Virus record (IMG/VR): IMGVR_UViG_3300044267_002854 | Coordinates: 1-51,764 of that record | Origin: a virus | Taxonomy: Duplodnaviria; Caudoviricetes | Reading direction: 5' to 3' (one strand) | DNA: 51,764 bases | Shown: positions 1 to 51,764 of the stretch, piece after piece | Layout: every line of letters begins with the position of its first letter | Position numbering within the stretch: the stretch's first letter is position 1 | Position numbers and translations under genes: made by a program | The notes under the pieces: generated by a model | Seen by the model: only the letters and a program-made list of their open reading frames with translations | Databases searched by the model: none | What the model was told of the DNA's origin: nothing

Positions 1-1
1 G

Positions 2-94
2 ATATATAACACAACATCAAATGGCTTATCGGCTACTGGTGCAATCGGCTCACTAACGGTATCTACTAATGGTGCCACAACTATCAATCTATAG
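2..94 (+). CDS. C-terminal end of a virion structural protein (partial)
   Basis: Read by hand: IYNTTSNGLSATGAIGSLTVSTNGATTINL*. The ATGAIGSLTV motif resembles the tail proteins at 48270 and 50700. Confidence 0.6.
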   Translation: MYNTTSNGLSATGAIGSLTVSTNGATTINL

Positions 95-104
95 AGGTAA
101 TATC

Positions 105-236
105 ATGCCAGGAATGACAGCAAGAAGAAACATGATGAGGGGAGACGATAAAAAGTTCCTTCGTTCAGGAGATGAATCTGTTTATAAAATGGGTTCAAAG
201 AAAAAAGGTAAAAAGAAAGGCAAAAGCAAGTATTAA
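105..236 (+). CDS. tiny Lys-rich protein (43 aa)
   Basis: GAGGT RBS; MPGMTARRNMMRGDDKKFLRSGDESVYKMGSKKKGKKKGKSKY*. TAATG coupling to the next ORF. Below the ORF-track length cutoff. Confidence 0.65.
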   Translation: MPGMTARRNMMRGDDKKFLRSGDESVYKMGSKKKGKKKGKSKY

Positions 237-364
237 TGCCCTACCAACGCAGAGGGAGGCGAGTCTTTGTTAAAAAGAATGGTAAGTGGAAACATAAAGC
301 CACTGCAAAAAGCACTGATAACGCAAAAGCGATGATAAGAAAATTGAGGAGTATAAAGCACTAA
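236..364 (+). CDS. tiny basic protein (42 aa)
   Basis: MPYQRRGRRVFVKKNGKWKHKATAKSTDNAKAMIRKLRSIKH*. TAATG overlaps at both ends. Confidence 0.65.
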   Translation: MPYQRRGRRVFVKKNGKWKHKATAKSTDNAKAMIRKLRSIKH

Positions 365-2022
365 TGGCTATTTCAGATAGAGACCTAGACATGATGACTA
401 AACCTGTAGACGATCGTGGACCAAATTTTAGGTTCACCGAAGAAGAACTGCTCTATCCACCAGAAACCATAGACGATCGTGGACCAAACTTTAGGTTTAC
501 TGAAGAAGAATTAAGAGCTCCTGCTGGCATTAATGGAATGAAAGAAAAAGCGTTTGATGGCATTGAAGGCGCACAAGAACTAGTAACCAGTATTCGTGCA
601 GGACTACAGGATCCTGCAAGAGCAATGAGCGAAGGCGCAACAGAAGAAGACATCGCAATGGCACAAAGCATGACAGATGCTCAATTACTGGAGTTTGTTA
701 CTGAACTAGGTACTCAAGCAGAAGCAGATGGCATGGGGGAAGAAAGCCCAGAAGATAAAGCGATTCGTTTATTCAAAGGAATGGACAAATTTGATGAGAT
801 GGGTCGACCCGAAGACATTAACTTTGCTCCTACAGGACTAAATAGTGGCGGTCCAGCTAAACAATATTACAACATGGGCGGTGCTACACACACAATGCCT
901 GATGGTACAGTACATCCTGGAGCTACTCACGAAGAGTATGAACAAATGTTAGCTGGTGGCATGCCTATGCGTATGAATCATGGTGGTTTAGCCAGTATGG
1001 GACGCATGGAAGACACGCAGTTGGCTCACGTTGCTCCTGGAGAGCGAATTGTACCTGACTGGGTTTTAGGTGATAAAGGCGAAGAAATGCTTGATGCAGC
1101 GTTTATTCGTGCAGGTATTGACCCATTAGACTACACAGTAGGTAGCGGTCAAAACTCAATCAACCCAAGGACAGGGATGCCTGAATACACTTCATTTTTT
1201 AGGCGGTTATTTAAAAAGGTTAAGAAACTTGCACCAGCGATCGGGACTCTTGTTGGTTTTAGATATGGTGGTGCTAGAGGTGCTGGCATAGGTAAAGCGA
1301 TCGGTGGGGTTATTAAAACAGGCGATCTAGACTTTGGTAAAGCTCTAAGTGATTTCGGTACAGGTTGGAGTTTAGGCAACGTGGCTACAGGGTTTGGCTT
1401 ACAACAAGGTTCAATATTTAAAAAAGGCAATAGAGGACACATTATCAAACAAGGTGATACAGTGCAAAGTATTGCTGACCAACATGGTGTTACTCGACAA
1501 GACATAATCAATGCTAACCCTAATATTGTAGGAAAAGGTGGAAGGGGTACGGTCAGCCTAAACATAGGAGACGAGATAATAGTCCCTGGAGAAGGAATGT
1601 GGGGTAATATTGCAGCTCCTGGGCAAGGAGGTGTTGGCGGGTTTATACAGAACATAGGCGCAAGAATTTCTGGTGATAAAGGTATAGACTTAATGGATGA
1701 ATTTAAAAATCTGCCAATGGGTCAAAAACTGGCTGTTGGTGCTTTAGGTCTTAATGCTTTATCGCAGACAGGTATGTTCGACGAAGAAGAACTAGGGCAA
1801 TCTCCTGAGTACATCACAGGAGGAATACAGGGTTTAGCTGACTACACTGGGCAACCGTTACGAGTAACGAATCAATCTCCTTATAAATTCAATCCTTCTA
1901 TTGGGCAACCTGTAGGCGTTACACAATATACACCTATAGCTAGTCCAAGCAAATCTTTTAAACAGATTTTAGAAGAATTAAGAGAAGATAACCTTAGAAC
2001 ACCTTTTCCTTCTTTTGGATAA
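364..2022 (+). CDS. putative internal virion/ejection protein with LysM domain
   Basis: 552 aa. LysM-like HIIKQGDTVQSIADQHGVTRQDIINANP..LNIGDEIIVP (about 1438-1587); DTQLAHVAPGERIVP and SINPRTGMPEY motifs; Gly-rich amphipathic segment. Confidence 0.7.
   Translation: MAISDRDLDMMTKPVDDRGPNFRFTEEELLYPPETIDDRGPNFRFTEEELRAPAGINGMKEKAFDGIEGAQELVTSIRAGLQDPARAMSEGATEEDIAMAQSMTDAQLLEFVTELGTQAEADGMGEESPEDKAIRLFKGMDKFDEMGRPEDINFAPTGLNSGGPAKQYYNMGGATHTMPDGTVHPGATHEEYEQMLAGGMPMRMNHGGLASMGRMEDTQLAHVAPGERIVPDWVLGDKGEEMLDAAFIRAGIDPLDYTVGSGQNSINPRTGMPEYTSFFRRLFKKVKKLAPAIGTLVGFRYGGARGAGIGKAIGGVIKTGDLDFGKALSDFGTGWSLGNVATGFGLQQGSIFKKGNRGHIIKQGDTVQSIADQHGVTRQDIINANPNIVGKGGRGTVSLNIGDEIIVPGEGMWGNIAAPGQGGVGGFIQNIGARISGDKGIDLMDEFKNLPMGQKLAVGALGLNALSQTGMFDEEELGQSPEYITGGIQGLADYTGQPLRVTNQSPYKFNPSIGQPVGVTQYTPIASPSKSFKQILEELREDNLRTPFPSFG
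407..510 (+). repeat. two in-frame direct repeats (41 bp, period 63) encoding DDRGPNFRFTEEE
   Basis: 407-447 and 470-510 are near identical. Confidence 0.9.
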
Positions 2023-3708
2023 ATGGCACTCAGACCAATAAATAATAGCCCGTATCTCTCTTACGACCCAGACCCTTACAACATGGGTGGGTTGAACAGC
2101 TTAAACACTCCAATGACTGCTGTTTCTATCCCAGGGGCTAACTTAAACAATATCCCAGCAACTAACTTAAACAATTTTGTTGCTGAACAGGAACAGTACA
2201 CAGATTCAGGAGACGACCAAGAATATTCAAATCCTGTTGGAGGAGACACGCCTTGGGGAAGTTCTGCTAATTTAGGTAATTTTGGTCCAGGAGGAAATCG
2301 CATTGCAGGACAACACACACCGCATAAAGCAAATCGAACGCAACGTCCAGGACAAAAACCTAGTGTGCGTTTTGGTAATTACGGGGTGACTAAGGCTCAA
2401 ATGCGTAGTGTTCGTAATGCACTTAAAATAGGCGATCTTCAGCCTGGAGCCATTTTTGCAGACGGCACTACAGGGTATGTCTGGCGAGTGGACGATGACG
2501 GAGTACTTCAAATACACGGCACTGCAGGAATGGGAGGCAATAGTACGATATTGGGTGGAGAAATGAATGCTGAAGGTGATTTCATACTTGACCAAGGCGA
2601 ATGGCAAGAAGGAGACACTGTTTTATTTCCAGTTTACGAGTTTGATCCTGAAACAGGCGAACAAGTGCTGTCGGGTTTTGAAGAAAGAGTATATACTCCA
2701 GGAGAAGGTATAGAAGATCCTTGGGTTGTGAGAAGTGGTGACGACGAAGAAGAAACACCACCACTCGACCCTATAGTAGACGTAATAACCACACCTACGC
2801 CCACACCTACACCGACACCTACACCGACTCCTACGCCAACTCCGACTCCTACGCCAACTCCGACACCGACTCCTACGCCCACACCTACACCGACTCCGAC
2901 ACCTACACCGACTCCTACGCCCACACCTACGCCGACTCCGACACCTACACCTACACCGACTCCTACGCCCACACCTACACCGACTCCTACGCCCACACCT
3001 ACACCGACTCCTACGCCCACACCTACACCTACACCCACACCTACGCCCACACCTACACCTACACCTACTGACGATGGCGGTGGTGACGACGATGGTGGTG
3101 ACGACGATGGTGGTGATGAAGATGGTGGTGGTGATGATGGCGGTGGTGAAGAAGCACGTCGTTCTTGGTGGGGAACGCTAGGTAATCTTTTCGGTATGTT
3201 TGCACCAGCAGGTCAAGAAGTACCAGAGACGCAAGTAACTACGAGAGCAGGAGAAGAAACAGTAGGTACTGTTTCTAGTTCAGAAAAACCAGACTTTACT
3301 GGCTCTGGGTTAAGTACCTTGCAAGTACAACCTATGGAACAAATGGATATTGCAGGGTTGCCTCAAGAAATGTTAGAGGAATTAAGAAGGAAAAAAATTG
3401 CGCTTCCTTTCCCGACGTTCGATATAAAAACAAGATATGCAAACGATGGCGGTCCAATGAAAACAGAAGGAATAGCAAGTTTAATGCGTCCTGAACTAGA
3501 CCGAGACACAATACCAGCAATGCTCACTGAAGATGAACACGTCATCACTCGAGGCGGAATATTAGGGCTAGATCTAATGATGGGTGGGAATGGAGACTTT
3601 ACAAGAGGGCATGAAATAGTTAATAATATTCAAAGGCAAGGAGAAGACTATCTAAATATGGTCTTGGATCGCCCTTTGTTCAACAGGAGTATGAAAAGAG
3701 ATGGCTGA
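2023..3708 (+). CDS. putative virion protein with (PT)n linker and D/G-rich tract
   Basis: 561 aa ORF abutting the upstream stop. C-terminal DTIPAMLTEDEHVIT motif. Confidence 0.75.
   Translation: MALRPINNSPYLSYDPDPYNMGGLNSLNTPMTAVSIPGANLNNIPATNLNNFVAEQEQYTDSGDDQEYSNPVGGDTPWGSSANLGNFGPGGNRIAGQHTPHKANRTQRPGQKPSVRFGNYGVTKAQMRSVRNALKIGDLQPGAIFADGTTGYVWRVDDDGVLQIHGTAGMGGNSTILGGEMNAEGDFILDQGEWQEGDTVLFPVYEFDPETGEQVLSGFEERVYTPGEGIEDPWVVRSGDDEEETPPLDPIVDVITTPTPTPTPTPTPTPTPTPTPTPTPTPTPTPTPTPTPTPTPTPTPTPTPTPTPTPTPTPTPTPTPTPTPTPTPTPTPTPTPTPTPTPTPTPTPTDDGGGDDDGGDDDGGDEDGGGDDGGGEEARRSWWGTLGNLFGMFAPAGQEVPETQVTTRAGEETVGTVSSSEKPDFTGSGLSTLQVQPMEQMDIAGLPQEMLEELRRKKIALPFPTFDIKTRYANDGGPMKTEGIASLMRPELDRDTIPAMLTEDEHVITRGGILGLDLMMGGNGDFTRGHEIVNNIQRQGEDYLNMVLDRPLFNRSMKRDG
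2791..3069 (+). repeat. coding hexamer tandem repeat ACNCCN encoding about 46 Thr-Pro units
   Basis: Synonymously diversified acacct/acgccc/acaccg/actcct units, followed by a DDGGG tract (3070-3150). Confidence 0.95.
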
Positions 3709-4867
3709 GACCCAATCAGATCGAATAGGCTATAAAGCGCCACCACAAGGAATACGAGACTTATATTTTGGTGCAGGTCCAGGTGTTCCTGGCATGTATC
3801 CACTATTAAATCAAGCAACGTCGAATTATTTTTCTACAATGGGTATGCCTGGAATGACTCCGTACAGTTATCAAGGCAACCGAATCGCTGGGTTTACTCC
3901 TATGCAAAGACAAGCCATGGGGATGGCAGGCAGGGGCGTTGGCTCTTACTTACCGTTTTACCAAAGAGGCGAACAAATGCTGGACAGATCAGGTCGAACA
4001 GCGCAAGGCGCATACGACACAGCAGCAGGAATGTATGGTCAAGGTCTTGATTTTTCTATGCCAGCGATACAACAAGGACTAGGCTCACTGGGCAGTGCTC
4101 AAGGATACACTCAACAAGCAGCAGGAATGTACGACCCATCTAGAACAAGCGAATTTATGAACCCCTATATGCAGCAAGTAATTGACCCAATTACAGAATC
4201 ATTAAGGGAACAAACAGAACAACAAAAACAAGCAATTAACCAAAAAGCAATTAGTGCTGGTGCTTTTGGCAATCGTCGAGCAGACATGTTGACAGGCGAA
4301 GCAGAAAGAGCAGGACAACGAGCCATGGGGGAAACAGTTGGTAAACTGTTAGCAGGTGGTTACGGTCAAGCAGTTCAAGATCGACTAGCCAGTGCAGAAG
4401 GTATGCGTGGAATTGGTGGTCAGATGGGTAATATTGCTGGTGGGTATGGTTCGCTGGGTGGATTAGGTGCTGACGTTTACGGTCAATACGGCAGAAACTT
4501 AGGAACACAAGGCATGAATTTAGCCACAATGATGGGTAATCTGGGTGGACAGTACCAAAACATGGGTGCTAACCTTTACGGGCTAGGTGGACAAGACATT
4601 AATCGAATGATGAATGTTGGTAATATGCAACAGCAAATGCAACAACGATACGACGATCTTGCTTATCAAAACTTTATGGGTCAGTACGCACTGCCTTATC
4701 AAACGCTCGGACAAGCCTTTAATATCGGCAATCAAGCGCTTCCATACATGGGCGGTGTTACTGGTGACCAAAGCTACTCAACTACGGCAGGTGGCTCTAA
4801 CCCGTTCCTTGATTGGGCGAGTGTAGGGTTAGGTGCTTACGGTGCGTATAAGAACGCAACTTCATAA
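3701..4867 (+). CDS. Gly/Gln/Met-rich putative DNA ejection/pilot protein
   Basis: 388 aa. FMNPYMQQVI and AISAGAFG motifs and a hydrophobic Gly-rich C-terminus, typical of podovirus ejection proteins. Confidence 0.6.
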   Translation: MAETQSDRIGYKAPPQGIRDLYFGAGPGVPGMYPLLNQATSNYFSTMGMPGMTPYSYQGNRIAGFTPMQRQAMGMAGRGVGSYLPFYQRGEQMLDRSGRTAQGAYDTAAGMYGQGLDFSMPAIQQGLGSLGSAQGYTQQAAGMYDPSRTSEFMNPYMQQVIDPITESLREQTEQQKQAINQKAISAGAFGNRRADMLTGEAERAGQRAMGETVGKLLAGGYGQAVQDRLASAEGMRGIGGQMGNIAGGYGSLGGLGADVYGQYGRNLGTQGMNLATMMGNLGGQYQNMGANLYGLGGQDINRMMNVGNMQQQMQQRYDDLAYQNFMGQYALPYQTLGQAFNIGNQALPYMGGVTGDQSYSTTAGGSNPFLDWASVGLGAYGAYKNATS

Positions 4868-7392
4868 TGACTAACGGACTACAGGGTTTACGCACAGTTC
4901 AGGAAGACACAGACGTCAGAACTAAAAGAGGTACTGACGACTCTATGATGAATTATGACATAGATATGCCGAGTATTACTGCTTTTCAGCAATCGCTTCC
5001 CTTCCAAGGAATGCCAAACATTGACATGCCTGAAACACCACCAAGCCCAGACACGCCTCCCCCTATTGACTCTTTCCAAATGGATCCGTTTGAGTTTGAA
5101 ATGCCGACTATTGATCAGATGAGTTTTACTCCTATTGAAGTTAAAATCGAGGATCTTCAGTTAGATGAAGGAGGGATTGACCCTGTGAGTGCGTTTGCTT
5201 CAGTGGTTCTTGGTGGAAGTGGGGAAAGATCTCTGGGTGGTCAAATTGAGAGTTCGCAATCCGAAGCCAGTGAACAAGAAGAACTAGACGCAGTTAATGC
5301 TGCTCTGTTACATAAAGAAATGCCTCTAGATTTCACCAACCCTTCAATTATTAAACATTTCGAAAAGTTTGGTATCGATTTAGGGCAAAGACAGAAAGAC
5401 TACGAAGCTAGAAAAGAAGGAGGAATGCCTTTTATTAATGCAGCATTGGCGCTTTCACAAGCCAGTCAGGAAGGAAAAAATGTTCCTCAAGCAATAACCA
5501 GTGCTATTGGTGCTTTTAGCGCTACAAAAGAAAAACTCAATGAACTTGATCCTCTAATGTTACAACTTGCTATGGCTACTTTGCCGAAAACAACAGGAGT
5601 TGGGGACATAGAAGGTAATTTTGATATATCGTACAAAGGTCAATATCTCGGTAGGAAACACCTAACCGATGCGATGATATTAGGTTATGAAGATTCGGGC
5701 GTAACACTCACTCCTGTTCCTGATGGCGAAAACGCAACGGGTAAATATTATGTCATGACTGATGATGGTTCTTGGGCGATACGAAACTTAGACGACAATG
5801 CTTATCAACGTCTGGTAAACGAAAAAGGTTTTGATAAGGTACAGGCGTTTGATCAGGTTGCAGAAAGACAACTTGTTCCTGTGTTTGATGACGCAGAAAA
5901 TTCATTCGACACTATGTCTTTAGCAGACTATAACCGTTTAAAAGTAGAAGAACCTGACCGCTACTCTGTAGAAGCAGGAGACTATGTAGAAGCTGAGTAT
6001 TTAAGAGACGATGGGGAATACGAGTTTGGAGACACTATGTCTGTGCCCAAATCTTGGCTTGCAAGTAACCCAGGATGGAGCAAAATTCCTAATTCTTCCT
6101 ATAAAGTGAGCATGGTTAATGGTGTGCCCACCTTTAGTAATGTGCCTTCGAGCATAGCGGGTAGTTTAGCGTTAGAAAAGGCAGCAGCACAAGAGAAAAT
6201 CGACGAAGCAGAAGAATGGCTCAAGACCTCCAATGATAACTTGGGACAAATGGTTACGACGGTAGGTCAATTAGACAAAGGACTAGAACAACTCGAAGGT
6301 AGAGGCGGTAGAGCGGTTAGATGGTGGGAAGGATTTAAAGATGTCACTATTGGTGGTGCTAAAGAAATTTTAGGGGCTTATAATATTACAGGTGTAGATC
6401 CGAGCCAGATAAGATTCTCTAGTGGTATTACGCTTGAAGAAGCTGAAGCTGACTTTAGAGAAGAATATAGAAGAATGGTAGATGATGGCATGTTCGGTAT
6501 GTTTAACGGATTAGATGACACAAGCAGAGCAGAAGCATCACTAGCAGTTGAAAATGCTCTTTTCAGTTTAGCCCTACAAAATGCAATGAACTCTTATAAC
6601 CAGACGGCTCGTTCAATTTCAGATCGTGATTTAGCGTTTTTCTTAAGACAGATTGGTTCTGCTGCTGGTTCTACATCAACACTCGTACGTGCTGTAACCG
6701 ATGAAATAAAAAGAAGCACTCTCAGTAAATTTGATACTGCTTCTGAATCTATGATTTATCACCAACCAACATTAAATGATGAAAACAGATCGAGACCTCT
6801 TGTTAATCAGGGTTATCTTGTACTTAAAGAGGGCGCAGATCCAACAAGAAGAGACTCATACGAACTAGATCCGAACAGTCCTGCGATGAAACAGAGATTT
6901 GCGCTTGAGGATGCTTTAAATAACTTGAGCCTTAAATATGGTTCTGGTCCACAGGCGGGTGGTGGAAATGGTAAGACTAGCTTCATTGGCGGTGGTCCGT
7001 TTATAGAAAAAATGAACAATTTTCAAGCAAGTGGTAAAAAACAAACAATCATTAGGAACGGCAACCCGTACGAACTCGACCCAGCACAACTGACTAATCA
7101 AGTAGACCTTAGTCAAGCTAGTGTACCTGCTGGTATTCCTGGATTCAGTGAGATCAGCAGTGCTTTTAGCGCTTTAGCCGATACTAAGTCTCCAAGTATG
7201 AAAGCAATATTAAATACATATAATCAATTTGTTTTTCCGAGGATACAAGAAGAAATGGACAAAGGTGATGACATCAGTGTGGAAATTGCAAAACAAATTC
7301 ATAATCAGTTTCTAAACATTTTCCTTCCTAGCCAAGAAAACAAAGCCTTGTTTGACCAGTTTCAATTTGGCATAACCAACGCAACACTATGA
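4867..7392 (+). CDS. large putative internal virion protein
   Basis: 841 aa, translationally coupled, located in the ejection-protein block. Confidence 0.55.
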   Translation: MTNGLQGLRTVQEDTDVRTKRGTDDSMMNYDIDMPSITAFQQSLPFQGMPNIDMPETPPSPDTPPPIDSFQMDPFEFEMPTIDQMSFTPIEVKIEDLQLDEGGIDPVSAFASVVLGGSGERSLGGQIESSQSEASEQEELDAVNAALLHKEMPLDFTNPSIIKHFEKFGIDLGQRQKDYEARKEGGMPFINAALALSQASQEGKNVPQAITSAIGAFSATKEKLNELDPLMLQLAMATLPKTTGVGDIEGNFDISYKGQYLGRKHLTDAMILGYEDSGVTLTPVPDGENATGKYYVMTDDGSWAIRNLDDNAYQRLVNEKGFDKVQAFDQVAERQLVPVFDDAENSFDTMSLADYNRLKVEEPDRYSVEAGDYVEAEYLRDDGEYEFGDTMSVPKSWLASNPGWSKIPNSSYKVSMVNGVPTFSNVPSSIAGSLALEKAAAQEKIDEAEEWLKTSNDNLGQMVTTVGQLDKGLEQLEGRGGRAVRWWEGFKDVTIGGAKEILGAYNITGVDPSQIRFSSGITLEEAEADFREEYRRMVDDGMFGMFNGLDDTSRAEASLAVENALFSLALQNAMNSYNQTARSISDRDLAFFLRQIGSAAGSTSTLVRAVTDEIKRSTLSKFDTASESMIYHQPTLNDENRSRPLVNQGYLVLKEGADPTRRDSYELDPNSPAMKQRFALEDALNNLSLKYGSGPQAGGGNGKTSFIGGGPFIEKMNNFQASGKKQTIIRNGNPYELDPAQLTNQVDLSQASVPAGIPGFSEISSAFSALADTKSPSMKAILNTYNQFVFPRIQEEMDKGDDISVEIAKQIHNQFLNIFLPSQENKALFDQFQFGITNATL

Positions 7393-10300
7393 CGTATGCC
7401 AGTACAATAATAGACGATCTTATGCAACAAGCCATAGTTGACGAAAGCGACGCTTTGCAACAGTTTCAACAAGGCATAATGAGTCAAACACAAAGAGAGA
7501 CGATTGATCGTTCATTACAAGAGCGATACAACATAGAGCCAAGACAGTTTTATAGTCTTCCAGATGAATTACAACGAGAGTACTACGGTCAAGCAGCACA
7601 GGTGCTGGATATCATCGAGCCCACAAGCGACTTTGACCGAGTAAGAAGCATAGGTAGAGTAAGAGATATCTACGATGAGTATACTCGCACACCTAGACAA
7701 GAACTAGAAGTAAGGGGTGTTGACCCAGAAGGAGCACCGTTCGCTGTTCAAGAAACTCTTGCTGATCTGCCAGCTGGTGTAGACCAACTGCAAGCAGCCA
7801 ATCGTGCGCTATCTGAACAGTTTCCAGGAGTCAGTATTCAAGACCTGGACGTTTCGTTAGAACCTGAGACAAATAATGTAATTTTCAAAAACCCAGAAAC
7901 ACAACAGTATACAACAATCAACCCTGTTGGTAATAATTGGATGGATGCAGCAGGTCGATGGATGAAACTAGAAGGCGACGCAATCATGTGGAGTTTAATT
8001 CCAGGTGTTTTAGCAGGAGTGGGTACTGGTGCACTTACAAAAAGTCCAGGGCTCGCACAAACTGCAGGTGTTATAGCAGACGTTGGGGGGTACTTTGAGT
8101 TTCGTAGAAGAACGCTAAAAGATTTAAAAGAAAGAGGGTATTTAGATGAAAACGAATGGACAGATGGCGCCATTATTCGACAATCATTAATGGATTCAAT
8201 ACCTGTTGGTATAGGTTCTGTTGCTGGTGTCGCCCTTACTCGTCTTCTGACTGCTCACATCAAACGTCTCCCCGATATGTCGCTTGATGAACAACAATTA
8301 GTGAAGGCAATAAAAGAAGTTTATGCATCAAAAGGAATGCCTTTTTACGATGAAAAAAGTGCAGTTCAATATTTATATCAAAAACAACTCGCAGGAGAGC
8401 TTCCCCCTAATATGAGGGGAGGAGATGTTCCTTGGGAGGCTTATTCTACAGACGAGATCTTAGACATGGCTAGAAGAGTAGCCGATATAGAAAATCCAGG
8501 AGCAAGTATTCGACCAACAACACCACAAATAATATTAGAAGCATCAGAAGAATTGGGTATAAACATAGGTGGTGCTCCTCGAAAAACAGCAGAAACACTA
8601 CAAGCTGCATTAGAGGCTATCAGAAAAGAAGGTGGACCATTAGCCCAACAAGTAGATGAAATAATGAGTGGTCAAGAAGCTCAGATGGCTCAAAAATATC
8701 AAATGTTGCTCGACCAAGGGCTTGGTACAGAAGACGCTCTTAGGCAATTAGCGGGAATCAATACAAAGAAGATTACAGGAACAGCAACAGACTTAAATAA
8801 AATACTTTCAGAACCTCAGATTGCTCGGGTAAACGAAGCTACAAACGAAATACAAAGACTAACCGACGAGGCTATAGACTCAATTGATAACCTCACAACT
8901 AACCGACTAACTAAACAAGAAGCAGGAGCATCTACTCGAGAATTTTTTGAAGAACAGATAGAGGCTGGAGAAAAATACATCGATGCTTTTTACGACAAGT
9001 TAGGTGTAGACGCTGGTGGTGGAAGAGCAATTTATGATCCGACTTCTTTAATTGAAAAAGTTAAAGGGTTAGAAACAGGGGAAGGTAGAAGGATTATTCA
9101 GTCTTTTAGGAAAGACACCAACGCTCTTGACGACATTTTAAAATTACCGAAACTAAAGAAAGTTACAGATGGAAGACAGTATAAAAATATCAGCTATGAA
9201 CAGATAAAAGGAATGATTGAAGATATAAACGGTAAGCTACAAGAGAATTTATCAACTAGTGAAAAACGAGTATACACACAACTAAAAGACACGTTATTAG
9301 ACTTTAGGTCAAGCGCTTTGGCTACACAAGGAGACGACGTAGCGCAGATGGCTAGAATTATCGACGAAGGGTACAGTACATTCAAAGACACATTTAAGAC
9401 AGGGGTAATCAATAAAATAACTAAAGCCCGTAGTGGTCGGTACACAACAGGAGAGGGTTCGGTTATGGATGCTCTTCTTTTGCAAGGCACTAAAAAAGAT
9501 AAAGAATTTGTAAAAAACATTATTAACGGCAATACTCCAGGAGCAGATGTCGCTAAAACAAATGTTCAATCTTGGTTGAGAGGTGAACTTTATAGTCTTG
9601 GTAGACAAGCAGACGGTTCAATAGACCCCAGTCGCATAACTGACGCTCAACTTAATGGGTTTTTAAACAAATACGCAACGTTGTTAGACGACTACTTGCC
9701 TGCTAAAGAAGTTAGTCGCATTAGAAAACTACCTAACCTAATTAACGACATGACTCGTGGTATAAAAGAACAAGAAAGATTGTTAGCGACACTAAAAAGC
9801 GACCCAGAACTCGGAACTATATTTGACGACATGGGCAGAGCACAGCTCCATAATGATCCTTCTCAAGTTTTCACTAGGTTGTATGGAAGAGGTCCACTTG
9901 TTCCAGGTGGTAAAACACGGGTTGCTGTTAATGTGCCTGCCCTTCAAAAAACAGTTCGAATACTTAAAGGTAGGAACGACGCTACATCTAGGCGAGTATT
10001 AGAAGATTTAAAAATGTATGCTGCAAAAGACCTTGATGATGAAGTTTCTTTAGGGTCTAAAAGCGTGAATGGTTTAATAAATCCTCTTGAGTTTAAAGAA
10101 TACCTTACAACAATGGAAGAACCACTAGAAATTCTTTTTGGTAAAAAATTCGTTAAAGGGTTAGGTGACTATGAAAGAATGATTCGTTATTTAATGCCTA
10201 AAGGGGTTGGTAGTGGCGCAGGAGCAGAGGCATTCCAACAGGCTTTGAAACAAGCGGAGGCGGACGCTTTAAAAGTAGGTACAGACGTTACTCGTGCTTA

Positions 10301-10643
10301 CATTGGTATTTTTACTCGTCCAGGAAGATTCTTAACTGCATTATTAAGACAAGTTAGCACGAAACAACAGAAAAGGTTAACAGATTTAATGTTGAACCCA
10401 GATAAAATAACCAGTGAGTATGCAGCGAAACAGTTTTTTGGCAATCCTTTTGTTCAAATGTTGGCTAGGCAATGGCCAACTTTTGTTTCTGGACCAAAAG
10501 CTCCTGGAGACGAACGAGGTTCTTCTGAAAAACTAGAGGAAGACATAGAACAAATGAAACCACAATTAATAGAAGAAAAAAGAATTACCTTTTTTAATTC
10601 GGGTGGGTCAGTTAAACTAATTCCACTGGAGTATGATCTATGA
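7389..10643 (+). CDS. large putative internal virion/ejection protein
   Basis: 1084 aa, helical, with a hydrophobic Gly-rich segment near aa 200 and C-terminal FNSGGSV. Confidence 0.55.
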   Translation: MTYASTIIDDLMQQAIVDESDALQQFQQGIMSQTQRETIDRSLQERYNIEPRQFYSLPDELQREYYGQAAQVLDIIEPTSDFDRVRSIGRVRDIYDEYTRTPRQELEVRGVDPEGAPFAVQETLADLPAGVDQLQAANRALSEQFPGVSIQDLDVSLEPETNNVIFKNPETQQYTTINPVGNNWMDAAGRWMKLEGDAIMWSLIPGVLAGVGTGALTKSPGLAQTAGVIADVGGYFEFRRRTLKDLKERGYLDENEWTDGAIIRQSLMDSIPVGIGSVAGVALTRLLTAHIKRLPDMSLDEQQLVKAIKEVYASKGMPFYDEKSAVQYLYQKQLAGELPPNMRGGDVPWEAYSTDEILDMARRVADIENPGASIRPTTPQIILEASEELGINIGGAPRKTAETLQAALEAIRKEGGPLAQQVDEIMSGQEAQMAQKYQMLLDQGLGTEDALRQLAGINTKKITGTATDLNKILSEPQIARVNEATNEIQRLTDEAIDSIDNLTTNRLTKQEAGASTREFFEEQIEAGEKYIDAFYDKLGVDAGGGRAIYDPTSLIEKVKGLETGEGRRIIQSFRKDTNALDDILKLPKLKKVTDGRQYKNISYEQIKGMIEDINGKLQENLSTSEKRVYTQLKDTLLDFRSSALATQGDDVAQMARIIDEGYSTFKDTFKTGVINKITKARSGRYTTGEGSVMDALLLQGTKKDKEFVKNIINGNTPGADVAKTNVQSWLRGELYSLGRQADGSIDPSRITDAQLNGFLNKYATLLDDYLPAKEVSRIRKLPNLINDMTRGIKEQERLLATLKSDPELGTIFDDMGRAQLHNDPSQVFTRLYGRGPLVPGGKTRVAVNVPALQKTVRILKGRNDATSRRVLEDLKMYAAKDLDDEVSLGSKSVNGLINPLEFKEYLTTMEEPLEILFGKKFVKGLGDYERMIRYLMPKGVGSGAGAEAFQQALKQAEADALKVGTDVTRAYIGIFTRPGRFLTALLRQVSTKQQKRLTDLMLNPDKITSEYAAKQFFGNPFVQMLARQWPTFVSGPKAPGDERGSSEKLEEDIEQMKPQLIEEKRITFFNSGGSVKLIPLEYDL

Positions 10644-11281
10644 TGATGCAGGACATGATGTATAGAGGAGGAAACCCATACATGGGAATAAACTCGATGA
10701 ACCAGCTCGGCATGCAGCGACCTAGCCCCAACTATCCGATGTATACTCATGGTGGATTGGGTGGTATGTATGGTGGCATTTACGGTGGTGGTGGCTACGG
10801 TGCTGGAATGGGTGGTATGTATGGTGGATACAGTCCTATGCCAAGACCTTCACCATATGGCGGAGGACTTTCTTCAGGGTTCGGTCGTCAAATGTTTGGT
10901 CCAAATCCGTACGTTTATTCACAAGCACTGGGTGGCATGGGTCAAAATTTTCAAATGAATCGGTTTCCACAAACTGACTTATACAACTTAATGGCAATGC
11001 AACAGGGTTCTTTTGATCCATATATGCAATACCAAACAGATGACACCGACAATGTTGTTACTCAAGATAACGGTGGTGGCGATGATAACGGTAATGGTCA
11101 ACAACAACAATACGGTCAACAACAATACGGTCAACAACAATACGGTGGTTTCGGTGGCTACGGCTATGGTGGTGGTTACGGTGGTTTAGGAAGTATGGGT
11201 AATTACGGTGGTGGGTTTAGTCCATACGGAGGAATGCCTACTTATCCTCAGCAAATTCCTTATAGGCGTTTTTCCTATTAA
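10640..11281 (+). CDS. Gly/Tyr/Met/Gln-rich low-complexity protein
   Basis: 213 aa. ATGA overlap and GGAG RBS. QQQYG x3 (11102-11146). Confidence 0.7.
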   Translation: MMMQDMMYRGGNPYMGINSMNQLGMQRPSPNYPMYTHGGLGGMYGGIYGGGGYGAGMGGMYGGYSPMPRPSPYGGGLSSGFGRQMFGPNPYVYSQALGGMGQNFQMNRFPQTDLYNLMAMQQGSFDPYMQYQTDDTDNVVTQDNGGGDDNGNGQQQQYGQQQYGQQQYGGFGGYGYGGGYGGLGSMGNYGGGFSPYGGMPTYPQQIPYRRFSY

Positions 11282-11435
11282 GTTGTCTTCTCATAAAGTG
11301 GTTTAGGAAAGCCCTCCAAAAGTCTTTTTCATCTAACAGAGAACAATTAAAACAAAGATAAAACGCTTGGGGATTACCCATCGGTTTATGTACTCTGCTT
11401 ATCTTGACTGGTTCTTTGTGGCAACAGTCGCACAT
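11238..11435 (-). CDS. small Cys-rich (Zn-finger-like) protein
   Basis: ATG immediately after the helicase stop; CDCC...CFNC. Confidence 0.5.
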   Translation of the reverse strand: MCDCCHKEPVKISRVHKPMGNPQAFYLCFNCSLLDEKDFWRAFLNHFMRRQLNRKNAYKEFAEDK

Positions 11436-11436
11436 G

Positions 11437-12894
11437 TTAACGTATCCAGTCTTTCCACTTTTCTTCGCCGAGGACTTCGGCTGCGATGTTTTGCTTTGCC
11501 AAAAGCGATTTAACAATTTTTTCATCTACTGTATCCTTACAAACAATATCGATATATGTGACCTTGTTGACCTGACCTATACGATGAGCTCTGTCCTCTG
11601 ATTGTAGGCGCTTCTCAAGGTCAAAGTTGTTGGAGTAGTATATCACAGTAGATGCTGCGGTTAAATTAATCCCGTACCCACCCGTCTGTGTGTTACCAAC
11701 CATAAACCTCAGAGGCGATTTAAGGTCTTGAAACTGTTTAAGGTATAGCCCCCTATCAAAATCATTTACATCGCCGTAATATGCGCCCACAGAGTCTTCT
11801 CCATATGTTTTCCGTATAGCTTCTAAGATACGGTGTATGTCGTGGCGGTAATTTGCCCATATAATTGCTTTACCTTCGACTTCTTCCAGTATATTCATTA
11901 ATTCATCTAGTCTTTTTGACTTAACTTCCATGTTTTCTTTATCGTCAGTAGTCATAAACCCACAAGACAACTGATGTAAGCGAAGCATCTTAGTCAATAC
12001 TGATGTCGCCGAAACCTGCTGACCTCCTTTCTCTTCGTCATATAGTTGAGTGATTGCGTACGCTTTAATTTCTTTATACGCCTTCTCTTGTTCAGGAGTC
12101 ATCTCTATGTTCCGTGTCATGTATATCTTATCGGGCAGATCTAGGCAGTCTTTTTTCAAAACTCTTGAACTAAATTTTAGGAGTAGTTCGTTCAGCTCTT
12201 CTAGGTTTTTATAACCTACAACCTGTTTGAATGTTCTGCCTCCTGCCGTTCTATTCAGCATCTCAGCGTATCTTGCTCTGAAACTATAGTAGCTACTATA
12301 CCCCAACAACTCAGGGTCTAAGAACTCACACTGCGTATAGAGGTCTAAAGGGCTACGAGTTACAGGAGAACCTGTAAGTATTCTGCGGTACTGTGCGTAC
12401 TTAGAAAGTCGAACTATGCTCTTAGTTCTCCTAGCGCTTGGTGATTTAATTGTGGTGCTCTCGTCTACAGCGAACAATGCTCTTTTACCCAGTAAAAATT
12501 TTCCTGCAAATTTTGTGCCTTTTTGAGTACTGAACGCCTCAACATTCATCACGAGTATAGTAAGATCTATACTGTTTCCTAGTATCTCTTCTCTTTGTGC
12601 TTGGTTCTTCTTTGTTTCCGAAGGTGACCATTTATAAACCCGAGTTTTTATATAATCGGGCATGTGTGCAGGTATCTCACCGCTCACCCAGTTGTCGTAC
12701 ACGCCTTTAGGGGCTACGATCAAAGCACTATCGATCCTGCCCTTATTATATAGGATAGCAATATTGTCTAATAAGATTTTACTCTTACCACAACCCATCT
12801 CTAAAAATAAAGCATGGTCAATAGTCGACCAACAATCTTTCAGAACCCTGTCTTGATGATCATAGGGTTTTGTTTTATATACAAAGTCTAACAT
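11437..12894 (-). CDS. SNF2-family (SF2) helicase
   Basis: LEMGCGKS (Walker A), VDEST, LTGSP, GGYGINLTAA, QSEDRAHRIGQ. Confidence 0.93.
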   Translation of the reverse strand: MLDFVYKTKPYDHQDRVLKDCWSTIDHALFLEMGCGKSKILLDNIAILYNKGRIDSALIVAPKGVYDNWVSGEIPAHMPDYIKTRVYKWSPSETKKNQAQREEILGNSIDLTILVMNVEAFSTQKGTKFAGKFLLGKRALFAVDESTTIKSPSARRTKSIVRLSKYAQYRRILTGSPVTRSPLDLYTQCEFLDPELLGYSSYYSFRARYAEMLNRTAGGRTFKQVVGYKNLEELNELLLKFSSRVLKKDCLDLPDKIYMTRNIEMTPEQEKAYKEIKAYAITQLYDEEKGGQQVSATSVLTKMLRLHQLSCGFMTTDDKENMEVKSKRLDELMNILEEVEGKAIIWANYRHDIHRILEAIRKTYGEDSVGAYYGDVNDFDRGLYLKQFQDLKSPLRFMVGNTQTGGYGINLTAASTVIYYSNNFDLEKRLQSEDRAHRIGQVNKVTYIDIVCKDTVDEKIVKSLLAKQNIAAEVLGEEKWKDWIR

Positions 12895-12923
12895 CTCTCT
12901 TATCTCTTATGCTATATACCTAT

Positions 12924-12951
12924 AGCATAGGTATATTTTTTAGAAAGTAAA
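12924..12951 (-). promoter_or_regulatory. leftward promoter for the helicase (TTTACT-N16-TATGCT)
   Basis: Same motif as the rightward promoters, overlapped by palindromes. Confidence 0.6.
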
Positions 12952-12990
12952 GGAATACATGTGACGTTGTCTTATATATTGTCTAGTTAT

Positions 12991-13080
12991 AGCCAATAGC
13001 CCTCTAATAACTTTAGGCAATATACGTTTTGCCTAATAAAACTAAGGTTCTCAGGAAATGGCTATTGGACTATTGGCTGA
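12991..13080. repeat. inverted AGCCAATAG/CTATTGGCT repeats, candidate replication origin
   Basis: AGCCAATAGCC at 12991, TTAGGCAA-N8-TTGCCTAA at 13013-13036, GGCTATTGG at 13060, CTATTGGCTGA at 13070. Lies between divergent replication genes. Confidence 0.5.
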
Positions 13081-13229
13081 TATCGGATTTTTTTAAAACT
13101 TTTTTATATAATTGCCACGCTGAGTAATATATAATATTCTTTGGTGCCCAAAGGGTATCAGAAGAAACCCCCTAAATACCTTATCTTCAGCCCTTTGGAC
13201 ACTACTTCTAAAAATATTACGTTTATTCC

Positions 13230-13258
13230 TTTACTTTCTATTTAAGCTGACCCATACT
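13230..13258 (+). promoter_or_regulatory. promoter TTTACT-N17-CATACT
   Basis: Recurrent phage promoter motif upstream of the replication operon. Confidence 0.7.
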
Positions 13259-13290
13259 TTATATCATACTTTAGATAGGAGAGAAAATAC

Positions 13291-13596
13291 ATGACAGTTT
13301 TTGTCATACAAGAACCTGACGCAAATAAAAACATTCTTTCTGCAAGTGACTTTGGAGAATTAGAGTTTGTATTACCCGCTAGGGAAAACATGATGTATAG
13401 TCCTGCACCTACGGTGGCTAGGATTAAACATGCGTTGAGGAACTTTGCTGACGAAGACTATCTATTATTAATAGGTGACCCTGCAGCGATCGGCGTAGCG
13501 GTACACATTGCTCTCCAGAATAATCGCCAAAAGGCAAAACTCCTAAAATGGGACAAAAGAGAGTACAGGTATTATCCTGTAGAGGTAGAAACATGA
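13291..13596 (+). CDS. conserved phage hypothetical protein
   Basis: 101 aa with AGGAG RBS. Confidence 0.75.
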   Translation: MTVFVIQEPDANKNILSASDFGELEFVLPARENMMYSPAPTVARIKHALRNFADEDYLLLIGDPAAIGVAVHIALQNNRQKAKLLKWDKREYRYYPVEVET

Positions 13597-14156
13597 AAGA
13601 AGAAAGAACCGTACTAGAACAAATCGTAGAAGATCAAGAAATTAATGTCAGTGACGATGGCATACAAACTATTTCCGTCTTAGCAGAGGCTCAGCTAGAG
13701 CTAGAACAACAGATGGAAGAAATCAATAACCAACTAAAAGTTATAAAGGAAAAACACCGTAGGATATCAGAGGAGCAGTTACCTGAAGCTCTGAAAGAGG
13801 TTGGTATAGCAGAATTTAAGTTAAAAGACGGCACTAAGGTTAGCACGGCTACCTATTATAGTGCACGCATAACCCCAGACAATAAAGAAGAGGCTTTTGA
13901 ATGGCTCCGTAATAATAATTTTGCGGATCTAATTAAAAACACAGTGTCGGTTAGTTTCGGTAGAGACGAAGACGGTGCTGCAAGGGAACTTCGTGACGAA
14001 CTCAATAGGAATGGCATGAATACCGCTCAGAAAGAGTGGGTAGAACCCATGACTTTAAAAGCGTTCGTTAGGGAGCAGGTTGAAAAGGGTGTTGACCTAC
14101 CCTATGAGACCTTTAATGTATATATTGGTCAAAGAAGCAAAATAATCAAGAGGTAA
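13593..14156 (+). CDS. conserved phage replication-module protein (coiled coil plus AFEWLR motif)
   Basis: ATGA overlap at 13593; EAFEWLRNNNFADLIKNTVSVSFG. Confidence 0.7.
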   Translation: MKEERTVLEQIVEDQEINVSDDGIQTISVLAEAQLELEQQMEEINNQLKVIKEKHRRISEEQLPEALKEVGIAEFKLKDGTKVSTATYYSARITPDNKEEAFEWLRNNNFADLIKNTVSVSFGRDEDGAARELRDELNRNGMNTAQKEWVEPMTLKAFVREQVEKGVDLPYETFNVYIGQRSKIIKR

Positions 14157-14162
14157 TGAATC

Positions 14163-14921
14163 ATGGAAAAAGAAACCATTGAAAAAGAACCAAGTAACCA
14201 AAGTTTGGCTACTATTGATGCTGCTGTATTAGCTCAGGACGAAGGCGCAGGACTCGAAAATGTCAGCGCTGATGACCTGTTAATACCTAGTCTTAAACTT
14301 GTTCAAAAAGGAAGCCCTTTTGTAGATCCTACAGAGAGCACCTACACAGAAGAAGTTAAGGTTGGTGACATCATTAATAGTGTGACAAACGAATTTTATG
14401 ATGGCTCTGCTGGAATCACAGTAGTCCCTTCTGCTTATCGAAGAGTATTCTTAGAATACGTTCCTAGGGAAGCAGGTGGTGGATTAGCTGGATTTCATGA
14501 AGACCCAGCAATACTTTCGCAAACACATAGAGATGAGATGGGTAAGGACGTACTGCCTAGTGGCAACTACATCCAAACCACAGCAAATCACTACGTGTTG
14601 TTGGTAGAAGGTGAAAAATTCACACCAGTGATGATCGCAATGTACTCTAGTCAGTTGAAAAAATCAAGAAGATGGAACTCAATAATGGCTGGTCAACGAG
14701 TTATGAACGGTGGTAAGGCTATCGTTCCTGCTTCGTACAGTCATAAGTACCGTCTTTCAACCGTTGCTGAAAAGAACAGTAAAGGTAGTTGGTTTGGCTG
14801 GAAGATCGATTTAGTAGGACAAGTTGAGGATATTAACCTCTACAACGTCGCTAAAGAGTTTGCGAAAAGCACAACGGCATCCGAAATAGCTACAACAACA
14901 GCTCCTGAGGAGTCCTTCTAA
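14163..14921 (+). CDS. putative single-stranded DNA-binding protein
   Basis: Position before the primase, KNSKGSWFGW motif, acidic C-terminus ending in F. Confidence 0.55.
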   Translation: MEKETIEKEPSNQSLATIDAAVLAQDEGAGLENVSADDLLIPSLKLVQKGSPFVDPTESTYTEEVKVGDIINSVTNEFYDGSAGITVVPSAYRRVFLEYVPREAGGGLAGFHEDPAILSQTHRDEMGKDVLPSGNYIQTTANHYVLLVEGEKFTPVMIAMYSSQLKKSRRWNSIMAGQRVMNGGKAIVPASYSHKYRLSTVAEKNSKGSWFGWKIDLVGQVEDINLYNVAKEFAKSTTASEIATTTAPEESF

Positions 14922-14928
14922 CTAAAGG

Positions 14929-14965
14929 AGTGGGAGGGGTTTTTACCTTTATTGCCCTCTCCCAC
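14929..14965 (+). terminator. stem-loop after the SSB-like gene
   Basis: GTGGGAGGGG...CCCTCTCCCAC imperfect inverted repeat. Confidence 0.4.
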
Positions 14966-14985
14966 TACCTTAACAATCAAAGAAT

Positions 14986-16491
14986 ATGACAGAATTATCG
15001 AAAAACTTTTATACACTTTTTAAGGGGTCAAAGAAAGCACACGGTACATTCAGTATAGAAAAAACATCAGACGTTAAGCAAAAGGGTGTTGGTAAGACAG
15101 TTAGGAGCGGTGGCGCAGAAGAGAAGCAGTGGCAAGCACACCTAGATGGAGAATACGGGCTAGGGGTTATACCGATAACAGAAAAGAATCAAGTTAGTTG
15201 GGGTTGTATAGACATTGATGTTTACCCATTAGACTTAGCGCACATTGTAAATTTAGTAGAACACCAGAACTTTCCCCTAGTAGTTTGTCGTAGTAAGAGC
15301 GGTGGTGCTCATGTTTTTCTATTCACAGAAGAGCCGATACCTGCAGGAGATATGCAGGATAAGCTAAGAGAACTTTCTGCTGCACTCGGACATGGAGGAG
15401 TAGAGATATTTCCTAAGCAAAGAGAAATACTAGTAGAACGAAACGATGTAGGCTCTTGGCTAAATATGCCATATTTTGGAGGAGAAAACTCTACACGATA
15501 TGGATATAATCAAAAGGGTGAAGCCCTGTCCCCGCAAGAATTTTTAAACTTCGCAGAGTCGAGGAAGATAACACATAAAGAACTTTTAAACATTAAAGTA
15601 CCAACAGTAGACGATATTCAAGGTGGTCCACCTTGCTTAAAGGTGTTATTGAAACAGGGGTTCCCAGAAGGAACTAGAAATAACGGTTTATTTAATGTCG
15701 GCGTTTATTTGAAGAAATCCATCCCCGACGAATGGGAAAAGCAGATAGAGGAATACAACCGTAAGTATGTGACTCCTCCGCTTCCTGCTCAAGAGGTACT
15801 TACCCTAATAAAAACACTACAGAAAAAAGAGTATAACTATAAGTGCTCGGACGAGCCTATACATTCGTACTGTGACCGCAACCAATGTTTGCGCTGTAAG
15901 TTTGGAGTAGGGGATAATCATGGAACGCCAACCTTCTCTAGTTTAGCAAAACTAGACACAGAACCACCACTATGGTTTCTTTCAATAGACGATAGAAGGG
16001 TAGAGCTCACTACGGAAGAACTACAGAATCAGTTGAGGTTTCAACGCATCTGTATGGAGCAACTAAATATGATGCCCCCAAGAATGAATGAAAAACAATG
16101 GCAGGCACTCATACAACACTTAATGAATAGTGGTATGGAAATAATTGAGGTTAGTAGTGATGCTTCTGTAGAAGGACAGTTTATGGAATTGCTTGAGTCG
16201 TTCTGCACAGACCTAGCACAAGCCTCAGTGAGAGACGAGATATTATTAGGTAAGCCATGGACGAATGAAAGCGTTACATATTTTAGACTAAAGGATTTAA
16301 AAGGCTACTTAATCAAGCATCGATTCACCGACATGGAGATCAACCAGATCGCCTCTAGGCTGAGGGACATAGGAGCAAAAAATAAGTTTTGGAACATAAA
16401 GAAAAGGGGTGTAAATGTTTGGTCTATCCCTGCTTTTGAATACGAGGCAACAGACCTTGAGATCCCTAACATGGACGAGGACGGATTTTAA
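14986..16491 (+). CDS. DNA primase (AEP/prim-pol-like with PriCT domain)
   Basis: CIDID, RSKSGGAH, EGTRNNGLF and a Cys cluster. Confidence 0.75.
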   Translation: MTELSKNFYTLFKGSKKAHGTFSIEKTSDVKQKGVGKTVRSGGAEEKQWQAHLDGEYGLGVIPITEKNQVSWGCIDIDVYPLDLAHIVNLVEHQNFPLVVCRSKSGGAHVFLFTEEPIPAGDMQDKLRELSAALGHGGVEIFPKQREILVERNDVGSWLNMPYFGGENSTRYGYNQKGEALSPQEFLNFAESRKITHKELLNIKVPTVDDIQGGPPCLKVLLKQGFPEGTRNNGLFNVGVYLKKSIPDEWEKQIEEYNRKYVTPPLPAQEVLTLIKTLQKKEYNYKCSDEPIHSYCDRNQCLRCKFGVGDNHGTPTFSSLAKLDTEPPLWFLSIDDRRVELTTEELQNQLRFQRICMEQLNMMPPRMNEKQWQALIQHLMNSGMEIIEVSSDASVEGQFMELLESFCTDLAQASVRDEILLGKPWTNESVTYFRLKDLKGYLIKHRFTDMEINQIASRLRDIGAKNKFWNIKKRGVNVWSIPAFEYEATDLEIPNMDEDGF

Positions 16492-17990
16492 TGCAGAATA
16501 TAGTTATTGGACCGCCTGGAACTGGGAAAACCACCTTCCTTCTGAGCAGGATAGAAGAATATTTAGAAGATGGTGTTTCACCTAACCGTATTGCGTACCT
16601 TACCTTTACTCGTAAAGCAGCAAACGAAGGGTTAAACAGAGCTGTCAAGAAGTTTGGCTTTGACCCAGACGAACTACCATACTTTAGGACGATACATTCT
16701 TTATGTTATCGTTGGTTAAATATGAAAAAGGCAGACGTTATAGGTAAGGATGACTACAGGGAGTTAGGCGAGATTTTAGGCGAAAGAATAACTGGTGGTT
16801 TCAGTAGCGATGATGGCATCGTCAAAGGATCTACCGTCGCTGACCAAATGTTATTATTAGAAAACACAGCTAGGAGTAAGGGCGTACCGTTAATGCAACA
16901 GTGGAAAGAAGCCTCTCCCGATTACAGTTGGATGCACTTTAATTGGCTTTGTCGTAGCTACGCTGAGTATAAAAAGTCTCGCTACTTAATAGACTACACC
17001 GATATGTTAGAAAAATTCCTTAAAACAAAAACAACACCCGAGCTGAAAGTGTTGTTTATTGATGAAGCACAAGACTTGTCTACGTTGCAATGGGACTGCG
17101 TAAAAAAGATTGCTGGTAACTCTGAGGAAGTGTATATAGCAGGAGACGATGACCAAGCAATATATAAATGGGCAGGTGCTGATGTAGATGAGTTTATTTC
17201 TTTGAAGGGTAAAGAGATACAACTCAAACAATCTTACAGGATTCCGAGCAAGGTACACAGTCTTTCTCAACAAATAATTAAGCGAAATAAAAACAGAAGA
17301 CCTAAGGAGTGGTTATCTAAGGAAGACGAAGGTTCAGTAAATTTTCACACAGCAATAGAACACATAGAAATGTCAGAAGGGGAATGGTTACTACTCGCTA
17401 GGAATAACTATCTACTTAATCCTATAGAAGAATATTTAAAGACGGTTGGTGTATTATACGAAAGAAACCATAAGATTTCTGTTAGGCAAAGACTCTTGGA
17501 CGCTATTAGGGGTTGGGAGATGTTGAGAAAAGGACAAGCTGTGCCTCTTGATGTTGTAAAGAATATATATTATTTTATGTCTGTGAACAAAGGTATAGAG
17601 AGGGGTAAAAAGAATTTAAAAAATGCAGACGAGGAAGGCATGTTCACTCTCGATAACCTTAAGAAAAATCATGGTCTGTTGGTAGAAAGTATTTGGCACG
17701 AGGCGTTTGACCGTGTTGGCATGCAAGAAAGAGAGTATTTGATTTCTTGTTTAAGGAAAGAAGAGAAGGTTACTTCCCCTCGTATAAAGCTCAGCACAAT
17801 ACATGCAGCAAAGGGAGGGGAGTGTGATAATGTTGTACTGCTCACAGATATGGCTAACAGTACTTGGAAAGAATTAGGTAAGAATCCAGAAAACGAAAAC
17901 AGAACCTTTTATGTTGCTGTTACGAGGACTAAACAAAACCTACATGTAGTTCTTCCAAGAACACATAAAAACTTTACAATCGCCTACTAA
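16491..17990 (+). CDS. UvrD/Rep-family SF1 helicase
   Basis: GPPGTGKTT, FIDEAQD, GDDDQAIY, STIHAAKGGE, YVAVTR. Confidence 0.93.
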   Translation: MQNIVIGPPGTGKTTFLLSRIEEYLEDGVSPNRIAYLTFTRKAANEGLNRAVKKFGFDPDELPYFRTIHSLCYRWLNMKKADVIGKDDYRELGEILGERITGGFSSDDGIVKGSTVADQMLLLENTARSKGVPLMQQWKEASPDYSWMHFNWLCRSYAEYKKSRYLIDYTDMLEKFLKTKTTPELKVLFIDEAQDLSTLQWDCVKKIAGNSEEVYIAGDDDQAIYKWAGADVDEFISLKGKEIQLKQSYRIPSKVHSLSQQIIKRNKNRRPKEWLSKEDEGSVNFHTAIEHIEMSEGEWLLLARNNYLLNPIEEYLKTVGVLYERNHKISVRQRLLDAIRGWEMLRKGQAVPLDVVKNIYYFMSVNKGIERGKKNLKNADEEGMFTLDNLKKNHGLLVESIWHEAFDRVGMQEREYLISCLRKEEKVTSPRIKLSTIHAAKGGECDNVVLLTDMANSTWKELGKNPENENRTFYVAVTRTKQNLHVVLPRTHKNFTIAY

Positions 17991-17994
17991 TTCC

Positions 17995-18023
17995 TTTACT
18001 TTGTAAAGTAGTTTAGATAGGAT
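17995..18023 (+). promoter_or_regulatory. promoter TTTACT-N17-TAGGAT for the DNA-modification operon
   Basis: Recurrent motif. Confidence 0.7.
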
Positions 18024-18048
18024 ACTTTTAATAACTTAGGTATTTATT

Positions 18049-18879
18049 ATGCAAACAAATATGATACAAGCATTCTTTGATTACATCAACGAGAGGCATG
18101 CTATTTATATTAATAAGTCTTCGGGCGCAGAGTTCCCTTGGACTGAAGACGAGATACTACAGACCTATAGCTTTTGTAATGTATTTAGGGAACTAGACAC
18201 AGTCACCATATGGCTTCGTAAAAACTGGAGAGAGCCGTATGCCGACCACCCCAACCTTCCTTTCGCTATGGCGATGGCTCGTCAAATCAATTGGCCAGCA
18301 ACTTTAGAAGAGATCGGCTTCCCTGAGGAATGGAACCCAGAACATGCTAAAAATGTTATGAGGGCTAGAAAACTTAAAAAAGAGAAAGTGTACACTGGTG
18401 CGTACATGTTGACGGGAACGCTAGGTGGTTCAAAAATCGATCAAACCATCGATAAAATACTAACCCCTCTGTATGAAAACCAACCTGAAATCTACTCCCA
18501 CTCGTTAGAACAGAGTTGGAGAGAGTATTTAAAGTACAAGGGTTTTGCCAAGTTTATATCCTATGAAGTTATTACAGACCTAAGACACACTAAACACTTA
18601 GAAAACGCAAACGACATAATGACTTGGGCTAATCCAGGTCCAGGAGCAAAGAGAGGACTCAACCGTATAAGCGGTAAAGAACTCAATGAGCCTATGCACA
18701 TTAAACGGGCTATAGAGGAAATGAGAGAGCTGTTACAATATTCTTTAAAAGAGCTCGAACCTTTTGTACCTGCCCTAGAGATGAGAGACATAGAGCACTC
18801 ATTATGTGAGTTTGATAAATATGAACGAACCAGATTAAACCAAGGGAGACCACGTGCTAAATATCACAAACCTGTTTAA
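18049..18879 (+). CDS. 5-hmdU DNA kinase-like protein (aGPT-Pplase1/HMUDK helical family)
   Basis: ERHAIY...PWTEDEILQTYSFCNVFRELD, GPGAKRGL, RDIEHSLCEFDKY: HhH-glycosylase-like fold signature recalled for this family. Confidence 0.8.
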   Translation: MQTNMIQAFFDYINERHAIYINKSSGAEFPWTEDEILQTYSFCNVFRELDTVTIWLRKNWREPYADHPNLPFAMAMARQINWPATLEEIGFPEEWNPEHAKNVMRARKLKKEKVYTGAYMLTGTLGGSKIDQTIDKILTPLYENQPEIYSHSLEQSWREYLKYKGFAKFISYEVITDLRHTKHLENANDIMTWANPGPGAKRGLNRISGKELNEPMHIKRAIEEMRELLQYSLKELEPFVPALEMRDIEHSLCEFDKYERTRLNQGRPRAKYHKPV

Positions 18880-19183
18880 AACAGTAAAAGAAGACGAGCG
18901 ATATCTCGTTGAAGACAACACACACCTAAAGACCATGGTTGTGAGTAAAACAACCCTAAAGCCTGAGAAAGAAACCACAGGACATTTCCACGAAGGACAG
19001 GAAGAAGTTTATTTATTTGTTAAGGGTAGGGGTGTACTAGAAACACACACCGAACTCATACAGGTGGTTGAAGGAGACGTCGTAGTCATAGACGATGGAG
19101 ATTTTCATAAGGTTTCTAATACATCAGACACAGTAGACCTAGAGTTTATTTGTGTGTTTCCAGGAGAACGCTATGAACATTGA
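18854..19183 (+). CDS. cupin-domain protein
   Basis: GHFHEGQEEVYLFVKGRG...GDVVVIDDGDFHKV. Confidence 0.85.
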   Translation: MLNITNLFKTVKEDERYLVEDNTHLKTMVVSKTTLKPEKETTGHFHEGQEEVYLFVKGRGVLETHTELIQVVEGDVVVIDDGDFHKVSNTSDTVDLEFICVFPGERYEH

Positions 19184-19841
19184 GTGGAGTGAAAAGGTTA
19201 ATGGCTTTGTTAGACCAGACACACTAGACGAATACGTTTTTAAAGAAATAAAGCCGTCTTACAAGTGTTTAGAGATATCTCCAGGAGATGTTGTGCTAGA
19301 TGTAGGCGCTAACATTGGAGCATTCACTAAGTATGCCTTAGAGTTAGGTGCAGAAGTTCATGCGTATGAGCCTGAAGAAGAAAACTATTTAATTATGTTA
19401 GAAAACATTAACTCACTTGACGCCATAGCTTATGCTAACAAGAAAGTTTTAACAGAACGGTGTGCGGTGGTGGGTGATGACAGCAAGTCTATTTCCCTGT
19501 ATGTTAACTCTAAGAAAAACAAAGGGCTACACATGACTAGACCAGTTCGTGGTCGTGAAGGGGTAGAGGTAGAGGCAAAAAACTTTGATGAAATAATCAC
19601 ATCAAAGCAACCAAATAAAATAAAGATTGATGTAGAGGGAGGAGAGTACAGCTTTATGCCTACGGTCTTTCCTGATTGTGTAGAGAAATTAGCAATGGAA
19701 CTACACTTTCAATACAACAAAGAGTGGAGAGGCATGGCAGTAAAGATACATGAAGACATGTTGTCGCAAGGCTTTTCCGTAATAAGAGAACCTAAATTCA
19801 CAGGTGGTAATTGGACCACATTAGCGGGGTATTCAAGATGA
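19173..19841 (+). CDS. FkbM-family SAM-dependent methyltransferase
   Basis: VLDVGANIGAF, AYEP, KIDVEGGE. Confidence 0.88.
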   Translation: MNIEWSEKVNGFVRPDTLDEYVFKEIKPSYKCLEISPGDVVLDVGANIGAFTKYALELGAEVHAYEPEEENYLIMLENINSLDAIAYANKKVLTERCAVVGDDSKSISLYVNSKKNKGLHMTRPVRGREGVEVEAKNFDEIITSKQPNKIKIDVEGGEYSFMPTVFPDCVEKLAMELHFQYNKEWRGMAVKIHEDMLSQGFSVIREPKFTGGNWTTLAGYSR

Positions 19842-20596
19842 AAGTATACATTCCAACAAGAGGCAGATCAAAAGACCAAACAACCCTAAAGTTTTTTCCT
19901 GAAGGACTAAAGGATAAAACAATATTAGTCGTAGACCACGACGAGAGAGATCAGTACGATGCTTACCCAAATGTATGGGTAATGCCTGAAGACTTGCCAA
20001 GCGGTATTTCACCAAAGCGAAAATATATTTGTGAGAATAGCGACGATCCTAAGGTGGTCATGCTTGACGACGACATACGCTTTTACATAAGAAAAGCATT
20101 CAACGACTGGCACTTGCGTTATTTAGAACCACACGAGCTACCAGCCATGTTTGGCGTTCTTGATAAGTGGTTAAACGATTATGCGCATTGTGGTGTGAGC
20201 GCTAGGGAAGGAAACAATCGAGTAGAAGACCTTTCCGTAGAGAACACTAGGTATATGCGATTACTCGCCTATAACATGGACATGTTGGACGGGGTAGAAC
20301 TAGGAAGGACTCGGATTATGGAGGACTTTGATGTTAACCTGCAACTATTAAGGAAGGGTAAAAAATCTAAGGTCAGCTATTACTATGCGCAAGGACAAGG
20401 CACCTCTAACGCCGATGGCGGTTGTAGTGAGTGGCGAAACCTAGACGTACAGGCAGAAGGTGCGGAACTATTAGCTTCCCTACACCCTGACTTTGTAAGG
20501 GTGGTTGAAAAGAAAACTAAAGAGGCTTGGGGTGGAGGCACTCGCAAGGACGTAATTGTACAATGGAAGAAGGCATATGCAAGTAGTCAAAGTTAA
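19838..20596 (+). CDS. TET-associated-type (TAGT/GREB1-like) glycosyltransferase
   Basis: N-terminal YIPTRGR, MLDDD (DxD), EDFDVNLQLLRKG, GGCS. Confidence 0.72.
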   Translation: MKVYIPTRGRSKDQTTLKFFPEGLKDKTILVVDHDERDQYDAYPNVWVMPEDLPSGISPKRKYICENSDDPKVVMLDDDIRFYIRKAFNDWHLRYLEPHELPAMFGVLDKWLNDYAHCGVSAREGNNRVEDLSVENTRYMRLLAYNMDMLDGVELGRTRIMEDFDVNLQLLRKGKKSKVSYYYAQGQGTSNADGGCSEWRNLDVQAEGAELLASLHPDFVRVVEKKTKEAWGGGTRKDVIVQWKKAYASSQS

Positions 20597-21647
20597 GAAT
20601 GTAAATCAAGCCCTCCCGTTAGGGATGAGCCTACTATATGAAGACGGAGTTCTTCGTGAGAGTCGAGCAGGAGACGTTATAGAATATCCTGGAGTCGTGG
20701 CGACAGTTTATGAAAAACCCACAGAAAGAGTATTGTTTAGCCCAGAAAGAGACGCTAACCCTTTCTTTCATTTCATAGAAGGTTTATGGATGCTTGACGG
20801 CAGGAACGACGTGGAGAGTATTGCACATTATGTCAAGCGCATGGGTAAGTTTAGCGACGACAGCAAAACACTGCATGGAGCATACGGACATCGATGGCGT
20901 TCGTGGTTTGGCAGAGACCAACTGCTTGAAGTCATAAACCGACTCTCTCTTTTCGAAGAAGACAGACGTGTTGTCCTAACGATGTGGGATCCTGAGAATG
21001 ATTTTACTTGTATGGAAGAAGGTGCTAAAGATGTTCCTTGTAACACTCACGTTTATTTTAAAGTTAGGGACGGCAAACTACACATGACAGTCTGTTGTCG
21101 TAGCAATGATATGATTTGGGGTGCTTACGGTGCTAACGCAGTACACATGTCCATGTTGCAGGAATTTATAGCTAACGCTATCAAAAAACAGGTAGGAACG
21201 TACACACAAATCAGCGACAGTTATCATGCCTATCAAGACGTTTATGCAAACCTACTGGATAAAATTCCTCCCGTAGATGTCTGGAATTTTCATCATGTGT
21301 ACAGCGATCCGTACAAACTAGACACCATACAGGCATATCCTCAGCTACTGTTAACCGACCACGTCAGTTGGTTAGAGACTAATAATCAGTTTCTATCTAC
21401 AGTTTTCGACCACTCGATGGAGCCCGAAGCGATAAAAAAGTGGAACTACCACTCAAACCCAGCAAAAGAAGACCCGTTTTTTGTCAATGTCGCAGAACCT
21501 ATCGCTGTTGCTTGGGAACACTACAAACTGTACAAAGAACTAGGTATAAGGGAAGAGATACAGAAAGCCCTATATGCGCTCAGTCCGTGCTTAGCTGGTG
21601 ATTGGCGCAGAGCCTGCATAGAGTGGATAGAGAGGAGGGCTAATTAA
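20577..21647 (+). CDS. thymidylate synthase homolog, probable dUMP hydroxymethylase
   Basis: Catalytic DVPCN; RSNDMIWGAYGAN (Asn at the pyrimidine-specificity position, so dUMP); SYHAY; gene neighbourhood. Confidence 0.8.
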   Translation: MQVVKVKNVNQALPLGMSLLYEDGVLRESRAGDVIEYPGVVATVYEKPTERVLFSPERDANPFFHFIEGLWMLDGRNDVESIAHYVKRMGKFSDDSKTLHGAYGHRWRSWFGRDQLLEVINRLSLFEEDRRVVLTMWDPENDFTCMEEGAKDVPCNTHVYFKVRDGKLHMTVCCRSNDMIWGAYGANAVHMSMLQEFIANAIKKQVGTYTQISDSYHAYQDVYANLLDKIPPVDVWNFHHVYSDPYKLDTIQAYPQLLLTDHVSWLETNNQFLSTVFDHSMEPEAIKKWNYHSNPAKEDPFFVNVAEPIAVAWEHYKLYKELGIREEIQKALYALSPCLAGDWRRACIEWIERRAN

Positions 21648-21677
21648 ATTTTACCGAAAAATTTTGTAAGAAAGTAA

Positions 21678-22367
21678 ATGAGTAATCAAGACACAATAAA
21701 CCGATGGTCGCATAGCCGTTTAGGAACTTATGAAAGTTGCCCTAAAAAAGCATTTTTCAGATACATAGAACACGTACCTGAGGAACAACACCCTGCTGCA
21801 GAGCGTGGTATTAAGATACACAACCTAGCAGAACAATATATAAAGGGGGAACTAAGTGAGATGCCTAGAGAACTATATCTCTTCTACGAGGGTTTTGAAC
21901 AGCTAAGAGAAGCATACGAGGAGGGTGACGTCTCTGTAGAGGAACAGTGGGCTTTTAACTTGAGTTGGGAAAAAGCAGATTGGGACGGTGAGGACACTTG
22001 GGGTAGATACGTTATTGATGCTTTTGTTAAACAGGGCGATAACGCTAGAGTTATTGACTTTAAAACAGGTAGGTTCAAAGATAAAAATGAAGGATATAAG
22101 AACCAGTGTTCTTTATATGCCTGTTGTGTGTTTAACCGCTTCCCTGAAATACAGAATATAGAAACAGAGTTGTGGTATCTAGACCACCATAAAATAACTC
22201 GTTATCGCTTTAGTAGAGAAGACTTGAGCGATATACAAGAAAATTTTCACAACAGGGCACTAACCATGACCACAGACACAGAGTTTAAAACAGCACCATC
22301 TGAGTTTGCTTGTCGTTGGTGTTCTTTTACTAATATTTGTAAGGATAATTTTTATGCGAGATCTTAA
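21678..22367 (+). CDS. PD-(D/E)XK nuclease (Cas4/RecB-like exonuclease)
   Basis: SHSRLGTYESCPKK, IDA..VIDFKTG, C-terminal CRWC...C. Confidence 0.85.
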   Translation: MSNQDTINRWSHSRLGTYESCPKKAFFRYIEHVPEEQHPAAERGIKIHNLAEQYIKGELSEMPRELYLFYEGFEQLREAYEEGDVSVEEQWAFNLSWEKADWDGEDTWGRYVIDAFVKQGDNARVIDFKTGRFKDKNEGYKNQCSLYACCVFNRFPEIQNIETELWYLDHHKITRYRFSREDLSDIQENFHNRALTMTTDTEFKTAPSEFACRWCSFTNICKDNFYARS

Positions 22368-22854
22368 TTCTTTATATAAGGTCATGGACAGCGGAGACGT
22401 TAAGCGTTATCACACAGTCGCAACACTAGGGGAGCAAACTAACGCTACTCACTGTTGGGGTGTGGCGGTTATTGCACTGTATCTATACCCAGAGATCGAT
22501 AAAGGTCTTTTATTGAACACACTACTGCATGACGTTGGTGAAATAGACACAGGAGATATACCTGCTACTGTTAAGTGGGCTAATCCAGAATTAAAACACA
22601 GACTAGATGCTATCGAAGACAAGTTGATGCAGGAACTGGGAATAGACTACAAAATAACAACTAAAGAGAAAAAGATACTGAAACAAGCAGACATGTTTGA
22701 ACTACTCTTCTTTTGTTTAAAGCAAAGAAAACTAGGTAATAGACATGTTGGTCGTATTTTCGGCAACGGGGTTGAAAAGTTGTCCGATGGAAATTTAAAC
22801 GGTCGGGGTGAAAAACTACTGGCTAATTTAGTAACACTATATGGAGAGATATAA
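22354..22854 (+). CDS. HD-domain 5'-deoxynucleotidase (YfbR-like)
   Basis: RYH..QTNATH, LLHDVGEIDTGDIP, KQADMFE. Confidence 0.82.
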   Translation: MRDLNSLYKVMDSGDVKRYHTVATLGEQTNATHCWGVAVIALYLYPEIDKGLLLNTLLHDVGEIDTGDIPATVKWANPELKHRLDAIEDKLMQELGIDYKITTKEKKILKQADMFELLFFCLKQRKLGNRHVGRIFGNGVEKLSDGNLNGRGEKLLANLVTLYGEI

Positions 22855-23198
22855 TGGAACCAGAAAACCTTAGAAAATTAACAGAAAACGATATTGAATG
22901 CCTAGCTAAAGCTGAAGAGTCATACGGTGACTCTTGGAAAAAGCGTGGTGGCGTAGGTGCATTCATGATGTTAGCTCGTAAGTGGGACAGGCTTGAGAAT
23001 AAAGCAGATGAGTACGGTTGGGACGTTTTTGAGGCAATACAGGACGACGATAGACCCGAAGGTATATTAGACGACATCCGAGACCTCCGTAGGTATCTAC
23101 TACTGGTCGAAGAAGAGATGCAGAGGGAGACAGAGATGCGTAAACCACTTCCTCAAGAGATAACTGAGGGCATAACCCTACCTAAGTTTGAGGCGTAG
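22854..23198 (+). CDS. nucleotide-modification-associated protein (DUF1599/Nmad1-like)
   Basis: SYGDSW..RG...RKWDRL...DDIRDLRRYLLL. Confidence 0.65.
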   Translation: MEPENLRKLTENDIECLAKAEESYGDSWKKRGGVGAFMMLARKWDRLENKADEYGWDVFEAIQDDDRPEGILDDIRDLRRYLLLVEEEMQRETEMRKPLPQEITEGITLPKFEA

Positions 23199-23199
23199 A

Positions 23200-25080
23200 G
23201 TGTTACAGACACCAATGTTTCAGAGCGATTCTGACTGGGCACCGCCTTCTATTCTTCCAGATATATCACAGGAAAAAGAGATAGCCATTGACCTTGAGAC
23301 AAGAGACCCGAACCTAATTAAAAAAGGTCCAGGCTGGGCAACAGACGACGGTGAGGTGGTGGGCATAGCCGTAGCCACTAAAAACTGGTCGGGCTATCTA
23401 CCCATCAAACACGAAGGTGGGGGAAACCTAGATAAGAAGTTTGTTTTGTCTTGGTTGAGTAGGGTATTGAGCACAGAAAGTGATAAGATATTTCATAATT
23501 CTTTGTACGATGTTGGTTGGCTACGAAGAACAGGGGTAAAACTAAACGGTAAGATACAAGACACCATGATTGCTGCACCTTTGATAAATGAAAACAGAAA
23601 TCGTTACTCTCTAGATTCTCTTGGAGCCGAGTATTGTGGCGAAAGGAAAGACGAAACACTGCTCAAGAAAGCAGCACAGGATTGGGGGATAAACCCTAAA
23701 GCTGAGATGTGGAAATTACCAGCTAAGTACGTTGGTAGTTATGCAGAACAAGACGCAGTCTTAACACTAAAGTTGTGGCAAGAAATGAAAAAAGAGATAG
23801 AGAAACAAGGACTTAGCCAAATTTACTCACTAGAGAGCGGACTTTTACCGTTGTTAATAGAAATGCGTTGGCGAGGTATCTTGATTGATCAAGACAAAGC
23901 GGGACAAACATCAGAACAACTAAAGGTTAAAGAAAAAGAGGTTCTCAAGGAAGTTAAAAGGCTCTGTGGACTCGACATAGAAGTTTGGGCTTCAGCATCG
24001 GTCGCTAAAGGGTTCGATAAACTAGGAATCAGTTATCCTAGGACAGCTAGGACTAATGCCCCTAGTTTTACTTCGCAATGGCTAGAAACTCATGACCACG
24101 AGCTACCTAAAGCGATTGTAAGGGCTCGGAAGTTAAATAAGGTGCGTACTACCTTTATCGATAAAATGGTATTCGAGCACTTACATAAGGGGCGTCTACA
24201 CGCACAGATAAACCCTTTACGGTCTGATAACGGCGGTACGGTCACAGGACGGTTCAGCTATAGCACACCAAACCTACAACAAGTACCCGCTAGAGATCCT
24301 GAGCTCGGTGAGTTAGTTAGGGAACTCTTCATACCTGATGGCGATGCTTATTGGGGCGCATTTGACTACAGTCAACAAGAACCTAGACTAACGGTTCACT
24401 ATTCTTCTCTGACCAAACAAGCAGGGGCAGAAGAAGCAGTTAAAGCATACCAAGACGATAATGCAGATTTTCATCAAATAGTGGCGGATATGGCAGGCAT
24501 TGATCGAAAGAAGGCTAAGATGATTAACTTAGGGCTTAGCTATGGAATGGGAAGACAGAAACTAACCATGTCGCTAGGTATATCGGAAGCAGAAGCAGAA
24601 CAGTTGTTCGCTAAATATCATCAACGAGTGCCTTTTATAAGAGGGTTGACTAACGCCTGTATGCGTAAAGCATCAAACAAGGGCTTTATAACCACTCTCT
24701 TAGGTAGGAAGTGTCGTTTTAACCTATACGAGCCTCAAGGGGAAAGAGGCATCCCTCTGCCCTATGACCAAGCAGTAGCTAAGTGGGGTGAACAGGGGTT
24801 AGGTAGAGCCTTTACCTATAAAGCACTAAACAGACTAATACAGGGTTCGGCAGCAGATATGACTAAACGGGCGATGTTAGATTTGTGGAACGAGGGGTAT
24901 GTTCCTTATGTACAAGTACATGACGAACTAGACCTCGCAGTATCAAATAAGAAAGAAGCAGAGAATATAAAAGAAATCATGGAACAGTGCGTCAAGCTGC
25001 AAGTACCAAATATTGTAGATGCAGAAATCGGGAAAAGTTGGGGGAAAGCAACACAATCATACGAGGAGATATTTAAGTGA
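23200..25080 (+). CDS. polA: family A DNA polymerase with 3'-5' exonuclease
   Basis: IDLET, FHNSLYD, TGRFS, DYSQQEPR, KMINLGLSYG, QVHDEL. The start may be 23188 or 23200. Confidence 0.95.
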   Translation: MLQTPMFQSDSDWAPPSILPDISQEKEIAIDLETRDPNLIKKGPGWATDDGEVVGIAVATKNWSGYLPIKHEGGGNLDKKFVLSWLSRVLSTESDKIFHNSLYDVGWLRRTGVKLNGKIQDTMIAAPLINENRNRYSLDSLGAEYCGERKDETLLKKAAQDWGINPKAEMWKLPAKYVGSYAEQDAVLTLKLWQEMKKEIEKQGLSQIYSLESGLLPLLIEMRWRGILIDQDKAGQTSEQLKVKEKEVLKEVKRLCGLDIEVWASASVAKGFDKLGISYPRTARTNAPSFTSQWLETHDHELPKAIVRARKLNKVRTTFIDKMVFEHLHKGRLHAQINPLRSDNGGTVTGRFSYSTPNLQQVPARDPELGELVRELFIPDGDAYWGAFDYSQQEPRLTVHYSSLTKQAGAEEAVKAYQDDNADFHQIVADMAGIDRKKAKMINLGLSYGMGRQKLTMSLGISEAEAEQLFAKYHQRVPFIRGLTNACMRKASNKGFITTLLGRKCRFNLYEPQGERGIPLPYDQAVAKWGEQGLGRAFTYKALNRLIQGSAADMTKRAMLDLWNEGYVPYVQVHDELDLAVSNKKEAENIKEIMEQCVKLQVPNIVDAEIGKSWGKATQSYEEIFK

Positions 25081-25397
25081 AAGGAATAGATGAGTCAAGT
25101 GCTTCGTTTCATAGAGACAGAAACTCAAAAATCTACTATGAGTACACGAACACAAAACAAACACTGGAACAACTTGCTGATAAGTACGGAGTCACGAAAC
25201 AGAGAGTTTGGCAGATTGTCAGGCGCTGTGAGATGGGTTCTGGAGACTATTACAAAGGTTTTGAAAACTATAGAGATAAACAAGATTCCCTAAAAGAACT
25301 AGGGATCCCTGAGGAGCAGATGCATAAACTTCTTCGTAAGTGGATGAGCGAAAAGTTTGATATCAAGACTATAGCTCTCAAGAATGAAGGAGAATAA
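25077..25397 (+). CDS. HTH DNA-binding protein (sigma region-4-like)
   Basis: TLEQLADKYGVTKQRVWQIV. Confidence 0.75.
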   Translation: MKGIDESSASFHRDRNSKIYYEYTNTKQTLEQLADKYGVTKQRVWQIVRRCEMGSGDYYKGFENYRDKQDSLKELGIPEEQMHKLLRKWMSEKFDIKTIALKNEGE

Positions 25398-25770
25398 TCT
25401 CTGGCAAAGCCTTAAAAGAAATCTTTCAAAGCCACTTTGGCAACGTATAGAAACAGGAGGCACAGGAAGAGGTATCCCAGATGTTTTTGGCGCATATGAC
25501 GGGGCTTGTTGCTGGGTAGAGCTAAAAGTAGCTAAAGGAAACAAAGTTCTTTTAAGACCTGAACAGGTTGCTTGGCTTATAAAATTCGGTCAAACTGGGC
25601 TTCCTACCTATATACTAGTAGGTACTGATAAAAGAAAAATGTATCTTTTTTCAGGACTAGAGGCAATAATTGTAAAAGACGAAGGTTTAAAAGCAGAACC
25701 ATTGTTGTTGTTAACTGCTCCTTACGATTGGGAAAAACTTCAAGAGGTGTTATTTTCTCAGAAGAAATAG
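25384..25770 (+). CDS. VRR-NUC/Holliday junction resolvase-like nuclease
   Basis: GIPDV...WVELKV...RPEQVAW. Confidence 0.8.
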   Translation: MKENNLWQSLKRNLSKPLWQRIETGGTGRGIPDVFGAYDGACCWVELKVAKGNKVLLRPEQVAWLIKFGQTGLPTYILVGTDKRKMYLFSGLEAIIVKDEGLKAEPLLLLTAPYDWEKLQEVLFSQKK

Positions 25771-25973
25771 ACATTGAAGAAATAATGACGCTGTACTCAA
25801 TGTATAGAGAAGACTCGGACATGATGTTGCAAATTGTTCTTTTCGCACTAAACCGATACCCCAGTGAAATAGAAAAAGGACTAGGGATTACAGAACAGTA
25901 TAGAGAGCGATTAGAGCACGTAGCTGTTAAAATGCTTGCCCCCGAAATTCCTGAGTCGAAAAACCTAAACTAA
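25728..25973 (+). CDS. hypothetical protein
   Basis: ORF ending just before the next promoter; start uncertain. Confidence 0.5.
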   Translation: MGKTSRGVIFSEEIDIEEIMTLYSMYREDSDMMLQIVLFALNRYPSEIEKGLGITEQYRERLEHVAVKMLAPEIPESKNLN

Positions 25974-25981
25974 CAGACTCC

Positions 25982-26010
25982 TTTACTTTTTTAATAAACC
26001 CTTATATCAT
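25982..26010 (+). promoter_or_regulatory. promoter TTTACT-N17-TATCAT
   Basis: Recurrent motif. Confidence 0.7.
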
Positions 26011-26016
26011 AAGGGT

Positions 26017-26649
26017 ATGTATTATTTTAGTAATTATTTAACAGACGAGCAACTCGAAGCAGAAGAAAGCAAGGGTCTTTGCCCCGTATGTAAAAAGAAC
26101 CAAATAAAAGGCACACAAATAAAATATTGTAGTGCTGAGTGCAGAATACTTTCCCACTATAGTCGTAATTTTCCACCCCAAGAACCTGTAGATAGAAACT
26201 GTGTTGAGTGTGGTGTTGAGTTTACAGGAACAGGGTTCTACTGTTCCGAAAAATGTGATCAACAAAACAAACTAAAGAGGCATCAAAATCCCTTTAGTGA
26301 GTATGGAACTAAAGGTAATAAAAAACAGAAGAAAGAAAAACATAAGAAAGAAGCACGATATGGTCTAGGCGACCCTACATGGATGCACGGCAGTTTTATA
26401 GGCAACATACCTGACAATGTTCGATACATTGTTGCTTCAATACCCGACGAACCTTACACGCAGGAAGACATGCAAGAAATCGATAAAATAATAATCGAAG
26501 AACTCTCCCCCGTAAGAGCAGAAAGAGTTAGATATCGAAGATCAGAGAAACAAGCTACAGAGCACAGAAAACAAAAAGCTCGGAAAGCCATAGGCTGGGA
26601 AAAAGGCTTGAAGTTCGACTATAAGAAAAGAAGATTCTTAAAAAGTTGA
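26017..26649 (+). CDS. Cys-rich Zn-binding hypothetical protein
   Basis: CPVC..YCSAEC, CVEC..YCSEKC. Confidence 0.7.
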   Translation: MYYFSNYLTDEQLEAEESKGLCPVCKKNQIKGTQIKYCSAECRILSHYSRNFPPQEPVDRNCVECGVEFTGTGFYCSEKCDQQNKLKRHQNPFSEYGTKGNKKQKKEKHKKEARYGLGDPTWMHGSFIGNIPDNVRYIVASIPDEPYTQEDMQEIDKIIIEELSPVRAERVRYRRSEKQATEHRKQKARKAIGWEKGLKFDYKKRRFLKS

Positions 26650-26716
26650 ACTCGTTTACTTTGTACCTAATCTAAGTAAACTATATACCTACCTAATTTT
26701 AATAAAGGAGAACGTT

Positions 26717-27082
26717 GTGAAAACAAAAGAACTCAAGAAGCTCATGAAAGAGTGGAAAAAACGACCTGGAGAAATGTCTTTAGTAATAAAAGGCACTAAT
26801 TTAGGAGACAAAATACGCTGGATGACTTGGCGAGACCAACACGAAGCTATTCTACCCTTAAATAACGTCAAGGGTAAGCGCCCCAGCTACGAAGACTTTA
26901 TAGAACTACTGTCGAATGTAAGTATACAGTACTACCCCGACGATGCGATACGGGAAGACGGAAAGCATCTTGACTCGGAAGTCTGGAAGCTGGAACTAAC
27001 AGCTATAAAACAAGAGCCACAAAAATATTTTAAAAGCCATGGGGGATCAACAGCCTTCAAGCCTCAAGAGGAAACAGAATGA
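26717..27082 (+). CDS. hypothetical protein
   Basis: AAGGAG RBS with GTG start; promoter at 26655. Confidence 0.7.
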   Translation: MKTKELKKLMKEWKKRPGEMSLVIKGTNLGDKIRWMTWRDQHEAILPLNNVKGKRPSYEDFIELLSNVSIQYYPDDAIREDGKHLDSEVWKLELTAIKQEPQKYFKSHGGSTAFKPQEETE

Positions 27083-27372
27083 AGTTTGACCAGAGGCTAC
27101 TCTGGACAGAAGACGACGACGAAGGATTAGAAGAAATTTTGGCTCTTGCTAGGGTCATTTCTAAAATCTGTGAAGTCACCATAAAAAATCTAGATATGGA
27201 AAAAGAATTAATTCCTCCTGCTTTGTTGTTTTGTGCAGTTTCTGAACTACTGGGCTATGCCGACGTAGATTCACAAGACCTAATGAAAGATGAAGAATTA
27301 AAACGTCAAATGAAAGTTATCCTCGATGCTGCGTTTAGAGTCATGCGAGGACAACCACTAGCATTAAATTGA
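27079..27372 (+). CDS. hypothetical protein
   Basis: ATGA overlap. Confidence 0.65.
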   Translation: MKFDQRLLWTEDDDEGLEEILALARVISKICEVTIKNLDMEKELIPPALLFCAVSELLGYADVDSQDLMKDEELKRQMKVILDAAFRVMRGQPLALN

Positions 27373-27438
27373 TGTTCCTTTACCTTCAAGTAAAGCGGTT
27401 ATATGCTAGTTTAATACTTATTATAAAGGAGAAAGCAA

Positions 27439-27708
27439 ATGGTATTAAATCCAGAAACAGCCTCATATTCGCAGTACATAGCGTATGAAATACAGGGCTT
27501 ACTAAAAAAATGTATTGACAAAGCACAAATAAAACACCACTTTTTTGCAACACCTCAAGAGCCATTGATTGGCGAGGTTGGTCATGTTGATGACTCAAAG
27601 TCTGATTGGGTAAGTGGACCATTCATTAAAGAAATATACGTCAAGGACGTCTACGGAAAGTCTTATAAAATCACTATAGAAGACTGGAAGGAAGACGTTG
27701 ATGTTTAA
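27439..27708 (+). CDS. hypothetical protein
   Basis: Promoter TTTACC-N17-TATGCT at 27379; AAGGAG RBS. Confidence 0.7.
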   Translation: MVLNPETASYSQYIAYEIQGLLKKCIDKAQIKHHFFATPQEPLIGEVGHVDDSKSDWVSGPFIKEIYVKDVYGKSYKITIEDWKEDVDV

Positions 27709-27847
27709 TCTACTAGGTCGACTTATCTATTTTTTGGTGACAGCGTTTTGTGTTTGCATCTTTTTAATAGAAGTTATCTTTTAGATTGTCCTTTACTTTA
27801 GGGTTTTTCAGTTTTACTATAATAGTAGTTAATAATAAGTGAATATT

Positions 27848-28015
27848 ATGGCACACGACGAGATGAATTTTATAAAGCAACCCAAGCATGGTCGCTCCAA
27901 GATAGAAACTCACGAGCAAGGCGAAATACGAATGCTGACTCGTAAGGTCTATGAGCTGACCGTAGAGAACGGTACGCTTAAACAAAAAATAGCAAAACTT
28001 AAAGCGACAAGGTAG
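27848..28015 (+). CDS. small hypothetical protein (55 aa)
   Basis: Behind the promoter at 27792; MAHDEMNFIKQPKHG...KIAKLKATR*. Confidence 0.55.
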   Translation: MAHDEMNFIKQPKHGRSKIETHEQGEIRMLTRKVYELTVENGTLKQKIAKLKATR

Positions 28016-28051
28016 ATTTTACGTTAGTTCACCTTTAACTACCTTGTTGCT

Positions 28052-28096
28052 GGTATGCGGTGGTTTTTTACTTTATCATTTTTCACTACCGCATAC
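28052..28096 (+). terminator. stem-loop
   Basis: GTATGCGGTGG...CTACCGCATAC. Confidence 0.5.
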
Positions 28097-28150
28097 TCCT
28101 TTACTTTCTAATTTTTATTAGTTATCCTTAATTTTTATAGGGTATTTATT

Positions 28151-28675
28151 ATGAACATATTTATATTAGATGACAATCCTCGTGCTTGTGCCGAGTACCA
28201 CCTCGACAAGCATGTTGTCAAAATGCCGTTAGAGACTGCACAACTGATTTGTACAGCGCACTGGATTACTCATTTTTTCGGGCACATACCCCAAGCTATC
28301 GACAGCTATGAAACCAAAAAACTACGGGAATACTCTAGCGAGTACGACATTTTTCCGTACAAGCCTGTGATGCCTAATCACCCTTGTTCTATCTGGGTTC
28401 GTAGCTCTATGCAAAATTACATGTATCTCACGGCACTAGGCATAGCACTAGGTCGTGAGTATACACACCGATACAATAGAAAGCATAAGTCTGCTGAGCT
28501 ATTATACGACCTACCCAGTATTAAACTACCTGACGATGGTCTTACAGACTTTGCTCAGGCTATGCCCGACGAGTATCGCAACTCTGACGCAATCACTGCC
28601 TACCGATCGTACTACCGAGGCGACAAAGCATACATCGCTAAGTGGACTAAAAGAGATACGCCATGGTGGTTTTAA
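28151..28675 (+). CDS. pyrimidine-dimer DNA glycosylase-like (DenV-related) protein
   Basis: MNIFILD...DKHVVKMPLETAQL, NHPCSIW, EYTHRY, QAMPDEY, AYRSYY. Confidence 0.8.
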   Translation: MNIFILDDNPRACAEYHLDKHVVKMPLETAQLICTAHWITHFFGHIPQAIDSYETKKLREYSSEYDIFPYKPVMPNHPCSIWVRSSMQNYMYLTALGIALGREYTHRYNRKHKSAELLYDLPSIKLPDDGLTDFAQAMPDEYRNSDAITAYRSYYRGDKAYIAKWTKRDTPWWF

Positions 28676-28743
28676 TCCCCTTTACTTTCTAGTTTACTTT
28701 TTATATGGTATAAGGGTAATTAATTAAATTAACGGAGTATATT

Positions 28744-28941
28744 ATGGACTACGATGAGTGGCAACAAAAAAATACCGACAAGTGGAATCAAATCTTAGAC
28801 GACCTTCGAGAGTCAGGCGAAATAAATATGTTTGGCGCAGTGGGTTGGCTAGTAGATAACTACGGTCTTGAGCGATCAGAAGCAAGTAAGGTTTTTGAGA
28901 ACTGGACTAAAACTTTCGGTGAGCGACATGGAGCCGTTTGA
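28744..28941 (+). CDS. hypothetical protein
   Basis: LDDLRESGEINMFGA motif; promoter at 28681. Confidence 0.75.
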   Translation: MDYDEWQQKNTDKWNQILDDLRESGEINMFGAVGWLVDNYGLERSEASKVFENWTKTFGERHGAV

Positions 28942-29140
28942 AAACATACAAGACCTTGTTCGTGACATGAATAAAGAAATAAAAAGTGGCACGGGCGAGG
29001 TCTACTACACGGACGAGAACGGTGTCAACAAGGAACTTAGCTACGTTGAAGACGTCGGTAATTATAATATCGCTTGTTACGTGGCTGGTCAAGAAGTACC
29101 CGTCGGCTACGTCAATGTTGGAGAGCTTGTAGATGGGTAA
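28928..29140 (+). CDS. hypothetical protein
   Basis: Likely start MEPFEN. Confidence 0.6.
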   Translation: MEPFENIQDLVRDMNKEIKSGTGEVYYTDENGVNKELSYVEDVGNYNIACYVAGQEVPVGYVNVGELVDG

Positions 29141-29309
29141 AATGAAAGCATGGCTACACGAAGTTACAGACTCTTTTTACGACAATGGAGCCAAAGCTAC
29201 CGCAAAAGAGTATAATATCAGTGAACAAGAAGTAATTGATGTTGTTAATACTTGGGAGGGTAATGAACCATGGGAAGCGAAAAAACTAACCGATACGTCG
29301 TCGAAATAG
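29133..29309 (+). CDS. small hypothetical protein (58 aa)
   Basis: Read by hand: MGKMKAWLHEV...; GGAG RBS. Confidence 0.55.
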   Translation: MGKMKAWLHEVTDSFYDNGAKATAKEYNISEQEVIDVVNTWEGNEPWEAKKLTDTSSK

Positions 29310-29473
29310 CAGTACCGACTGTAGAAACTTATGAAGTGGTTTCAGAAATACCGCTAACAAAGGAAGAAATAGTGAAAAGAACACAACACAGAAAGCCTCA
29401 AGATATAAAATACAGCGAGGCTATACCTACTGTTCTTGTCATAGAAGGGGTTATAGAGGATGAAGAAAACTAG
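29270..29473 (+). CDS. hypothetical protein
   Basis: GGAGG RBS. Confidence 0.6.
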   Translation: MGSEKTNRYVVEIAVPTVETYEVVSEIPLTKEEIVKRTQHRKPQDIKYSEAIPTVLVIEGVIEDEEN

Positions 29474-29888
29474 AGGATTTACTTGTGGAGCATTCGACCT
29501 ACTGCATCCTGGGCACCTATATTTCTTCAAAAAAGCAAAACAAAAGTGTGATCATTTAGTTATCGGACTACACACAGACCCAACAATAGACCGCCCCGAC
29601 TCAAAAAACAAGCCATGTGAATCGACCTACGAACGTTGGCTGAGGCTCGACTCAGTGAAGTATGTTGACGAAATTATCCCGTACGATACCGAATCTGATT
29701 TATGGAACTTGTTGCAAATGCTAGACCTAGACTTCAGGTTTTTAGGCGACGACTACAAAAATAAACCATTCACAGGAAAAGAACTGCCCATCAACATAGA
29801 GTACATCAGTAGGGATCATGCTTATTCTTCCAGTGGCTTAAGAAAAAGAATAGCAGAAAACGAACGGTGGCGCAAAGAACCTACATAA
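29460..29888 (+). CDS. cytidylyltransferase (TagD/glycerol-3-phosphate cytidylyltransferase-like)
   Basis: GAFDLLHPGH (HxGH), VDEIIPY, GDDY, YSSSGLR. Confidence 0.88.
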   Translation: MKKTRGFTCGAFDLLHPGHLYFFKKAKQKCDHLVIGLHTDPTIDRPDSKNKPCESTYERWLRLDSVKYVDEIIPYDTESDLWNLLQMLDLDFRFLGDDYKNKPFTGKELPINIEYISRDHAYSSSGLRKRIAENERWRKEPT

Positions 29889-29973
29889 ACATTAAACCGA
29901 TTGTCCTTTACTTTCCACTTTACTTTTTATATGCTATATGGGTAAATTAAATAATATATAGAGGTGACTAATC

Positions 29974-30138
29974 TTGAACAAAATAACTAAAATCGAGAAA
30001 GGGAACAGACCCAGACGGGTTAAACTAATGTCTGATGAGCTCTTTGCCATTGGCGAAAAACTACACGACTTCGGTGAAGGCGAACTGCGTTTTTTACAAA
30101 TCCTGATAGACGGTATTATTAACGGTCGGAGGAAATAA
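29974..30138 (+). CDS. small hypothetical protein (54 aa)
   Basis: Promoter at 29907, GAGGTG RBS, TTG start. Confidence 0.5.
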   Translation: MNKITKIEKGNRPRRVKLMSDELFAIGEKLHDFGEGELRFLQILIDGIINGRRK

Positions 30139-30143
30139 GCAGC

Positions 30144-30338
30144 ATGGAAAAGCCAAAAAAGAGATGCTGTATATGCAGTAGTGAAATCAAGCCTGATGCA
30201 CACGGTTGGGCTGGAGGGTACAACGCCTACCCTGTAGGGAAAGGGTCAGCGTGTCACGAATGTAATCACTGGCTCGTTGTTCCTGCCAGACTGGCACAAC
30301 TTAGAATGGACGATATAGATCGTGAAGATAAGGCTTGA
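30144..30338 (+). CDS. small Zn-finger-like protein
   Basis: CCIC...NAYPV...CHECN...VVPAR. Confidence 0.7.
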   Translation: MEKPKKRCCICSSEIKPDAHGWAGGYNAYPVGKGSACHECNHWLVVPARLAQLRMDDIDREDKA

Positions 30339-30615
30339 GGACAAGTGTTTAGAGTGTAATGCCCCGATTACTTGGGGCAAACCACTCGACACAGGCAATG
30401 GGAATGTTGGTGAAACTTTTCAGATAGACAGCATGGATATAGTGCGTCGAGCATATGAAGGTGGTCAAACATACTCCCTCAAAGAAAACAGCAACGTGTT
30501 CAGTACGGTGTGTAGTGCGTGTTGGTCAGACACCGAGTATGAAAATCCCGATAAGTATCAATCGGTTACGTCAGACAATGCCGACTATTTCGTGCAAGGA
30601 GAAGACGATGGGTAG
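30322..30615 (+). CDS. hypothetical protein (CxxC pairs)
   Basis: CLEC...CSAC. Confidence 0.55.
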   Translation: MKIRLEDKCLECNAPITWGKPLDTGNGNVGETFQIDSMDIVRRAYEGGQTYSLKENSNVFSTVCSACWSDTEYENPDKYQSVTSDNADYFVQGEDDG

Positions 30616-30700
30616 GTCAAAACGATCTAAATATTCCCCTTTACTTTCCACTTTACTTTATTTATGCTATATAGGTAATTAAATAATAAAGGTGAAAATT

Positions 30701-30955
30701 ATGAGCACATTTTTACAAGACGCACAGGACGAAAGCCTGACCATGAATTACAACGGGAAGGATATCCCTCTTGCTTATTGGAACTTAGTTATGACAAAGC
30801 GAGATTTATCCCTCTGGTGTAAACTTGGTATGAAGCCAAATAGACATTGGAAAGTAACAGACGTCAAAAAATACTTTGATATAAAAGGTACAAGGGAAAC
30901 CCTGTACGACAACTTTATAAAAAAGTATGGCGTACTTTTAGGGGAGCAGTCATGA
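30701..30955 (+). CDS. hypothetical protein
   Basis: Promoter at 30640; AAGGTG RBS. Confidence 0.7.
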   Translation: MSTFLQDAQDESLTMNYNGKDIPLAYWNLVMTKRDLSLWCKLGMKPNRHWKVTDVKKYFDIKGTRETLYDNFIKKYGVLLGEQS

Positions 30956-31236
30956 CTGAATCTATAACAACACGGTTATTAAATAAATCACAACTCACCG
31001 AACAAGAGAAAAACCGCTTGGTTGGTGAAATCTGTGCAGAGTATGAACGCCTGAGGTATAACGGCAGTGAAAAACAAGTGATGCGTATATACCACAGCGA
31101 CAGGACAGGTGCCGAAGACAACTACATCCGAGAAAAAACTGGAAAGTATTTTAGGTGTGGTTCTGGGTTTGCTTCAAACCTTCAAATAGGGTACTTAGCT
31201 ACACTCGGTGAAGTATTACGGGAGAACGCAGAATGA
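30952..31236 (+). CDS. hypothetical protein
   Basis: ATGA overlap. Confidence 0.65.
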   Translation: MTESITTRLLNKSQLTEQEKNRLVGEICAEYERLRYNGSEKQVMRIYHSDRTGAEDNYIREKTGKYFRCGSGFASNLQIGYLATLGEVLRENAE

Positions 31237-31661
31237 GTACTAGAGCAGTTTACCGTTTTGTTAAGGAAGACGGAATAAATGTCTACACAGATATCTATAA
31301 ACACCACGATGGCTATCCTTCGGGAGCTGTGCTTTGGATTCAGAACGCGATCGATTATGAGAAAAAGCAACGGGAAAACCTTTTTGAAGACCACTCGGGC
31401 GACTCCTACCCTGACCGTAGACTTCATTATGCAGACCGACTAGCTATTTCCTTCTTACTGGGGAATACTGGCTTTCGCCAATTTACTGAACCTGAAATAA
31501 ACTCAGACGCTGCATTCATTTATACTATACGTGTCTCGTACCAAGACATCCAGAACATTAATATAGTCTGGTGCGACTTTGAGAATGAGAACCAGTGGGA
31601 TGGTACTTTTGAGGAAATGTGCGAAGTATACAAAAACGTACGTGGGGAGAAGACAGCATGA
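31233..31661 (+). CDS. conserved hypothetical protein
   Basis: MSTRA...IYKHHDGYPSG motif common in phage early genes. Confidence 0.7.
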   Translation: MSTRAVYRFVKEDGINVYTDIYKHHDGYPSGAVLWIQNAIDYEKKQRENLFEDHSGDSYPDRRLHYADRLAISFLLGNTGFRQFTEPEINSDAAFIYTIRVSYQDIQNINIVWCDFENENQWDGTFEEMCEVYKNVRGEKTA

Positions 31662-31918
31662 AGATACTGGGTGTAATTATATTTTTAGCAGGAATGTTTG
31701 TGTTTAGTAGTGGCTTAGTGTTCTTGGACTTAGCGTCCCTGCCTTTGAAAAAAGACCTATACACCATAGATGTGCTGGGGCTTTTTAACAATATGTTTTC
31801 ATTAGACCCCTCAACAGCAAGTTTTCAGTCTATACTGTCTGCGTTGTTTATATTGATGGGTTGCTTTATCTGCTTTGCAGGAACTATATTAATGAGGAAT
31901 GACGATGGATCTATTTAA
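31658..31918 (+). CDS. two-TM membrane protein
   Basis: Two hydrophobic segments. Confidence 0.65.
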   Translation: MKILGVIIFLAGMFVFSSGLVFLDLASLPLKKDLYTIDVLGLFNNMFSLDPSTASFQSILSALFILMGCFICFAGTILMRNDDGSI

Positions 31919-32510
31919 AGGAAGAGCCAAAAACTACCCAGTGCGGATTAGAGAATGGGATGAACGCACCGACAGAGATTGGGAGGACACGGAAGTGATA
32001 GGTAGACCTACCCGAGCTTTCGGTACTTCTGTGTTTGAGTACGCAGGAAAAACCTATGAACCTCACCCCTGGGAAGAAAACGAAGACTTGGAAGATTTAA
32101 AAAAGTATTTAGAGGATTGGTTGACCGTAGAATACGACCGACCCGTAAAGTTCACTTTTTGTTTATGTGGGCTTTATGAATACTCTTGGGATGAGATACC
32201 TCATCATTCGGATACCGTACCAACTTACAACGACCTAGTGGTTGGTGTTTCTTACGGTTCACCTAGAATTTTAGAGTGGCTGACCTACCGAGGCGATATT
32301 AAAGCAGAAACCAATACCAGCAAGACTCACTTTATTAAGTACGATGAAGAGATCGCCGACTACTGGGAACCAACTAAAACCAGCTATTTATTGGAAGATG
32401 GTGACGTCTACGTGTTCGACGGACATAGCCAAATGTGCTCGACTCATGCGATTCCTCCTCTCGTAGGTACGGGGTCTAGATACAGCCTAACCTTTAGAAC
32501 AGGCATCTAG
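31899..32510 (+). CDS. AlkB-like 2OG-Fe(II) oxygenase
   Basis: HSD...VSYG...THAIP...RYSLTFR. Confidence 0.82.
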   Translation: MTMDLFKGRAKNYPVRIREWDERTDRDWEDTEVIGRPTRAFGTSVFEYAGKTYEPHPWEENEDLEDLKKYLEDWLTVEYDRPVKFTFCLCGLYEYSWDEIPHHSDTVPTYNDLVVGVSYGSPRILEWLTYRGDIKAETNTSKTHFIKYDEEIADYWEPTKTSYLLEDGDVYVFDGHSQMCSTHAIPPLVGTGSRYSLTFRTGI

Positions 32511-32589
32511 TTAATCTTTTACAACTCCTTTACTTTGTAAGCCCTGCGGGTTATGCTATAAGGGTAATAAATAATAAAAGGTGAAAACT

Positions 32590-33000
32590 ATGGAAACTGT
32601 AAGAGCAATGGTCATAGACCCTAAGAATAAAGAAACTAAAGTAATTGAACTTTCAGCAAAACCAGACTACAAGGAGTGGAAAAAACTTATGGGGATCGAC
32701 AGCCCTGTAGATTTAGTACGTCTTGAACGGTTCGCAGGTCCAGACCAAGAAATAGTGACGGGCTTAATTGTTGACGACGAAGGACTACTTAAAGAAAAGA
32801 ATTACTATTTTTTGCCCGAAGACTATCACTCACCCCTCGCTGGAACTGCGTTATTAATATCGTGGGATGACGAGTGTGAGAACGGTACGCTCGTAGACCT
32901 AGTGCTTCCGTCAGGCGGTATTCGCTGGGCTAAGGATGATTTTAAAATGTCTCCCGAGTTTGTCTTTGTAGACACTACTGATCAGGAGAAGTTAAACTAA
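32590..33000 (+). CDS. DUF3846-like hypothetical protein
   Basis: IVDDEGLLK...LAGTALL; promoter at 32529. Confidence 0.6.
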   Translation: METVRAMVIDPKNKETKVIELSAKPDYKEWKKLMGIDSPVDLVRLERFAGPDQEIVTGLIVDDEGLLKEKNYYFLPEDYHSPLAGTALLISWDDECENGTLVDLVLPSGGIRWAKDDFKMSPEFVFVDTTDQEKLN

Positions 33001-33082
33001 CCAGCATCGTACTGATGTAGTTTAGGATCAGGCTTTTGGGTTTTATACTATATGGGTAATAAATAATAAAAAGGTGAATTAA

Positions 33083-33358
33083 ATGAACGAAGAAAAACCT
33101 GGATTTGTACAAGTACTGGAAGACCGAGGCTATGAATTCCTTAGCCGTAGGTATGGTGTAGGAGGCTGGTTCTTTAAAAATAACAACCTCTACAAGTATT
33201 TAGCAACTCAACGCTGGGCGCATACTGCCGAAGGCAACTTACGGGATGGTAGAGTTAGGTCGTGGGCTAGGCTTACGAAGATTACTCACTATAACTACCT
33301 GAGCCATTACATCCCTCCGTATATTTATAAAGAAGTAATCGGGAGGAGTTTAAGATGA
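33083..33358 (+). CDS. hypothetical protein
   Basis: Promoter variant TTTAGG-N17-TATACT at 33021. Confidence 0.65.
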   Translation: MNEEKPGFVQVLEDRGYEFLSRRYGVGGWFFKNNNLYKYLATQRWAHTAEGNLRDGRVRSWARLTKITHYNYLSHYIPPYIYKEVIGRSLR

Positions 33359-33609
33359 AACAAAAATTTAAAAAACTTCCCGAGATAGGCGACACTGTTG
33401 TCTGCTCTGACTGTAGTGGTAAAGGTTGGTACGCCATGTCTCCAGCTACTGGTGACGAAAACTACAACGACCATTACCAAACCGATCATAACTGTCACAA
33501 CTGTAACCGTACTGGAGAGATGGTTGTTGTGGGTTTTAGTAAGTACGGAATCGAAACAGCACCTCCTGAGTCCGATTGGGTGTACGGTGAGGATGGAGAT
33601 TACAGCTAA
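33355..33609 (+). CDS. DnaJ-type CxxCxGxG Zn-finger protein
   Basis: CSDCSGKG...CHNCNRTG. Confidence 0.7.
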   Translation: MKQKFKKLPEIGDTVVCSDCSGKGWYAMSPATGDENYNDHYQTDHNCHNCNRTGEMVVVGFSKYGIETAPPESDWVYGEDGDYS

Positions 33610-33626
33610 TGAACGGAGAAATAAAG

Positions 33627-34046
33627 ATGAAACAAAAATTTAAAGATGGTTGGGAAATAATACCTGCTGATTCTAAGGCTGGGTTATTCATGGAAGAAGA
33701 CTGGGAGGAAAGACTCTCGCCCATAATAGATAAAGAACAGCAAATTATTTACAATATGCTTAAATTATTTATCCCTGAAGAATACGGCTATTACTTTGAT
33801 GAAATCCACGAGCACGACGAACCTGAAGACATACCTCATGGTGAAGGGGTGTGGCGAACGGTCTATAGTACTCCTCTCGGATTTTATTATAAGGCTGGTG
33901 AATACAACATAATAAATACTGCTTCAACCGAAGAATATATTTACTACGCCATTGGTCTACATGGTTGCAGCCTTCAATCTGCCCTTACTGAATATGTTAG
34001 GGTGCCTAAAGAACAATACTGGGCTAGGAGTTACACCAACGCATGA
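33627..34046 (+). CDS. acidic hypothetical protein
   Basis: GGAG RBS favours a start at 33627. Confidence 0.65.
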   Translation: MKQKFKDGWEIIPADSKAGLFMEEDWEERLSPIIDKEQQIIYNMLKLFIPEEYGYYFDEIHEHDEPEDIPHGEGVWRTVYSTPLGFYYKAGEYNIINTASTEEYIYYAIGLHGCSLQSALTEYVRVPKEQYWARSYTNA

Positions 34047-34330
34047 ACGAACAAGAATATCATAAAAAATACCCCTTTCAAGAGGCTACTAGCGAAGACT
34101 ACGATAAGGAACTAACAACTCAAATAACCTTTAGGTTTCCTGAAGTGTTAAGGAAGCGCATGATGGGCGAGTATCTGGAGTTTTACTACGACGAAGAAAG
34201 TACCTATGTTGAAACTATAGGGGAATGGTCTAATGCGGGTATGTACGTTCTCCGTGGTAAACGGTATTCAGATATGGAACTATATGATTCTGCCGTGGCG
34301 TATTTTGAGCTTCAAATTGATCAAGTTTAG
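34043..34330 (+). CDS. acidic hypothetical protein
   Basis: ATGA overlap. Confidence 0.65.
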   Translation: MNEQEYHKKYPFQEATSEDYDKELTTQITFRFPEVLRKRMMGEYLEFYYDEESTYVETIGEWSNAGMYVLRGKRYSDMELYDSAVAYFELQIDQV

Positions 34331-34386
34331 TATCAAGCCGTTGGGTTTTATAATATAGGGGTAATAAATAATAAAGGGGAACACTT

Positions 34387-35046
34387 ATGAATAAAGAACT
34401 TATAGATACTCGGTTAGTAGCTAAACTCATGAATCAAACCGCTAAAGAATGTGGTATGGTTCGGGTTTATAGTTGTACTGATACTCTTTGGTGGGGTAAG
34501 GTATACGAACTAGAAAAACGGGGCGCTATATATCCTGCGTATAACTATAGAAGGTTGGCTAAATGCTATAATTTTCTAGACGATCGTTTTATAGACGAAC
34601 TCACTAAAAAGGCTAAAGCCGAAGGTTTTGATTTGGCTGATTCCTCACTTAACGCTTATAAACGGAAATCAAAGGTGCGTAATCACTCCTGCCCTAAGTA
34701 TAAAAAGAAACTTAAACACTATTTTGATAACTGGAAGCAGGATAGTAGAATGCCTGTAGCCCGTATTATACCCAATACTGAAAATGCGGTTTACGTTAGG
34801 CTGATCGCCCACTTTAAGAATAAGGTATATTCGGTTAAATCAATAAACCCTGCTTCAAAAATAACTACGGGGATTTGTTATCTGGATATGCCCCGCTTGG
34901 CTGAAATGGTTAATTACTATATAGAAAGTGAACACTGGGAAGAGGTCACCGAAGATTGTACTTTTGAATTAACCCGTATACAAACAGGAAAAAAGGTTAT
35001 ATATACCTACGAAGAACTGCTTAAGTTTTTCGCTGATTCTAAGTAA
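34387..35046 (+). CDS. hypothetical protein
   Basis: 219 aa; promoter TTTAGT-N17-TATAAT at 34326. Confidence 0.75.
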   Translation: MNKELIDTRLVAKLMNQTAKECGMVRVYSCTDTLWWGKVYELEKRGAIYPAYNYRRLAKCYNFLDDRFIDELTKKAKAEGFDLADSSLNAYKRKSKVRNHSCPKYKKKLKHYFDNWKQDSRMPVARIIPNTENAVYVRLIAHFKNKVYSVKSINPASKITTGICYLDMPRLAEMVNYYIESEHWEEVTEDCTFELTRIQTGKKVIYTYEELLKFFADSK

Positions 35047-35233
35047 ACCTGTTCACGCCCCTTTACTTTTCTTGTAAAAGGGCGTTGTTGTTTTTTAACA
35101 ACTGATTCTGCACTGTTCATTGGCTGGGGCAATACCCTAAGGAGGATGGAAGCCCCTGTTGTTAGTGGGCTATTTGCGTATTAGTGTTGGAGAGTGGGAG
35201 AAATGTTTTTAAAAGTTAAATCAAATCGTGTTT

Positions 35234-35336
35234 TAGCCAATAGGGCAATAGTGTTTGAAGTAAGTATTTGAATAATAAGAAGAAATGTTATATTGGCTAG
35301 AGCTATTGGCTGAATATTGCCTAGATTAGCCAATAT
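35234..35336. repeat. second cluster of AGCCAATA/TATTGGCT repeats
   Basis: Six copies or variants at 35234, 35244, 35291, 35302, 35315 and 35327. Confidence 0.7.
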
Positions 35337-35383
35337 AATTGGGTATATTTTGGGTATGTTTTACAAGACGACATGTAAACAGT

Positions 35384-35715
35384 CTCATGGTTCTGGAACC
35401 TCTGTATCCACTGTTGTATACTATAGTTGTTCTGTCTCTTGGAGCTTGGGTCTCCTCTAAGATTCTTCGGCTCCCCGTCCCAAGAGCCAAGAATCTCTTA
35501 CAAGATCGATAAACAAGAAGAAAAAGAGACAGAAACAGAGATCTTCTTCTTGTTCTTCTTGGTTCAAGGACAAGAACCAAGAGCGATAATCGATAATCAT
35601 GAAGAACAAGAACATGAACCATTGCTCTTCTTCTTGTTCTTGCTCCTTGTTCTTCTTCTTGCTCACAAGGGCACGGGCACGGGCTTTTCTTCCTGTTTAT
35701 GTTCTTTATCTTCTT
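35384..35715. repeat. period-3 low-complexity tracts (GAA/CAA/CAT versus TTC/TTG/CTC)
   Basis: For example gaagaacaagaacatgaacc and ttcttcttgttcttgctcc. Confidence 0.8.
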
Positions 35716-35727
35716 TTAGAAAAGGGC

Positions 35728-35756
35728 TTTACTTTCTAGTAGTAAAGGGGTATCAT
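35728..35756 (+). promoter_or_regulatory. promoter TTTACT-N17-TATCAT with CTTTACT/AGTAAAG inverted repeat
   Basis: Recurrent motif. Confidence 0.7.
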
Positions 35757-35806
35757 ATCTTTACTAACTAATAACGGTTAGCAATTAACTTAAAAAGGTG
35801 AACTAC

Positions 35807-36097
35807 ATGCCACAATTAAGTAAAGCTGAAAAAACCGCAGTTAAGAAGGTCAAGGCTCAAGCTTCTGCTAAAGTAGAAGTTAAGGGTATGGGTGGTTTTC
35901 CTGTTACCGCTACTATTAAAGCTACAGGGAAACAACCAAGAGCTGGGCACAACCAAGATTGGGTTGATGCTTTTGATGGTCTCACCATTGGGGATTTCAT
36001 CGCTATTAAAAATAGTGATAAAATGCTCGGTGGATTTCAACGAGATACATCGGCTCTACGTTACTTCGTCAAGCACGGCTTCGTAACTATAGGGTAA
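35807..36097 (+). CDS. small basic putative DNA-binding protein (paralog of 37248)
   Basis: AAGGTG RBS; FPVTATI...FDGLTIGDFI...LRYFVKHGFVTIG. Confidence 0.75.
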   Translation: MPQLSKAEKTAVKKVKAQASAKVEVKGMGGFPVTATIKATGKQPRAGHNQDWVDAFDGLTIGDFIAIKNSDKMLGGFQRDTSALRYFVKHGFVTIG

Positions 36098-36107
36098 TCC
36101 CAAGAAG

Positions 36108-36138
36108 TCCCTCTTACTTAGGTAAGGGGGATTTTCTC
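36108..36138 (+). terminator. intrinsic terminator
   Basis: TCCCTCTTAC/GTAAGGGGGA stem followed by TTTT. Confidence 0.65.
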
Positions 36139-36141
36139 TAA

Positions 36142-36225
36142 CCGATAATCCCCAAGAACAAGAACACGAACCAAGATTCTTCTTCTTGTTGTTCAGTATA
36201 AGCACAACAAGAAGAACATGAACTC
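36142..36225. repeat. second period-3 GAA/CAA versus TTC/TTG tract
   Basis: cgataat..caagaacaagaacacgaacc..ttcttcttcttgttgttc, similar to 35584-35645. Confidence 0.75.
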
Positions 36226-36233
36226 ACGCTGGG

Positions 36234-36624
36234 TATAATCCACTAGGTCTTCCCTTTACTTTTTACTACTATATAGGGGTATTAATAAACTATAAGGTGA
36301 AATTATGAACTATGTAATAAATGATAAGGTCAAATTAAAGCCTATATCTAAAGGCGCTTCAAGCACTTGGTGGTATGACGAGGAAACTAATGAACTGTAT
36401 AAGTGGTTTCCACCAGCTTACCATGCAGGAACGGGGTATATTAACCGCCCCAGCTCTATTAGAAAGGTCACTGAGTTTAATATTGATAGTATGAATATCC
36501 CTAACTACGTTTTTAAACGAATGAAGACTAAATACTTAGGTTGGTCTTTATAATCCACTAGGTCTTCCCCCTAGTTTTTACTACTATAGTAGGGTAATAA
36601 ATTACTATAAGGTGAAATTATGAA
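36234..36624 (+). repeat. duplicated approx. 75-bp promoter/RBS leader (36234-36309 and 36549-36624)
   Basis: tataatccactaggtcttccc...tttttactactata...actataaggtgaaattatgaa occurs twice. Confidence 0.85.
36305..36553 (+). CDS. hypothetical protein
   Basis: Starts at the end of the duplicated leader. Confidence 0.7.
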   Translation: MNYVINDKVKLKPISKGASSTWWYDEETNELYKWFPPAYHAGTGYINRPSSIRKVTEFNIDSMNIPNYVFKRMKTKYLGWSL

Positions 36625-36952
36625 ATATGTTAATATGTACCGCACCAGCAGGTGCTACGGTGGACCCGAAGAGGGAGGCTGGTGGTATACTCAGGGAGAG
36701 TTCATAAAGTGCTACGGCATGTACTCTTCCAACGGGGATGCTAATTTAAAGGTAAAAAGGCTACAAGAGTCCCTTACTTACGAACCCACCTATCACTCTG
36801 GGTACGGTGATCACGACGGTGTTGACCCTTCAGGTAACGGCGATGATGCCTACCTCATCCCAGGTGGCGCTTGGGGGAAGGACGAAATATCCTTCTTAGT
36901 TGAAGACCATATAGGCGCTAACTTCCCTCGCTACACACCTCGCTACGAGTAA
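36620..36952 (+). CDS. conserved hypothetical protein (YGGPEEGGWWY motif)
   Basis: Starts at the end of the duplicated leader. Confidence 0.75.
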   Translation: MKYVNMYRTSRCYGGPEEGGWWYTQGEFIKCYGMYSSNGDANLKVKRLQESLTYEPTYHSGYGDHDGVDPSGNGDDAYLIPGGAWGKDEISFLVEDHIGANFPRYTPRYE

Positions 36953-36961
36953 TCCCCCGTG

Positions 36962-36997
36962 GCTCATGGTTCTGGTTTACCTTACAGAACCATGAGC
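36962..36997. terminator. perfect 13-bp hairpin
   Basis: GCTCATGGTTCTG-N10-CAGAACCATGAGC; no U tract. Confidence 0.55.
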
Positions 36998-37007
36998 TCT
37001 AAACCTC

Positions 37008-37097
37008 GATAAAGATAAAGATAAACAAAACCAAACCCGAACTCATACTCTTGTTCATGCTCATGTTCTTGTTCATGCTCGCATTCGTGTGTATGTG
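37008..37097. repeat. third period-3/6 tract (GATAAA x3; YTCWTG-type hexamers)
   Basis: gataaagataaagataaac...ctcttgttcatgctcatgttcttgttcatgctc. Confidence 0.8.
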
Positions 37098-37105
37098 GCT
37101 ACCCC

Positions 37106-37194
37106 TTTACTTATAACTAGTAGTTATATAGTTTTACCTTATAACTAAATATTATATTTAAACCCCTTTACTTACCCGTTAAAAAGCGTACTAT
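37106..37194 (+). promoter_or_regulatory. tandem promoters TTTACT-N17-TAGTTT (37106) and TTTACT-N16-TACTAT (37167)
   Basis: Recurrent motif. Confidence 0.6.
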
Positions 37195-37247
37195 TATAGG
37201 TACTATTAAATAATTAAGTTTAATAGCGTAAATAAAGGTAAATAAAA

Positions 37248-37580
37248 ATGGTAAATAAAACTAAAGGTACTAACGCTAACCTTACCGCTAATAGCGTAAC
37301 TATAAACGGTACTAGCTACCCCTTAACCGCTACTATAACCGTAGTTAACGGCGGTACGGTAAACCCTAAAAACGCTTATATATTAAATAGCGTTTATAAC
37401 GGGGCTACCGTAGCTAATATAGTACGGGCTAAAGCTAACCCTAGCGCTAAAGTTAATAACGCTTTAAGTACTAAAGCGTTAGCTAAAGCTAATATTAGTT
37501 TAGGTAGTAGCGCTAGTACCGTTTTAAGTAAAACGGGGTTAGGGTATTTTTTAAAGGGCGGTAAAATAACTATAAGCTAA
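37248..37580 (+). CDS. small basic protein lacking D, E, H, Q, C, W and internal M (paralog of 35807)
   Basis: Has its own promoters, an AAGGT RBS and a terminator; YPLTATI...YNGATVANIV...LGYFLKGGKITIS. Confidence 0.8.
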   Translation: MVNKTKGTNANLTANSVTINGTSYPLTATITVVNGGTVNPKNAYILNSVYNGATVANIVRAKANPSAKVNNALSTKALAKANISLGSSASTVLSKTGLGYFLKGGKITIS

Positions 37581-37597
37581 CCTTTAAACCCTAGCGG

Positions 37598-37634
37598 TAA
37601 GCCCCCTAGCTAATAACTAGGGGGCTTATTTTTT
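37598..37634 (+). terminator. intrinsic terminator
   Basis: TAAGCCCCCTAG-N7-CTAGGGGGCTTA followed by T6. Confidence 0.85.
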
Positions 37635-37860
37635 ATAGGGGCGTAGGGTAGTAAAGGGGTATAAAAGTAAAGGGCTTAAAAGGGCTATAATTAAGCCGTA
37701 GGGGTAGCCCCGCCCCCCTTTATAGCATAACCCTGTAGCTATAGCTAAAGGGTAAGATTTGGAGAGGCATTCACCATGGATTTCGAATTTTTGCAAATTT
37801 CCTTTACTTCTTGTGCAAAATAAGCAAAAATATTTCTTGCAAAATTTTTAGGAGAAAATT

Positions 37861-38022
37861 ATGGCAATCGGATTAACGAATTGGTTCAAAAAGACTTTTC
37901 TCGGTTATGAGGAAAAAACTGTTCGCAACCGCACAAAGAAAGGAAGGTTCGTAGCAGACGATCCTAAGACAAAAGACATAAACGAAGCGTACACTACTAA
38001 GACTTATAGAAAAAAGAAGTAA
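37861..38022 (+). CDS. small basic protein (53 aa)
   Basis: AGGAG RBS; RNRTKKGRFVADDPKTKDINEAY motif. Confidence 0.7.
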   Translation: MAIGLTNWFKKTFLGYEEKTVRNRTKKGRFVADDPKTKDINEAYTTKTYRKKK

Positions 38023-38023
38023 T

Positions 38024-38464
38024 GTGGGCTTCCCATTTGAGATAATAACCATGCTTGGTTCTACTCTGCTGAGTAGTTTATTGAGCATTTGGGCGCAAAG
38101 TCGTAAAGCCAAGGCGGAAGAACAAAAACTCTTGATCACAAGAGGCGAGTTTGACATGAAAGCGAGGAAACAGTCGCTGGATCATGGCTTAAAAGACAAG
38201 GGTTTCGCTTGGACAAGGCGGATTATAGCCCTAACTGCCATATTTGCCATCGTTTTACTGCCAAAACTAGTCGCAGTCTTCTATCCACAGGTCGATGTAA
38301 CAGTAGGGTACACGAATTGGATGCCTGGATTCTGGTTTTTTAAAGAAGGAAGGGAAGTTTTTGAGTGGGTGACGTTTCAGGGGCTTGTTATTACGCAATT
38401 AGACACGAATTTAGTGTCTGCAATCATTGGAATGTACTTTGGCGGGAGTTTAGTTAAGCGATGA
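38024..38464 (+). CDS. membrane protein, putative holin
   Basis: About three hydrophobic segments; C-terminal IIGMYFGGS. Confidence 0.6.
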   Translation: MGFPFEIITMLGSTLLSSLLSIWAQSRKAKAEEQKLLITRGEFDMKARKQSLDHGLKDKGFAWTRRIIALTAIFAIVLLPKLVAVFYPQVDVTVGYTNWMPGFWFFKEGREVFEWVTFQGLVITQLDTNLVSAIIGMYFGGSLVKR

Positions 38465-38934
38465 CAAAGAAAAACAAGGATAAACTGACTCCTAGACAGG
38501 AAAAATTCGCTCAAAGCGTGGCAAAAGGCTTATCCAAGACACAAGCAGCAATCGAAGCAGGATATTCGCCTAAAAATGCGCAAAAAGCGGGTACAGCTCT
38601 AGCCAGTGATCAAAATCCTAAGATAAAAAACAGAATCCAAGCGTTGCAAGACCGTGCAGCCGATTTAGTGAGCGTAAATCTAGGAACACACCTCAACGAT
38701 CTCAAAGATATACGGGATGGAGCAGTTGGAGCAGGAATGTGGTCGGCAGCAGTCGCAGCAGAAGTCGCAAGAGGCAAAGCAGCAGGACTTTATGTAAGAA
38801 AAAGCGAATTAACCATCAATAAAGTCGAAATGATGACTAAAGAGGAGATTTTAGTCAGAATGAACGAACTTTACTACGAATCGGGCGGAGTATTGCCCAA
38901 AGGCGAGATAATTGACGTCCAAACAGATGAATAA
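38461..38934 (+). CDS. terS: terminase small subunit
   Basis: LTPRQEKF..TQAAIEAGYS HTH; immediately upstream of terL. Confidence 0.85.
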   Translation: MTKKNKDKLTPRQEKFAQSVAKGLSKTQAAIEAGYSPKNAQKAGTALASDQNPKIKNRIQALQDRAADLVSVNLGTHLNDLKDIRDGAVGAGMWSAAVAAEVARGKAAGLYVRKSELTINKVEMMTKEEILVRMNELYYESGGVLPKGEIIDVQTDE

Positions 38935-40444
38935 AGACCTCAATAACCTTCCCGAAGATACATTAAAAGAGTATTACGAGCTTACAGAACGGTTCAAAGA
39001 GCTTAGTGAAGTAGAACAGTCGCAAAAAGAGTTTTTATCCTTTGTCAAAAGCCAGTGGCCAAACTTTATAGAAGGTCACCATCATAAAATAGTCGCAGAC
39101 GCTTTTAACCGCATAGCCGACGGCACTTTAAAGCGATTAATCATCAATATGCCTCCAAGACATACAAAAAGTGAGTTTGCGAGTTTTTTACTCCCAGCGT
39201 ACCTAATTGGGCGCAACCCTGCACTTAAAATCATACAAGCAACGCATACATCCGACCTTGCGGTGCGTTTTGGTCGTAAAGTAAGGGATTTAATACAATC
39301 CGACATATATAAACGTATTTTTCCCGATACGATACTAAACCCAGACTCAAAAGCAGCAGGAAAGTGGGAAACCATGGCAGAAAACCAACCGACGATACGA
39401 GGGGAGTATTATGCGGTAGGTACAGGCGGTGCGATCGCTGGACGGGGTGCAGACCTCTTTATTATTGACGATCCGCACTCAGAGCAAGACGCAATGTCAA
39501 AAGCAGCACTGGATGACGCTTATGAGTGGTATACCTCTGGACCAAGGCAAAGACTTCAGCCTGGAGGAGCGATAGTTATCGTTATGACTCGTTGGTCAGT
39601 TAAAGACCTAACAGGGAGATTAATCAAGGATATGTCTCGTAGTTCTCAAAACGATCAGTGGGAAGTCATTGAATTACCAGCTATACTGCCGAGTGGAGAC
39701 GCAGTTTGGCCAGAGTACTGGAAAGTTGAAGAACTGGAAGCAATCAAAGCAGCATTGGGTAATGGACCGAAATGGTTTGCTCAATACATGCAATCGCCGT
39801 CTTCTGAAGAAGGTGCGCTAATTAAACGTGAATGGTGGAAAGAATGGGTAACCGAAAAACCACCCGAGTGCGAATATATTATACAAAGCTACGACACGGC
39901 ATTTTTAAAGTCAGAAACTGCTGACTACTCCGCAATCACAACGTGGGGCGTATTTTACCCGCACGGACGCATAGGCGAAGATTTTTACCAAGGAGACGTT
40001 GCTCATCTCATACTACTGGACTCTGTGAAACAGAGGCTTGAGTTTCCTGAATTAAAGCGCAAAGCACTAGAACTTTATGAGCATTGGGATCCAGACACAG
40101 TAATTATTGAGGCGAAAGGAAGCGGAACGCCTTTAACACAAGAATTAAGGAGAATCGGTATTCCTGTTCAAAACTTTACTCCAAGCAAAGGCGCAGATAA
40201 GGTTGCTCGAGTAAACGCTTGTACACCATTGTTTGAGTCAGGAATGGTCTGGAAGCCCGACATGCACTGGGCGACAGAAGTTGTAGAAGAGTGTGCAGCT
40301 TTCCCTAACGGTGATCACGATGACTTAGTCGACTCAATGACACAAGCAGTTCTGCGTTTCCGCCAAGGTGGATTTGTTCAGTTAGCTTCTGATTATGAAG
40401 ACTCATTTGACGGATATAGACACAGACAAATGGTTTACTATTAA
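38927..40444 (+). CDS. terL: terminase large subunit
   Basis: INMPPRHTKS, IIDDP, MTRW, QSYDTAF, HDDLVDS. Confidence 0.95.
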   Translation: MNKDLNNLPEDTLKEYYELTERFKELSEVEQSQKEFLSFVKSQWPNFIEGHHHKIVADAFNRIADGTLKRLIINMPPRHTKSEFASFLLPAYLIGRNPALKIIQATHTSDLAVRFGRKVRDLIQSDIYKRIFPDTILNPDSKAAGKWETMAENQPTIRGEYYAVGTGGAIAGRGADLFIIDDPHSEQDAMSKAALDDAYEWYTSGPRQRLQPGGAIVIVMTRWSVKDLTGRLIKDMSRSSQNDQWEVIELPAILPSGDAVWPEYWKVEELEAIKAALGNGPKWFAQYMQSPSSEEGALIKREWWKEWVTEKPPECEYIIQSYDTAFLKSETADYSAITTWGVFYPHGRIGEDFYQGDVAHLILLDSVKQRLEFPELKRKALELYEHWDPDTVIIEAKGSGTPLTQELRRIGIPVQNFTPSKGADKVARVNACTPLFESGMVWKPDMHWATEVVEECAAFPNGDHDDLVDSMTQAVLRFRQGGFVQLASDYEDSFDGYRHRQMVYY

Positions 40445-40471
40445 TGATTTTCTATGATAAGGTAATTTTCC

Positions 40472-42832
40472 ATGGCGATTGATAAACAGCTTCCAGTAAT
40501 GAACGGAGAAGTCCCACCTACTGGAGACCCACTTCCAATAGAGATAGAGCTCGAGCTACCAGACGGTGAAGAGATGATGCAAGAGGAAATGCCTCAAGCA
40601 CCACAGTTCAACGAAAACTTAGCCGAATACCTAGACGACACAGTACTAAACCCATTAGGGAGCGAACTTGTCGGTATGTACGAAGAAGACAAAGAGTCTC
40701 GTCAAGAATGGTACGAAGCGTTTAGTAAAGGCTTAGATTTACTAGGAATTAAAACCGAAGAAAGAACGCAACCTTTTCAAGGAGCAAGTGGCGTAGACCA
40801 CCCTATACTCGCAGAAGCAGTAACCCAGTTTCAAGCACAAGCGTATAAAGAGCTTTTACCTCCAGGTGGACCAGTACAAGTACAGGTTGTTGGAGCGCAC
40901 GACCCTGAAATCGTAGGACAGTCTACTCGGGTTAAGGAATTTATGAATTATCAAATCACTCACGTAATGGAAGAATACGATCCAGAGATGGATTCAATGT
41001 TGTTTTATTTACCACTTTCTGGTAGCGCTTTTAAGAAAGTTTATTTTGATACGATGTTAGATCGTGCTGTGAGCGAGTTTGTTAAGGCGGAAGACCTAGT
41101 AGTCAGCTATTCTACTACTGACTTATCTACTTCGCCACGTGTTACTCATGTTATGAGCATGACTAAAAACGATTTGCTTAAAATGCAATTAAACGGCACG
41201 TACAGAGATATCGACTTGATGCAGAACCCTGGAGCAGTGACTCCGAACGATGTTCAAGAAAAAATGGAAGAACTCGAAGGACTTAGTTCTACATACACAG
41301 AGAATAATGAGCTCTACACTATATTAGAAATGCACGTTGATTTAAGGCTAACGGAAATAGAAGACCATGGATTTGCTTGTCCGTATATTGTAACGATCTG
41401 TGAAGATATGAATGAAATACTCGCTATTCGCCGTAATTGGGAAGAAGGCGATATGCTTTATAAGAAAGTAGACTACTTCGTTCAGTATAAATTTCTTCCA
41501 GGACTAGGCTTCTATGGGTTCGGTCTAATTCACATGATCGGTGGTTTAACTAAATCGGTAACAGCTATATTAAGACAACTTATTGATGCTGGTACTTTAG
41601 CTAACCTTCCCGCAGGGTTTAAAGCTCGTGGGATGCGAATACAAGGCGAAGACGAACCACTACAGCCTGGAGAGTTTAGAGATGTTGATGTTGCAGGCGC
41701 AACGATTAAAGATTCACTTTTACCGCTACCCTATAAAGAGCCGTCAGCTGTTTTGTCACAGTTGTTAGGTATCTTAGTTGATTCGGGTAGACGTTTTGCA
41801 AGCATAGCGGATATGCAGGTTGGAGACATCGGTAGCCAACAATTGCCTGTAGGAACTACCATAGCTATGCTAGAAAGAGGAACAAAAGTAATGTCGGCTA
41901 TACATAAGCGGTTACACTTTGCACAGAAGAAAGAATTTAGACTTCTTTCTACTCTTTACGCTAAATACCTACCACCAGAATATCCGTACATGACAGACGG
42001 TGGTCAACAGGTTGTTATGGCGCAGGACTTTGACCAACGTGTTGACGTTTTACCTATAAGCGACCCGAATATTTTTTCAATGTCTCAACGAGTATTAATT
42101 GCTCAACAGCAATTACAAATGGCACAAGCTGCACCAGAAATACACAATATGCAAGAAGCGTATAGAAGAATGTACGAAGCGCTTGAAATTAAAAACCCAC
42201 AAACATTGTTTAAAGAACAGCAGCAAGTTCCACCAAGAGACCCAATTAGCGAACAGCAAGCAGCGATGATGGGGCAACCGATTAAAGCGTTTGAGTGGCA
42301 AGACCACGAGGCGTATATTGAATCTCATTCTGCTTTTTTACAAAACCCTATGGCACAACAAAATGAAATGGTTGTGCAAATGATTAGTTCAAACATACAA
42401 GAACATCAATCGATGAAATATCGATTAGAAATTGAAGAAGCTATGGGACAACCGTTACCACCACTAGAACAGCTACAACAAATGCCACCAGAACAGGCAC
42501 AACAAGTTATGAATCAAATTGCACAGTCTGCAACTCAAGCTACAGCAGAAGTAACGGGTAGAGCTCAAGCGGTTGCTGAAGCAGAAGAAAAAGCTAAGAT
42601 GGATCCGATAATAGAGCTTCAAAAAGCTGAGATAAGGCAACGAGCAGTCGCAGCAGATCAAAAACGAGAAGTTGAGAAAGAGAAGATTGAGTCTCAAGAG
42701 GCTATAGCAGAAATGAAAATTGCTGCTGATAGGGAAAAGAACATTCAGTCGGCTATACTTGAAGCAGACAGAACATACGCAGATATTTTAAACAGTGTCC
42801 GAGAAGCGGACGAACGAACTAGAGGAGAATAA
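40472..42832 (+). CDS. portal protein
   Basis: 786 aa after terL; GSAFKKVY, GFYGFGLIH, Q-rich C-terminal barrel region. Confidence 0.88.
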   Translation: MAIDKQLPVMNGEVPPTGDPLPIEIELELPDGEEMMQEEMPQAPQFNENLAEYLDDTVLNPLGSELVGMYEEDKESRQEWYEAFSKGLDLLGIKTEERTQPFQGASGVDHPILAEAVTQFQAQAYKELLPPGGPVQVQVVGAHDPEIVGQSTRVKEFMNYQITHVMEEYDPEMDSMLFYLPLSGSAFKKVYFDTMLDRAVSEFVKAEDLVVSYSTTDLSTSPRVTHVMSMTKNDLLKMQLNGTYRDIDLMQNPGAVTPNDVQEKMEELEGLSSTYTENNELYTILEMHVDLRLTEIEDHGFACPYIVTICEDMNEILAIRRNWEEGDMLYKKVDYFVQYKFLPGLGFYGFGLIHMIGGLTKSVTAILRQLIDAGTLANLPAGFKARGMRIQGEDEPLQPGEFRDVDVAGATIKDSLLPLPYKEPSAVLSQLLGILVDSGRRFASIADMQVGDIGSQQLPVGTTIAMLERGTKVMSAIHKRLHFAQKKEFRLLSTLYAKYLPPEYPYMTDGGQQVVMAQDFDQRVDVLPISDPNIFSMSQRVLIAQQQLQMAQAAPEIHNMQEAYRRMYEALEIKNPQTLFKEQQQVPPRDPISEQQAAMMGQPIKAFEWQDHEAYIESHSAFLQNPMAQQNEMVVQMISSNIQEHQSMKYRLEIEEAMGQPLPPLEQLQQMPPEQAQQVMNQIAQSATQATAEVTGRAQAVAEAEEKAKMDPIIELQKAEIRQRAVAADQKREVEKEKIESQEAIAEMKIAADREKNIQSAILEADRTYADILNSVREADERTRGE

Positions 42833-42833
42833 A

Positions 42834-42995
42834 ATGCCTAAAAAGTCTAAATTGTATCCTGGACCGCAGAAAAACCCAGTCAAAATAAACACAGATGGCG
42901 ACGGTATAGTAGAAGCAGTTAAAGGTAAGGTTAAAGGTGGCGGTGCTGCCACTAAAGGACTTAGCTTTATCCAATGGGTTAAAAAAGCAAGATAA
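42834..42995 (+). CDS. small basic virion-module protein
   Basis: GAGGAG RBS; KGGGAATKGLSF motif. Confidence 0.6.
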   Translation: MPKKSKLYPGPQKNPVKINTDGDGIVEAVKGKVKGGGAATKGLSFIQWVKKAR

Positions 42996-42998
42996 CTT

Positions 42999-43199
42999 AT
43001 GGATTGGTTAACGGCGACTGAGTTTTTACTCAAACAGTCTCGTAAAAGACAGGAAGAGTTAAAAAATACTCTCGTTGGTGGTGGTGCGGCAGACTATACG
43101 CAATACCAACGCCTGATTGGCGAAATAACAGGACTAAACTTTATTGAAAACGAAATAATTGGATTACATAAAAGGATGGAAACACCAGATGAAGAATGA
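42999..43199 (+). CDS. conserved hypothetical protein
   Basis: DYTQYQRLIGEITGL motif, before GroES. Confidence 0.7.
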   Translation: MDWLTATEFLLKQSRKRQEELKNTLVGGGAADYTQYQRLIGEITGLNFIENEIIGLHKRMETPDEE

Positions 43200-43647
43200 A
43201 GCGCAAAAAACTAAGAAGGAGATACCTCCTTTCGTTTCGAACTTTGGCTCTGAAGACACAGAACCAGAACCAACTAATTTTACACCAGATGACCTGATGA
43301 AAGACCAAAAGTTGTCAGAAAAACTACCTAAACCAACAGGTTATCGTATGCTAATTTTACCTTTTGCTCCTGCAGAGAAGACAAAAGGTGGAATCTATCT
43401 GGCTAAGCAAACTGTAGACCGAGAGCGTCTAACTACAGTAGTCGGCTACGTTGTAGCCCTTGGACCAGATGCCTATAAAGACCTAAATAAATTTCCTGAA
43501 GGCGCTTGGTGCCAAGAAGGAGATTGGGTCATTTTTGGACGCTATGCGGGTGCTCGAATCCAGATTGAAGGAGGAGACTTGCGCCTTTTAAACGACGATG
43601 AAATTTTAGCATTAATAGACGATCCTGAAGATATTCTTGGGGGATAA
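43189..43647 (+). CDS. groES: co-chaperonin GroES-like protein
   Basis: PTGYRML, EKTKGGIYL, GDWVIFGRYAG, LLNDDEILA. Confidence 0.9.
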   Translation: MKNEAQKTKKEIPPFVSNFGSEDTEPEPTNFTPDDLMKDQKLSEKLPKPTGYRMLILPFAPAEKTKGGIYLAKQTVDRERLTTVVGYVVALGPDAYKDLNKFPEGAWCQEGDWVIFGRYAGARIQIEGGDLRLLNDDEILALIDDPEDILGG

Positions 43648-43650
43648 TAC

Positions 43651-43679
43651 TTTACTCTTGTTAAAATTCACGCTAAACT
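43651..43679 (+). promoter_or_regulatory. promoter TTTACT-N17-TAAACT upstream of the head genes
   Basis: Recurrent motif. Confidence 0.65.
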
Positions 43680-43691
43680 CAAAAACAATAC

Positions 43692-44534
43692 ATGGAGGAG
43701 ACCATGCCAGAAGAAACTGAAAATCTAGAAAAAGAAATAGAAGTTCCTACTGAAGAAGAAACAGAAGAAGTAGAGGTTGAAACTCAACAAGCTTCTGAAG
43801 AACACGAAGAGGAAATCGAAAAATATAGCGAGAAGGTTCAAAAAAGAATCGACAAGCTCACCTATAACCAACGAGAAGCCGAAAGACAAAGAGACGAAGC
43901 TCTCCGAGTTGCCCAAAACTTACAAGAAAAAGTAAAAGAGTTTGAAGAAAAGGTCCAAGATAAGGACGAAGCTCTAATTACTGAGTACGGTGGTCGGGTT
44001 GAAACGCAACTCCAACAAGCGAACGATAAGTATCGAGCAGCACTAGAAAATGGTGATATCGATACTCAAGTTGCTACGCAACAGGAGATTGCTAAATTGG
44101 CTGTCGAACAAGAAACAATTAATCGACGCAGAAAACAAAAGTCAGCCGAACCAAAAAATGGAGCTGCTAACACAACTCCACCAGTCGATCCAAGAGCTAC
44201 TGCTTGGGCGCAAAAAGAGGAAAACTCTTGGTTTGGAAGAGACAGAGTCATGACTTCTGCTGCCTTTGAAATCGATAAGGAAATGCAAGAGCAAGGCATA
44301 AACCCTACCGCTCCTGATTATTACGACCAATTAGATGATCGTATTAAAGAAGCGTTTCCACATAAATTTGAACAAGAGGAGTCTAAAGCTCCTCCTGTGC
44401 AAGCAGTTGGACGAACTAGTGCTGGGGCTAACCCAACCGCTAGGAAATCCAAAAAAGTAAAACTCACATCAAGTCAGCAAGCAATTGCTAAAAAGCTCGG
44501 TGTGCCATTAGAAGAGTACGCAAAGTATGTCTAA
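43692..44534 (+). CDS. capsid scaffolding protein
   Basis: Acidic coiled coil; C-terminal VKLTSSQQAIAKKLGVPLEEYAK. Confidence 0.75.
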   Translation: MEETMPEETENLEKEIEVPTEEETEEVEVETQQASEEHEEEIEKYSEKVQKRIDKLTYNQREAERQRDEALRVAQNLQEKVKEFEEKVQDKDEALITEYGGRVETQLQQANDKYRAALENGDIDTQVATQQEIAKLAVEQETINRRRKQKSAEPKNGAANTTPPVDPRATAWAQKEENSWFGRDRVMTSAAFEIDKEMQEQGINPTAPDYYDQLDDRIKEAFPHKFEQEESKAPPVQAVGRTSAGANPTARKSKKVKLTSSQQAIAKKLGVPLEEYAKYV

Positions 44535-44549
44535 ATATAGGAGTATAAT

Positions 44550-45014
44550 ATGACAGATCGAAACTCCCGTTCTGCTGAAGTTCGAGAAAAAACTACTCGC
44601 AGAAAACCTTGGCAACCACCATCCAGTTTGGATGCGCCTCAACCTCCTCCAGGATATAAATATCGCTGGATACGTGAAAGCATTCTTGGGCAAGATGACA
44701 AAACGAATATGTCTAAACGTATTCGTGAAGGATTCGAGCCAGTTAGGGCAGAAACTCACCCTGAGTTTCAAGGTCCAACAATTGAGGATGGAAAACACGC
44801 AGGTGTTATTGGAGTTGGTGGTTTAATTTTAGCCAAGATTGATGAATCGATAGTAGATGAACGTAAGGAATATTTTCAAGATATGACCGATGCGTCCATG
44901 CAAGCTGTTGATTCTGAACTAATGAGGGAAAGTAATCCTATCATGCCTATCGAAAAACCGAATCGTCGAACGAAAACGGAGTTTGGTAGCAGAAAGGATC
45001 TTTCTGAAGACTAA
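44550..45014 (+). CDS. conserved head-module protein
   Basis: WQPPSSLDAP..GYKYRWIR..REGFEPV. Confidence 0.7.
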   Translation: MTDRNSRSAEVREKTTRRKPWQPPSSLDAPQPPPGYKYRWIRESILGQDDKTNMSKRIREGFEPVRAETHPEFQGPTIEDGKHAGVIGVGGLILAKIDESIVDERKEYFQDMTDASMQAVDSELMRESNPIMPIEKPNRRTKTEFGSRKDLSED

Positions 45015-45040
45015 CCTTTAACTAAATGGGTAAATAAATA

Positions 45041-45577
45041 ATGGCAAATACTAATGATCCCAATGGGTTTACACCAGCATATCACTTGACTGGTGGAATC
45101 ATTAGACCTGCTCAAATGAGAATCGCTAGTGCGACAAATGCTTCTATCTTTAGTGGCGATGTTGTCAATCTATCAAGCGGTTACATCATTCAAGGCACGG
45201 CTACTGGTGCTCCTGTTGGCGTTTTTGCTGGCGTTTATTATGAGGCAACTGACGGCACTCCGACGTTTTCAAAACATTGGACTGCTGACACTGCTACATT
45301 AGGAAGTGCAGATGCTCAGGCTTATGTTTATAACGATCCAGACATCGTTTACGAAGCTCAATTTACTGCTGGTACACCAGCTGTGAGCTTTATAGGCAAT
45401 AAGTATACTCTTTCAACGACTGCTGGTAGTACATCTACTGGTCGTTCTGCGGAAGGGGTAACTGCTACTACATCTTCTGGTGTTGCTCTTTGTGTTGGCT
45501 TTGTGGATACACCAAGCAACTCAATTGGAGCAAATGCTAGAGCATTCTTCCGATTCCCAGCTAATCCGTTTGAATAG
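45041..45577 (+). CDS. capsid decoration/minor capsid protein
   Basis: Directly upstream of the MCP; beta-rich small residues. Confidence 0.6.
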   Translation: MANTNDPNGFTPAYHLTGGIIRPAQMRIASATNASIFSGDVVNLSSGYIIQGTATGAPVGVFAGVYYEATDGTPTFSKHWTADTATLGSADAQAYVYNDPDIVYEAQFTAGTPAVSFIGNKYTLSTTAGSTSTGRSAEGVTATTSSGVALCVGFVDTPSNSIGANARAFFRFPANPFE

Positions 45578-45587
45578 GAGTTAAGAA

Positions 45588-46496
45588 ATGGCGATTAATC
45601 GAGCACAACTCGTTAAAGAACTTGTTCCAGGACTTAATGCTTTATTCGGGCTAGAGTACTCAAGCTACGCTGATGAGCATACTATGATTTTCGATACTGA
45701 AAATTCTGATCGTGCTTATGAGGAAGAAGTGATGCTCTCTGGATTCGGAGAAGCTGCAGTTAAAGGCGAAGGTGCTGCGGTCAAGTATGACACTGCTCAA
45801 GAAACTTGGACAGCTCGTTATACTCACGACACTGTAGCGTTAGCCTTCTCCTTGACTGAAGAAGCAATGGAAGATAATCTCTATGATACCCTATCTGCAA
45901 GATACACAAGAGCACTAGCTCGTTCTATGCAACAAACGAAGCAGATTAAAGCTGCAAACGTGTTGAATAATGGATTTAGCAGCAGTTATCCAGGAGGAGA
46001 CGGTAAAGAACTATTCGCTACCGATCATACCTCTTTGACTGCTGGTGATCTTAAGAATGAACTAAGTACAGCTGCAGACCTTAATGAAACATCTATGGAG
46101 CAAGCACTAATTGATATTGCTGGCTTTAAAGATGAGAGAGGTCTGAAAGTTAATGCACAAGCACAACGATTAATTGTGCCACCTGCATTACAGTTCATTG
46201 CAGATCGGTTGTTAAACACACCAGGAAGAGTCGCAACTTCAGATAATGACATCAATGCAATTAGAAATATGGGCATGGTCCCAGATGGCTACGCTGTGAA
46301 TCATTATTTGACAGACACCGACGCTTGGTTTGTTAAGACAGATATACCTAATGGTCTCAAGCACTTTGTTCGAACTCCAGTTTCCACTAACATGGAAGGT
46401 GATTTCGAAACAGGAAACGTAAGATATAAAGCAAGAGAAAGATACAGCTTCGGCTGGTCTGACTGGCGTGGTATCTTCGGATCTCCTGGTGCTTAA
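45588..46496 (+). CDS. major capsid protein
   Basis: MAINRAQLVKELVPGLNALFG...RYKARERYSFGWSDWRGIFGSPG. Confidence 0.92.
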   Translation: MAINRAQLVKELVPGLNALFGLEYSSYADEHTMIFDTENSDRAYEEEVMLSGFGEAAVKGEGAAVKYDTAQETWTARYTHDTVALAFSLTEEAMEDNLYDTLSARYTRALARSMQQTKQIKAANVLNNGFSSSYPGGDGKELFATDHTSLTAGDLKNELSTAADLNETSMEQALIDIAGFKDERGLKVNAQAQRLIVPPALQFIADRLLNTPGRVATSDNDINAIRNMGMVPDGYAVNHYLTDTDAWFVKTDIPNGLKHFVRTPVSTNMEGDFETGNVRYKARERYSFGWSDWRGIFGSPGA

Positions 46497-46537
46497 TGCC
46501 AAATAGAGCATTAAAACGCAAGTAATATGGAACCTGT

Positions 46538-46567
46538 GATGCGGGGGTTTCTCACTCAACCCGCATC
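46538..46567 (+). terminator. stem-loop after the MCP gene
   Basis: GATGCGGG-N14-CCCGCATC. Confidence 0.55.
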
Positions 46568-46576
46568 AAACTTTAT

Positions 46577-46641
46577 CTAGGGGTAAACTTGTCCTACAGA
46601 CTGACCTAGCAGACAAGCCAAGACGGTAGGACTTATTTTTT
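46577..46641 (+). ncRNA. candidate structured cis-regulatory RNA (possible pseudoknot)
   Basis: GTCCTAC/GTAGGAC stem with inner CTG/CAG hairpin; loop CCTAG is complementary to upstream CTAGG. Confidence 0.35.
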
Positions 46642-46654
46642 CGGAGAAAAAATT

Positions 46655-47161
46655 ATGGCGCAATCAACCTTTTCAGGTCCAGTAAAGTCACTGGCTGGAT
46701 TTATTTCAGCAGGTAATGCTAATGTAGTTAGCCTTACTGCTGACACATCAATTACAGTGGCTTCTCATTCAGGCAAAGTATTAACATGTAATGACGCAGA
46801 TGGTAAATTTACTTTACCCTCTATCGTTGCAACTGCTCCTGGTGAAGACACAGACCCTAACCAAACTAATAACTTAGGTGCTACTTTTATATTTATCGTA
46901 GAAACTGCTGCAACAGACATGGACATCTTAACTGATGGAACGGATAAGTTTGTTGGCGGTCTTTATACAGGTGTAACTGACGCTACTGGTAAAACTTTTA
47001 TTTCTGGTGCAAGTAACGACGTTATTACCATGAACGGAACAACTAAAGGCGGACTAGCTGGCAGTATCGTAAAAGTAACTGCGATGGCTTCTGCTAAGTA
47101 TGCTGTTGAAGGAATCATACTTGGTTCAGGAACACTAGTTACTCCATTCGCTGACGCATAA
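46655..47161 (+). CDS. virion structural protein
   Basis: MAQSTFSGPVKS start; position after the MCP. Confidence 0.7.
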   Translation: MAQSTFSGPVKSLAGFISAGNANVVSLTADTSITVASHSGKVLTCNDADGKFTLPSIVATAPGEDTDPNQTNNLGATFIFIVETAATDMDILTDGTDKFVGGLYTGVTDATGKTFISGASNDVITMNGTTKGGLAGSIVKVTAMASAKYAVEGIILGSGTLVTPFADA

Positions 47162-47172
47162 GGAGGTGAACC

Positions 47173-47598
47173 ATGGCTGATACAGTTACAGGTCCAACTA
47201 ACCAATTAGATGGCGAGAAAAAACTGATAGTCTATTGTTCAGTCTACTCTGATGGAAGTGGCAGCAGCACAACCTTAGTAGATGTTTCAGCATTGAATGC
47301 TTCAACATTGAACGGTGAGTCTTGTGCACACGTGTCTTTAAATAAAATTTGGTATACATGTAGTGGAGCACCTGATGCTCCTGCTTCTCTTGATTGGGAC
47401 GCAACCACTGACGTTACCTTTTTAACACTAGCTTACGATAATTCTTTTGACTTTAGTGAGATAGGTGGTTTAAAGAACACTGCAGCATCGGGGTATTCAG
47501 GGGATGTTCTTTTAGTTATCCCTTCTACCGCTGACGCAGGAAACGAGTACACTGTTTGGTGCGAATTTTTAAAATACTACGAAGCTCCAGGATCTTAG
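47173..47598 (+). CDS. virion structural protein
   Basis: AGGAGGTG RBS; DFSEIGGLKNTA. Confidence 0.65.
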   Translation: MADTVTGPTNQLDGEKKLIVYCSVYSDGSGSSTTLVDVSALNASTLNGESCAHVSLNKIWYTCSGAPDAPASLDWDATTDVTFLTLAYDNSFDFSEIGGLKNTAASGYSGDVLLVIPSTADAGNEYTVWCEFLKYYEAPGS

Positions 47599-47601
47599 AT
47601 T

Positions 47602-48270
47602 ATGGCAACTTCTGGTACTAAAACATTTGCCCTAGACACAGGCGAAGTAATAGAAGAAGCGTATGAACTTGCTGGGCTAGAGGCTCGGACAGGATATGAT
47701 GCAGCAACAGCTAGACGATCTCTAAACATTATGTTTGCAGATTGGTCAAACAGAGGCATTAATATATGGACGATTGCTGAAGTTAGTTTAACACTAACAG
47801 AAGGCACAGCAAGTTATACGTTGAATTCTTACGACATTGACATTCTTGAAGCAGTTATACGAAGAACAGTAAACAGCACTCAAACGGACTATCAGATGTC
47901 AAGGATTGGTCGAATGGAATATTTAAATATTCCTAATAAAACAACGGAAGCAAGACCTACAGAGTTTTTTGTTGACAGACAAGCTACTCCTGTTCTTAAA
48001 CTTTGGCCAACCCCTGAAAACTCTACTGATGTTTTTGTAAGCTATAGGATTCAACGTATTGATGATGTTTCGGCTTCTGCCCAAGATCAAGAAGTACCTA
48101 GTCGGTTTATACCTGCTATGGTTTCTGGATTAGCGTATTATTTAGCACTCAAAAAGAACCCTGAACGAGTTGCTATGCTTTTACCCATATACGAACAAGA
48201 TTTAAGAAGAGCACAAGACGAGGACAGAGGCAGGGCTAGTCTTCATCTAGTGCCGAAGGCTACTTACTAA
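47602..48270 (+). CDS. head-tail adaptor/tail tubular protein
   Basis: IEEAYE..ARRSLNIMFADWSNRG..LWPTP. Confidence 0.7.
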   Translation: MATSGTKTFALDTGEVIEEAYELAGLEARTGYDAATARRSLNIMFADWSNRGINIWTIAEVSLTLTEGTASYTLNSYDIDILEAVIRRTVNSTQTDYQMSRIGRMEYLNIPNKTTEARPTEFFVDRQATPVLKLWPTPENSTDVFVSYRIQRIDDVSASAQDQEVPSRFIPAMVSGLAYYLALKKNPERVAMLLPIYEQDLRRAQDEDRGRASLHLVPKATY

Positions 48271-48605
48271 TGGCTTACGCCAAAGGAACGCACTCTTTAG
48301 CAATTTGCGACCGATGTGGTTGGTCGTATCCTTACCTTTCTATGAAAGTAGAATGGAATAATTTAAAGGTTTGCCCTGAATGTTATGAACCAAGACAGCC
48401 ACAAGACACACCAGCAAGGATTTCTTCTGACCCAGAAACTTTATATCAACCTAGACCAGAAGTTCCTTTACCTCAGGCGCAGTTAGGTGTAGTTACCGCA
48501 GGTGCTGCTTCTCCTATGACAGACACTACTGCAGATACAATAGGAACATATTTTACAGGACTTGAGGCTACCTCAGGTCTCGGAACATTAACGGTGACAA
48601 CATGA
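48270..48605 (+). CDS. small Zn-binding tail-module protein
   Basis: CDRCG...VCPECYEP. Confidence 0.7.
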   Translation: MAYAKGTHSLAICDRCGWSYPYLSMKVEWNNLKVCPECYEPRQPQDTPARISSDPETLYQPRPEVPLPQAQLGVVTAGAASPMTDTTADTIGTYFTGLEATSGLGTLTVTT

Positions 48606-49252
48606 GTTTTACATATTCAGGTTTAAAAACAGCTATCCAAAACTATATGGATAACGACGAAACAACTTTTACAAATACTTTAGACACCTTTATTAAACTG
48701 TCTGAAGAAAAAATATTAAAAATAGTACAGTTAGACGAATTTAGAAAAAACGTCACAGGCACAGCAAGTTCAGGAAATACTTACTTATCTAAGCCGAGCG
48801 ATTATTTAGACCCTTTGAGTCTGGCAGTTATAGACTCAGATAGCAATTATAACTATTTAAATTTAAAACAAGTTACTTGGATTAGGGACTATACTCCAGC
48901 TACAGCAACGACAGGGTTGCCTAAATACTATGCTTCGTTTGACGAAGATACGTTTATCCTGGCACCAGCACCTAATGGAAACCTAACCTTTGAACTCCAT
49001 TATGTGTATAGACCTGCTTCGCTTACAGCAGCAGGAGATAGCGGAACAACTTGGCTCTCTACAAATGCTCCCGATGCAATGCTGTATGGTTCTTTAGTAG
49101 AAGCCTCTATTTTTATGAAACAAGACCCGAACGATTTACAATATTTTGAAACACGTTTTCAAGATGCGATATTGAAACTTAAAAACTTTAACGAAGGGTT
49201 AGGAACTAGAGATCAATATCGTTATGACAAACTGAGACCGCAACCACAATGA
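48602..49252 (+). CDS. tail tubular/adaptor protein
   Basis: TYSGLKTAIQNY..PKYYA..TTWLSTNAPDAMLYGSLVEA. Confidence 0.7.
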   Translation: MSFTYSGLKTAIQNYMDNDETTFTNTLDTFIKLSEEKILKIVQLDEFRKNVTGTASSGNTYLSKPSDYLDPLSLAVIDSDSNYNYLNLKQVTWIRDYTPATATTGLPKYYASFDEDTFILAPAPNGNLTFELHYVYRPASLTAAGDSGTTWLSTNAPDAMLYGSLVEASIFMKQDPNDLQYFETRFQDAILKLKNFNEGLGTRDQYRYDKLRPQPQ

Positions 49253-49971
49253 TTAAAGAGCTAAAAGGTAAAAACATAGCTATCGTCTCGATGGGTAGGA
49301 GTCAATTAGATTACCATATGTCTATTAGCCACAGTAAAGAATACGATGAAGTTTGGGCTATTAATTCTATGTGTGCTGTGATTAAGTGTGATCGAGTTTT
49401 TATGATGGATCCTGCTTCAAGGTTTTTTGACACATTTGATGCTGGTCCACAAACTCAAGTAATGAGAAGAACGCTACCAAGATTAGACGTTCCAATCTAC
49501 TCTTGTGAAAAAGACAATAGGGTTCCAGCGATAGAGCTTTATCCGCTAGAAAAAATTATCAATGAAATGGGTTGTAGTTATTTTAATAACACCATCTCTT
49601 ATGCTATAGCTTTTGCTGCATACAACGAGGTCGGTACGATTAATATGTACGGAGCAGACTTTAGTTATGGCAACAATGTACATTTTGGCGAGATGGGGAG
49701 AGGTTGTTGTGAATTTTGGTTATCAAAGTGTATGAGTCGAGGCATAGATATATCGATAGCAGCAACCTCTTCTATGTTAGACACAAATGTTCCTGTAGAG
49801 GAAAAATTATATGGATATCATAGGTTAGAAAATCCTCCTGTTGTTTATACGGAAAATGGAGAACTAAAAATTACTAATTCTTCAGAAGTAGAAGAGGAAA
49901 AAGTTATAAAAGGATTTTCAGGAAGAACAGAACAAATCACTTTAGGTCCACCAGAACCAGAGGTATATTAA
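49249..49971 (+). CDS. Rossmann-like enzyme, possible glycosyltransferase (DUF115/GT29-GT42-like)
   Basis: IAIVSMGRS..VWAIN..NTISYAIAFA..INMYGADF. Confidence 0.45.
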   Translation: MIKELKGKNIAIVSMGRSQLDYHMSISHSKEYDEVWAINSMCAVIKCDRVFMMDPASRFFDTFDAGPQTQVMRRTLPRLDVPIYSCEKDNRVPAIELYPLEKIINEMGCSYFNNTISYAIAFAAYNEVGTINMYGADFSYGNNVHFGEMGRGCCEFWLSKCMSRGIDISIAATSSMLDTNVPVEEKLYGYHRLENPPVVYTENGELKITNSSEVEEEKVIKGFSGRTEQITLGPPEPEVY

Positions 49972-50262
49972 ATGAAAACAGATTCGTTTACACTTTCTAT
50001 AGGAAACTTAGGTGTAAAGACAACACATGGTAGAGGTCATACAGTAGAAGAAGTTGCTGAGATGGCTACTGATAAATTGGTTTCGGTGAGCGACACAGCA
50101 CCAGAACCGATCAAAGCGCAAGCCCATGCCTTCAGAAACTCGTGTCAAAACATTATTGCTTTTTACATGCGTGAAGCGATTAAAAATCACATGTGTACAA
50201 TAGGCAATCAATTAGAAGCGCAAGGTAATAAAGACCTTGCTGAAATTATTAGGAGGCTATAA
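49972..50262 (+). CDS. conserved hypothetical protein
   Basis: TTHGRGHTVEEVAE..PIKAQAHAF. Confidence 0.7.
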   Translation: MKTDSFTLSIGNLGVKTTHGRGHTVEEVAEMATDKLVSVSDTAPEPIKAQAHAFRNSCQNIIAFYMREAIKNHMCTIGNQLEAQGNKDLAEIIRRL

Positions 50263-50693
50263 TGGCTATAACACAAGCGATGTGTACTTCTTTTAAAAAA
50301 GAACTTATGGAAGGAACGCATAACTTCAAAGCGAGTGGAGGAAACTCTTTTAAACTTGCTTTGTACACTAGCTCTGCGACTATGAGTGCTGCTACTACAG
50401 CTTATAGCACAGGGCAAGAAGCATCTGGAACAAACTACACTGCAGGTGGTGCAGCTTTAACAAACGTCAATCCTACAACATCAGGAACAACTGCGTATAC
50501 TGATTTTGCTGATTTGACTTTTGGAACAGCTACTATCACTGCGAGAGGCTGTATGATTTATAACGATACAGCTACTGGCGACCCAGCAGTTGCAGTTTTT
50601 GATTTCGGTGGAGACAAAACTAGCACAGCAGGTAGTTTTACAATATCTTTCCCAACTGCAGACGCAAGTAACGCTGTTATTAGAATAGCGTAA
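50262..50693 (+). CDS. tail structural protein
   Basis: MAITQAMCTSFKKEL..FKLALYTS..DFGGDKTST. Confidence 0.7.
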   Translation: MAITQAMCTSFKKELMEGTHNFKASGGNSFKLALYTSSATMSAATTAYSTGQEASGTNYTAGGAALTNVNPTTSGTTAYTDFADLTFGTATITARGCMIYNDTATGDPAVAVFDFGGDKTSTAGSFTISFPTADASNAVIRIA

Positions 50694-50699
50694 CCAATC

Positions 50700-51530
50700 A
50701 TGTCTGGTTGGGGTCGATCCACATGGGGTACTGGTCCGTGGGGTGAACCTGCAATCGTTAATGTTACAGTTAATGTAACAGGTGTTGCGGGAACTACTGC
50801 CTTAGGAACAGAGACCGTTAGTTGTGATGCCAATGTCGCAGAGACAGGTGTTGCAGCTACAGGTGGCGTCGGCAGTCTAACTGTAACAGGTGTTGCAAAT
50901 GTTACAGAGACAGGCGTAGCTGGAACAAGTGCACTAGGATCATTAAGTGTATCCGCTGATGCGAATGTAAGCGAAACAGGAGTAGCTGGTACAGGAGCAG
51001 TAAATAGTTTAACTGTCACAGGTGTAGCTAATCTTTCTGTAACAGGAGTTGCTGGTACTAGTGCTTTAGGCACGGAATCAGTTAGCGGTGATGCGAATGT
51101 CAGCGAAACAGGAGTAGCTGGTACTGGTGCTGTCGGCACAGTTGTTGCAAATGGTGTAGCGATTGTAGGTGTTAGCGGTGCTGCTTCAACAATATCGCAA
51201 GGCGATGAAACAGTTACTTGTGACGCAAATGTTTATCCTACAGGATTGGCTGCAACAAGTGCATTAGGCACAATCAGCACTGTTAGCAATAATGTTATTT
51301 CTGTTACGCAAAGTGCTAGTACAGGACAAATTGGCGACCTTACTCCTCAAGCAAGTGCAGGGATTTCGCTTACAGGAGTTAGCGCAACAGGGCAAATTAG
51401 TCAATTAACTGTTTGGGGAATAGTTGATGATTCTCAAGATCCAAGTTGGTCTGCGGTAAGTGATTCGCAGACTCCAGGTTGGTCGAGTATAGATGATTCG
51501 CAAAGCCCAGACTGGAAAGAAGTAGCGTAA
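50700..51530 (+). CDS. repeat-rich tail fibre-like protein
   Basis: 19-aa repeats ANVxETGVAGTxAxG; WG N-terminus; DSQxPxW C-terminal repeats. Confidence 0.7.
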   Translation: MSGWGRSTWGTGPWGEPAIVNVTVNVTGVAGTTALGTETVSCDANVAETGVAATGGVGSLTVTGVANVTETGVAGTSALGSLSVSADANVSETGVAGTGAVNSLTVTGVANLSVTGVAGTSALGTESVSGDANVSETGVAGTGAVGTVVANGVAIVGVSGAASTISQGDETVTCDANVYPTGLAATSALGTISTVSNNVISVTQSASTGQIGDLTPQASAGISLTGVSATGQISQLTVWGIVDDSQDPSWSAVSDSQTPGWSSIDDSQSPDWKEVA

Positions 51531-51575
51531 TGAGTAATCTTCGTATAATATATGAAACAATAAGAGGAATCGAAT

Positions 51576-51764
51576 ATGGCAACATATGTAAATGATTTAA
51601 GACTTAAAGAGATCGCCACAGGCGATGAGTCGGGTACTTGGGGAACCAGTACCAATACAAATTTAGAATTAATTGGAGAAGCGTTTGGTAGTGGTTCTGA
51701 AGCACTATCTGATGCTTCAACCGCAACGATTACGATGGCAGATGGTACATCTGATGCAGCTAGA
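51576..51764 (+). CDS. tail fibre protein N-terminus (partial)
   Basis: MATYVNDLRLKEIATGDESGTWGTSTNTNLELIGEA; open to the end of the window. Confidence 0.75.
   Translation, partial: MATYVNDLRLKEIATGDESGTWGTSTNTNLELIGEAFGSGSEALSDASTATITMADGTSDAAR

Follow-up and report, generated by a model that had tools for sequence, protein, structure and literature searches.

The 51,764-nt stretch of phage DNA analysed here, hereafter the window, contains one transcription unit that is almost free of the dinucleotides TC and TG on both strands. These words, T followed by C or G, are abbreviated as TS, with GA and CA as their opposite-strand forms. The cassette occupies 37097..37756 of the plus strand; over the 630 nt from 37097 to 37726 a single TC/TG/GA/CA site is found, at the start codon of its gene, where 146 are expected, and extension to 37756 brings the count to three. 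In 10,000 base shuffles of 37097-37726 there were 146.2 ± 8.9 sites (minimum 108), and the segment score of the block is 162, as against a peak of 16.7 in 200 chunk shuffles. The two longest gaps free of these words in the window, 477 and 153 nt, both lie here with the ATG at 37248 as sole interruption; the third longest measures 47 nt, and the window background is 23.7 sites per 100 nt. Thus, the cassette free of TC/TG context announced in the original prediction is borne out. That it arose from base composition, restriction-site avoidance, a repeat or an assembly artefact is scarcely credible. The block is AT-rich (37% GC), and a poly-T run lifts SPO1 to a score of 25, for which reason SPO1 was discarded as a carrier of a depleted block. 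However, every shuffle retains at least 108 sites, and CG, GC, GG, CC and TA are each enriched in the block. It is not an assembly artefact, since contigs from four out of four independent public runs are identical to parts of it (0 differences), and restriction avoidance does not fit with its absence from 11 relatives lacking the modification operon described below.

Two predicted promoters head the block, followed by a gene of 110 codons, its terminator and a C-rich motif conserved among relatives; the terminase genes lie beyond it. Two TTTACT -35-like elements of predicted function (37106 and 37167; 37106..37195, plus strand) lie upstream of the gene (the blank gene; 37248..37580, plus strand), which belongs to a small basic phage protein family. 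Its ribosome site, AAGGT, has no GA, and its product (110 aa, pI 10.4) has no D, E, H, Q, C or W and no internal M. A TS-free, intrinsic terminator-like hairpin of 14 pairs with a T tail follows (37596..37630, plus strand), and then the motif CCCCnCCCCCCTTTAT (37708..37723, plus strand), a candidate packaging or terminal site that relatives retain upstream of their late genes whether or not they carry the operon. The late region begins with the small and large terminase subunits (38461..40444, plus strand). In ten of the ten cassettes examined the depleted segment starts 108-213 nt upstream of the start codon, and in G025, G027, G003 and G032 it ends 45-57 nt past the stop, just beyond the hairpin. 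The depletion therefore runs from promoter to terminator, that is, over one transcription unit. It is improbable that unmarked DNA is instead needed by a site-binding machine, such as terminase at pac or origin proteins, with the gene purged as part of the site. The block does continue through the C-rich motif in G000, G001, G017 and G006, and a 105-nt block in L065 is centred on it; but in G025, G027, G003, G032, G005 and G008 the segment follows the gene or its promoter and ends before the motif, which in block-less genomes occurs with adjacent TS. In the RNA runs two 151-nt pieces at depth 2 fell on the blank gene in one of four, too weak a signal to count as expression.

The block is almost certainly kept blank by active selection against TS. 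Relative to the window, the blocks of L005, L004 and L008 carry 113, 125 and 190 substitutions over the aligned sites yet hold 1, 1 and 2 TS, whereas the same substitutions placed randomly give 61, 64 and 94. The blank gene of the window is at its theoretical TS minimum (one seen, one forced, 60 expected), and the TS seen and forced in homologous genes are 5 and 5 in G006, 7 and 5 in G025, and 19 and 14 in G032. The six amino acids missing from the protein were given up as the price of this purge, and positions at which the family has D, E or H carry other residues. Among six loci of one lineage the start codon is ATA in four and ATG in two, and two other loci have an apparent ATT start. An internal control is provided by a paralog in the same genome (35807..36097, plus strand), in which TS is as frequent as usual (21 per 100 nt) and D, E, H, Q and W are retained. 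Two genes of the early region (34043..35046, plus strand) avoid TS to some extent by synonymous codon choice (z -3.2 and -5.1), but only two of the 70 ORFs of the window avoid TS at z < -4, and the idea of a whole genome patterned by modification context was not borne out. Avoidance of TS at z -5.3 was also seen in one control gene, from the operon-less phage 023Pt_psg01.

The predicted writer operon lies on the plus strand and begins with an aGPT-Pplase1 gene (PF18723; 18049..18879). The T-modifying operon claimed at the outset was confirmed as a modification cluster; reading this gene by its name as a P-loop kinase was rejected, as it is the homolog of M6 gp55 and not of the kinase gp54. Cupin and FkbM methyltransferase genes (18854..19841), with a likely role in sugar tailoring, are followed by the likely writer, a TAGT glycosyltransferase (PF20691; 19838..20596; 78.1 bits against a cut-off of 27.5) whose DDD motif is retained in five of five homologs compared, and by a thymidylate-synthase homolog of the dUMP hydroxymethylase type (20577..21647; 44% to M6 gp58). 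The latter has the RSND..GAYGAN motif, as in M6 and phiJL001, and its enzyme activity is predicted. Genes for an exonuclease, an HD deoxynucleotidase, a small ORF and DNA polymerase A come after the operon (21678..25080, plus strand). By tblastn, the P-loop 5-hmdU DNA kinase M6 gp54 had no match in the window, which may miss some kb, nor in near-complete TAGT relatives, and UvrD accounts for the window's one Walker A match. The amino acid:DNA transferase (aGPT-Pplase2) M6 gp51 and homologs of PLP and radical-SAM proteins were likewise not found in the window, and PF18724 was absent among the 30 window proteins scanned. Judged from its gene content, the operon is predicted to put a sugar on a thymine-derived base of this phage.

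TS is very probably avoided because it bears the phage's own mark. In M6, ViI and phiW-14 modification is reported to target TG/TC (PMC6449724), in agreement with the modification context first proposed, and in SH-Ab 15599 TG is modified first (PMC13458397). The excluded word could also reflect a modified adenine that follows C or G, which mirrors TS, since GA/CA is TC/TG on the opposite strand and FkbM and other methyltransferases are present. This is very improbable, however, as the operon is centred on a dUMP-hydroxymethylase-like enzyme, phages of this kind are known to be modified at TS, and blocks occur without an FkbM match in G003, G006, G025 and G029.

The co-occurrence of block and operon, a check named beforehand, was found: TS-poor segments, called at a score >20, are present in nine of 13 TAGT genomes and in none of 11 operon-less relatives. 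The Fisher test gives p 0.0006 but overstates independence, because the operon-bearing genomes form one clade (about two contrasts). The operon does not force a block, since four of the 13 (G026, G030, G031 and G032) score <20; two further TAGT relatives show a purge of the promoter only. TAGT is not the sole partner of TS blocks either, as four of 17 relatives without a TAGT match, of a methyltransferase type, have TS-poor segments. Blocks were found in two of three kinase/AADT contigs, in none of four close GT-B relatives, five TAGT phages from other families, or six cultured kinase-route phages (M6, PaMx11, TM26, phiW-14, Ag3 and SP10). Moreover, the excluded dinucleotide shifts with the enzyme set, as had been anticipated, although TC-only rests on two genomes and TG-only on one. 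The GT-B phage G037 has no TC/GA in 475 nt (55 expected) and 76 TG/CA, and G042, also GT-B, has eight TC/GA in 698 nt (84 expected); the kinase/AADT phage G064 has eight TG/CA in 828 nt (104 expected) and 108 TC/GA. The TC-poor cassette proteins lack D and E and the TG-poor one lacks C, M, Q and W, and each of the three cassettes carries an unrelated cargo gene. A block poor in A/T words in G008 and a 160-nt block in G036 were considered as a second excluded context and rejected as repeats.

In the mechanism that we propose, the thymidylate-synthase homolog would lead to replacement of T by 5-hmU, and the TAGT enzyme would glycosylate 5-hmU at TS after replication, giving a product that resembles base J, reached by a route lacking the kinase step. 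The bulky sugar at TS would hinder the host RNA polymerase; the small basic product, made first, would bind DNA or polymerase and thereby allow the rest of the genome, which would be marked, to be expressed or protected. TC and TG were likely purged because the operon would mark these words and the host polymerase probably has to read the gene on fully modified virion DNA. It is thus rather probable that the block is a transcription unit left unmodified and readable on modified virion DNA, and we are similarly inclined to think that the purge serves transcription from incoming DNA. Bulky major-groove groups are reported to stop bacterial RNA polymerase, with 5-hmU being tolerated (PMC4838386, PMC11550810); the inhibition is located at initiation in PMC4838386, and this leaves the purge of the coding part unexplained. 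As a counterpoint, other early genes, of ordinary TS content, must be read too.

The coding part would be accounted for if the block were the first-entering DNA, left without marks so as to evade a host nuclease or sensor directed at hypermodified DNA, with a product that inhibits that defence. T5 first-step transfer and T7 gene 0.3 provide the logic for this alternative, which by analogy may be entertained but is unlikely. In its favour, both in the window and in relatives the block neighbours the conserved motif that precedes the terminase genes, and, as we read the ORFs, terminase-like ones also follow the cassettes purged of TC only or of TG only. Against it, the cassette borders directly on TS-saturated tracts, which in G008, G025 and G026 separate it from the motif; the block edges match promoter and terminator; and the orientation of the unit varies, towards the motif in some lineages and away from it in others. 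Control of entry or packaging, as originally suggested, is not supported, given that the cassette faces either way. Contigs from public runs had no pile-up of ends, and the passages of the two HTVC023P papers name no packaging mode. As a whole, the integrated hypothesis of the original prediction is supported for the blank cassette, its tie to the operon and the change of word, and is not supported for dense marks, a patterned genome and entry or packaging control.

The 110-aa basic product of the blank gene probably binds DNA. Searches of Pfam, PHROG (best E 0.03) and PDB sequences gave no match, and fold comparison gave no clear one; its structure models (pLDDT 76 and 86) reach a best fold Z of 3.7-3.9, with several winged-helix domains among the tied matches. 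The family is present in every TAGT genome whose early region is available and absent from the operon-less and GT-B genomes screened and from eight cultured modified-DNA phages. When contigs were selected by the small gene alone, four out of five had TAGT, the remaining one being a 19-kb fragment. A weak homolog, phiJL001 gp18 (15.2 bits, 0 of 200 shuffles as high; third among viral fold matches, E 0.12), adjoins aGPT-Pplase1. This distribution, this neighbourhood and the pI of 10.4 would suit a protein that reads marked DNA, coating or silencing it, and whose own gene is blank to escape its product. Such self-escape is quite improbable, as the paralogs that accompany blank genes are not themselves blank and the TC-only, TG-only and methyltransferase-type cassette proteins do not match the family profile. 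Returning to a gene readable on modified DNA, a broader proposal seems to us evenly poised: that in thymine-hypermodifying phages a "bootstrap" gene has arisen repeatedly, its alphabet reduced to what the phage's own writer is unable to modify (no TS where the writer is TAGT, no TC with GT-B and no TG with kinase/AADT), so that the blank reveals writer specificity and the first product unlocks or shields the marked genome.

Promoter-like TTTACT-17-TAnnnT sites form a series at 17995..37195 of the plus strand (17995, 25982, 27792, 28100, 28681, 29907, 30640, 32529, 35728, 37106 and others). The window has 13 of them against 1.6 by chance, besides one site with TTGACT and none with TTGACA, which supports in part the claim of a -35 that avoids TC/TG. 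TTTACT is not unique to TAGT phages, as it is present in G009 (four sites), G002 (two), M6, phiJL001 and Ag3; PaMx11 and phiW-14 have no promoter-like site of either kind. The tracts described earlier as saturated with TC/TG were not confirmed to be exceptional. A GAAGAAC/GTTCTTC-type repeat tract at 35400..35700 is modestly TS-rich, with a shorter one at 36950-37096. Measured in 150-nt windows, the proportion of T that stands in TS context ranks at the 92-97th percentile for 35380-35700 and at the 73-85th for 36940-37110. By raw TS count the 99.9th percentile is attained at 35480-35670 only, and none of the flanking tracts is among the top five TS-dense stretches of the window. Their reading as laid-out marks specific to the operon was rejected, since G002 and HTVC027P, which have no operon, and G036, which has no block, contain similar repeats. 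Nevertheless, TAGT phages may have co-opted dense tracts: in several of them the densest lies beside the family gene (z 7.0 in G008, 5.7 in G026, 5.2 in G006 and 5.1 in G003), compared with maxima of z 3.3-5.0 in operon-less genomes.

The window phage belongs to the HTVC023P-type podoviruses, with TerL 55-62% to HTVC023P, HTVC027P and 023Pt_psg01 and the core genes present in order (SNF2 helicase, primase, UvrD, PolA, TerL, GroES, capsid). Its type of modification operon is already described for pelagiphages of this group: clades V, VIII and IX have the same cluster of thymidylate synthase and aG/PT-PPlase1, with deoxynucleotidase and glucosyltransferase beside PolA (PMC9599517). For the TC/TG-free cassette no published description was found; it is not described in that paper, whose main text does not contain "dinucleotide", "depleted" or "promoter". 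The 5-HMUDK/AADT route (M6, ViI, phiW-14, PaMx11; PMC8989533, PMC5889632, PMC6449724) shares dUMP hydroxymethylase, aGPT-Pplase1 and TS context, and M6, with five TTTACT and no TTGAC promoter-like sites, is in line with the window. In contrast to those phages, the window phage has a glycosyltransferase in place of kinase, AADT, PLP and radical-SAM homologs, and a blank block that the cultured ones lack. Glycosylated hydroxymethyluracil, as in base J and with JGT-like GT-A DNA glycosyltransferases (bioRxiv 2023.12.21.572611), is likewise predicted here. Base J is tied to transcription termination; unlike base J, the hmU of the window phage would derive from the nucleotide pool, with placement set by dinucleotide. 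A further likeness is with phiJL001, which has aGPT-Pplase1, TAGT and thymidylate-synthase homolog clustered, three TTTACT promoters against none of the other kind, and gp18, but differs in having no depleted block (score 6.0). T5 first-step-transfer DNA, the T7 early end and vertebrate CpG islands are also sequences shaped to act before, or free of, a DNA-acting enzyme. The window differs from them in avoiding a dinucleotide that matches the phage's own likely mark, in having the limits of one transcription unit, and in a protein whose amino-acid alphabet is trimmed to fit.

The effect of modified T on promoters awaits study according to PMC6449724, and these cassettes bear on how host polymerase first reads hypermodified phage DNA. 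They supply named genes, and where one genome has both a blank gene and an ordinary paralog the two serve as natural matched controls. Writer context is predicted by them as well: TC and TG for TAGT, TC for the distant GT-B and TG for one kinase/AADT set. They also present a case of DNA chemistry restricting the amino-acid alphabet of a protein, within a group of phages that is abundant in the sea. For DSL-LC04, which belongs to this group, the listed host is a gammaproteobacterium.

The block at 37097-37726 of the window holds a single TS dinucleotide (TC, TG or their complements GA and CA), which lies in an ATG, while base shuffles give 146 (minimum 108, n=10,000) and the whole window averages 23.7 per 100 nt, bearing out the proposal of a cassette free of this context. 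Every other dinucleotide is present in the block, with CG, GC, GG, CC and TA enriched. In it, two TTTACT elements and an AAGGT ribosome site precede a 110-codon ORF (37248..37580, + strand), after which come a 14-pair terminator and then a C-rich motif. Exact matches to parts of the block were found in contigs from four of four runs not flagged as source. At 37708-37790 and in relatives, the C-rich motif is followed by a hairpin-like stretch, a TTTT-GAGAC-like word and a TTTACT promoter; this arrangement is kept across the family and is a candidate pac or end site.

Selection maintains the TS-free state of the block. Copies that have diverged to 81, 79 and 64% identity carry 113-190 substitutions and contain 1-2 TS dinucleotides each, and the same substitutions placed at random give 61-94. 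None of the eight variant sites checked in read data creates one, and the ORF is at the minimum that its protein permits (1 vs 60 expected). Small basic proteins that share the pattern HNAERH..GKTV..DIKYD..GFI form the family of this product; their genes range from 0.3 to 26 TS per 100 nt, and a paralog at 35807 of the window has 21. In the blank copies D, E, H, Q, C and W are replaced, and the predicted model retains the strand and helix order of the paralog (pLDDT 86 and 76). The product is basic and is modeled as loosely winged-helix-like (Z under 4); that it binds DNA is a guess. phiJL001 gp18, in the modification cluster of that phage, is a weak relative. The status of "first gene" given to this ORF would follow from position alone. 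In one lineage four of six loci read ATA at the start position where the other two read ATG, and apparent ATA and ATT starts were seen in blank genes at L036, L039, L040, L042, L061 and L343, so that their final TG is eliminated.

The predicted T-modifying operon (18049..21647) has the order aGPT-Pplase1, cupin, FkbM, TAGT glycosyltransferase and a thymidylate-synthase homolog of dUMP-hydroxymethylase type, followed by exonuclease, HD hydrolase and PolA; this cluster has been reported in the HTVC023P phage group (PMC9599517). The thymidylate-synthase homolog shares a motif with M6 gp58, and the PF18723 gene matches M6 gp55. Since no homologs of M6 gp51-54 were found in the window and gp55 was dispensable in a lysate experiment (PMC8989533), hmU is likely drawn from the nucleotide pool and then glycosylated directly. 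TS is the inferred modification context of M6, ViI and phiW-14 (PMC6449724), and TG is the foremost one in SH-Ab 15599 (PMC13458397); no sequence context for TAGT was found in the text consulted (bioRxiv 2023.12.21.572611).

For each genome the highest TS-depletion score was taken, to be set against a null maximum of 16.7. Among the 13 TAGT relatives with the region present the scores are G000 162, G001 134, G029 88, G025 87, G006 84, G003 63, G027 42, G008 23, G005 22, G030 14, G032 14, G026 12 and G031 10. G032 shows synonymous-site TS avoidance despite its score (z -8.5). This set excludes G007, which is nearly identical to G003; G004 and G028, whose contigs lack the region; and G017, whose block scores 160 and whose operon lies off the contig. 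As the original prediction would have it, blocks were absent from relatives without the operon (scores 7.6-11.8, n=11). Two of these genomes were covered over 50 kb of their roughly 60 kb, and the count leaves out three fragments, which reached 14.0 at most. The operon, the block and the small-protein family are all missing from G002, whose capsid protein is 97% identical. Because operon-bearing genomes form one clade in the TerL tree and the sisters G026/G027 and G029/G008 differ in block strength, the comparison provides roughly two independent contrasts, and the block is a labile trait.

The excluded word also differs among enzyme sets. In the distant GT-B phages G037 and G042, which also encode a dUMP-hydroxymethylase, promoter-gene-terminator units lack TC/GA only (0 in 475 nt vs 55 at L548:12896-13370; 8 in 698 nt vs 84 at L560:1770-2467), and their cargo proteins have 0 and 1 D+E. 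In G064, a 44 kb phage with terminal repeats and a Pfam-confirmed kinase+AADT set, the unit at L549:18090-18917 lacks TG/CA only (8 in 828 nt vs 104); its cargo is acidic (160 aa, 26 D+E) and devoid of C, Q, W and any internal M. Single-word depletion scores were at most 12 in all 11 operon-less genomes. None of these three cargo proteins matched the window family profile. The G037 unit precedes a terminase-like ORF found by search, and those of G042 and G064 precede putative ones, judging by ORF reading. Between cassette and terminase G037 has about seven similar ORFs (L548:13484-18328; 128-245 aa, starts MSALDK/MPALDK/MASLPPP). No block was found in the kinase+AADT contigs G066 and G067 or in the four close GT-B relatives (G009, G034-G036); G009 also lacks the small-protein family. 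At L278:6558-7895 G009 carries a GT-B glycosyltransferase and a dUTPase in place of TAGT. Among 34 further long contigs searched, 26 were retrieved (21 as 20 kb before TerL, 5 whole), and 17 have a thymidylate synthase homolog and aGPT-Pplase1 with no TAGT or GT-B match; two of them encode a confirmed methyltransferase, and three more share its N-terminus. TS scores exceeded 20 in four of these 17. Softer TS-poor units with methyltransferase-type operons and another cargo protein were seen in G054 (L542:16806-17554), G062, G051 and G052. No block was found in ten cultured modified-DNA or candidate phages or in one complete spring-water record (M6, PaMx11, TM26, phiW-14, Ag3, SP10, phiJL001, LuckyBarnes, RSL1, ctUhy936); a match in SPO1 was rejected as a poly-T run.

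The edges of TS-poor segments track the transcription unit, which favours a need for unmarked transcription of that unit. Bulky major-groove groups stop bacterial polymerase, probably at initiation (PMC4838386), and hmU is tolerated (PMC11550810). An initiation block accounts for the promoter purge and not for the coding purge, which would require an elongation block, as with base J, or nuclease escape. Searches of the main texts open in PMC and bioRxiv turned up no account of modification-free cassettes. The operon is already known, and the writer-matched blank gene appears to be new.

The proposed TS avoidance in the -35 element was supported in part: the promoter-like TTTACT-17-TAnnnT occurs 13 times in the window, where chance would give 1.6, and the cores of these sites hold roughly half as much TS as expected (45 vs 84). 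Pooled TTTACT:TTGAC[AT] counts, which take in chance matches and related genomes, were 73:26 in the 13 TAGT genomes, 18:23 in the 11 operon-less ones, 47:5 in the methyltransferase-type and 22:1 in the close GT-B sets. M6 (5:0) and phiJL001 (3:0), with modified DNA of 62-64% GC, have TTTACT-17 promoter-like sites and no TTGACA counterpart. These counts fit a TG/GA-avoiding -35 in the putative promoters. TTTACT-17 sites lie at 354, 31903, 37357 and 40132 of L085 (M6) and at 11781 and 25016 of L326 (phiJL001).

The idea that TS-dense tracts serve as marks was not supported: they are modest in the window and occur without the operon too, and we read them as repeat-rich spacer of the phage family. 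In repeat tracts of G008 (L072:8577-8862) and G036 (L530:16477-16637), both adjoining the C-rich motif region, nearly each T precedes C or G.

The window is a podovirus contig of 51.8 kb and 41% GC with the core genes of the HTVC023P group, its nearest cultured terminases being those of 023Pt_psg01, HTVC027P, DSL-LC04 and HTVC023P (55-62%). The phage is present in seawater runs and was assembled as a single contig; since relatives have 58-65 kb, some kb may be absent. Tandem repeats of 12/18 nt and a GGTGGTGATGATGAT-type repeat lie at 2749-3155 within a 561-aa ORF. Early-region genes include pyrimidine-dimer-glycosylase-like (28151-28675), cytidylyltransferase-like (29460-29888) and 2OG-Fe(II) (31899-32510) genes, the first type adjoining aGPT-Pplase1 in many relatives.

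Follow-up and report, generated by a model that had tools for sequence, protein, structure and literature searches.

Hypermodification of phage bases has so far been viewed mainly as armour against nucleases. Short heptamer repeats stand beside the terminal repeats of T7, and SPO1 encodes TF1, a small basic HU-like DNA-binding protein that prefers hmU. Thymine hypermodification in M6, ViI and phiW-14 is placed by the main text of PMC6449724 in the TS context, which we count here as TC or TG on either strand (TC, TG, CA or GA), and the preference is credited there to a kinase. The main text on SH-Ab 15599 describes TG as modified more than TC (PMC13458397), and in the M6 reconstitution, as given in the main text, gp55 was dispensable (PMC8989533). 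HTVC023P-type podophages carry a DNA-hypermodification set near PolA, listed in the main text of Wittmers 2022 (PMC9599517) as TS (there a gene label), aG/PT-PPlase1, 5'-deoxynucleotidase and glucosyltransferase.

We analyzed a window of 51,764 nt, the whole of IMG/VR record IMGVR_UViG_3300044267_002854. Like the M6, ViI, phiW-14 and SH-Ab 15599 systems of the main-text accounts (PMC6449724, PMC8989533, PMC13458397), the window has an hmU synthase-like gene and a homolog of M6 gp55, and it contains a block that excludes exactly the TS steps. It differs from the M6 type in its TAGT glycosyltransferase, neither the gp54 kinase nor an amino acid:DNA transferase being detected, and a TS-free block is absent from YuA, M6 and Sonora and likewise from HTVC023P, HTVC027P, DSL-LC04 and phiJL001. 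Lineage and genes are the same as for the HTVC023P-type set of PMC9599517, in the main text of which the words promoter, noncoding, intergenic and dinucleotide never occur, and in which the tracts, block and small domain described below were not encountered. Neither the gene cluster nor the TS context is new.

Kinetoplastid base J, by PMC4150806 and PMC4111573, is hmU glycosylated by a TAGT-family enzyme and placed at transcription-unit borders, an arrangement that the window may share. In the phage, modification would be genome-wide and its local density dictated by the sequence, no JBP/TET family was detected, and the candidate reader is a domain other than the base J reader. The first-step-transfer region of T5 and BF23, as the main text of PMC10644984 presents it, is first-expressed, sequence-avoiding and bordered by non-coding repeats, a plan that the present locus may share; the block here spans about 0.6 kb rather than 9.7 kb and avoids a modification context rather than restriction sites, and a terminus with two-step entry would be conjectural for it. 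The 7-bp arrays near the podophage packaging region resemble those of T7 but turn to 3/6-bp arrays with TAGT. A small basic phage protein with a candidate preference for modified-T DNA likewise recalls TF1 of SPO1, although TF1 is HU-like and the window domain winged-helix-like. The literature searched, mostly titles and abstract openings from non-subscription journals, gave no report of modification-free blocks with dense flanking arrays or of the small domain, and the main texts of PMC10484667, PMC11945000 and PMC3517423 contained nothing relevant. The comparison covers main texts, and these phages or contexts may be named in the supplements of PMC9599517, PMC8989533 and PMC6449724.

Thymine-modification genes of an HTVC023P-type podophage

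The window belongs to the HTVC023P-type podophages with a TAGT cluster, as judged from TerL and PolA kinship and the gene set near PolA. Its TerL is 55-62% identical to those of HTVC023P, HTVC027P, 023Pt_psg01 and DSL-LC04. The thymine-modification cluster (18049..21647, + strand), identified by Pfam and PHROGs matches and by tblastn, consists of HMUDK_hel, a cupin, an FkbM methyltransferase, the TAGT glycosyltransferase (19811-20596, +; PF20691, E=1e-21) and a thymidylate-synthase-like gene (20556-21647, +; PF00303, 44-46% to YuA, M6 and Sonora), the latter a putative dUMP hydroxymethylase. An HD nucleotidase is also encoded with HMUDK_hel, TAGT and the thymidylate-synthase-like gene, ahead of PolA. 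HMUDK_hel is a homolog of M6 gp55 (41%, tblastn). The 5-hmdU kinase queries M6 gp54 and Sonora gp41 gave no tblastn match at E<1e-3, which leaves a remote homolog possible, and the M6 ORFs of more than 150 aa upstream of gp54, used as queries for the amino acid:DNA transferase (aGPT-Pplase2), gave no match either. Among the 54 window proteins, the aGPT-Pplase2 and JBP/TET Pfam families are absent and a single 2OG-Fe(II) oxygenase is present (31899).

Since no gp54 kinase or transferase is detectable and gp55 is dispensable in M6, glycosylation of hmU at TS is a prediction: the virion DNA would carry 5-hmU that is glycosylated by TAGT at TpS, and this is likely a marine phage with sugar-coated thymines in TC and TG steps. 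The initial annotation had considered TpS as a possible modified context, for which the documented cases in other phages and the modification cluster argue and against which the undetected TS-linked kinase homolog counts. Six MAG contigs came from unrelated taxa and were uninformative on the host.

Three repeat tracts beside a TS-free block

Three tracts in which S-A-N runs turn into N-T-S runs had been proposed, and all three were recovered at the given positions. Tract 1 (35503..35715) contains two SAN-to-NTS units 84 nt apart and an NTS tail, tract 2 (36142..36225) is arranged SAN-NTS-SAN with a 3-bp period, and tract 3 (37008..37097) has SA steps 6 bp apart followed by a dense NTS run that reaches the block. 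The tracts are united by a repeat family with 55-nt copies at 35503, 35587 and 36139 and a partial copy at 37006, laid out as a CGATAA start, a GAA/CAA arm and a TTC/TTG arm at the end. The T-biased lead-in to tract 1 (35384..35500) failed every test of density and periodicity. The independent contigs L010, L011 and L014 carry the same tracts, which rules out an assembly artefact; in L011 and L014 tract 1 consists of a single unit.

The tracts hold 0.31 TS steps per base against 0.237 genome-wide, a difference for which the earlier word "saturated" was too strong, and 50-55% of their thymines lie in TS compared to 40% in the window. Tract 1 (35500-35715) has 67 TS steps, against 51.4 for base shuffles (p=0.002), and 5 TA steps, against 19.9. 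Half of its TS gaps equal 3, compared to 23% in dinucleotide shuffles (reached by 0/2000), and the strand switches 15 times instead of 37 times in shuffles. Thus, the strand alternation that had been described exists in blocks but not step by step. Tract 2 has 64% of its TS gaps equal to 3 (0/2000 shuffles) with a TS density at p=0.049, and for tract 3 the 3-bp gaps are not significant (p=0.085). In a first run of lag autocorrelation on the three tracts and on windows of L224, L065, L214 and L221, all picked by eye, tract 3 reached a same-strand z of 7.5 at lag 6 and of 3.5 at lag 3. The 3-bp spacing first noted therefore holds strongly for tracts 1 and 2 and gives way to mainly 6-bp spacing in tract 3. 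Density alone in tracts 2 and 3 is equalled by 6-7% of same-length windows elsewhere.

The depleted block had been correctly recognized: 37098..37725 contains one TS step, which is the start codon (ATG) of gene 37248. Two promoter-like sites (37106 and 37167) and one terminator (37596-37630) lie within it. The coincidence of the end of tract 3 with the start of the block is partly a matter of definition, but the last 60 nt of the tract hold 23 TS steps.

A 3-bp period could arise if the tracts coded for E/Q-rich and F/L-rich peptides. A TTG-started frame does span tract 1 in the window, in L010 (114 aa) and in L011 (73 aa), and when windows are drawn at random from its gene-rich part, 10/60 reach lag-3 z>2. 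This frame is broken in L014, however, and no Shine-Dalgarno-like word precedes any candidate start. The arms of tract 3 are out of frame with each other, and tract 2 has no + strand start in 3/4 close relatives; in the window itself, its + triplet frame has no start codon ahead of the core. From starts, frames and the Shine-Dalgarno search we regard coding as highly improbable, in line with the original non-coding call. Pairing of SAN with NTS arms into cruciforms or RNA hairpins is scarcely better placed and very unlikely. The tract 1 units and tract 2 do outfold their shuffles (DNA z -2.7 to -4.6), but tract 3 folds no better than shuffles (z 0.7-0.9), pairing follows by construction from an alphabet of GAA/CAA against TTC/TTG, and the alignment of tract 1 shows a variable first arm and a fixed second arm. 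At gathering score, 35000-37900 gave 0 Rfam matches.

The surroundings of the tracts are organized as gene cassettes. A promoter-like site with a TS-free -35 hexamer (TTTACT-17-TATCAT; 35728..35756, +) follows tract 1, and a terminator-like hairpin (36104..36135, +; RNA z=-3.6) immediately precedes tract 2. Between tracts 2 and 3 lie two exchangeable cassettes (36234..36952, +; genes 36305-36553 and 36620-36952), each with an 82-nt promoter/RBS repeat, at 36234 and 36549; their content is different in L010 and L011 and missing in L014. A strong hairpin (36961..36998; z about -6) stands ahead of tract 3. We read the tracts as likely non-coding arrays of repeats on either side of small early gene cassettes, beside a TC/TG-free block.

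Such arrays may be passive insulators, in which dense sugar-modified thymines and missing -10 hexamers would prevent the host RNA polymerase from starting within the spacers or crossing them, and a reader protein would be unneeded. In 35503-35690 (188 nt of tract 1) there are 0 TANNNT hexamers versus 4.3 per 100 nt genome-wide, the tracts come after terminators, or between convergent terminators in G001, G002 and G004, and the promoter-like sites of the window comprise 20 of the TTTACT type and 0 of the TTGACA type. Base J regulates termination in Leishmania, according to PMC4150806. Against this, tract 2 keeps 1 TANNNT hexamer and tract 3 keeps 3, TTTACT sites are also common (11) in the unmodified HTVC023P, and depletion of TA is shared with phages that have no TAGT (p=0.24 between groups with and without TAGT). 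The fixed 3/6-bp spacing is left unexplained, as 2-bp repeats would be denser. We consider passive insulation on its own rather unlikely; it is compatible with a role of the tracts as landing sites.

Conservation of the pattern in relatives

Many relatives have a TS-free or TS-poor block upstream of TerL. Weak TS-poor stretches of 138-201 nt occur in G073 and G084, and dinucleotide-free blocks of other kinds were absent near the packaging genes of G048 and G076. We compared the flanks of the TS-poor block in one hand-picked representative of each of 18 lineages. The early-gene-side flank is denser than the opposite flank in 17/18 (0.32 vs 0.21) and reaches at least the 90th percentile of its own locus in 14/18. 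The tract words vary by lineage, from CAAGAA/TTCTTC in the window to GATCAT, GACAAA, CCATGG or CTGGTG elsewhere. Thus, the conserved feature is the pattern and not the sequence, which the initial annotation had named as a check. L032 is the clear exception, with a block and a gene of the small-protein family described below but an ordinary flank (0.20) and no adjoining tract. In several relatives a short tract flanks the block on its other side too.

The family gene within the block points leftward in 8/16 lineages, which places the tract at its terminator end, and rightward in 6, with the tract at the promoter end; in 2/16 it lies outside the block. Since the tract keeps to the same side of the block whatever the direction of this gene, it is a boundary feature rather than a fixed-distance activator site. 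Activator sites of that kind were also rejected on offsets of 9-70 nt to the nearest promoter-like site and on the terminator end often being abutted. A strand polarity with SA distal and TS proximal was found in only 12/18 lineages (p=0.06) and is not claimed.

Tract spacing with and without TAGT

For phages with and without TAGT, the most repetitive 120-nt window per genome was picked automatically and windows below 0.10 TS were skipped, giving 15 TAGT phages and 11 others. L065 and L073, which have no TAGT status assigned, and six HTVC027P-like contigs were left out, and L445, L448, L453, L474, L479, L480, L485 and L489 of the preceding comparison did not enter; L497, L500 and L235 were scored non-TAGT because the hmU synthase gene is missing from these contigs, which are 86-95% complete. 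TS observed/expected was 1.38 in the TAGT phages and 1.11 in the others (p=0.007), and lag 7 was found in 0/15 against 6/11 (p=1e-4), p-values that are inflated because the TerL tree holds only about two independent TAGT contrasts. A lag-3 or lag-6 z>2 was seen in 11/15 TAGT phages and 0/11 others; the 3/6 signal is missing in the remaining 4/15. Two phages without TAGT, L037 and G048, have TS observed/expected values of 1.27-1.28, and the per-lineage TC fraction did not differ between the two groups (p=0.065).

Relatives without TAGT have TA-poor repeat tracts in the same region, such as GCTTGAA-like units upstream of HTVC027P-like early promoters. This indicates that the position of the tracts is ancestral; the 3/6-bp spacing is not. 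As the tracts of these relatives are often built on 7 bp, those of the window were probably retuned from existing arrays and not newly made as modified patches. The proposal of densely modified patches had missed the tracts of the non-TAGT phages. The clearest contrast is a local one. In the TerL tree, the window and L014 group with L037 and L051 (100/99). L037 and L051/G048, the nearest non-TAGT TerL relatives of the window, have 7-bp tracts and no block. G006 (L037) has no modification cluster at the syntenic site. G048, of the L051 lineage, retains the hmU synthase and HMUDK_hel and has a GT1-like gene where TAGT would be, which ties the pattern to TAGT, since the hmU synthase and HMUDK_hel are kept there with another glycosyltransferase-like gene. 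Co-inheritance of one module accounts equally well for the correlation between TAGT and spacing.

Given the shared position, the tracts could also represent an ancestral signal of HTVC023P-type phages for packaging, an injection pause or replication, recognized by a core protein, for instance the small terminase; TS richness and spacing would then have arrived with the cassette module independently of modification. Apart from the repeat tracts in phages without TAGT and the roughly two contrasts behind the TAGT link, this draws on the location of the tracts between the terminase genes and an AT-rich non-coding stretch with AGCCAAT/ATTGGCT repeats (35050..35380), which is found in relatives with and without TAGT and may be replication-origin-like. 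The region is non-coding and rich in direct and inverted repeats, as is the border between first and second step in T5-like phages (main text of PMC10644984). A fixed genome end of the T5 type is not apparent, as the starts of contigs upstream of TerL neither gather at a single position nor mark a sharp terminus. There is one tract per cassette and not one per genome, and a modification-independent signal sits poorly with 3/6-bp tracts in 0/11 phages without TAGT and 7-bp tracts in 0/15 with it, though the tract words are unrelated between the lineage of the window and the larger TAGT clade. Taken together, we find an ancestral core signal of this type doubtful.

A small winged-helix-like protein as candidate reader

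Gene 35807 (35807..36097, +) encodes a 96-aa basic protein of a small winged-helix-like family and has an ordinary TS content (0.21). Gene 37248 (37248..37580, +), inside the block, is its TS-free paralog of 110 aa, and the protein contains no D, E, Q, H, C, W or internal M. The family is found in 25/29 TAGT contigs, the four misses being 50-81% complete, and in 0/6 named phages, with up to five matches per contig. Five further genomes without TAGT yielded one weak match (E=0.013). A predicted structure of a relative, L062 (pLDDT 88), has three helices between two strands; compared with winged-helix chains it gave many matches at Z 2.6-5.0, none of them prominent, so that the predicted likeness to winged helices is weak. 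Foldseek on the PDB gave no match for the family model at E<=0.001, and matches in the ESM Atlas were confined to viral clusters without names.

The best viral fold match of the family is phiJL001 gp18 (hhalign E=2.8e-6), which sits in a cluster with a glucosyltransferase and a hydroxymethylase-like gene; phiJL001 has TAGT and the domain but not the TS-free block. Distant matches numbered 121, and of 8 inspected, 5 belong to dinoflagellates, in four genera. In three proteins the domain is C-terminal to TAGT matches (E 2e-5 to 0.035) that are below the Pfam cutoff, and the fusion was unconfirmed by hhalign and by our own profile. In dinoflagellates 12-68% of T is replaced by hmU, and the 5hmU motif mapped in Amphidinium, GTTGTTGTTG, is a 3-bp TG repeat, both by the main text of a preprint (bioRxiv 2023.11.30.569493). 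The phiJL001 and dinoflagellate matches are leads that fall short of proving binding.

A proposed role for the tracts

Our preferred reading, to which we give a probability of roughly 40%, is that ancestral arrays were retuned into densely modified landing sites for the 35807/37248 protein that mark cassette boundaries. The retuning of the 7-bp array would have come with acquisition of the TAGT module and the small domain. In infection, the unmodified block would be transcribed first by the host RNA polymerase, leading to production of the 37248 protein. This protein would bind modified thymines 3 or 6 bp apart and coat the tracts, and the coated tracts, aided by absent -10 hexamers, would prevent transcription that starts in or crosses them. 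The arrays would in this way fence each early cassette. The landing pad and the insulator are the best-fitting of the four functions offered by the initial annotation.

Another of the four, a decoy that titrates a host modification-dependent nuclease, lacks support. Hosts do encode such nucleases, for example GmrSD (main text of PMC5889632), but about 120 tract sites add only ~1% to the ~12,000 TS sites of the genome, and a decoy inside the genome would itself be cut. We judge this reading extremely improbable.

A wider form of the landing-site reading would be a chromatin-like landscape written in sequence: a host-readable, modification-free island fenced by 3/6-bp arrays of glycosyl-hmU. The arrays, read by a dedicated small domain that dinoflagellate nuclei share, would trigger the following step of expression or of genome entry. 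This is unlikely, if not negligibly so. If the tracts carry modification and are read, hypermodification would serve abundant marine phages as positional information, and this would bear on how the host RNA polymerase starts on hypermodified DNA. The domain would then also be a candidate for reading hmU or its glycoside in dinoflagellates, the hmU-rich genomes of which are little understood. The switch from 7-bp to 3/6-bp spacing offers a direct handle for a binding test.

Beyond the block, a TTGCAAAATTTTT motif (37826..37849, +) stands before the late genes; in a scan that was noisy, as was that for the 38024 protein, from reversed loci and other gene contexts, and for which a few loci were re-oriented and kept, this motif was found across HTVC023P-type relatives.

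Small-domain genes in phages and dinoflagellates

Gene 37248 (37248-37580) is a paralog of gene 35807 (35807-36097), both encoding the weakly winged-helix-like small domain, and is TS-free (TS, TC or TG steps on either strand). In relatives, the TS content of family copies spans 0.003 to 0.31 per base; those with the lowest content are the copies inside the TS-free block. Many relatives (G019-G047) encode a longer family member, an open frame of ~180-200 aa, several kb away from TAGT, the glycosyltransferase of the thymine-modification cluster (for example, G020:31477-31662); no member of this length was found in the window. The small domain is also present in five dinoflagellate proteins (P0071, P0054, P0080, P0009 and P0005), where it is either repeated in tandem or preceded by a TAGT-like region that matches below the Pfam cutoff, and one of the five additionally contains a C5 DNA methylase domain.

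Promoter-like sites and exchangeable cassettes

Across the window, 20 promoter-like sites contain the TS-free -35 hexamer TTTACT (for example, at 25982, 27792, 28100, 28681, 29907, 30640 and 32529), and none contain TTGACA. The same bias was observed in the phages YuA (6 versus 0), Sonora (7 versus 0) and phiJL001 (4 versus 0). However, HTVC023P, taken as unmodified, also has 11 TTTACT-type sites. One promoter/RBS cassette is repeated (36234-36315 and 36549-36630), and the genes downstream of it are swapped or missing in L010, L011 and L014, close relatives with the same TS-dense tracts.

Other modification genes and tracts

The close relative G048 (L514:6558-7895) encodes an hmU synthase and HMUDK_hel, with a GT1-like glycosyltransferase and a dUTPase replacing TAGT. 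Its thymine modification possibly differs from that of TAGT phages. G004 contains a GC-rich N-T-S tract with 3-bp spacing (CTG GTG CTC ...; L078:8590-8850) on the packaging side of a TS-poor cassette. In G073 and G084, which have hmU synthase and lack TAGT, the small terminase gene is immediately followed by repeat tracts of the CTCTA type and by short stretches poor in TS. Two PolA genes are present in G084, a possible chimera. In the window, the product of a cytidylyltransferase-like gene (29460-29888) might, as a guess, supply an activated sugar. The window also encodes a 2OG-Fe(II) oxygenase (31899-32510), a GroES homolog (43159-43647) and, on the opposite (-) strand, an SNF2 helicase (11437-12894).

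Follow-up and report, generated by a model that had tools for sequence, protein, structure and literature searches.

A block free of TG and TC in a marine podovirus genome, read as a gene cassette probably purged of the phage's own thymine-modification sites

The window analyzed here, a stretch of 51,764 nucleotides from a Caudoviricetes genome, contains a block of 630 bp (37097-37726) from which a class of dinucleotides has been almost completely removed. When "TS" is used for TG or TC read on either strand (the steps TG, TC, CA, and GA), the block includes a single TS step, the TG of an ATG start codon, against 146 expected from composition. The banned set includes the reverse complement of each of its members and no other step, and the ban reaches the untranscribed flanks; the constraint acts on double-stranded DNA, and its target is exactly TS. 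These steps are very probably the modification sites of the phage itself, because the banned set is the published context of thymine hypermodification and a matching gene cluster is present in the window. We lean towards the explanation that the block is a modification-free cassette, the first to be transcribed by host RNA polymerase, and that it encodes a basic, probably DNA-binding factor.

The TS-free block and the genes P1 and P2

The features around the two genes concerned, P1 and P2, are as follows.

35542..35665, no strand: TS-dense (TSN)n tracts in both orientations, upstream of P1 (sequence)
35728..35756, + strand: predicted P1 promoter, TTTACT, 17 nt, TATCAT (promoter scan)
35807..36097, + strand: P1, the normal copy, 96 aa, basic (pI 9.9), member of an unnamed multi-copy phage domain family (independent profile, E 1e-9, 97% probability; AlphaFold)
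36104..36135, + strand: predicted P1 terminator hairpin (-20 kcal/mol; uncalled by the terminator scan)
36152..36221, no strand: TS-dense (TSN)n tracts downstream of P1 (sequence)
36963..36996, no strand: hairpin, its left arm repeated at 35384 (not conserved in distant loci)
37049..37096, + strand: TS-dense tract of 11 TSN units, immediately to the left of the block (sequence)
37097..37726, no strand: TS-free block, spanning upstream region, promoter, gene, terminator, and about 95 bp further
37167..37194, + strand: predicted P2 promoter, TTTACT, 16 nt, TACTAT, both hexamers TS-free (read by eye; the consensus scan did not report it)
37248..37580, + strand: P2, the TS-free copy, 110 aa, pI 10.4, without D, E, H, Q, C, W, or internal M (homologues and dN/dS)
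37596..37630, + strand: predicted intrinsic P2 terminator, 14-bp stem and T run (scan and folding)

The block consists of clean stretches at 37097-37249 (153 bp) and 37250-37726 (477 bp), the TG of the start codon being the sole exception, and the second-longest TS-free run anywhere in the window is 47 bp. The upstream region of about 150 bp and the 95 bp past the terminator are as TS-free as the P2 gene. The gene was located within a TS-free block at 17/17 metagenome loci, where the block covered 125-160 bp upstream and 359-516 bp counted from the ATG. UV-dimer avoidance was rejected as a cause since TT steps are kept in the block, and so was targeting of the DarT type, which acts on TC, since TG is banned as well. 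General palindrome avoidance was also rejected, because TS-free palindromes are plentiful in the block (GTAC 8, AGCT 7, and CTAG 7).

The TS ban forbids the codons for D, E, H, Q, C, W, and M. In an initial annotation of this DNA, open reading frames had been placed at 35807 and 37248, where both were found again, and the product of the latter had been described as lacking D, E, H, Q, C, W, and internal M and as using only AGY codons for Ser. Direct reading of 37248-37580 gave the same result, with Ser encoded by AGT (5) and AGC (6) alone. The check on homologues proposed at that time extended it to relatives: all of the 12 P2 protein homologues (47-95% identity) lack the same residues, in line with the 17 loci in TS-free blocks mentioned above. 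At 15/15 loci, the P2 coding sequence contained exactly one TS step, the ATG, and the frame was intact, with length changes in frame and with conserved motifs, ribosome-binding site, and terminator. The dN/dS among P2 sequences ranged from 0.28 to 0.94 and was below 1 in 18/18 pairs, despite the restricted choice of synonymous codons. From the one TS step in each sequence, the in-frame length changes, and the dN/dS values, the P2 gene is very likely real and the constraint old. RNA runs, represented by contigs only, gave no contig over P2 and one contig of 178 bp (depth 2.8) on P1, and are uninformative either way.

The block might instead be a cis-acting terminal, packaging, or origin element, the open reading frame being incidental or decaying. 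Such an element would agree with the facts that the removal of TG alone removes TGA stops, that the AlphaFold model of P2 is unreliable (pLDDT 36.6), and that dN/dS reaches 0.8-0.94 in some pairs. It is scarcely credible, however, in view of the single long open frame in the block, the maintenance of this frame and its signals under dN/dS below 1, and the retention of TS at conserved H and D codons in partly purged copies (in nearly purged copies, 30 of the 48 remaining TS steps are forced by D, E, H, or Q codons, notably those for conserved H and D).

P1 and P2 had been proposed to align in three blocks. All three were recovered by BLASTP (19/88 identical, E 0.012), the D-to-N and H-to-G changes being present within them, and the profile comparison that had been suggested gave 60.9% probability and E 8e-5 over 67 columns by hhalign, with a profile-profile score exceeding 137/137 column-shuffled controls. 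The P1 and P2 HMMs were reciprocal best non-self matches (E 0.0015 and 0.0017; first unrelated matches 2.3 and 0.88). When 6335 ORFs were searched with a profile seeded by normal copies alone, P2 was detected at E 0.0093; one further round brought the family to a total of 51 members, with a gap from E 5e-4 to 3.5. These comparisons support the homology of P1 and P2. Against a family profile from which the subfamilies of P1 and P2 had been left out, P1 matched at E 1e-9 with 97% probability; the match of P2 was weak (E 0.36, with 2/1000 shuffles as high), and its profile-profile comparison with the same independent profile gave 8% probability over 19 C-terminal columns, above 159/159 shuffles. 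In a tree of 51 rows and 68 columns, poorly resolved and with long-branch warnings, P1 and P2 were not sisters. The two genes had been interpreted as a duplicated unit with one copy under a DNA-level constraint; the homology and the DNA-level rewriting of the protein stand, but direct duplication is less certain, neither the tree nor the weak P2 profile match supporting it. P1 and P2 are thus regarded as paralogues within a multi-copy family, of which 1-5 copies are found per genome where it is present. At one locus (L021), a purged copy is present, but the stretch from the polymerase gene to the block includes no normal copy.

The common architecture claimed for both genes was confirmed, with some limits. 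The 12-mer CTCATGGTTCTG is located at 35384 and 36963 but is absent from 5/8 related loci checked; TCGATAAA plus a tract is located at 35506 and 37006, but GATAA-led tracts occur in further copies too and are not private to the pair; and the TTTACT box precedes both genes but is found at 16 intergenic sites. The terminators were borne out by stable hairpins 3' of both P1 and P2. The period-3 tracts noted earlier turned out to be the most TS-dense DNA of the window, its most TS-dense 120 bp starting at 35525, and in 11/14 records a family copy is located no more than 1 kb from the 120 bp with the highest TS density in the genome. The presence of TS-dense tracts near the purged block indicates that TS content is selected both ways around the cassette. 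At 15 other TTTACT promoters, TS O/E was 0.60 versus 0.96 in AT-matched windows, to which the promoter consensus may contribute. Counts of TTTACT versus TTGACA across genomes gave no clean split of records with the modification cluster from those free of it. Since the separation is not clean and TTTAC-type -35 boxes are known from T4 early promoters, the argument from TTTACT counts is weak.

Thymine-modification genes and the occurrence of the block in relatives

The genome is assigned to the HTVC023P-type podoviruses by its capsid protein (65-72% identical to those of HTVC023P, HTVC027P, 023Pt_psg01, and DSL-LC04), its terminase (TerL 55-61% identical to those of the three HTVC023P-type phages tested), and its gene order. 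The predicted modification cluster sits between the helicase gene and polA, and a cluster of this kind has already been reported in HTVC023P-type phages (PMC9599517).

18049..18879, + strand: protein of the aGPT-Pplase / amino acid:DNA transferase family, homologue of M6 gp55 (PF18723, E 3e-48; 41% identity to M6 gp55)
19173..20596, + strand: FkbM-type methyltransferase and TAGT-family glycosyltransferase (PF05050, PF20691; phrog_842)
20577..22854, + strand: thymidylate-synthase-family protein (likely dUMP hydroxymethylase), PD-(D/E)XK nuclease, and HD 5'-deoxynucleotidase (homology to M6 gp58 and PhiJL001 gp24)
38461..40444, + strand: terminase small and large subunits, to the right of the block (profile match)

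By homology only, the dUMP hydroxymethylase homologue and the aGPT-Pplase/AADT of the 5-hmU pathway are thus both present. Known thymidine hypermodification pathways employ a 5-hmU DNA kinase (PMC5889632). A search of 21 records, several of them complete, detected no kinase like M6 gp54 at E up to 1, and a divergent or host kinase is conceivable instead. Hypermodified T is located at TG/TC in M6, ViI, and phiW-14 (PMC6449724) and mainly at TG in phage 15599 (PMC13458397). Because no gp54-like kinase was detected and the modification is read from the sequence signature together with the literature, its chemistry, as well as its specificity for TS, is inferred here.

Relatives were chosen among 436 viral loci with a match to the aGPT gene, of which the best 80 were taken; 30 records were searched and 20 of the longer ones analyzed, a purged block being defined as a 250-bp window with TS O/E of at most 0.11. 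Among the cluster-bearing records (the genomes compared are related, so that the counts are not independent events), the protein family was found in 18/20 and a purged block in 8/20, and the purged blocks of the 20 records were located about 1-3.5 kb upstream of terL. Neither the family nor the block was found in the cluster-free relatives (0/6 each, one covered over 36 kb and one over 40 of 44 kb) or in HTVC023P-clade loci with at least 3.5 kb upstream of terL (0/29 each, with 51 shorter loci left out); loci near the TerL of the window, again with at least 3.5 kb upstream, included the block in 16/27. The sharpest control is G048, in which the capsid protein is 97.7% and TerL 87.5% identical and the cluster, the block, and the family are all absent. 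Absence of the cluster was checked locally in G035, G045, and G048, with G002 as a positive control.

The block is not obligatory, since it is missing from M6 and PhiJL001, where the longest TS-free runs are 37 and 19 bp and no long block exists, and from G019, a complete genome with the full cluster and three family copies. G003, with an aGPT gene and a different glycosyltransferase, has neither the family nor the block. The distribution altogether supports the view that the constraint tracks the thymine-modification cluster of the phage.

Genome position, strand asymmetry, and competing explanations

The position of the block was examined with contig depths and contig ends.

35400..37752, no strand: likely direct terminal repeat, left edge somewhere in 35050-35420 and right edge at about 37752 (depth and ends of contigs)

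In five runs, contigs were about 1.4-2.5 times deeper over about 35.4-37.8 kb, most clearly (twofold) in run X13, with a depth of 152-165 versus about 80-110, X17 being too shallow to judge; no depth spike restricted to the TS-free block was seen in the contig depths. The base matching 37752 was the end of 3/16 related contigs (two by blastn and one by eye). These contigs suggest a direct terminal repeat that contains P1 as well as P2 and has the block at its right-hand end, and the raised depth could also arise from segments shared by co-occurring strains. In lambda and P22, packaging proceeds in the direction of terS and terL; if it runs in that direction here, the block end would be packaged last and enter the host first.

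Purging is a graded property, the orthologues ranging from 0 to about 16 TS per 100 bp, and a normal copy is usually found at a distance of 0.5-1.5 kb from a purged one. In the poorly resolved tree, both purged and less purged copies are present in three supported clades, a mixture that suggests repeated origins of purging. The strands were then compared with the amino-acid sequence fixed and with the codon usage of each genome as the null. Avoidable CA and GA, i.e., TS with T on the template strand, were rarer than TG and TC in 21 of the 22 terL-proximal copies with unequal values (pooled O/E 0.49 and 0.52 versus 0.88 and 1.40 even in copies with at least 9 TS per 100 bp); by the same comparison, template-strand TS was rarer in 5/16 capsid genes. 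Short family copies far from terL showed no template-strand deficit, and neighboring early genes had near-normal TS. Normal copies beside the block were about twofold short of template-strand TS, a shortage suggesting that they are early genes too, rather than the later-expressed backup put forward in the initial annotation. Three purged copies (G012, G018, and G023) are without an ATG, GTG, or TTG start, and in G018 and G023 an ATT stands at the position of the orthologues' ATG, behind a purine-rich site. At L306, and likewise at L303, L305, L307, and L308, the purged 250 bp cover just the upstream region of a normal family gene.

Since CA and GA are lost first from the coding strand, the template bias might be considered an RNA effect, caused by selection of the mRNA against a host or phage ribonuclease cutting CA, GA, UG, and UC. 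It is very improbable, however, that a ribonuclease is responsible: the 150 bp upstream and the 95 bp past the terminator are equally clean, the five loci just described are purged upstream of a normal gene, reverse complementation leaves the banned set exactly as it is, and the pattern goes together with genes for DNA modification.

In the explanation that we favor, thymine would be hypermodified at TS and the modified base would hinder host RNA polymerase. Provided that TS is the modification site, the cost is likely paid in transcription, mostly via template-strand T and promoters. The cassette, which is fairly probably located at the genome end entering first, would be transcribed as one unit at full speed from the incoming virion DNA; because the thymines at TG/TC are likely decorated, one modification-free gene would be needed for the first reading by host RNA polymerase. 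Bulky major-groove groups block bacterial RNA polymerase in vitro, probably at initiation (PMC4838386). Since the inhibition is placed at initiation, the purged coding region is not explained by inhibition alone. Also in vitro, 5hmU enhances transcription and glucosyl-hmC still permits it (PMC11550810), and the effects of thymine hypermodification on transcription remain to be studied (PMC6449724).

The main rival is that the first-entering DNA is kept free of modified T for evasion of modification-dependent nucleases or sensors, and that the encoded protein inhibits such defense, as do the T4 GmrSD inhibitors and anti-END1. END nucleases indeed target thymine-hypermodified Yuaviruses, and small phage inhibitors of them exist (PMC12191111); avoidance of motifs in the leading region decides the outcome of restriction in Autographiviridae (PMC12455610); and both the likely terminal position of the cassette and its co-occurrence with the modification cluster are as this rival would have them. 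A nuclease should see both strands alike, yet the depletion follows the template strand. Moreover, the block is bordered by TS-dense tracts, in G004, G007, G016, and G023 DNA rich in TS separates it from the boundary motif on the terL side, internal promoters are TS-poor as well, and the loss of ATG is more easily explained by transcription or initiation. We therefore consider evasion of nucleases unlikely.

It is also improbable that the terminal segment escapes post-replicative modification and for this reason must lack the sites of a TS-cutting nuclease, either of host restriction or of the phage itself. Although the block reaches the likely right terminus and a PD-(D/E)XK nuclease is encoded within the cluster region, G048 keeps the nuclease without having a block, the TS-free palindromes GTAC, AGCT, and CTAG are common in the block, the depletion is asymmetric between the strands, and TS-rich DNA is found nearer to the boundary in other lineages.

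Protein function and comparison with known systems

Both P1 (pI 9.9) and P2 (pI 10.4, without D or E) are basic. The AlphaFold model of P1 (mean pLDDT 71) showed weak similarity to many winged-helix chains (VIA Z at most 4.6, rmsd about 3, 55-63 aligned), and Foldseek with this model gave nothing at E 0.001. No usable name for P1 or P2 was obtained in Pfam, PHROGs, and PDB-sequence searches (best PHROG E 0.0055), the ESM Atlas gave unnamed viral clusters or nothing, and tblastn with P1 or a family member against cultured phages gave no match save PhiJL001 gp18. The domain corresponds to the C-terminal domain of gp18 (95.5%, E 1.6e-8), which is encoded directly before the aGPT-Pplase gene of PhiJL001, and in G028 the domain directly precedes the TAGT gene. 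The most economical inference for the family is a DNA-binding role tied to the modification, and P2 may be considered a small basic, probably DNA-binding bootstrap factor, which would assist the expression of the rest of the genome in its modified state. The anti-defense role suggested in the initial annotation is excluded in the form of an acidic DNA mimic: mimics of the Ocr/Arn type have a strongly acidic surface, and P2, unlike the early anti-restriction protein Ocr, is without acidic residues.

The family could conceivably read modified-T tracts such as those flanking the cassette and act on transcription, the normal paralogue adding to the supply once modified DNA has become readable, a proposal that we make with reserve. 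More speculative is a reading in which an epigenetic landscape is laid down in dinucleotide content, the cassette, situated at the end entering first and flanked by the most heavily modifiable tracts of the genome, encoding a reader of hypermodified T that licenses host RNA polymerase; the protein would then have been rebuilt repeatedly from 13 amino acids plus the initiator, with ATG swapped for ATT. If the modification-free cassette is as we propose, it would explain how the unmodified host polymerase comes to transcribe the first genes of a phage whose DNA is hypermodified, and would allow the sequence context of an unknown base modification to be read from the genome sequence alone. It would also offer a candidate reader domain for modified thymine. 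An abundant lineage of marine phages would, moreover, provide a natural example of proteins evolving with ever fewer kinds of amino acid, until D, E, H, Q, C, and W are all gone.

In a full-text literature search (little subscription material, supplements excluded), no phage gene purged of the phage's own modification sites was found described. The accessible parts of the papers on thymidine hypermodification (PMC5889632, PMC6449724, PMC13458397, and PMC9599517) describe no modification-free gene, and those of PMC5977210 and PMC8989533 hold nothing on modification-purged phage genes.

As in the window, a thymidylate-synthase homologue, an aGPT-Pplase, and a 5'-deoxynucleotidase are encoded beside polA in M6/YuA, ViI, phiW-14, and SH-Ab 15599 (PMC5889632, PMC6449724, and PMC13458397), and the dinucleotides banned in the window are the TG/TC context reported for thymidine hypermodification. 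Unlike M6, the window is without a gp54-like kinase and includes a TAGT glycosyltransferase, and M6 is without the purged cassette. PhiJL001 gp18 shares the domain family in its C-terminal domain, but is a two-domain protein encoded in normal DNA of a genome without a TS-free block. The T4 GmrSD inhibitors and anti-END1 (PMC12191111) are small proteins acting at entry, as P2 would be. Base J with the J-binding proteins of kinetoplastids, and TF1 of SPO1, would resemble the present case in that a 5-hmU-derived base shapes transcription, with reader proteins and with dense modified tracts at transcription boundaries; the likeness is one of concept, and the pattern here would be written in dinucleotide content. 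Site avoidance in first-injected DNA is found in T7 and T5. For the sites of host restriction enzymes, avoidance in the DNA injected first has been described (PMC12455610), and in the leading region of Murciavirus, described in the same paper, a likely leading or terminal region with small early genes is likewise purged of a motif. Unlike Murciavirus, where the motif is a host restriction site, the motif here is a class of dinucleotides, apparently the phage's own modification target, and the purge changes the protein itself, has a template-strand bias, and may extend to loss of the ATG.

Allele differences and start codons of purged copies

In comparison with window 36300-37760, the loci L005, L017 and L025 carry near-identical flanks around an allele of P2, the gene purged of TG and TC dinucleotides on either strand (TS-free), that is just 52-56% identical. 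Such near-identical flanks around a divergent allele suggest that alleles of the P2 cassette have been swapped.

Purged family copies of the related phages G018, G023 and G012 lack an ATG, GTG or TTG start, and in two lineages of this set the ATG of the orthologues is aligned with ATT. Copies of this kind would be missed or mis-started by gene callers.

L158:11263-11514, minus strand, purged copy of G018
L174:4952-5227, minus strand, purged copy of G023
L130:19524-19742, plus strand, purged copy of G012

TS-free upstream region and terL-side boundary

At L306:3460-3710, about 250 bp located 5' of a normal family gene are TS-free, the gene itself being unpurged, and the same lineage layout was found in L303-L305, L307 and L308.

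At the terL-side boundary, a conserved C-run followed by TTA is located at 37703-37722 of the window, where it stops some 30-45 bp short of the likely terminus, with matching sites in G002, G004, G005, G007, G015, G016, G019, G022 and G023; this motif is a candidate packaging or end signal. Beyond the terminator, two CCCTTTACT boxes on the minus strand (37650-37681) point back into the block, and are possible leftward promoter or binding sites.

Modification clusters, repeats and composition elsewhere

A kinase of the type of gp54 of the hypermodified phage M6 was not detectable in the thymine-modification cluster of the window (18049-22854) and 20 related records, though aGPT-Pplase is present. 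In the aGPT cluster of G003 (24727-29414), which may direct a different thymine modification, a dUTPase-like ORF and one for a protein of 445 aa take the place of the glycosyltransferase TAGT (both ORFs judged by eye); G003 carries neither a family copy nor a TS-free block.

Coding-strand CA is scarce (observed/expected 0.59 and 0.43) in the two early genes that immediately precede the likely terminal repeat (window 34043-35046). A long Pro-Thr repeat lies at 2700-3050 within a 561-aa ORF (2023-3708), and G028, a distant modification-cluster phage, contains a cluster of six long (NSA)n tracts (22007-22540). In M6, the two longest TS-free runs (3489-3525 and 29642-29677) are near-identical TAAG-repeat elements, one upstream of terS and the other upstream of the helicase gene.

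Follow-up and report, generated by a model that had tools for sequence, protein, structure and literature searches.

The locus considered here raises a simple question: why would a phage write one small gene, together with its signals, without the dinucleotides GA, TC, CA and TG? The window, i.e., the whole stretch of DNA that was analysed, is an entire uncultured virus record of 51.8 kb and possibly an incomplete genome. An earlier note on this DNA had described a near-total exclusion of the four dinucleotides over 630 bp, and a recount on both strands agrees, since the only such step between 37097 and 37726 is the TG (37249) of the ATG start codon at 37248. The free run is bounded by a TG at 37096 and a CA at 37726. 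The four words reduce to a single rule, namely that T never stands 5' of C or G on either strand (TpS). Together, GA, TC, CA and TG account for 23.7% of the dinucleotides of the window. In 5000 base shuffles of the block, 146 +/- 9 TpS were expected (minimum 116) against the one observed, in keeping with the more than one hundred steps that had been anticipated. Similarly depleted windows arising elsewhere by chance had been named as a possible refutation; the second-longest TpS-free runs in the window measure 47 bp (36252-36298 and 36567-36613). TC and GA alone are missing across a wider span (about 37086-37756). The block is 63% AT, and 57% of the single-base changes within it would create a TpS. 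Its parts and neighbours are as follows.

35807..36097, + strand: paralogue of the same family as the cassette protein, ordinary coding, 62 TpS steps (family search)
36252..36613, + strand: pair of repeated promoters, each with a TpS-free run of 47 bp (repeat comparison)
37040..37096, both strands: TpS-dense short repeats, left bound of the block (repeat comparison)
37097..37726, both strands: TpS-free block, without TC, GA, TG or CA save in the ATG (recount)
37167..37194, + strand: putative sigma70-like promoter, -35 TTTACT, 16 nt, -10 TACTAT (function judged from sequence)
37234..37239, + strand: ribosome-binding site AAAGGT (seen in the sequence)
37248..37580, + strand: CDS of the 110-aa basic protein, divergent within its small family of phage proteins
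37596..37635, + strand: intrinsic terminator, 14-pair stem (to 37630) and T run (terminator search)
37708..37753, + strand: C-run motif, right bound of the block and candidate genome end or packaging site (conservation)
38461..40444, + strand: terminase small and large subunits (domain/PHROG search)

The CDS and terminator are as first described, and the distance from the block to terS, given as about 0.7 kb, is 735 bp. As for the two promoters claimed, one is clear (37167) and the other, further upstream, is a weak candidate only. The 37167 promoter was missed by a generic promoter scan, which gave no excess over shuffles, and it has no extended -10 TG, unlike several of its sister promoters in the window genome. 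Likewise, the AAAGGT site is free of GA and TG, unlike the AAGGAG or AGGTGA forms at other genes of the window. The TpS-free bases continue for 145 positions beyond the stop codon, about 90 of them beyond the terminator, and end at the C-run. About 12 repeated sigma70-like promoters, with -35 TTTACT instead of TTGACA, occur at 12951 (- strand) and over 25982-35728 (+ strand); the extended -10 TG is found in several of them and is absent from those closest to the block, a possible timing hierarchy. TpS-dense short repeats lie on the early side of the block at 35400-35720, 36140-36230 and 36950-37096, and three relatives have the same TpS-dense flank (G002 at 20965, G004 at 59604, G006 at 18924); these repeats are possibly a heavily modified spacer, an origin or an injection pause. 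In sister strains (L005/L006), the left flank is nearly identical to the window over 36300-37100, the cassette gene is 56% identical and the 36620 gene is absent. Because these strains share the flank yet differ in the cassette gene, the cassette appears to be swapped as a module.

Conservation of the block identifies the level at which selection acts. The block is present in 23/23 loci encoding a homologue (6/6 viral and 17/17 metagenome), which answers the concern, raised at the outset, that it might be an assembly artefact. From 20 loci, 18 were parsed (L098 and L099 were left out), yielding 14 distinct CDSs of about 4.5 kb in all, with 59-99% nucleotide identity; the number of TpS after the ATG is zero in all 14. 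Synonymous recoding of the same protein would give 60 +/- 6 TpS, and the non-coding parts of the block are covered as well, which bears out the earlier view that the exclusion acts on DNA. Thus, TpS exclusion on both strands is absolute and conserved across diverged genes. The amino acids D, E, H, Q, C, W and internal M are missing in 16/16 proteins of the clade because these residues need TpS in their codons; in the wider family, 0 of 120 members are without this set. TpS exclusion is selected at the DNA level, strongly enough to purge seven amino acids, and this selection on DNA chemistry overrides protein conservation, as the family-conserved His and Asp are gone from the cassette protein. 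In three further cassettes, the leftover TpS are close to the minimum forced by the protein (5 against 5 in G004, 4 against 3 in G022, 3 against 2 in L073), and in two others avoidable TpS are kept in the 3' part of the gene (G003, 37 against a minimum of 15; G028, 10 against 1). With the only TG of the block held by its start codon, one modified site would be tolerated.

The window phage is of the HTVC023P type and was detected in marine sequencing runs. Its capsid protein is 65-72% identical to those of HTVC023P, HTVC027P and DSL-LC04; relative to HTVC023P itself, the values are 67% for the capsid, 55% for terL and 51% for Pol A, and the portal, GroES and gene order are alike. Between the helicase and Pol A lies a cluster of modification genes.

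18049..23198, + strand: modification cluster (domain/PHROG searches)
from 18049, + strand: aGPT-Pplase1/HMUDK_hel (PF18723, E 3e-48)
from 19811, + strand: TAGT glycosyltransferase (domain search)
from 20556, + strand: dUMP-hydroxymethylase-like thymidylate synthase (phrog_5131, E 3e-110)

The cluster also encodes a cupin, an FkbM methyltransferase, a nuclease and an HD nucleotidase. The synthase is 44% identical to a YuA protein annotated as a putative hydroxymethyltransferase, and the aGPT-Pplase1 is 41-43% identical to its M6/YuA homologues. A P-loop 5-HMUDK and an amino-acid transferase were sought with YuA gp13 and gp10, and tblastn gave no match in the window (E 1e-4). Therefore, the chemistry of the window phage would differ from that of M6, and the TpS context is carried over by analogy. 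A cluster of TS, aGPT-PPlase1 and glucosyltransferase genes has been described from sequence in the HTVC023P-type lineage (Wittmers et al., 2022; PMC9599517); the phages of that study share lineage and cluster with the window, and its main text uses neither the word 'dinucleotide' nor the word 'promoter'. Unlike the window phage, the cultured HTVC023P-type members examined have neither cluster nor block. Several other genes were noted along the way. A cytidylyltransferase-like gene (29460-29888), which might supply the glycosyltransferase with sugar donor, and an AlkB-like dioxygenase (31899-32510) are both patchy in relatives, and a protein among the predicted ejection proteins (2023-3708) contains a long perfect Thr-Pro repeat. 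In the helicase-Pol A interval, the cluster has been lost in G001, a phage with an 87% identical terL, and in G017 the TAGT is replaced by a group-1 glycosyltransferase.

The earlier note had suggested searching related genomes for a syntenic block upstream of terS, and such blocks exist. A scan of 60 records covered the window, 44 uncultured contigs (38-76 kb, chosen by length from terL, primase and synthase searches) and 15 named phages, with G002 scanned without its last 247 bases; a run counted as a block when 20 or more hits were expected and no more than one was present. Among these records, which are related and whose counts are not independent samples, blocks free of both TC and TG occur in 8/60, every one in a TAGT genome, blocks free of TC only in 7/60 (G021, G022, G039, G043, G049, G056 and G052) and blocks free of TG only in 2/60 (G027 and G030). 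They lie upstream of terL wherever terL could be placed, and most cover a small gene and its signals; in G027, the start codon again holds the sole TG. A block accompanies the cluster in 16/41 cluster-bearing uncultured records. The other 25/41, 9 of them with TAGT, have none, some being fragments or partly depleted; partial depletion is seen in G003, G006, G028 and G045. All 8 named cluster-bearing phages (YuA, PhiW-14, SP10, PaMx11, PhiJL001, LuckyBarnes, Sonora and RHph_TM26) are likewise without a block, and both counts speak against a simple rule. The cluster-less records G025 and G031 and 7 cluster-less named relatives have no block either. The closest comparison is provided by G001, the sister of the window (terL 87%, capsid 98%; 100/100 support on the terL tree), which has no cluster, no family gene and no block, its longest TpS-free run being 39 bp. 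That tree has 32 rows; it omits G017 and G019, whose terL is truncated or missing, as well as records in which no terL matched.

The cassettes with a single missing word were located individually. TC/GA-free cassettes occupy 1438-2099 in G039, 37740-38438 in G043, 40987-41471 in G021, about 34800-35270 in G049 and about 20600-21090 in G056. Their small genes, Ala/Pro-rich in G039 and G043, are unmatched by the family profiles; thus, the zone is filled by different genes. TG/CA-free cassettes were found in phages of 30% GC: G027 12042-12648 (L321), G030 2077-2569 (L332) and G028 247-654 (L326). The G030 contig, with its TG-free block, stops short of where the cluster would lie; in G027 and G028, the sisters of G030 by terL, the cluster has C5-cytosine methylase, kinase and synthase genes. 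These three cassettes perhaps reflect a different chemistry, on the C of CpA. Two other kinds of depletion were set aside, namely AG/CT-free stretches in G031 and G036, which are simple repeats, and long TA-free runs in GC-rich genomes, which were treated as codon usage.

Signs of modification extend across the genome. Palindromes without T are nearly gone from the window (rho 0.00 for CCGG, 0.02 for CGCG, 0.07 for GGCC), compared with 0.91, 0.79 and 0.90, respectively, in G001, and the near-absence of CCGG, GGCC and CGCG recurs in other cluster-bearing relatives. GATC is barely avoided (rho 0.88 genome-wide). Chemical protection of T-containing sites would be expected to leave such a pattern, with T-less palindromes purged and GATC kept. 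Within the block, other palindromes are plentiful (AGCT 7, GTAC 8, CTAG 7), and TTAA is abundant. At promoter-like sites, the ratio of observed to expected TpS is 0.46-0.83 in 9 TAGT genomes, the window having 38 against 74 (0.51); in the three unmodified genomes that have any such sites, which are few, it is 0.82-0.94.

The product of the cassette is a basic protein with 11 K/R and no D/E (net charge +11). Pfam and PHROGs gave no family for it or its relatives, tblastn of named phages and sequence search of the PDB found no relative of it, and the Atlas gave no usable match; for one relative, the Atlas returned unnamed clusters and one low-scoring automatic toxin-domain label (0.87). A family of basic proteins of about 75-100 aa (177 hits) includes the paralogue at 35807, and the 110-aa protein is moderately linked to it (hhalign 77%, E 2e-5). 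Among the scanned records, only G030 and those with the modification cluster gave family matches, which often number 2-4 per record, and a family gene stands immediately 5' of aGPT-Pplase1 in G021, G022, G024, G029 and PhiJL001 (gp18). AlphaFold of the 110-aa protein itself (12 sequences) reached a pLDDT of 36.6, and the model of the family (pLDDT 86.9) has three helices and a terminal strand. Fold matches of this model are weak (best Z 5.0, rmsd 3.0, 62 aligned), and many of those listed are winged-helix domains; no solved fold exceeded Z 5.0, which is not proof of a new fold. Its top viral structure match is PhiJL001 gp18 (Foldseek E 0.012, probability 0.99), which resembles the family by HMM as well. 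Unlike the cassette gene, gp18 is ordinarily coded, longer and located beside modification genes rather than at a genome end. A winged-helix-like fold is tentatively predicted for the family, and the 110-aa protein may bind DNA, to judge from its net charge and gene context. As the family also sits beside modification genes, a binder of modified DNA is proposed.

The position of the block also deserves attention. Modified and unmodified members of the group alike conserve the C-run and the A-tract after it, and in all block-bearing close relatives this motif forms the right bound of the block. The cassette gene faces the C-run in the window and has the opposite orientation in G002, G003, G019 and G050. 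The earlier placement of the block at the genome end is moderately and indirectly supported: three of 18 contigs (L094, L096 and L103), two of which share local sequence, stop at one homologous base exactly 33 nt past the C-run (~37753), but contigs from sequencing runs gave no end signal at this candidate terminus. Five more of the 18 stop within 225 nt of the C-run or inside the block, and the rest run through. On this basis, ~37753 may, with moderate confidence, be taken as a genome end or packaging cut; an assembly-graph branch point is another possible reason for contigs to end there. A terminal repeat of ~2 kb was considered and rejected. In run X1, depth was 48.8 versus about 30 over 35874-37646, but in X10 it was lower over the block (81.8 versus about 101), and the raised depth in X1 is equally explained by sequence shared with sister strains. 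Two RNA runs gave no coverage of the block, a result that carries no weight either way.

Avoidance of the phage's own T-modification context, one of the two causes first suggested, gains from these comparisons: the blocks accompany the cluster, the cluster-less sister G001 lacks one, and the excluded words equal a published TS context. Whatever its purpose, the exclusion is very probably caused by the phage's own modification. In the scheme that we propose, T would be replaced by 5-hmU and hypermodified after replication by TAGT and aGPT-Pplase1, to judge from gene content, the predicted bulky group being a sugar on hydroxymethyluracil. The target would be TpS, given the association with TAGT and the published TS specificity of other phages, and the excluded word (TC+TG, TC or TG) would report the modification context of each phage. 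Lying at the genome end beside the packaging motif, the block would enter early, as the one unit readable by host RNA polymerase on arrival, and its basic, winged-helix-like product may bind modified DNA, such that the rest of the genome is expressed or shielded. We consider it somewhat better than an even chance that the phage's own bulky T modification is kept out of the cassette in order for host RNA polymerase to initiate and elongate on virion DNA, with the product helping to express or protect the rest. Bulky modifications and 5hmU phosphorylation have been reported to stop bacterial RNA polymerase (PMC11550810). However, glucosyl-hmC templates are still transcribed in vitro according to the same article, which counts against the transcription-block reading. 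The tolerated TG of the start codon, the avoidable TpS of G003 and G028 and the cluster-bearing phages without a block also weigh against the proposed scheme.

Other purposes of an unmodified zone can be envisioned. Plain DNA that enters first might escape the modification-dependent (type IV) nucleases of the host until a shield or inhibitor product is made. This explanation correlates equally with the modification cluster, accounts for a free zone that exceeds the needs of transcription past the stop codon and terminator, and agrees with a report that early-injected regions decide the outcome of restriction (PMC12455610). However, TpS is scarce in internal promoters distant from the end as well, a sign pointing to RNA polymerase, and the left boundary lies only just 5' of the promoter, adjoining TpS-dense repeats; evasion of type IV nucleases is therefore judged unlikely. 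Alternatively, the genome end might need the zone in cis, for instance for terminase cutting, ejection, end joining or first replication, with the gene being incidental. In agreement with this, the right bound is tied to the conserved C-run in either gene orientation, three contigs stop 33 nt past it, and the zone holds different genes in G021, in G039/G043 and in G049/G056. Yet the zone length tracks promoter, CDS and terminator in the window, G021, G027, G030, G039 and G043, the sole tolerated exception is a start codon, and modified relatives that share the packaging genes have no such zone, leaving a cis role improbable.

The second cause first suggested, i.e., that first-injected DNA avoids host defence motifs (GATC-type R-M, phosphorothioate GAAC/GATC, DarT TNTC), fared poorly. 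None of GATC, GAAC and TNTC occurs in the block, and avoidance of motifs in a leading region is documented (PMC12455610). However, entire dinucleotides are purged rather than 4-6-mers, AGCT, GTAC, CTAG and TTAA are plentiful in the block, the genome as a whole scarcely avoids GATC, and relatives without modification genes are blockless, so that this account is very hard to sustain. Chance, low complexity, protein composition or an assembly artefact could draw on the AT content and on the simple repeats that make up the dinucleotide-poor stretches of G031 and G036; against one step where shuffling gives 146 +/- 9 and the synonymous null 60, in 23/23 loci and with non-coding DNA included, their probability is negligible.

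Among known systems, M6, ViI and phiW-14 were inferred by Flodman et al. (PMC6449724) to be modified at TG/TC, and a TG context was given for another phage (PMC13458397). The published TG/TC contexts of M6/YuA, ViI, phiW-14 and SH-Ab 15599 (PMC6449724, PMC8989533, PMC13458397) equal the words excluded in the window. The M6/YuA type shares with the window a hydroxymethylase-like synthase and an aGPT-Pplase1 homologue, adjoining Pol A, whereas the window has TAGT, FkbM and cupin genes and is without the M6-type P-loop 5-HMUDK and amino-acid transferase. Long TpS-free blocks are absent from YuA, PhiW-14, SP10 and PaMx11; the maximum in YuA is 37 bp, at the promoter before terS. The two longest TpS-free runs of YuA, 33156-33192 and 621-651 (L105 and L104), are one repeated motif, which adjoins its two annotated -35/-10 promoters, one of them directly before terS. 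For Murciavirus (PMC12455610) and the first-step-transfer DNA of T5, position-specific avoidance in a small early region has been reported, as in the window. There, a multi-base host motif is avoided, whereas the window excludes whole dinucleotides on both strands, likely the target of the phage itself, and the exclusion reaches as far as the amino-acid alphabet.

The J glucosyltransferase is related to TAGT. Base J, the glucosyl-hydroxymethyluracil of kinetoplastids, acts in transcription termination (PMC7055916), and, as in the window, a glycosyltransferase is paired with a source of hmU. Base J is eukaryotic, sparse and regulatory, whereas the modification of the window phage is predicted to be genome-wide and protective. 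In the literature searched, mostly open-access main texts, no report was found of a cassette that avoids the phage's own modification context or of a lineage-specific missing word. Modification clusters, TS specificity and the avoidance of host motifs in first-injected DNA are already known; a cassette free of the phage's own context appears to be new, as judged by that search.

For these abundant marine phages, a widespread and so far undescribed strategy can be offered tentatively, at slightly less than even odds: the virion genome would be locked against transcription by the host through its own protective modification, and a 'key' cassette at the end, without the modified word, would encode a product that reads the base and unlocks the rest. 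The first transcription of hypermodified phage DNA has been called underexplored (PMC11550810); since the cassette supplies a specific promoter, gene and context, this question becomes directly testable. The small protein family provides candidate readers of modified DNA. If the reading is true, the modification specificity of an uncultured phage could be read from its genome via the missing word (TC+TG, TC or TG). Such a scan, needing only sequence, would reveal modification contexts in uncultured phages and flag unstudied glycosyltransferases for which TC, TG or TS specificity is predicted.
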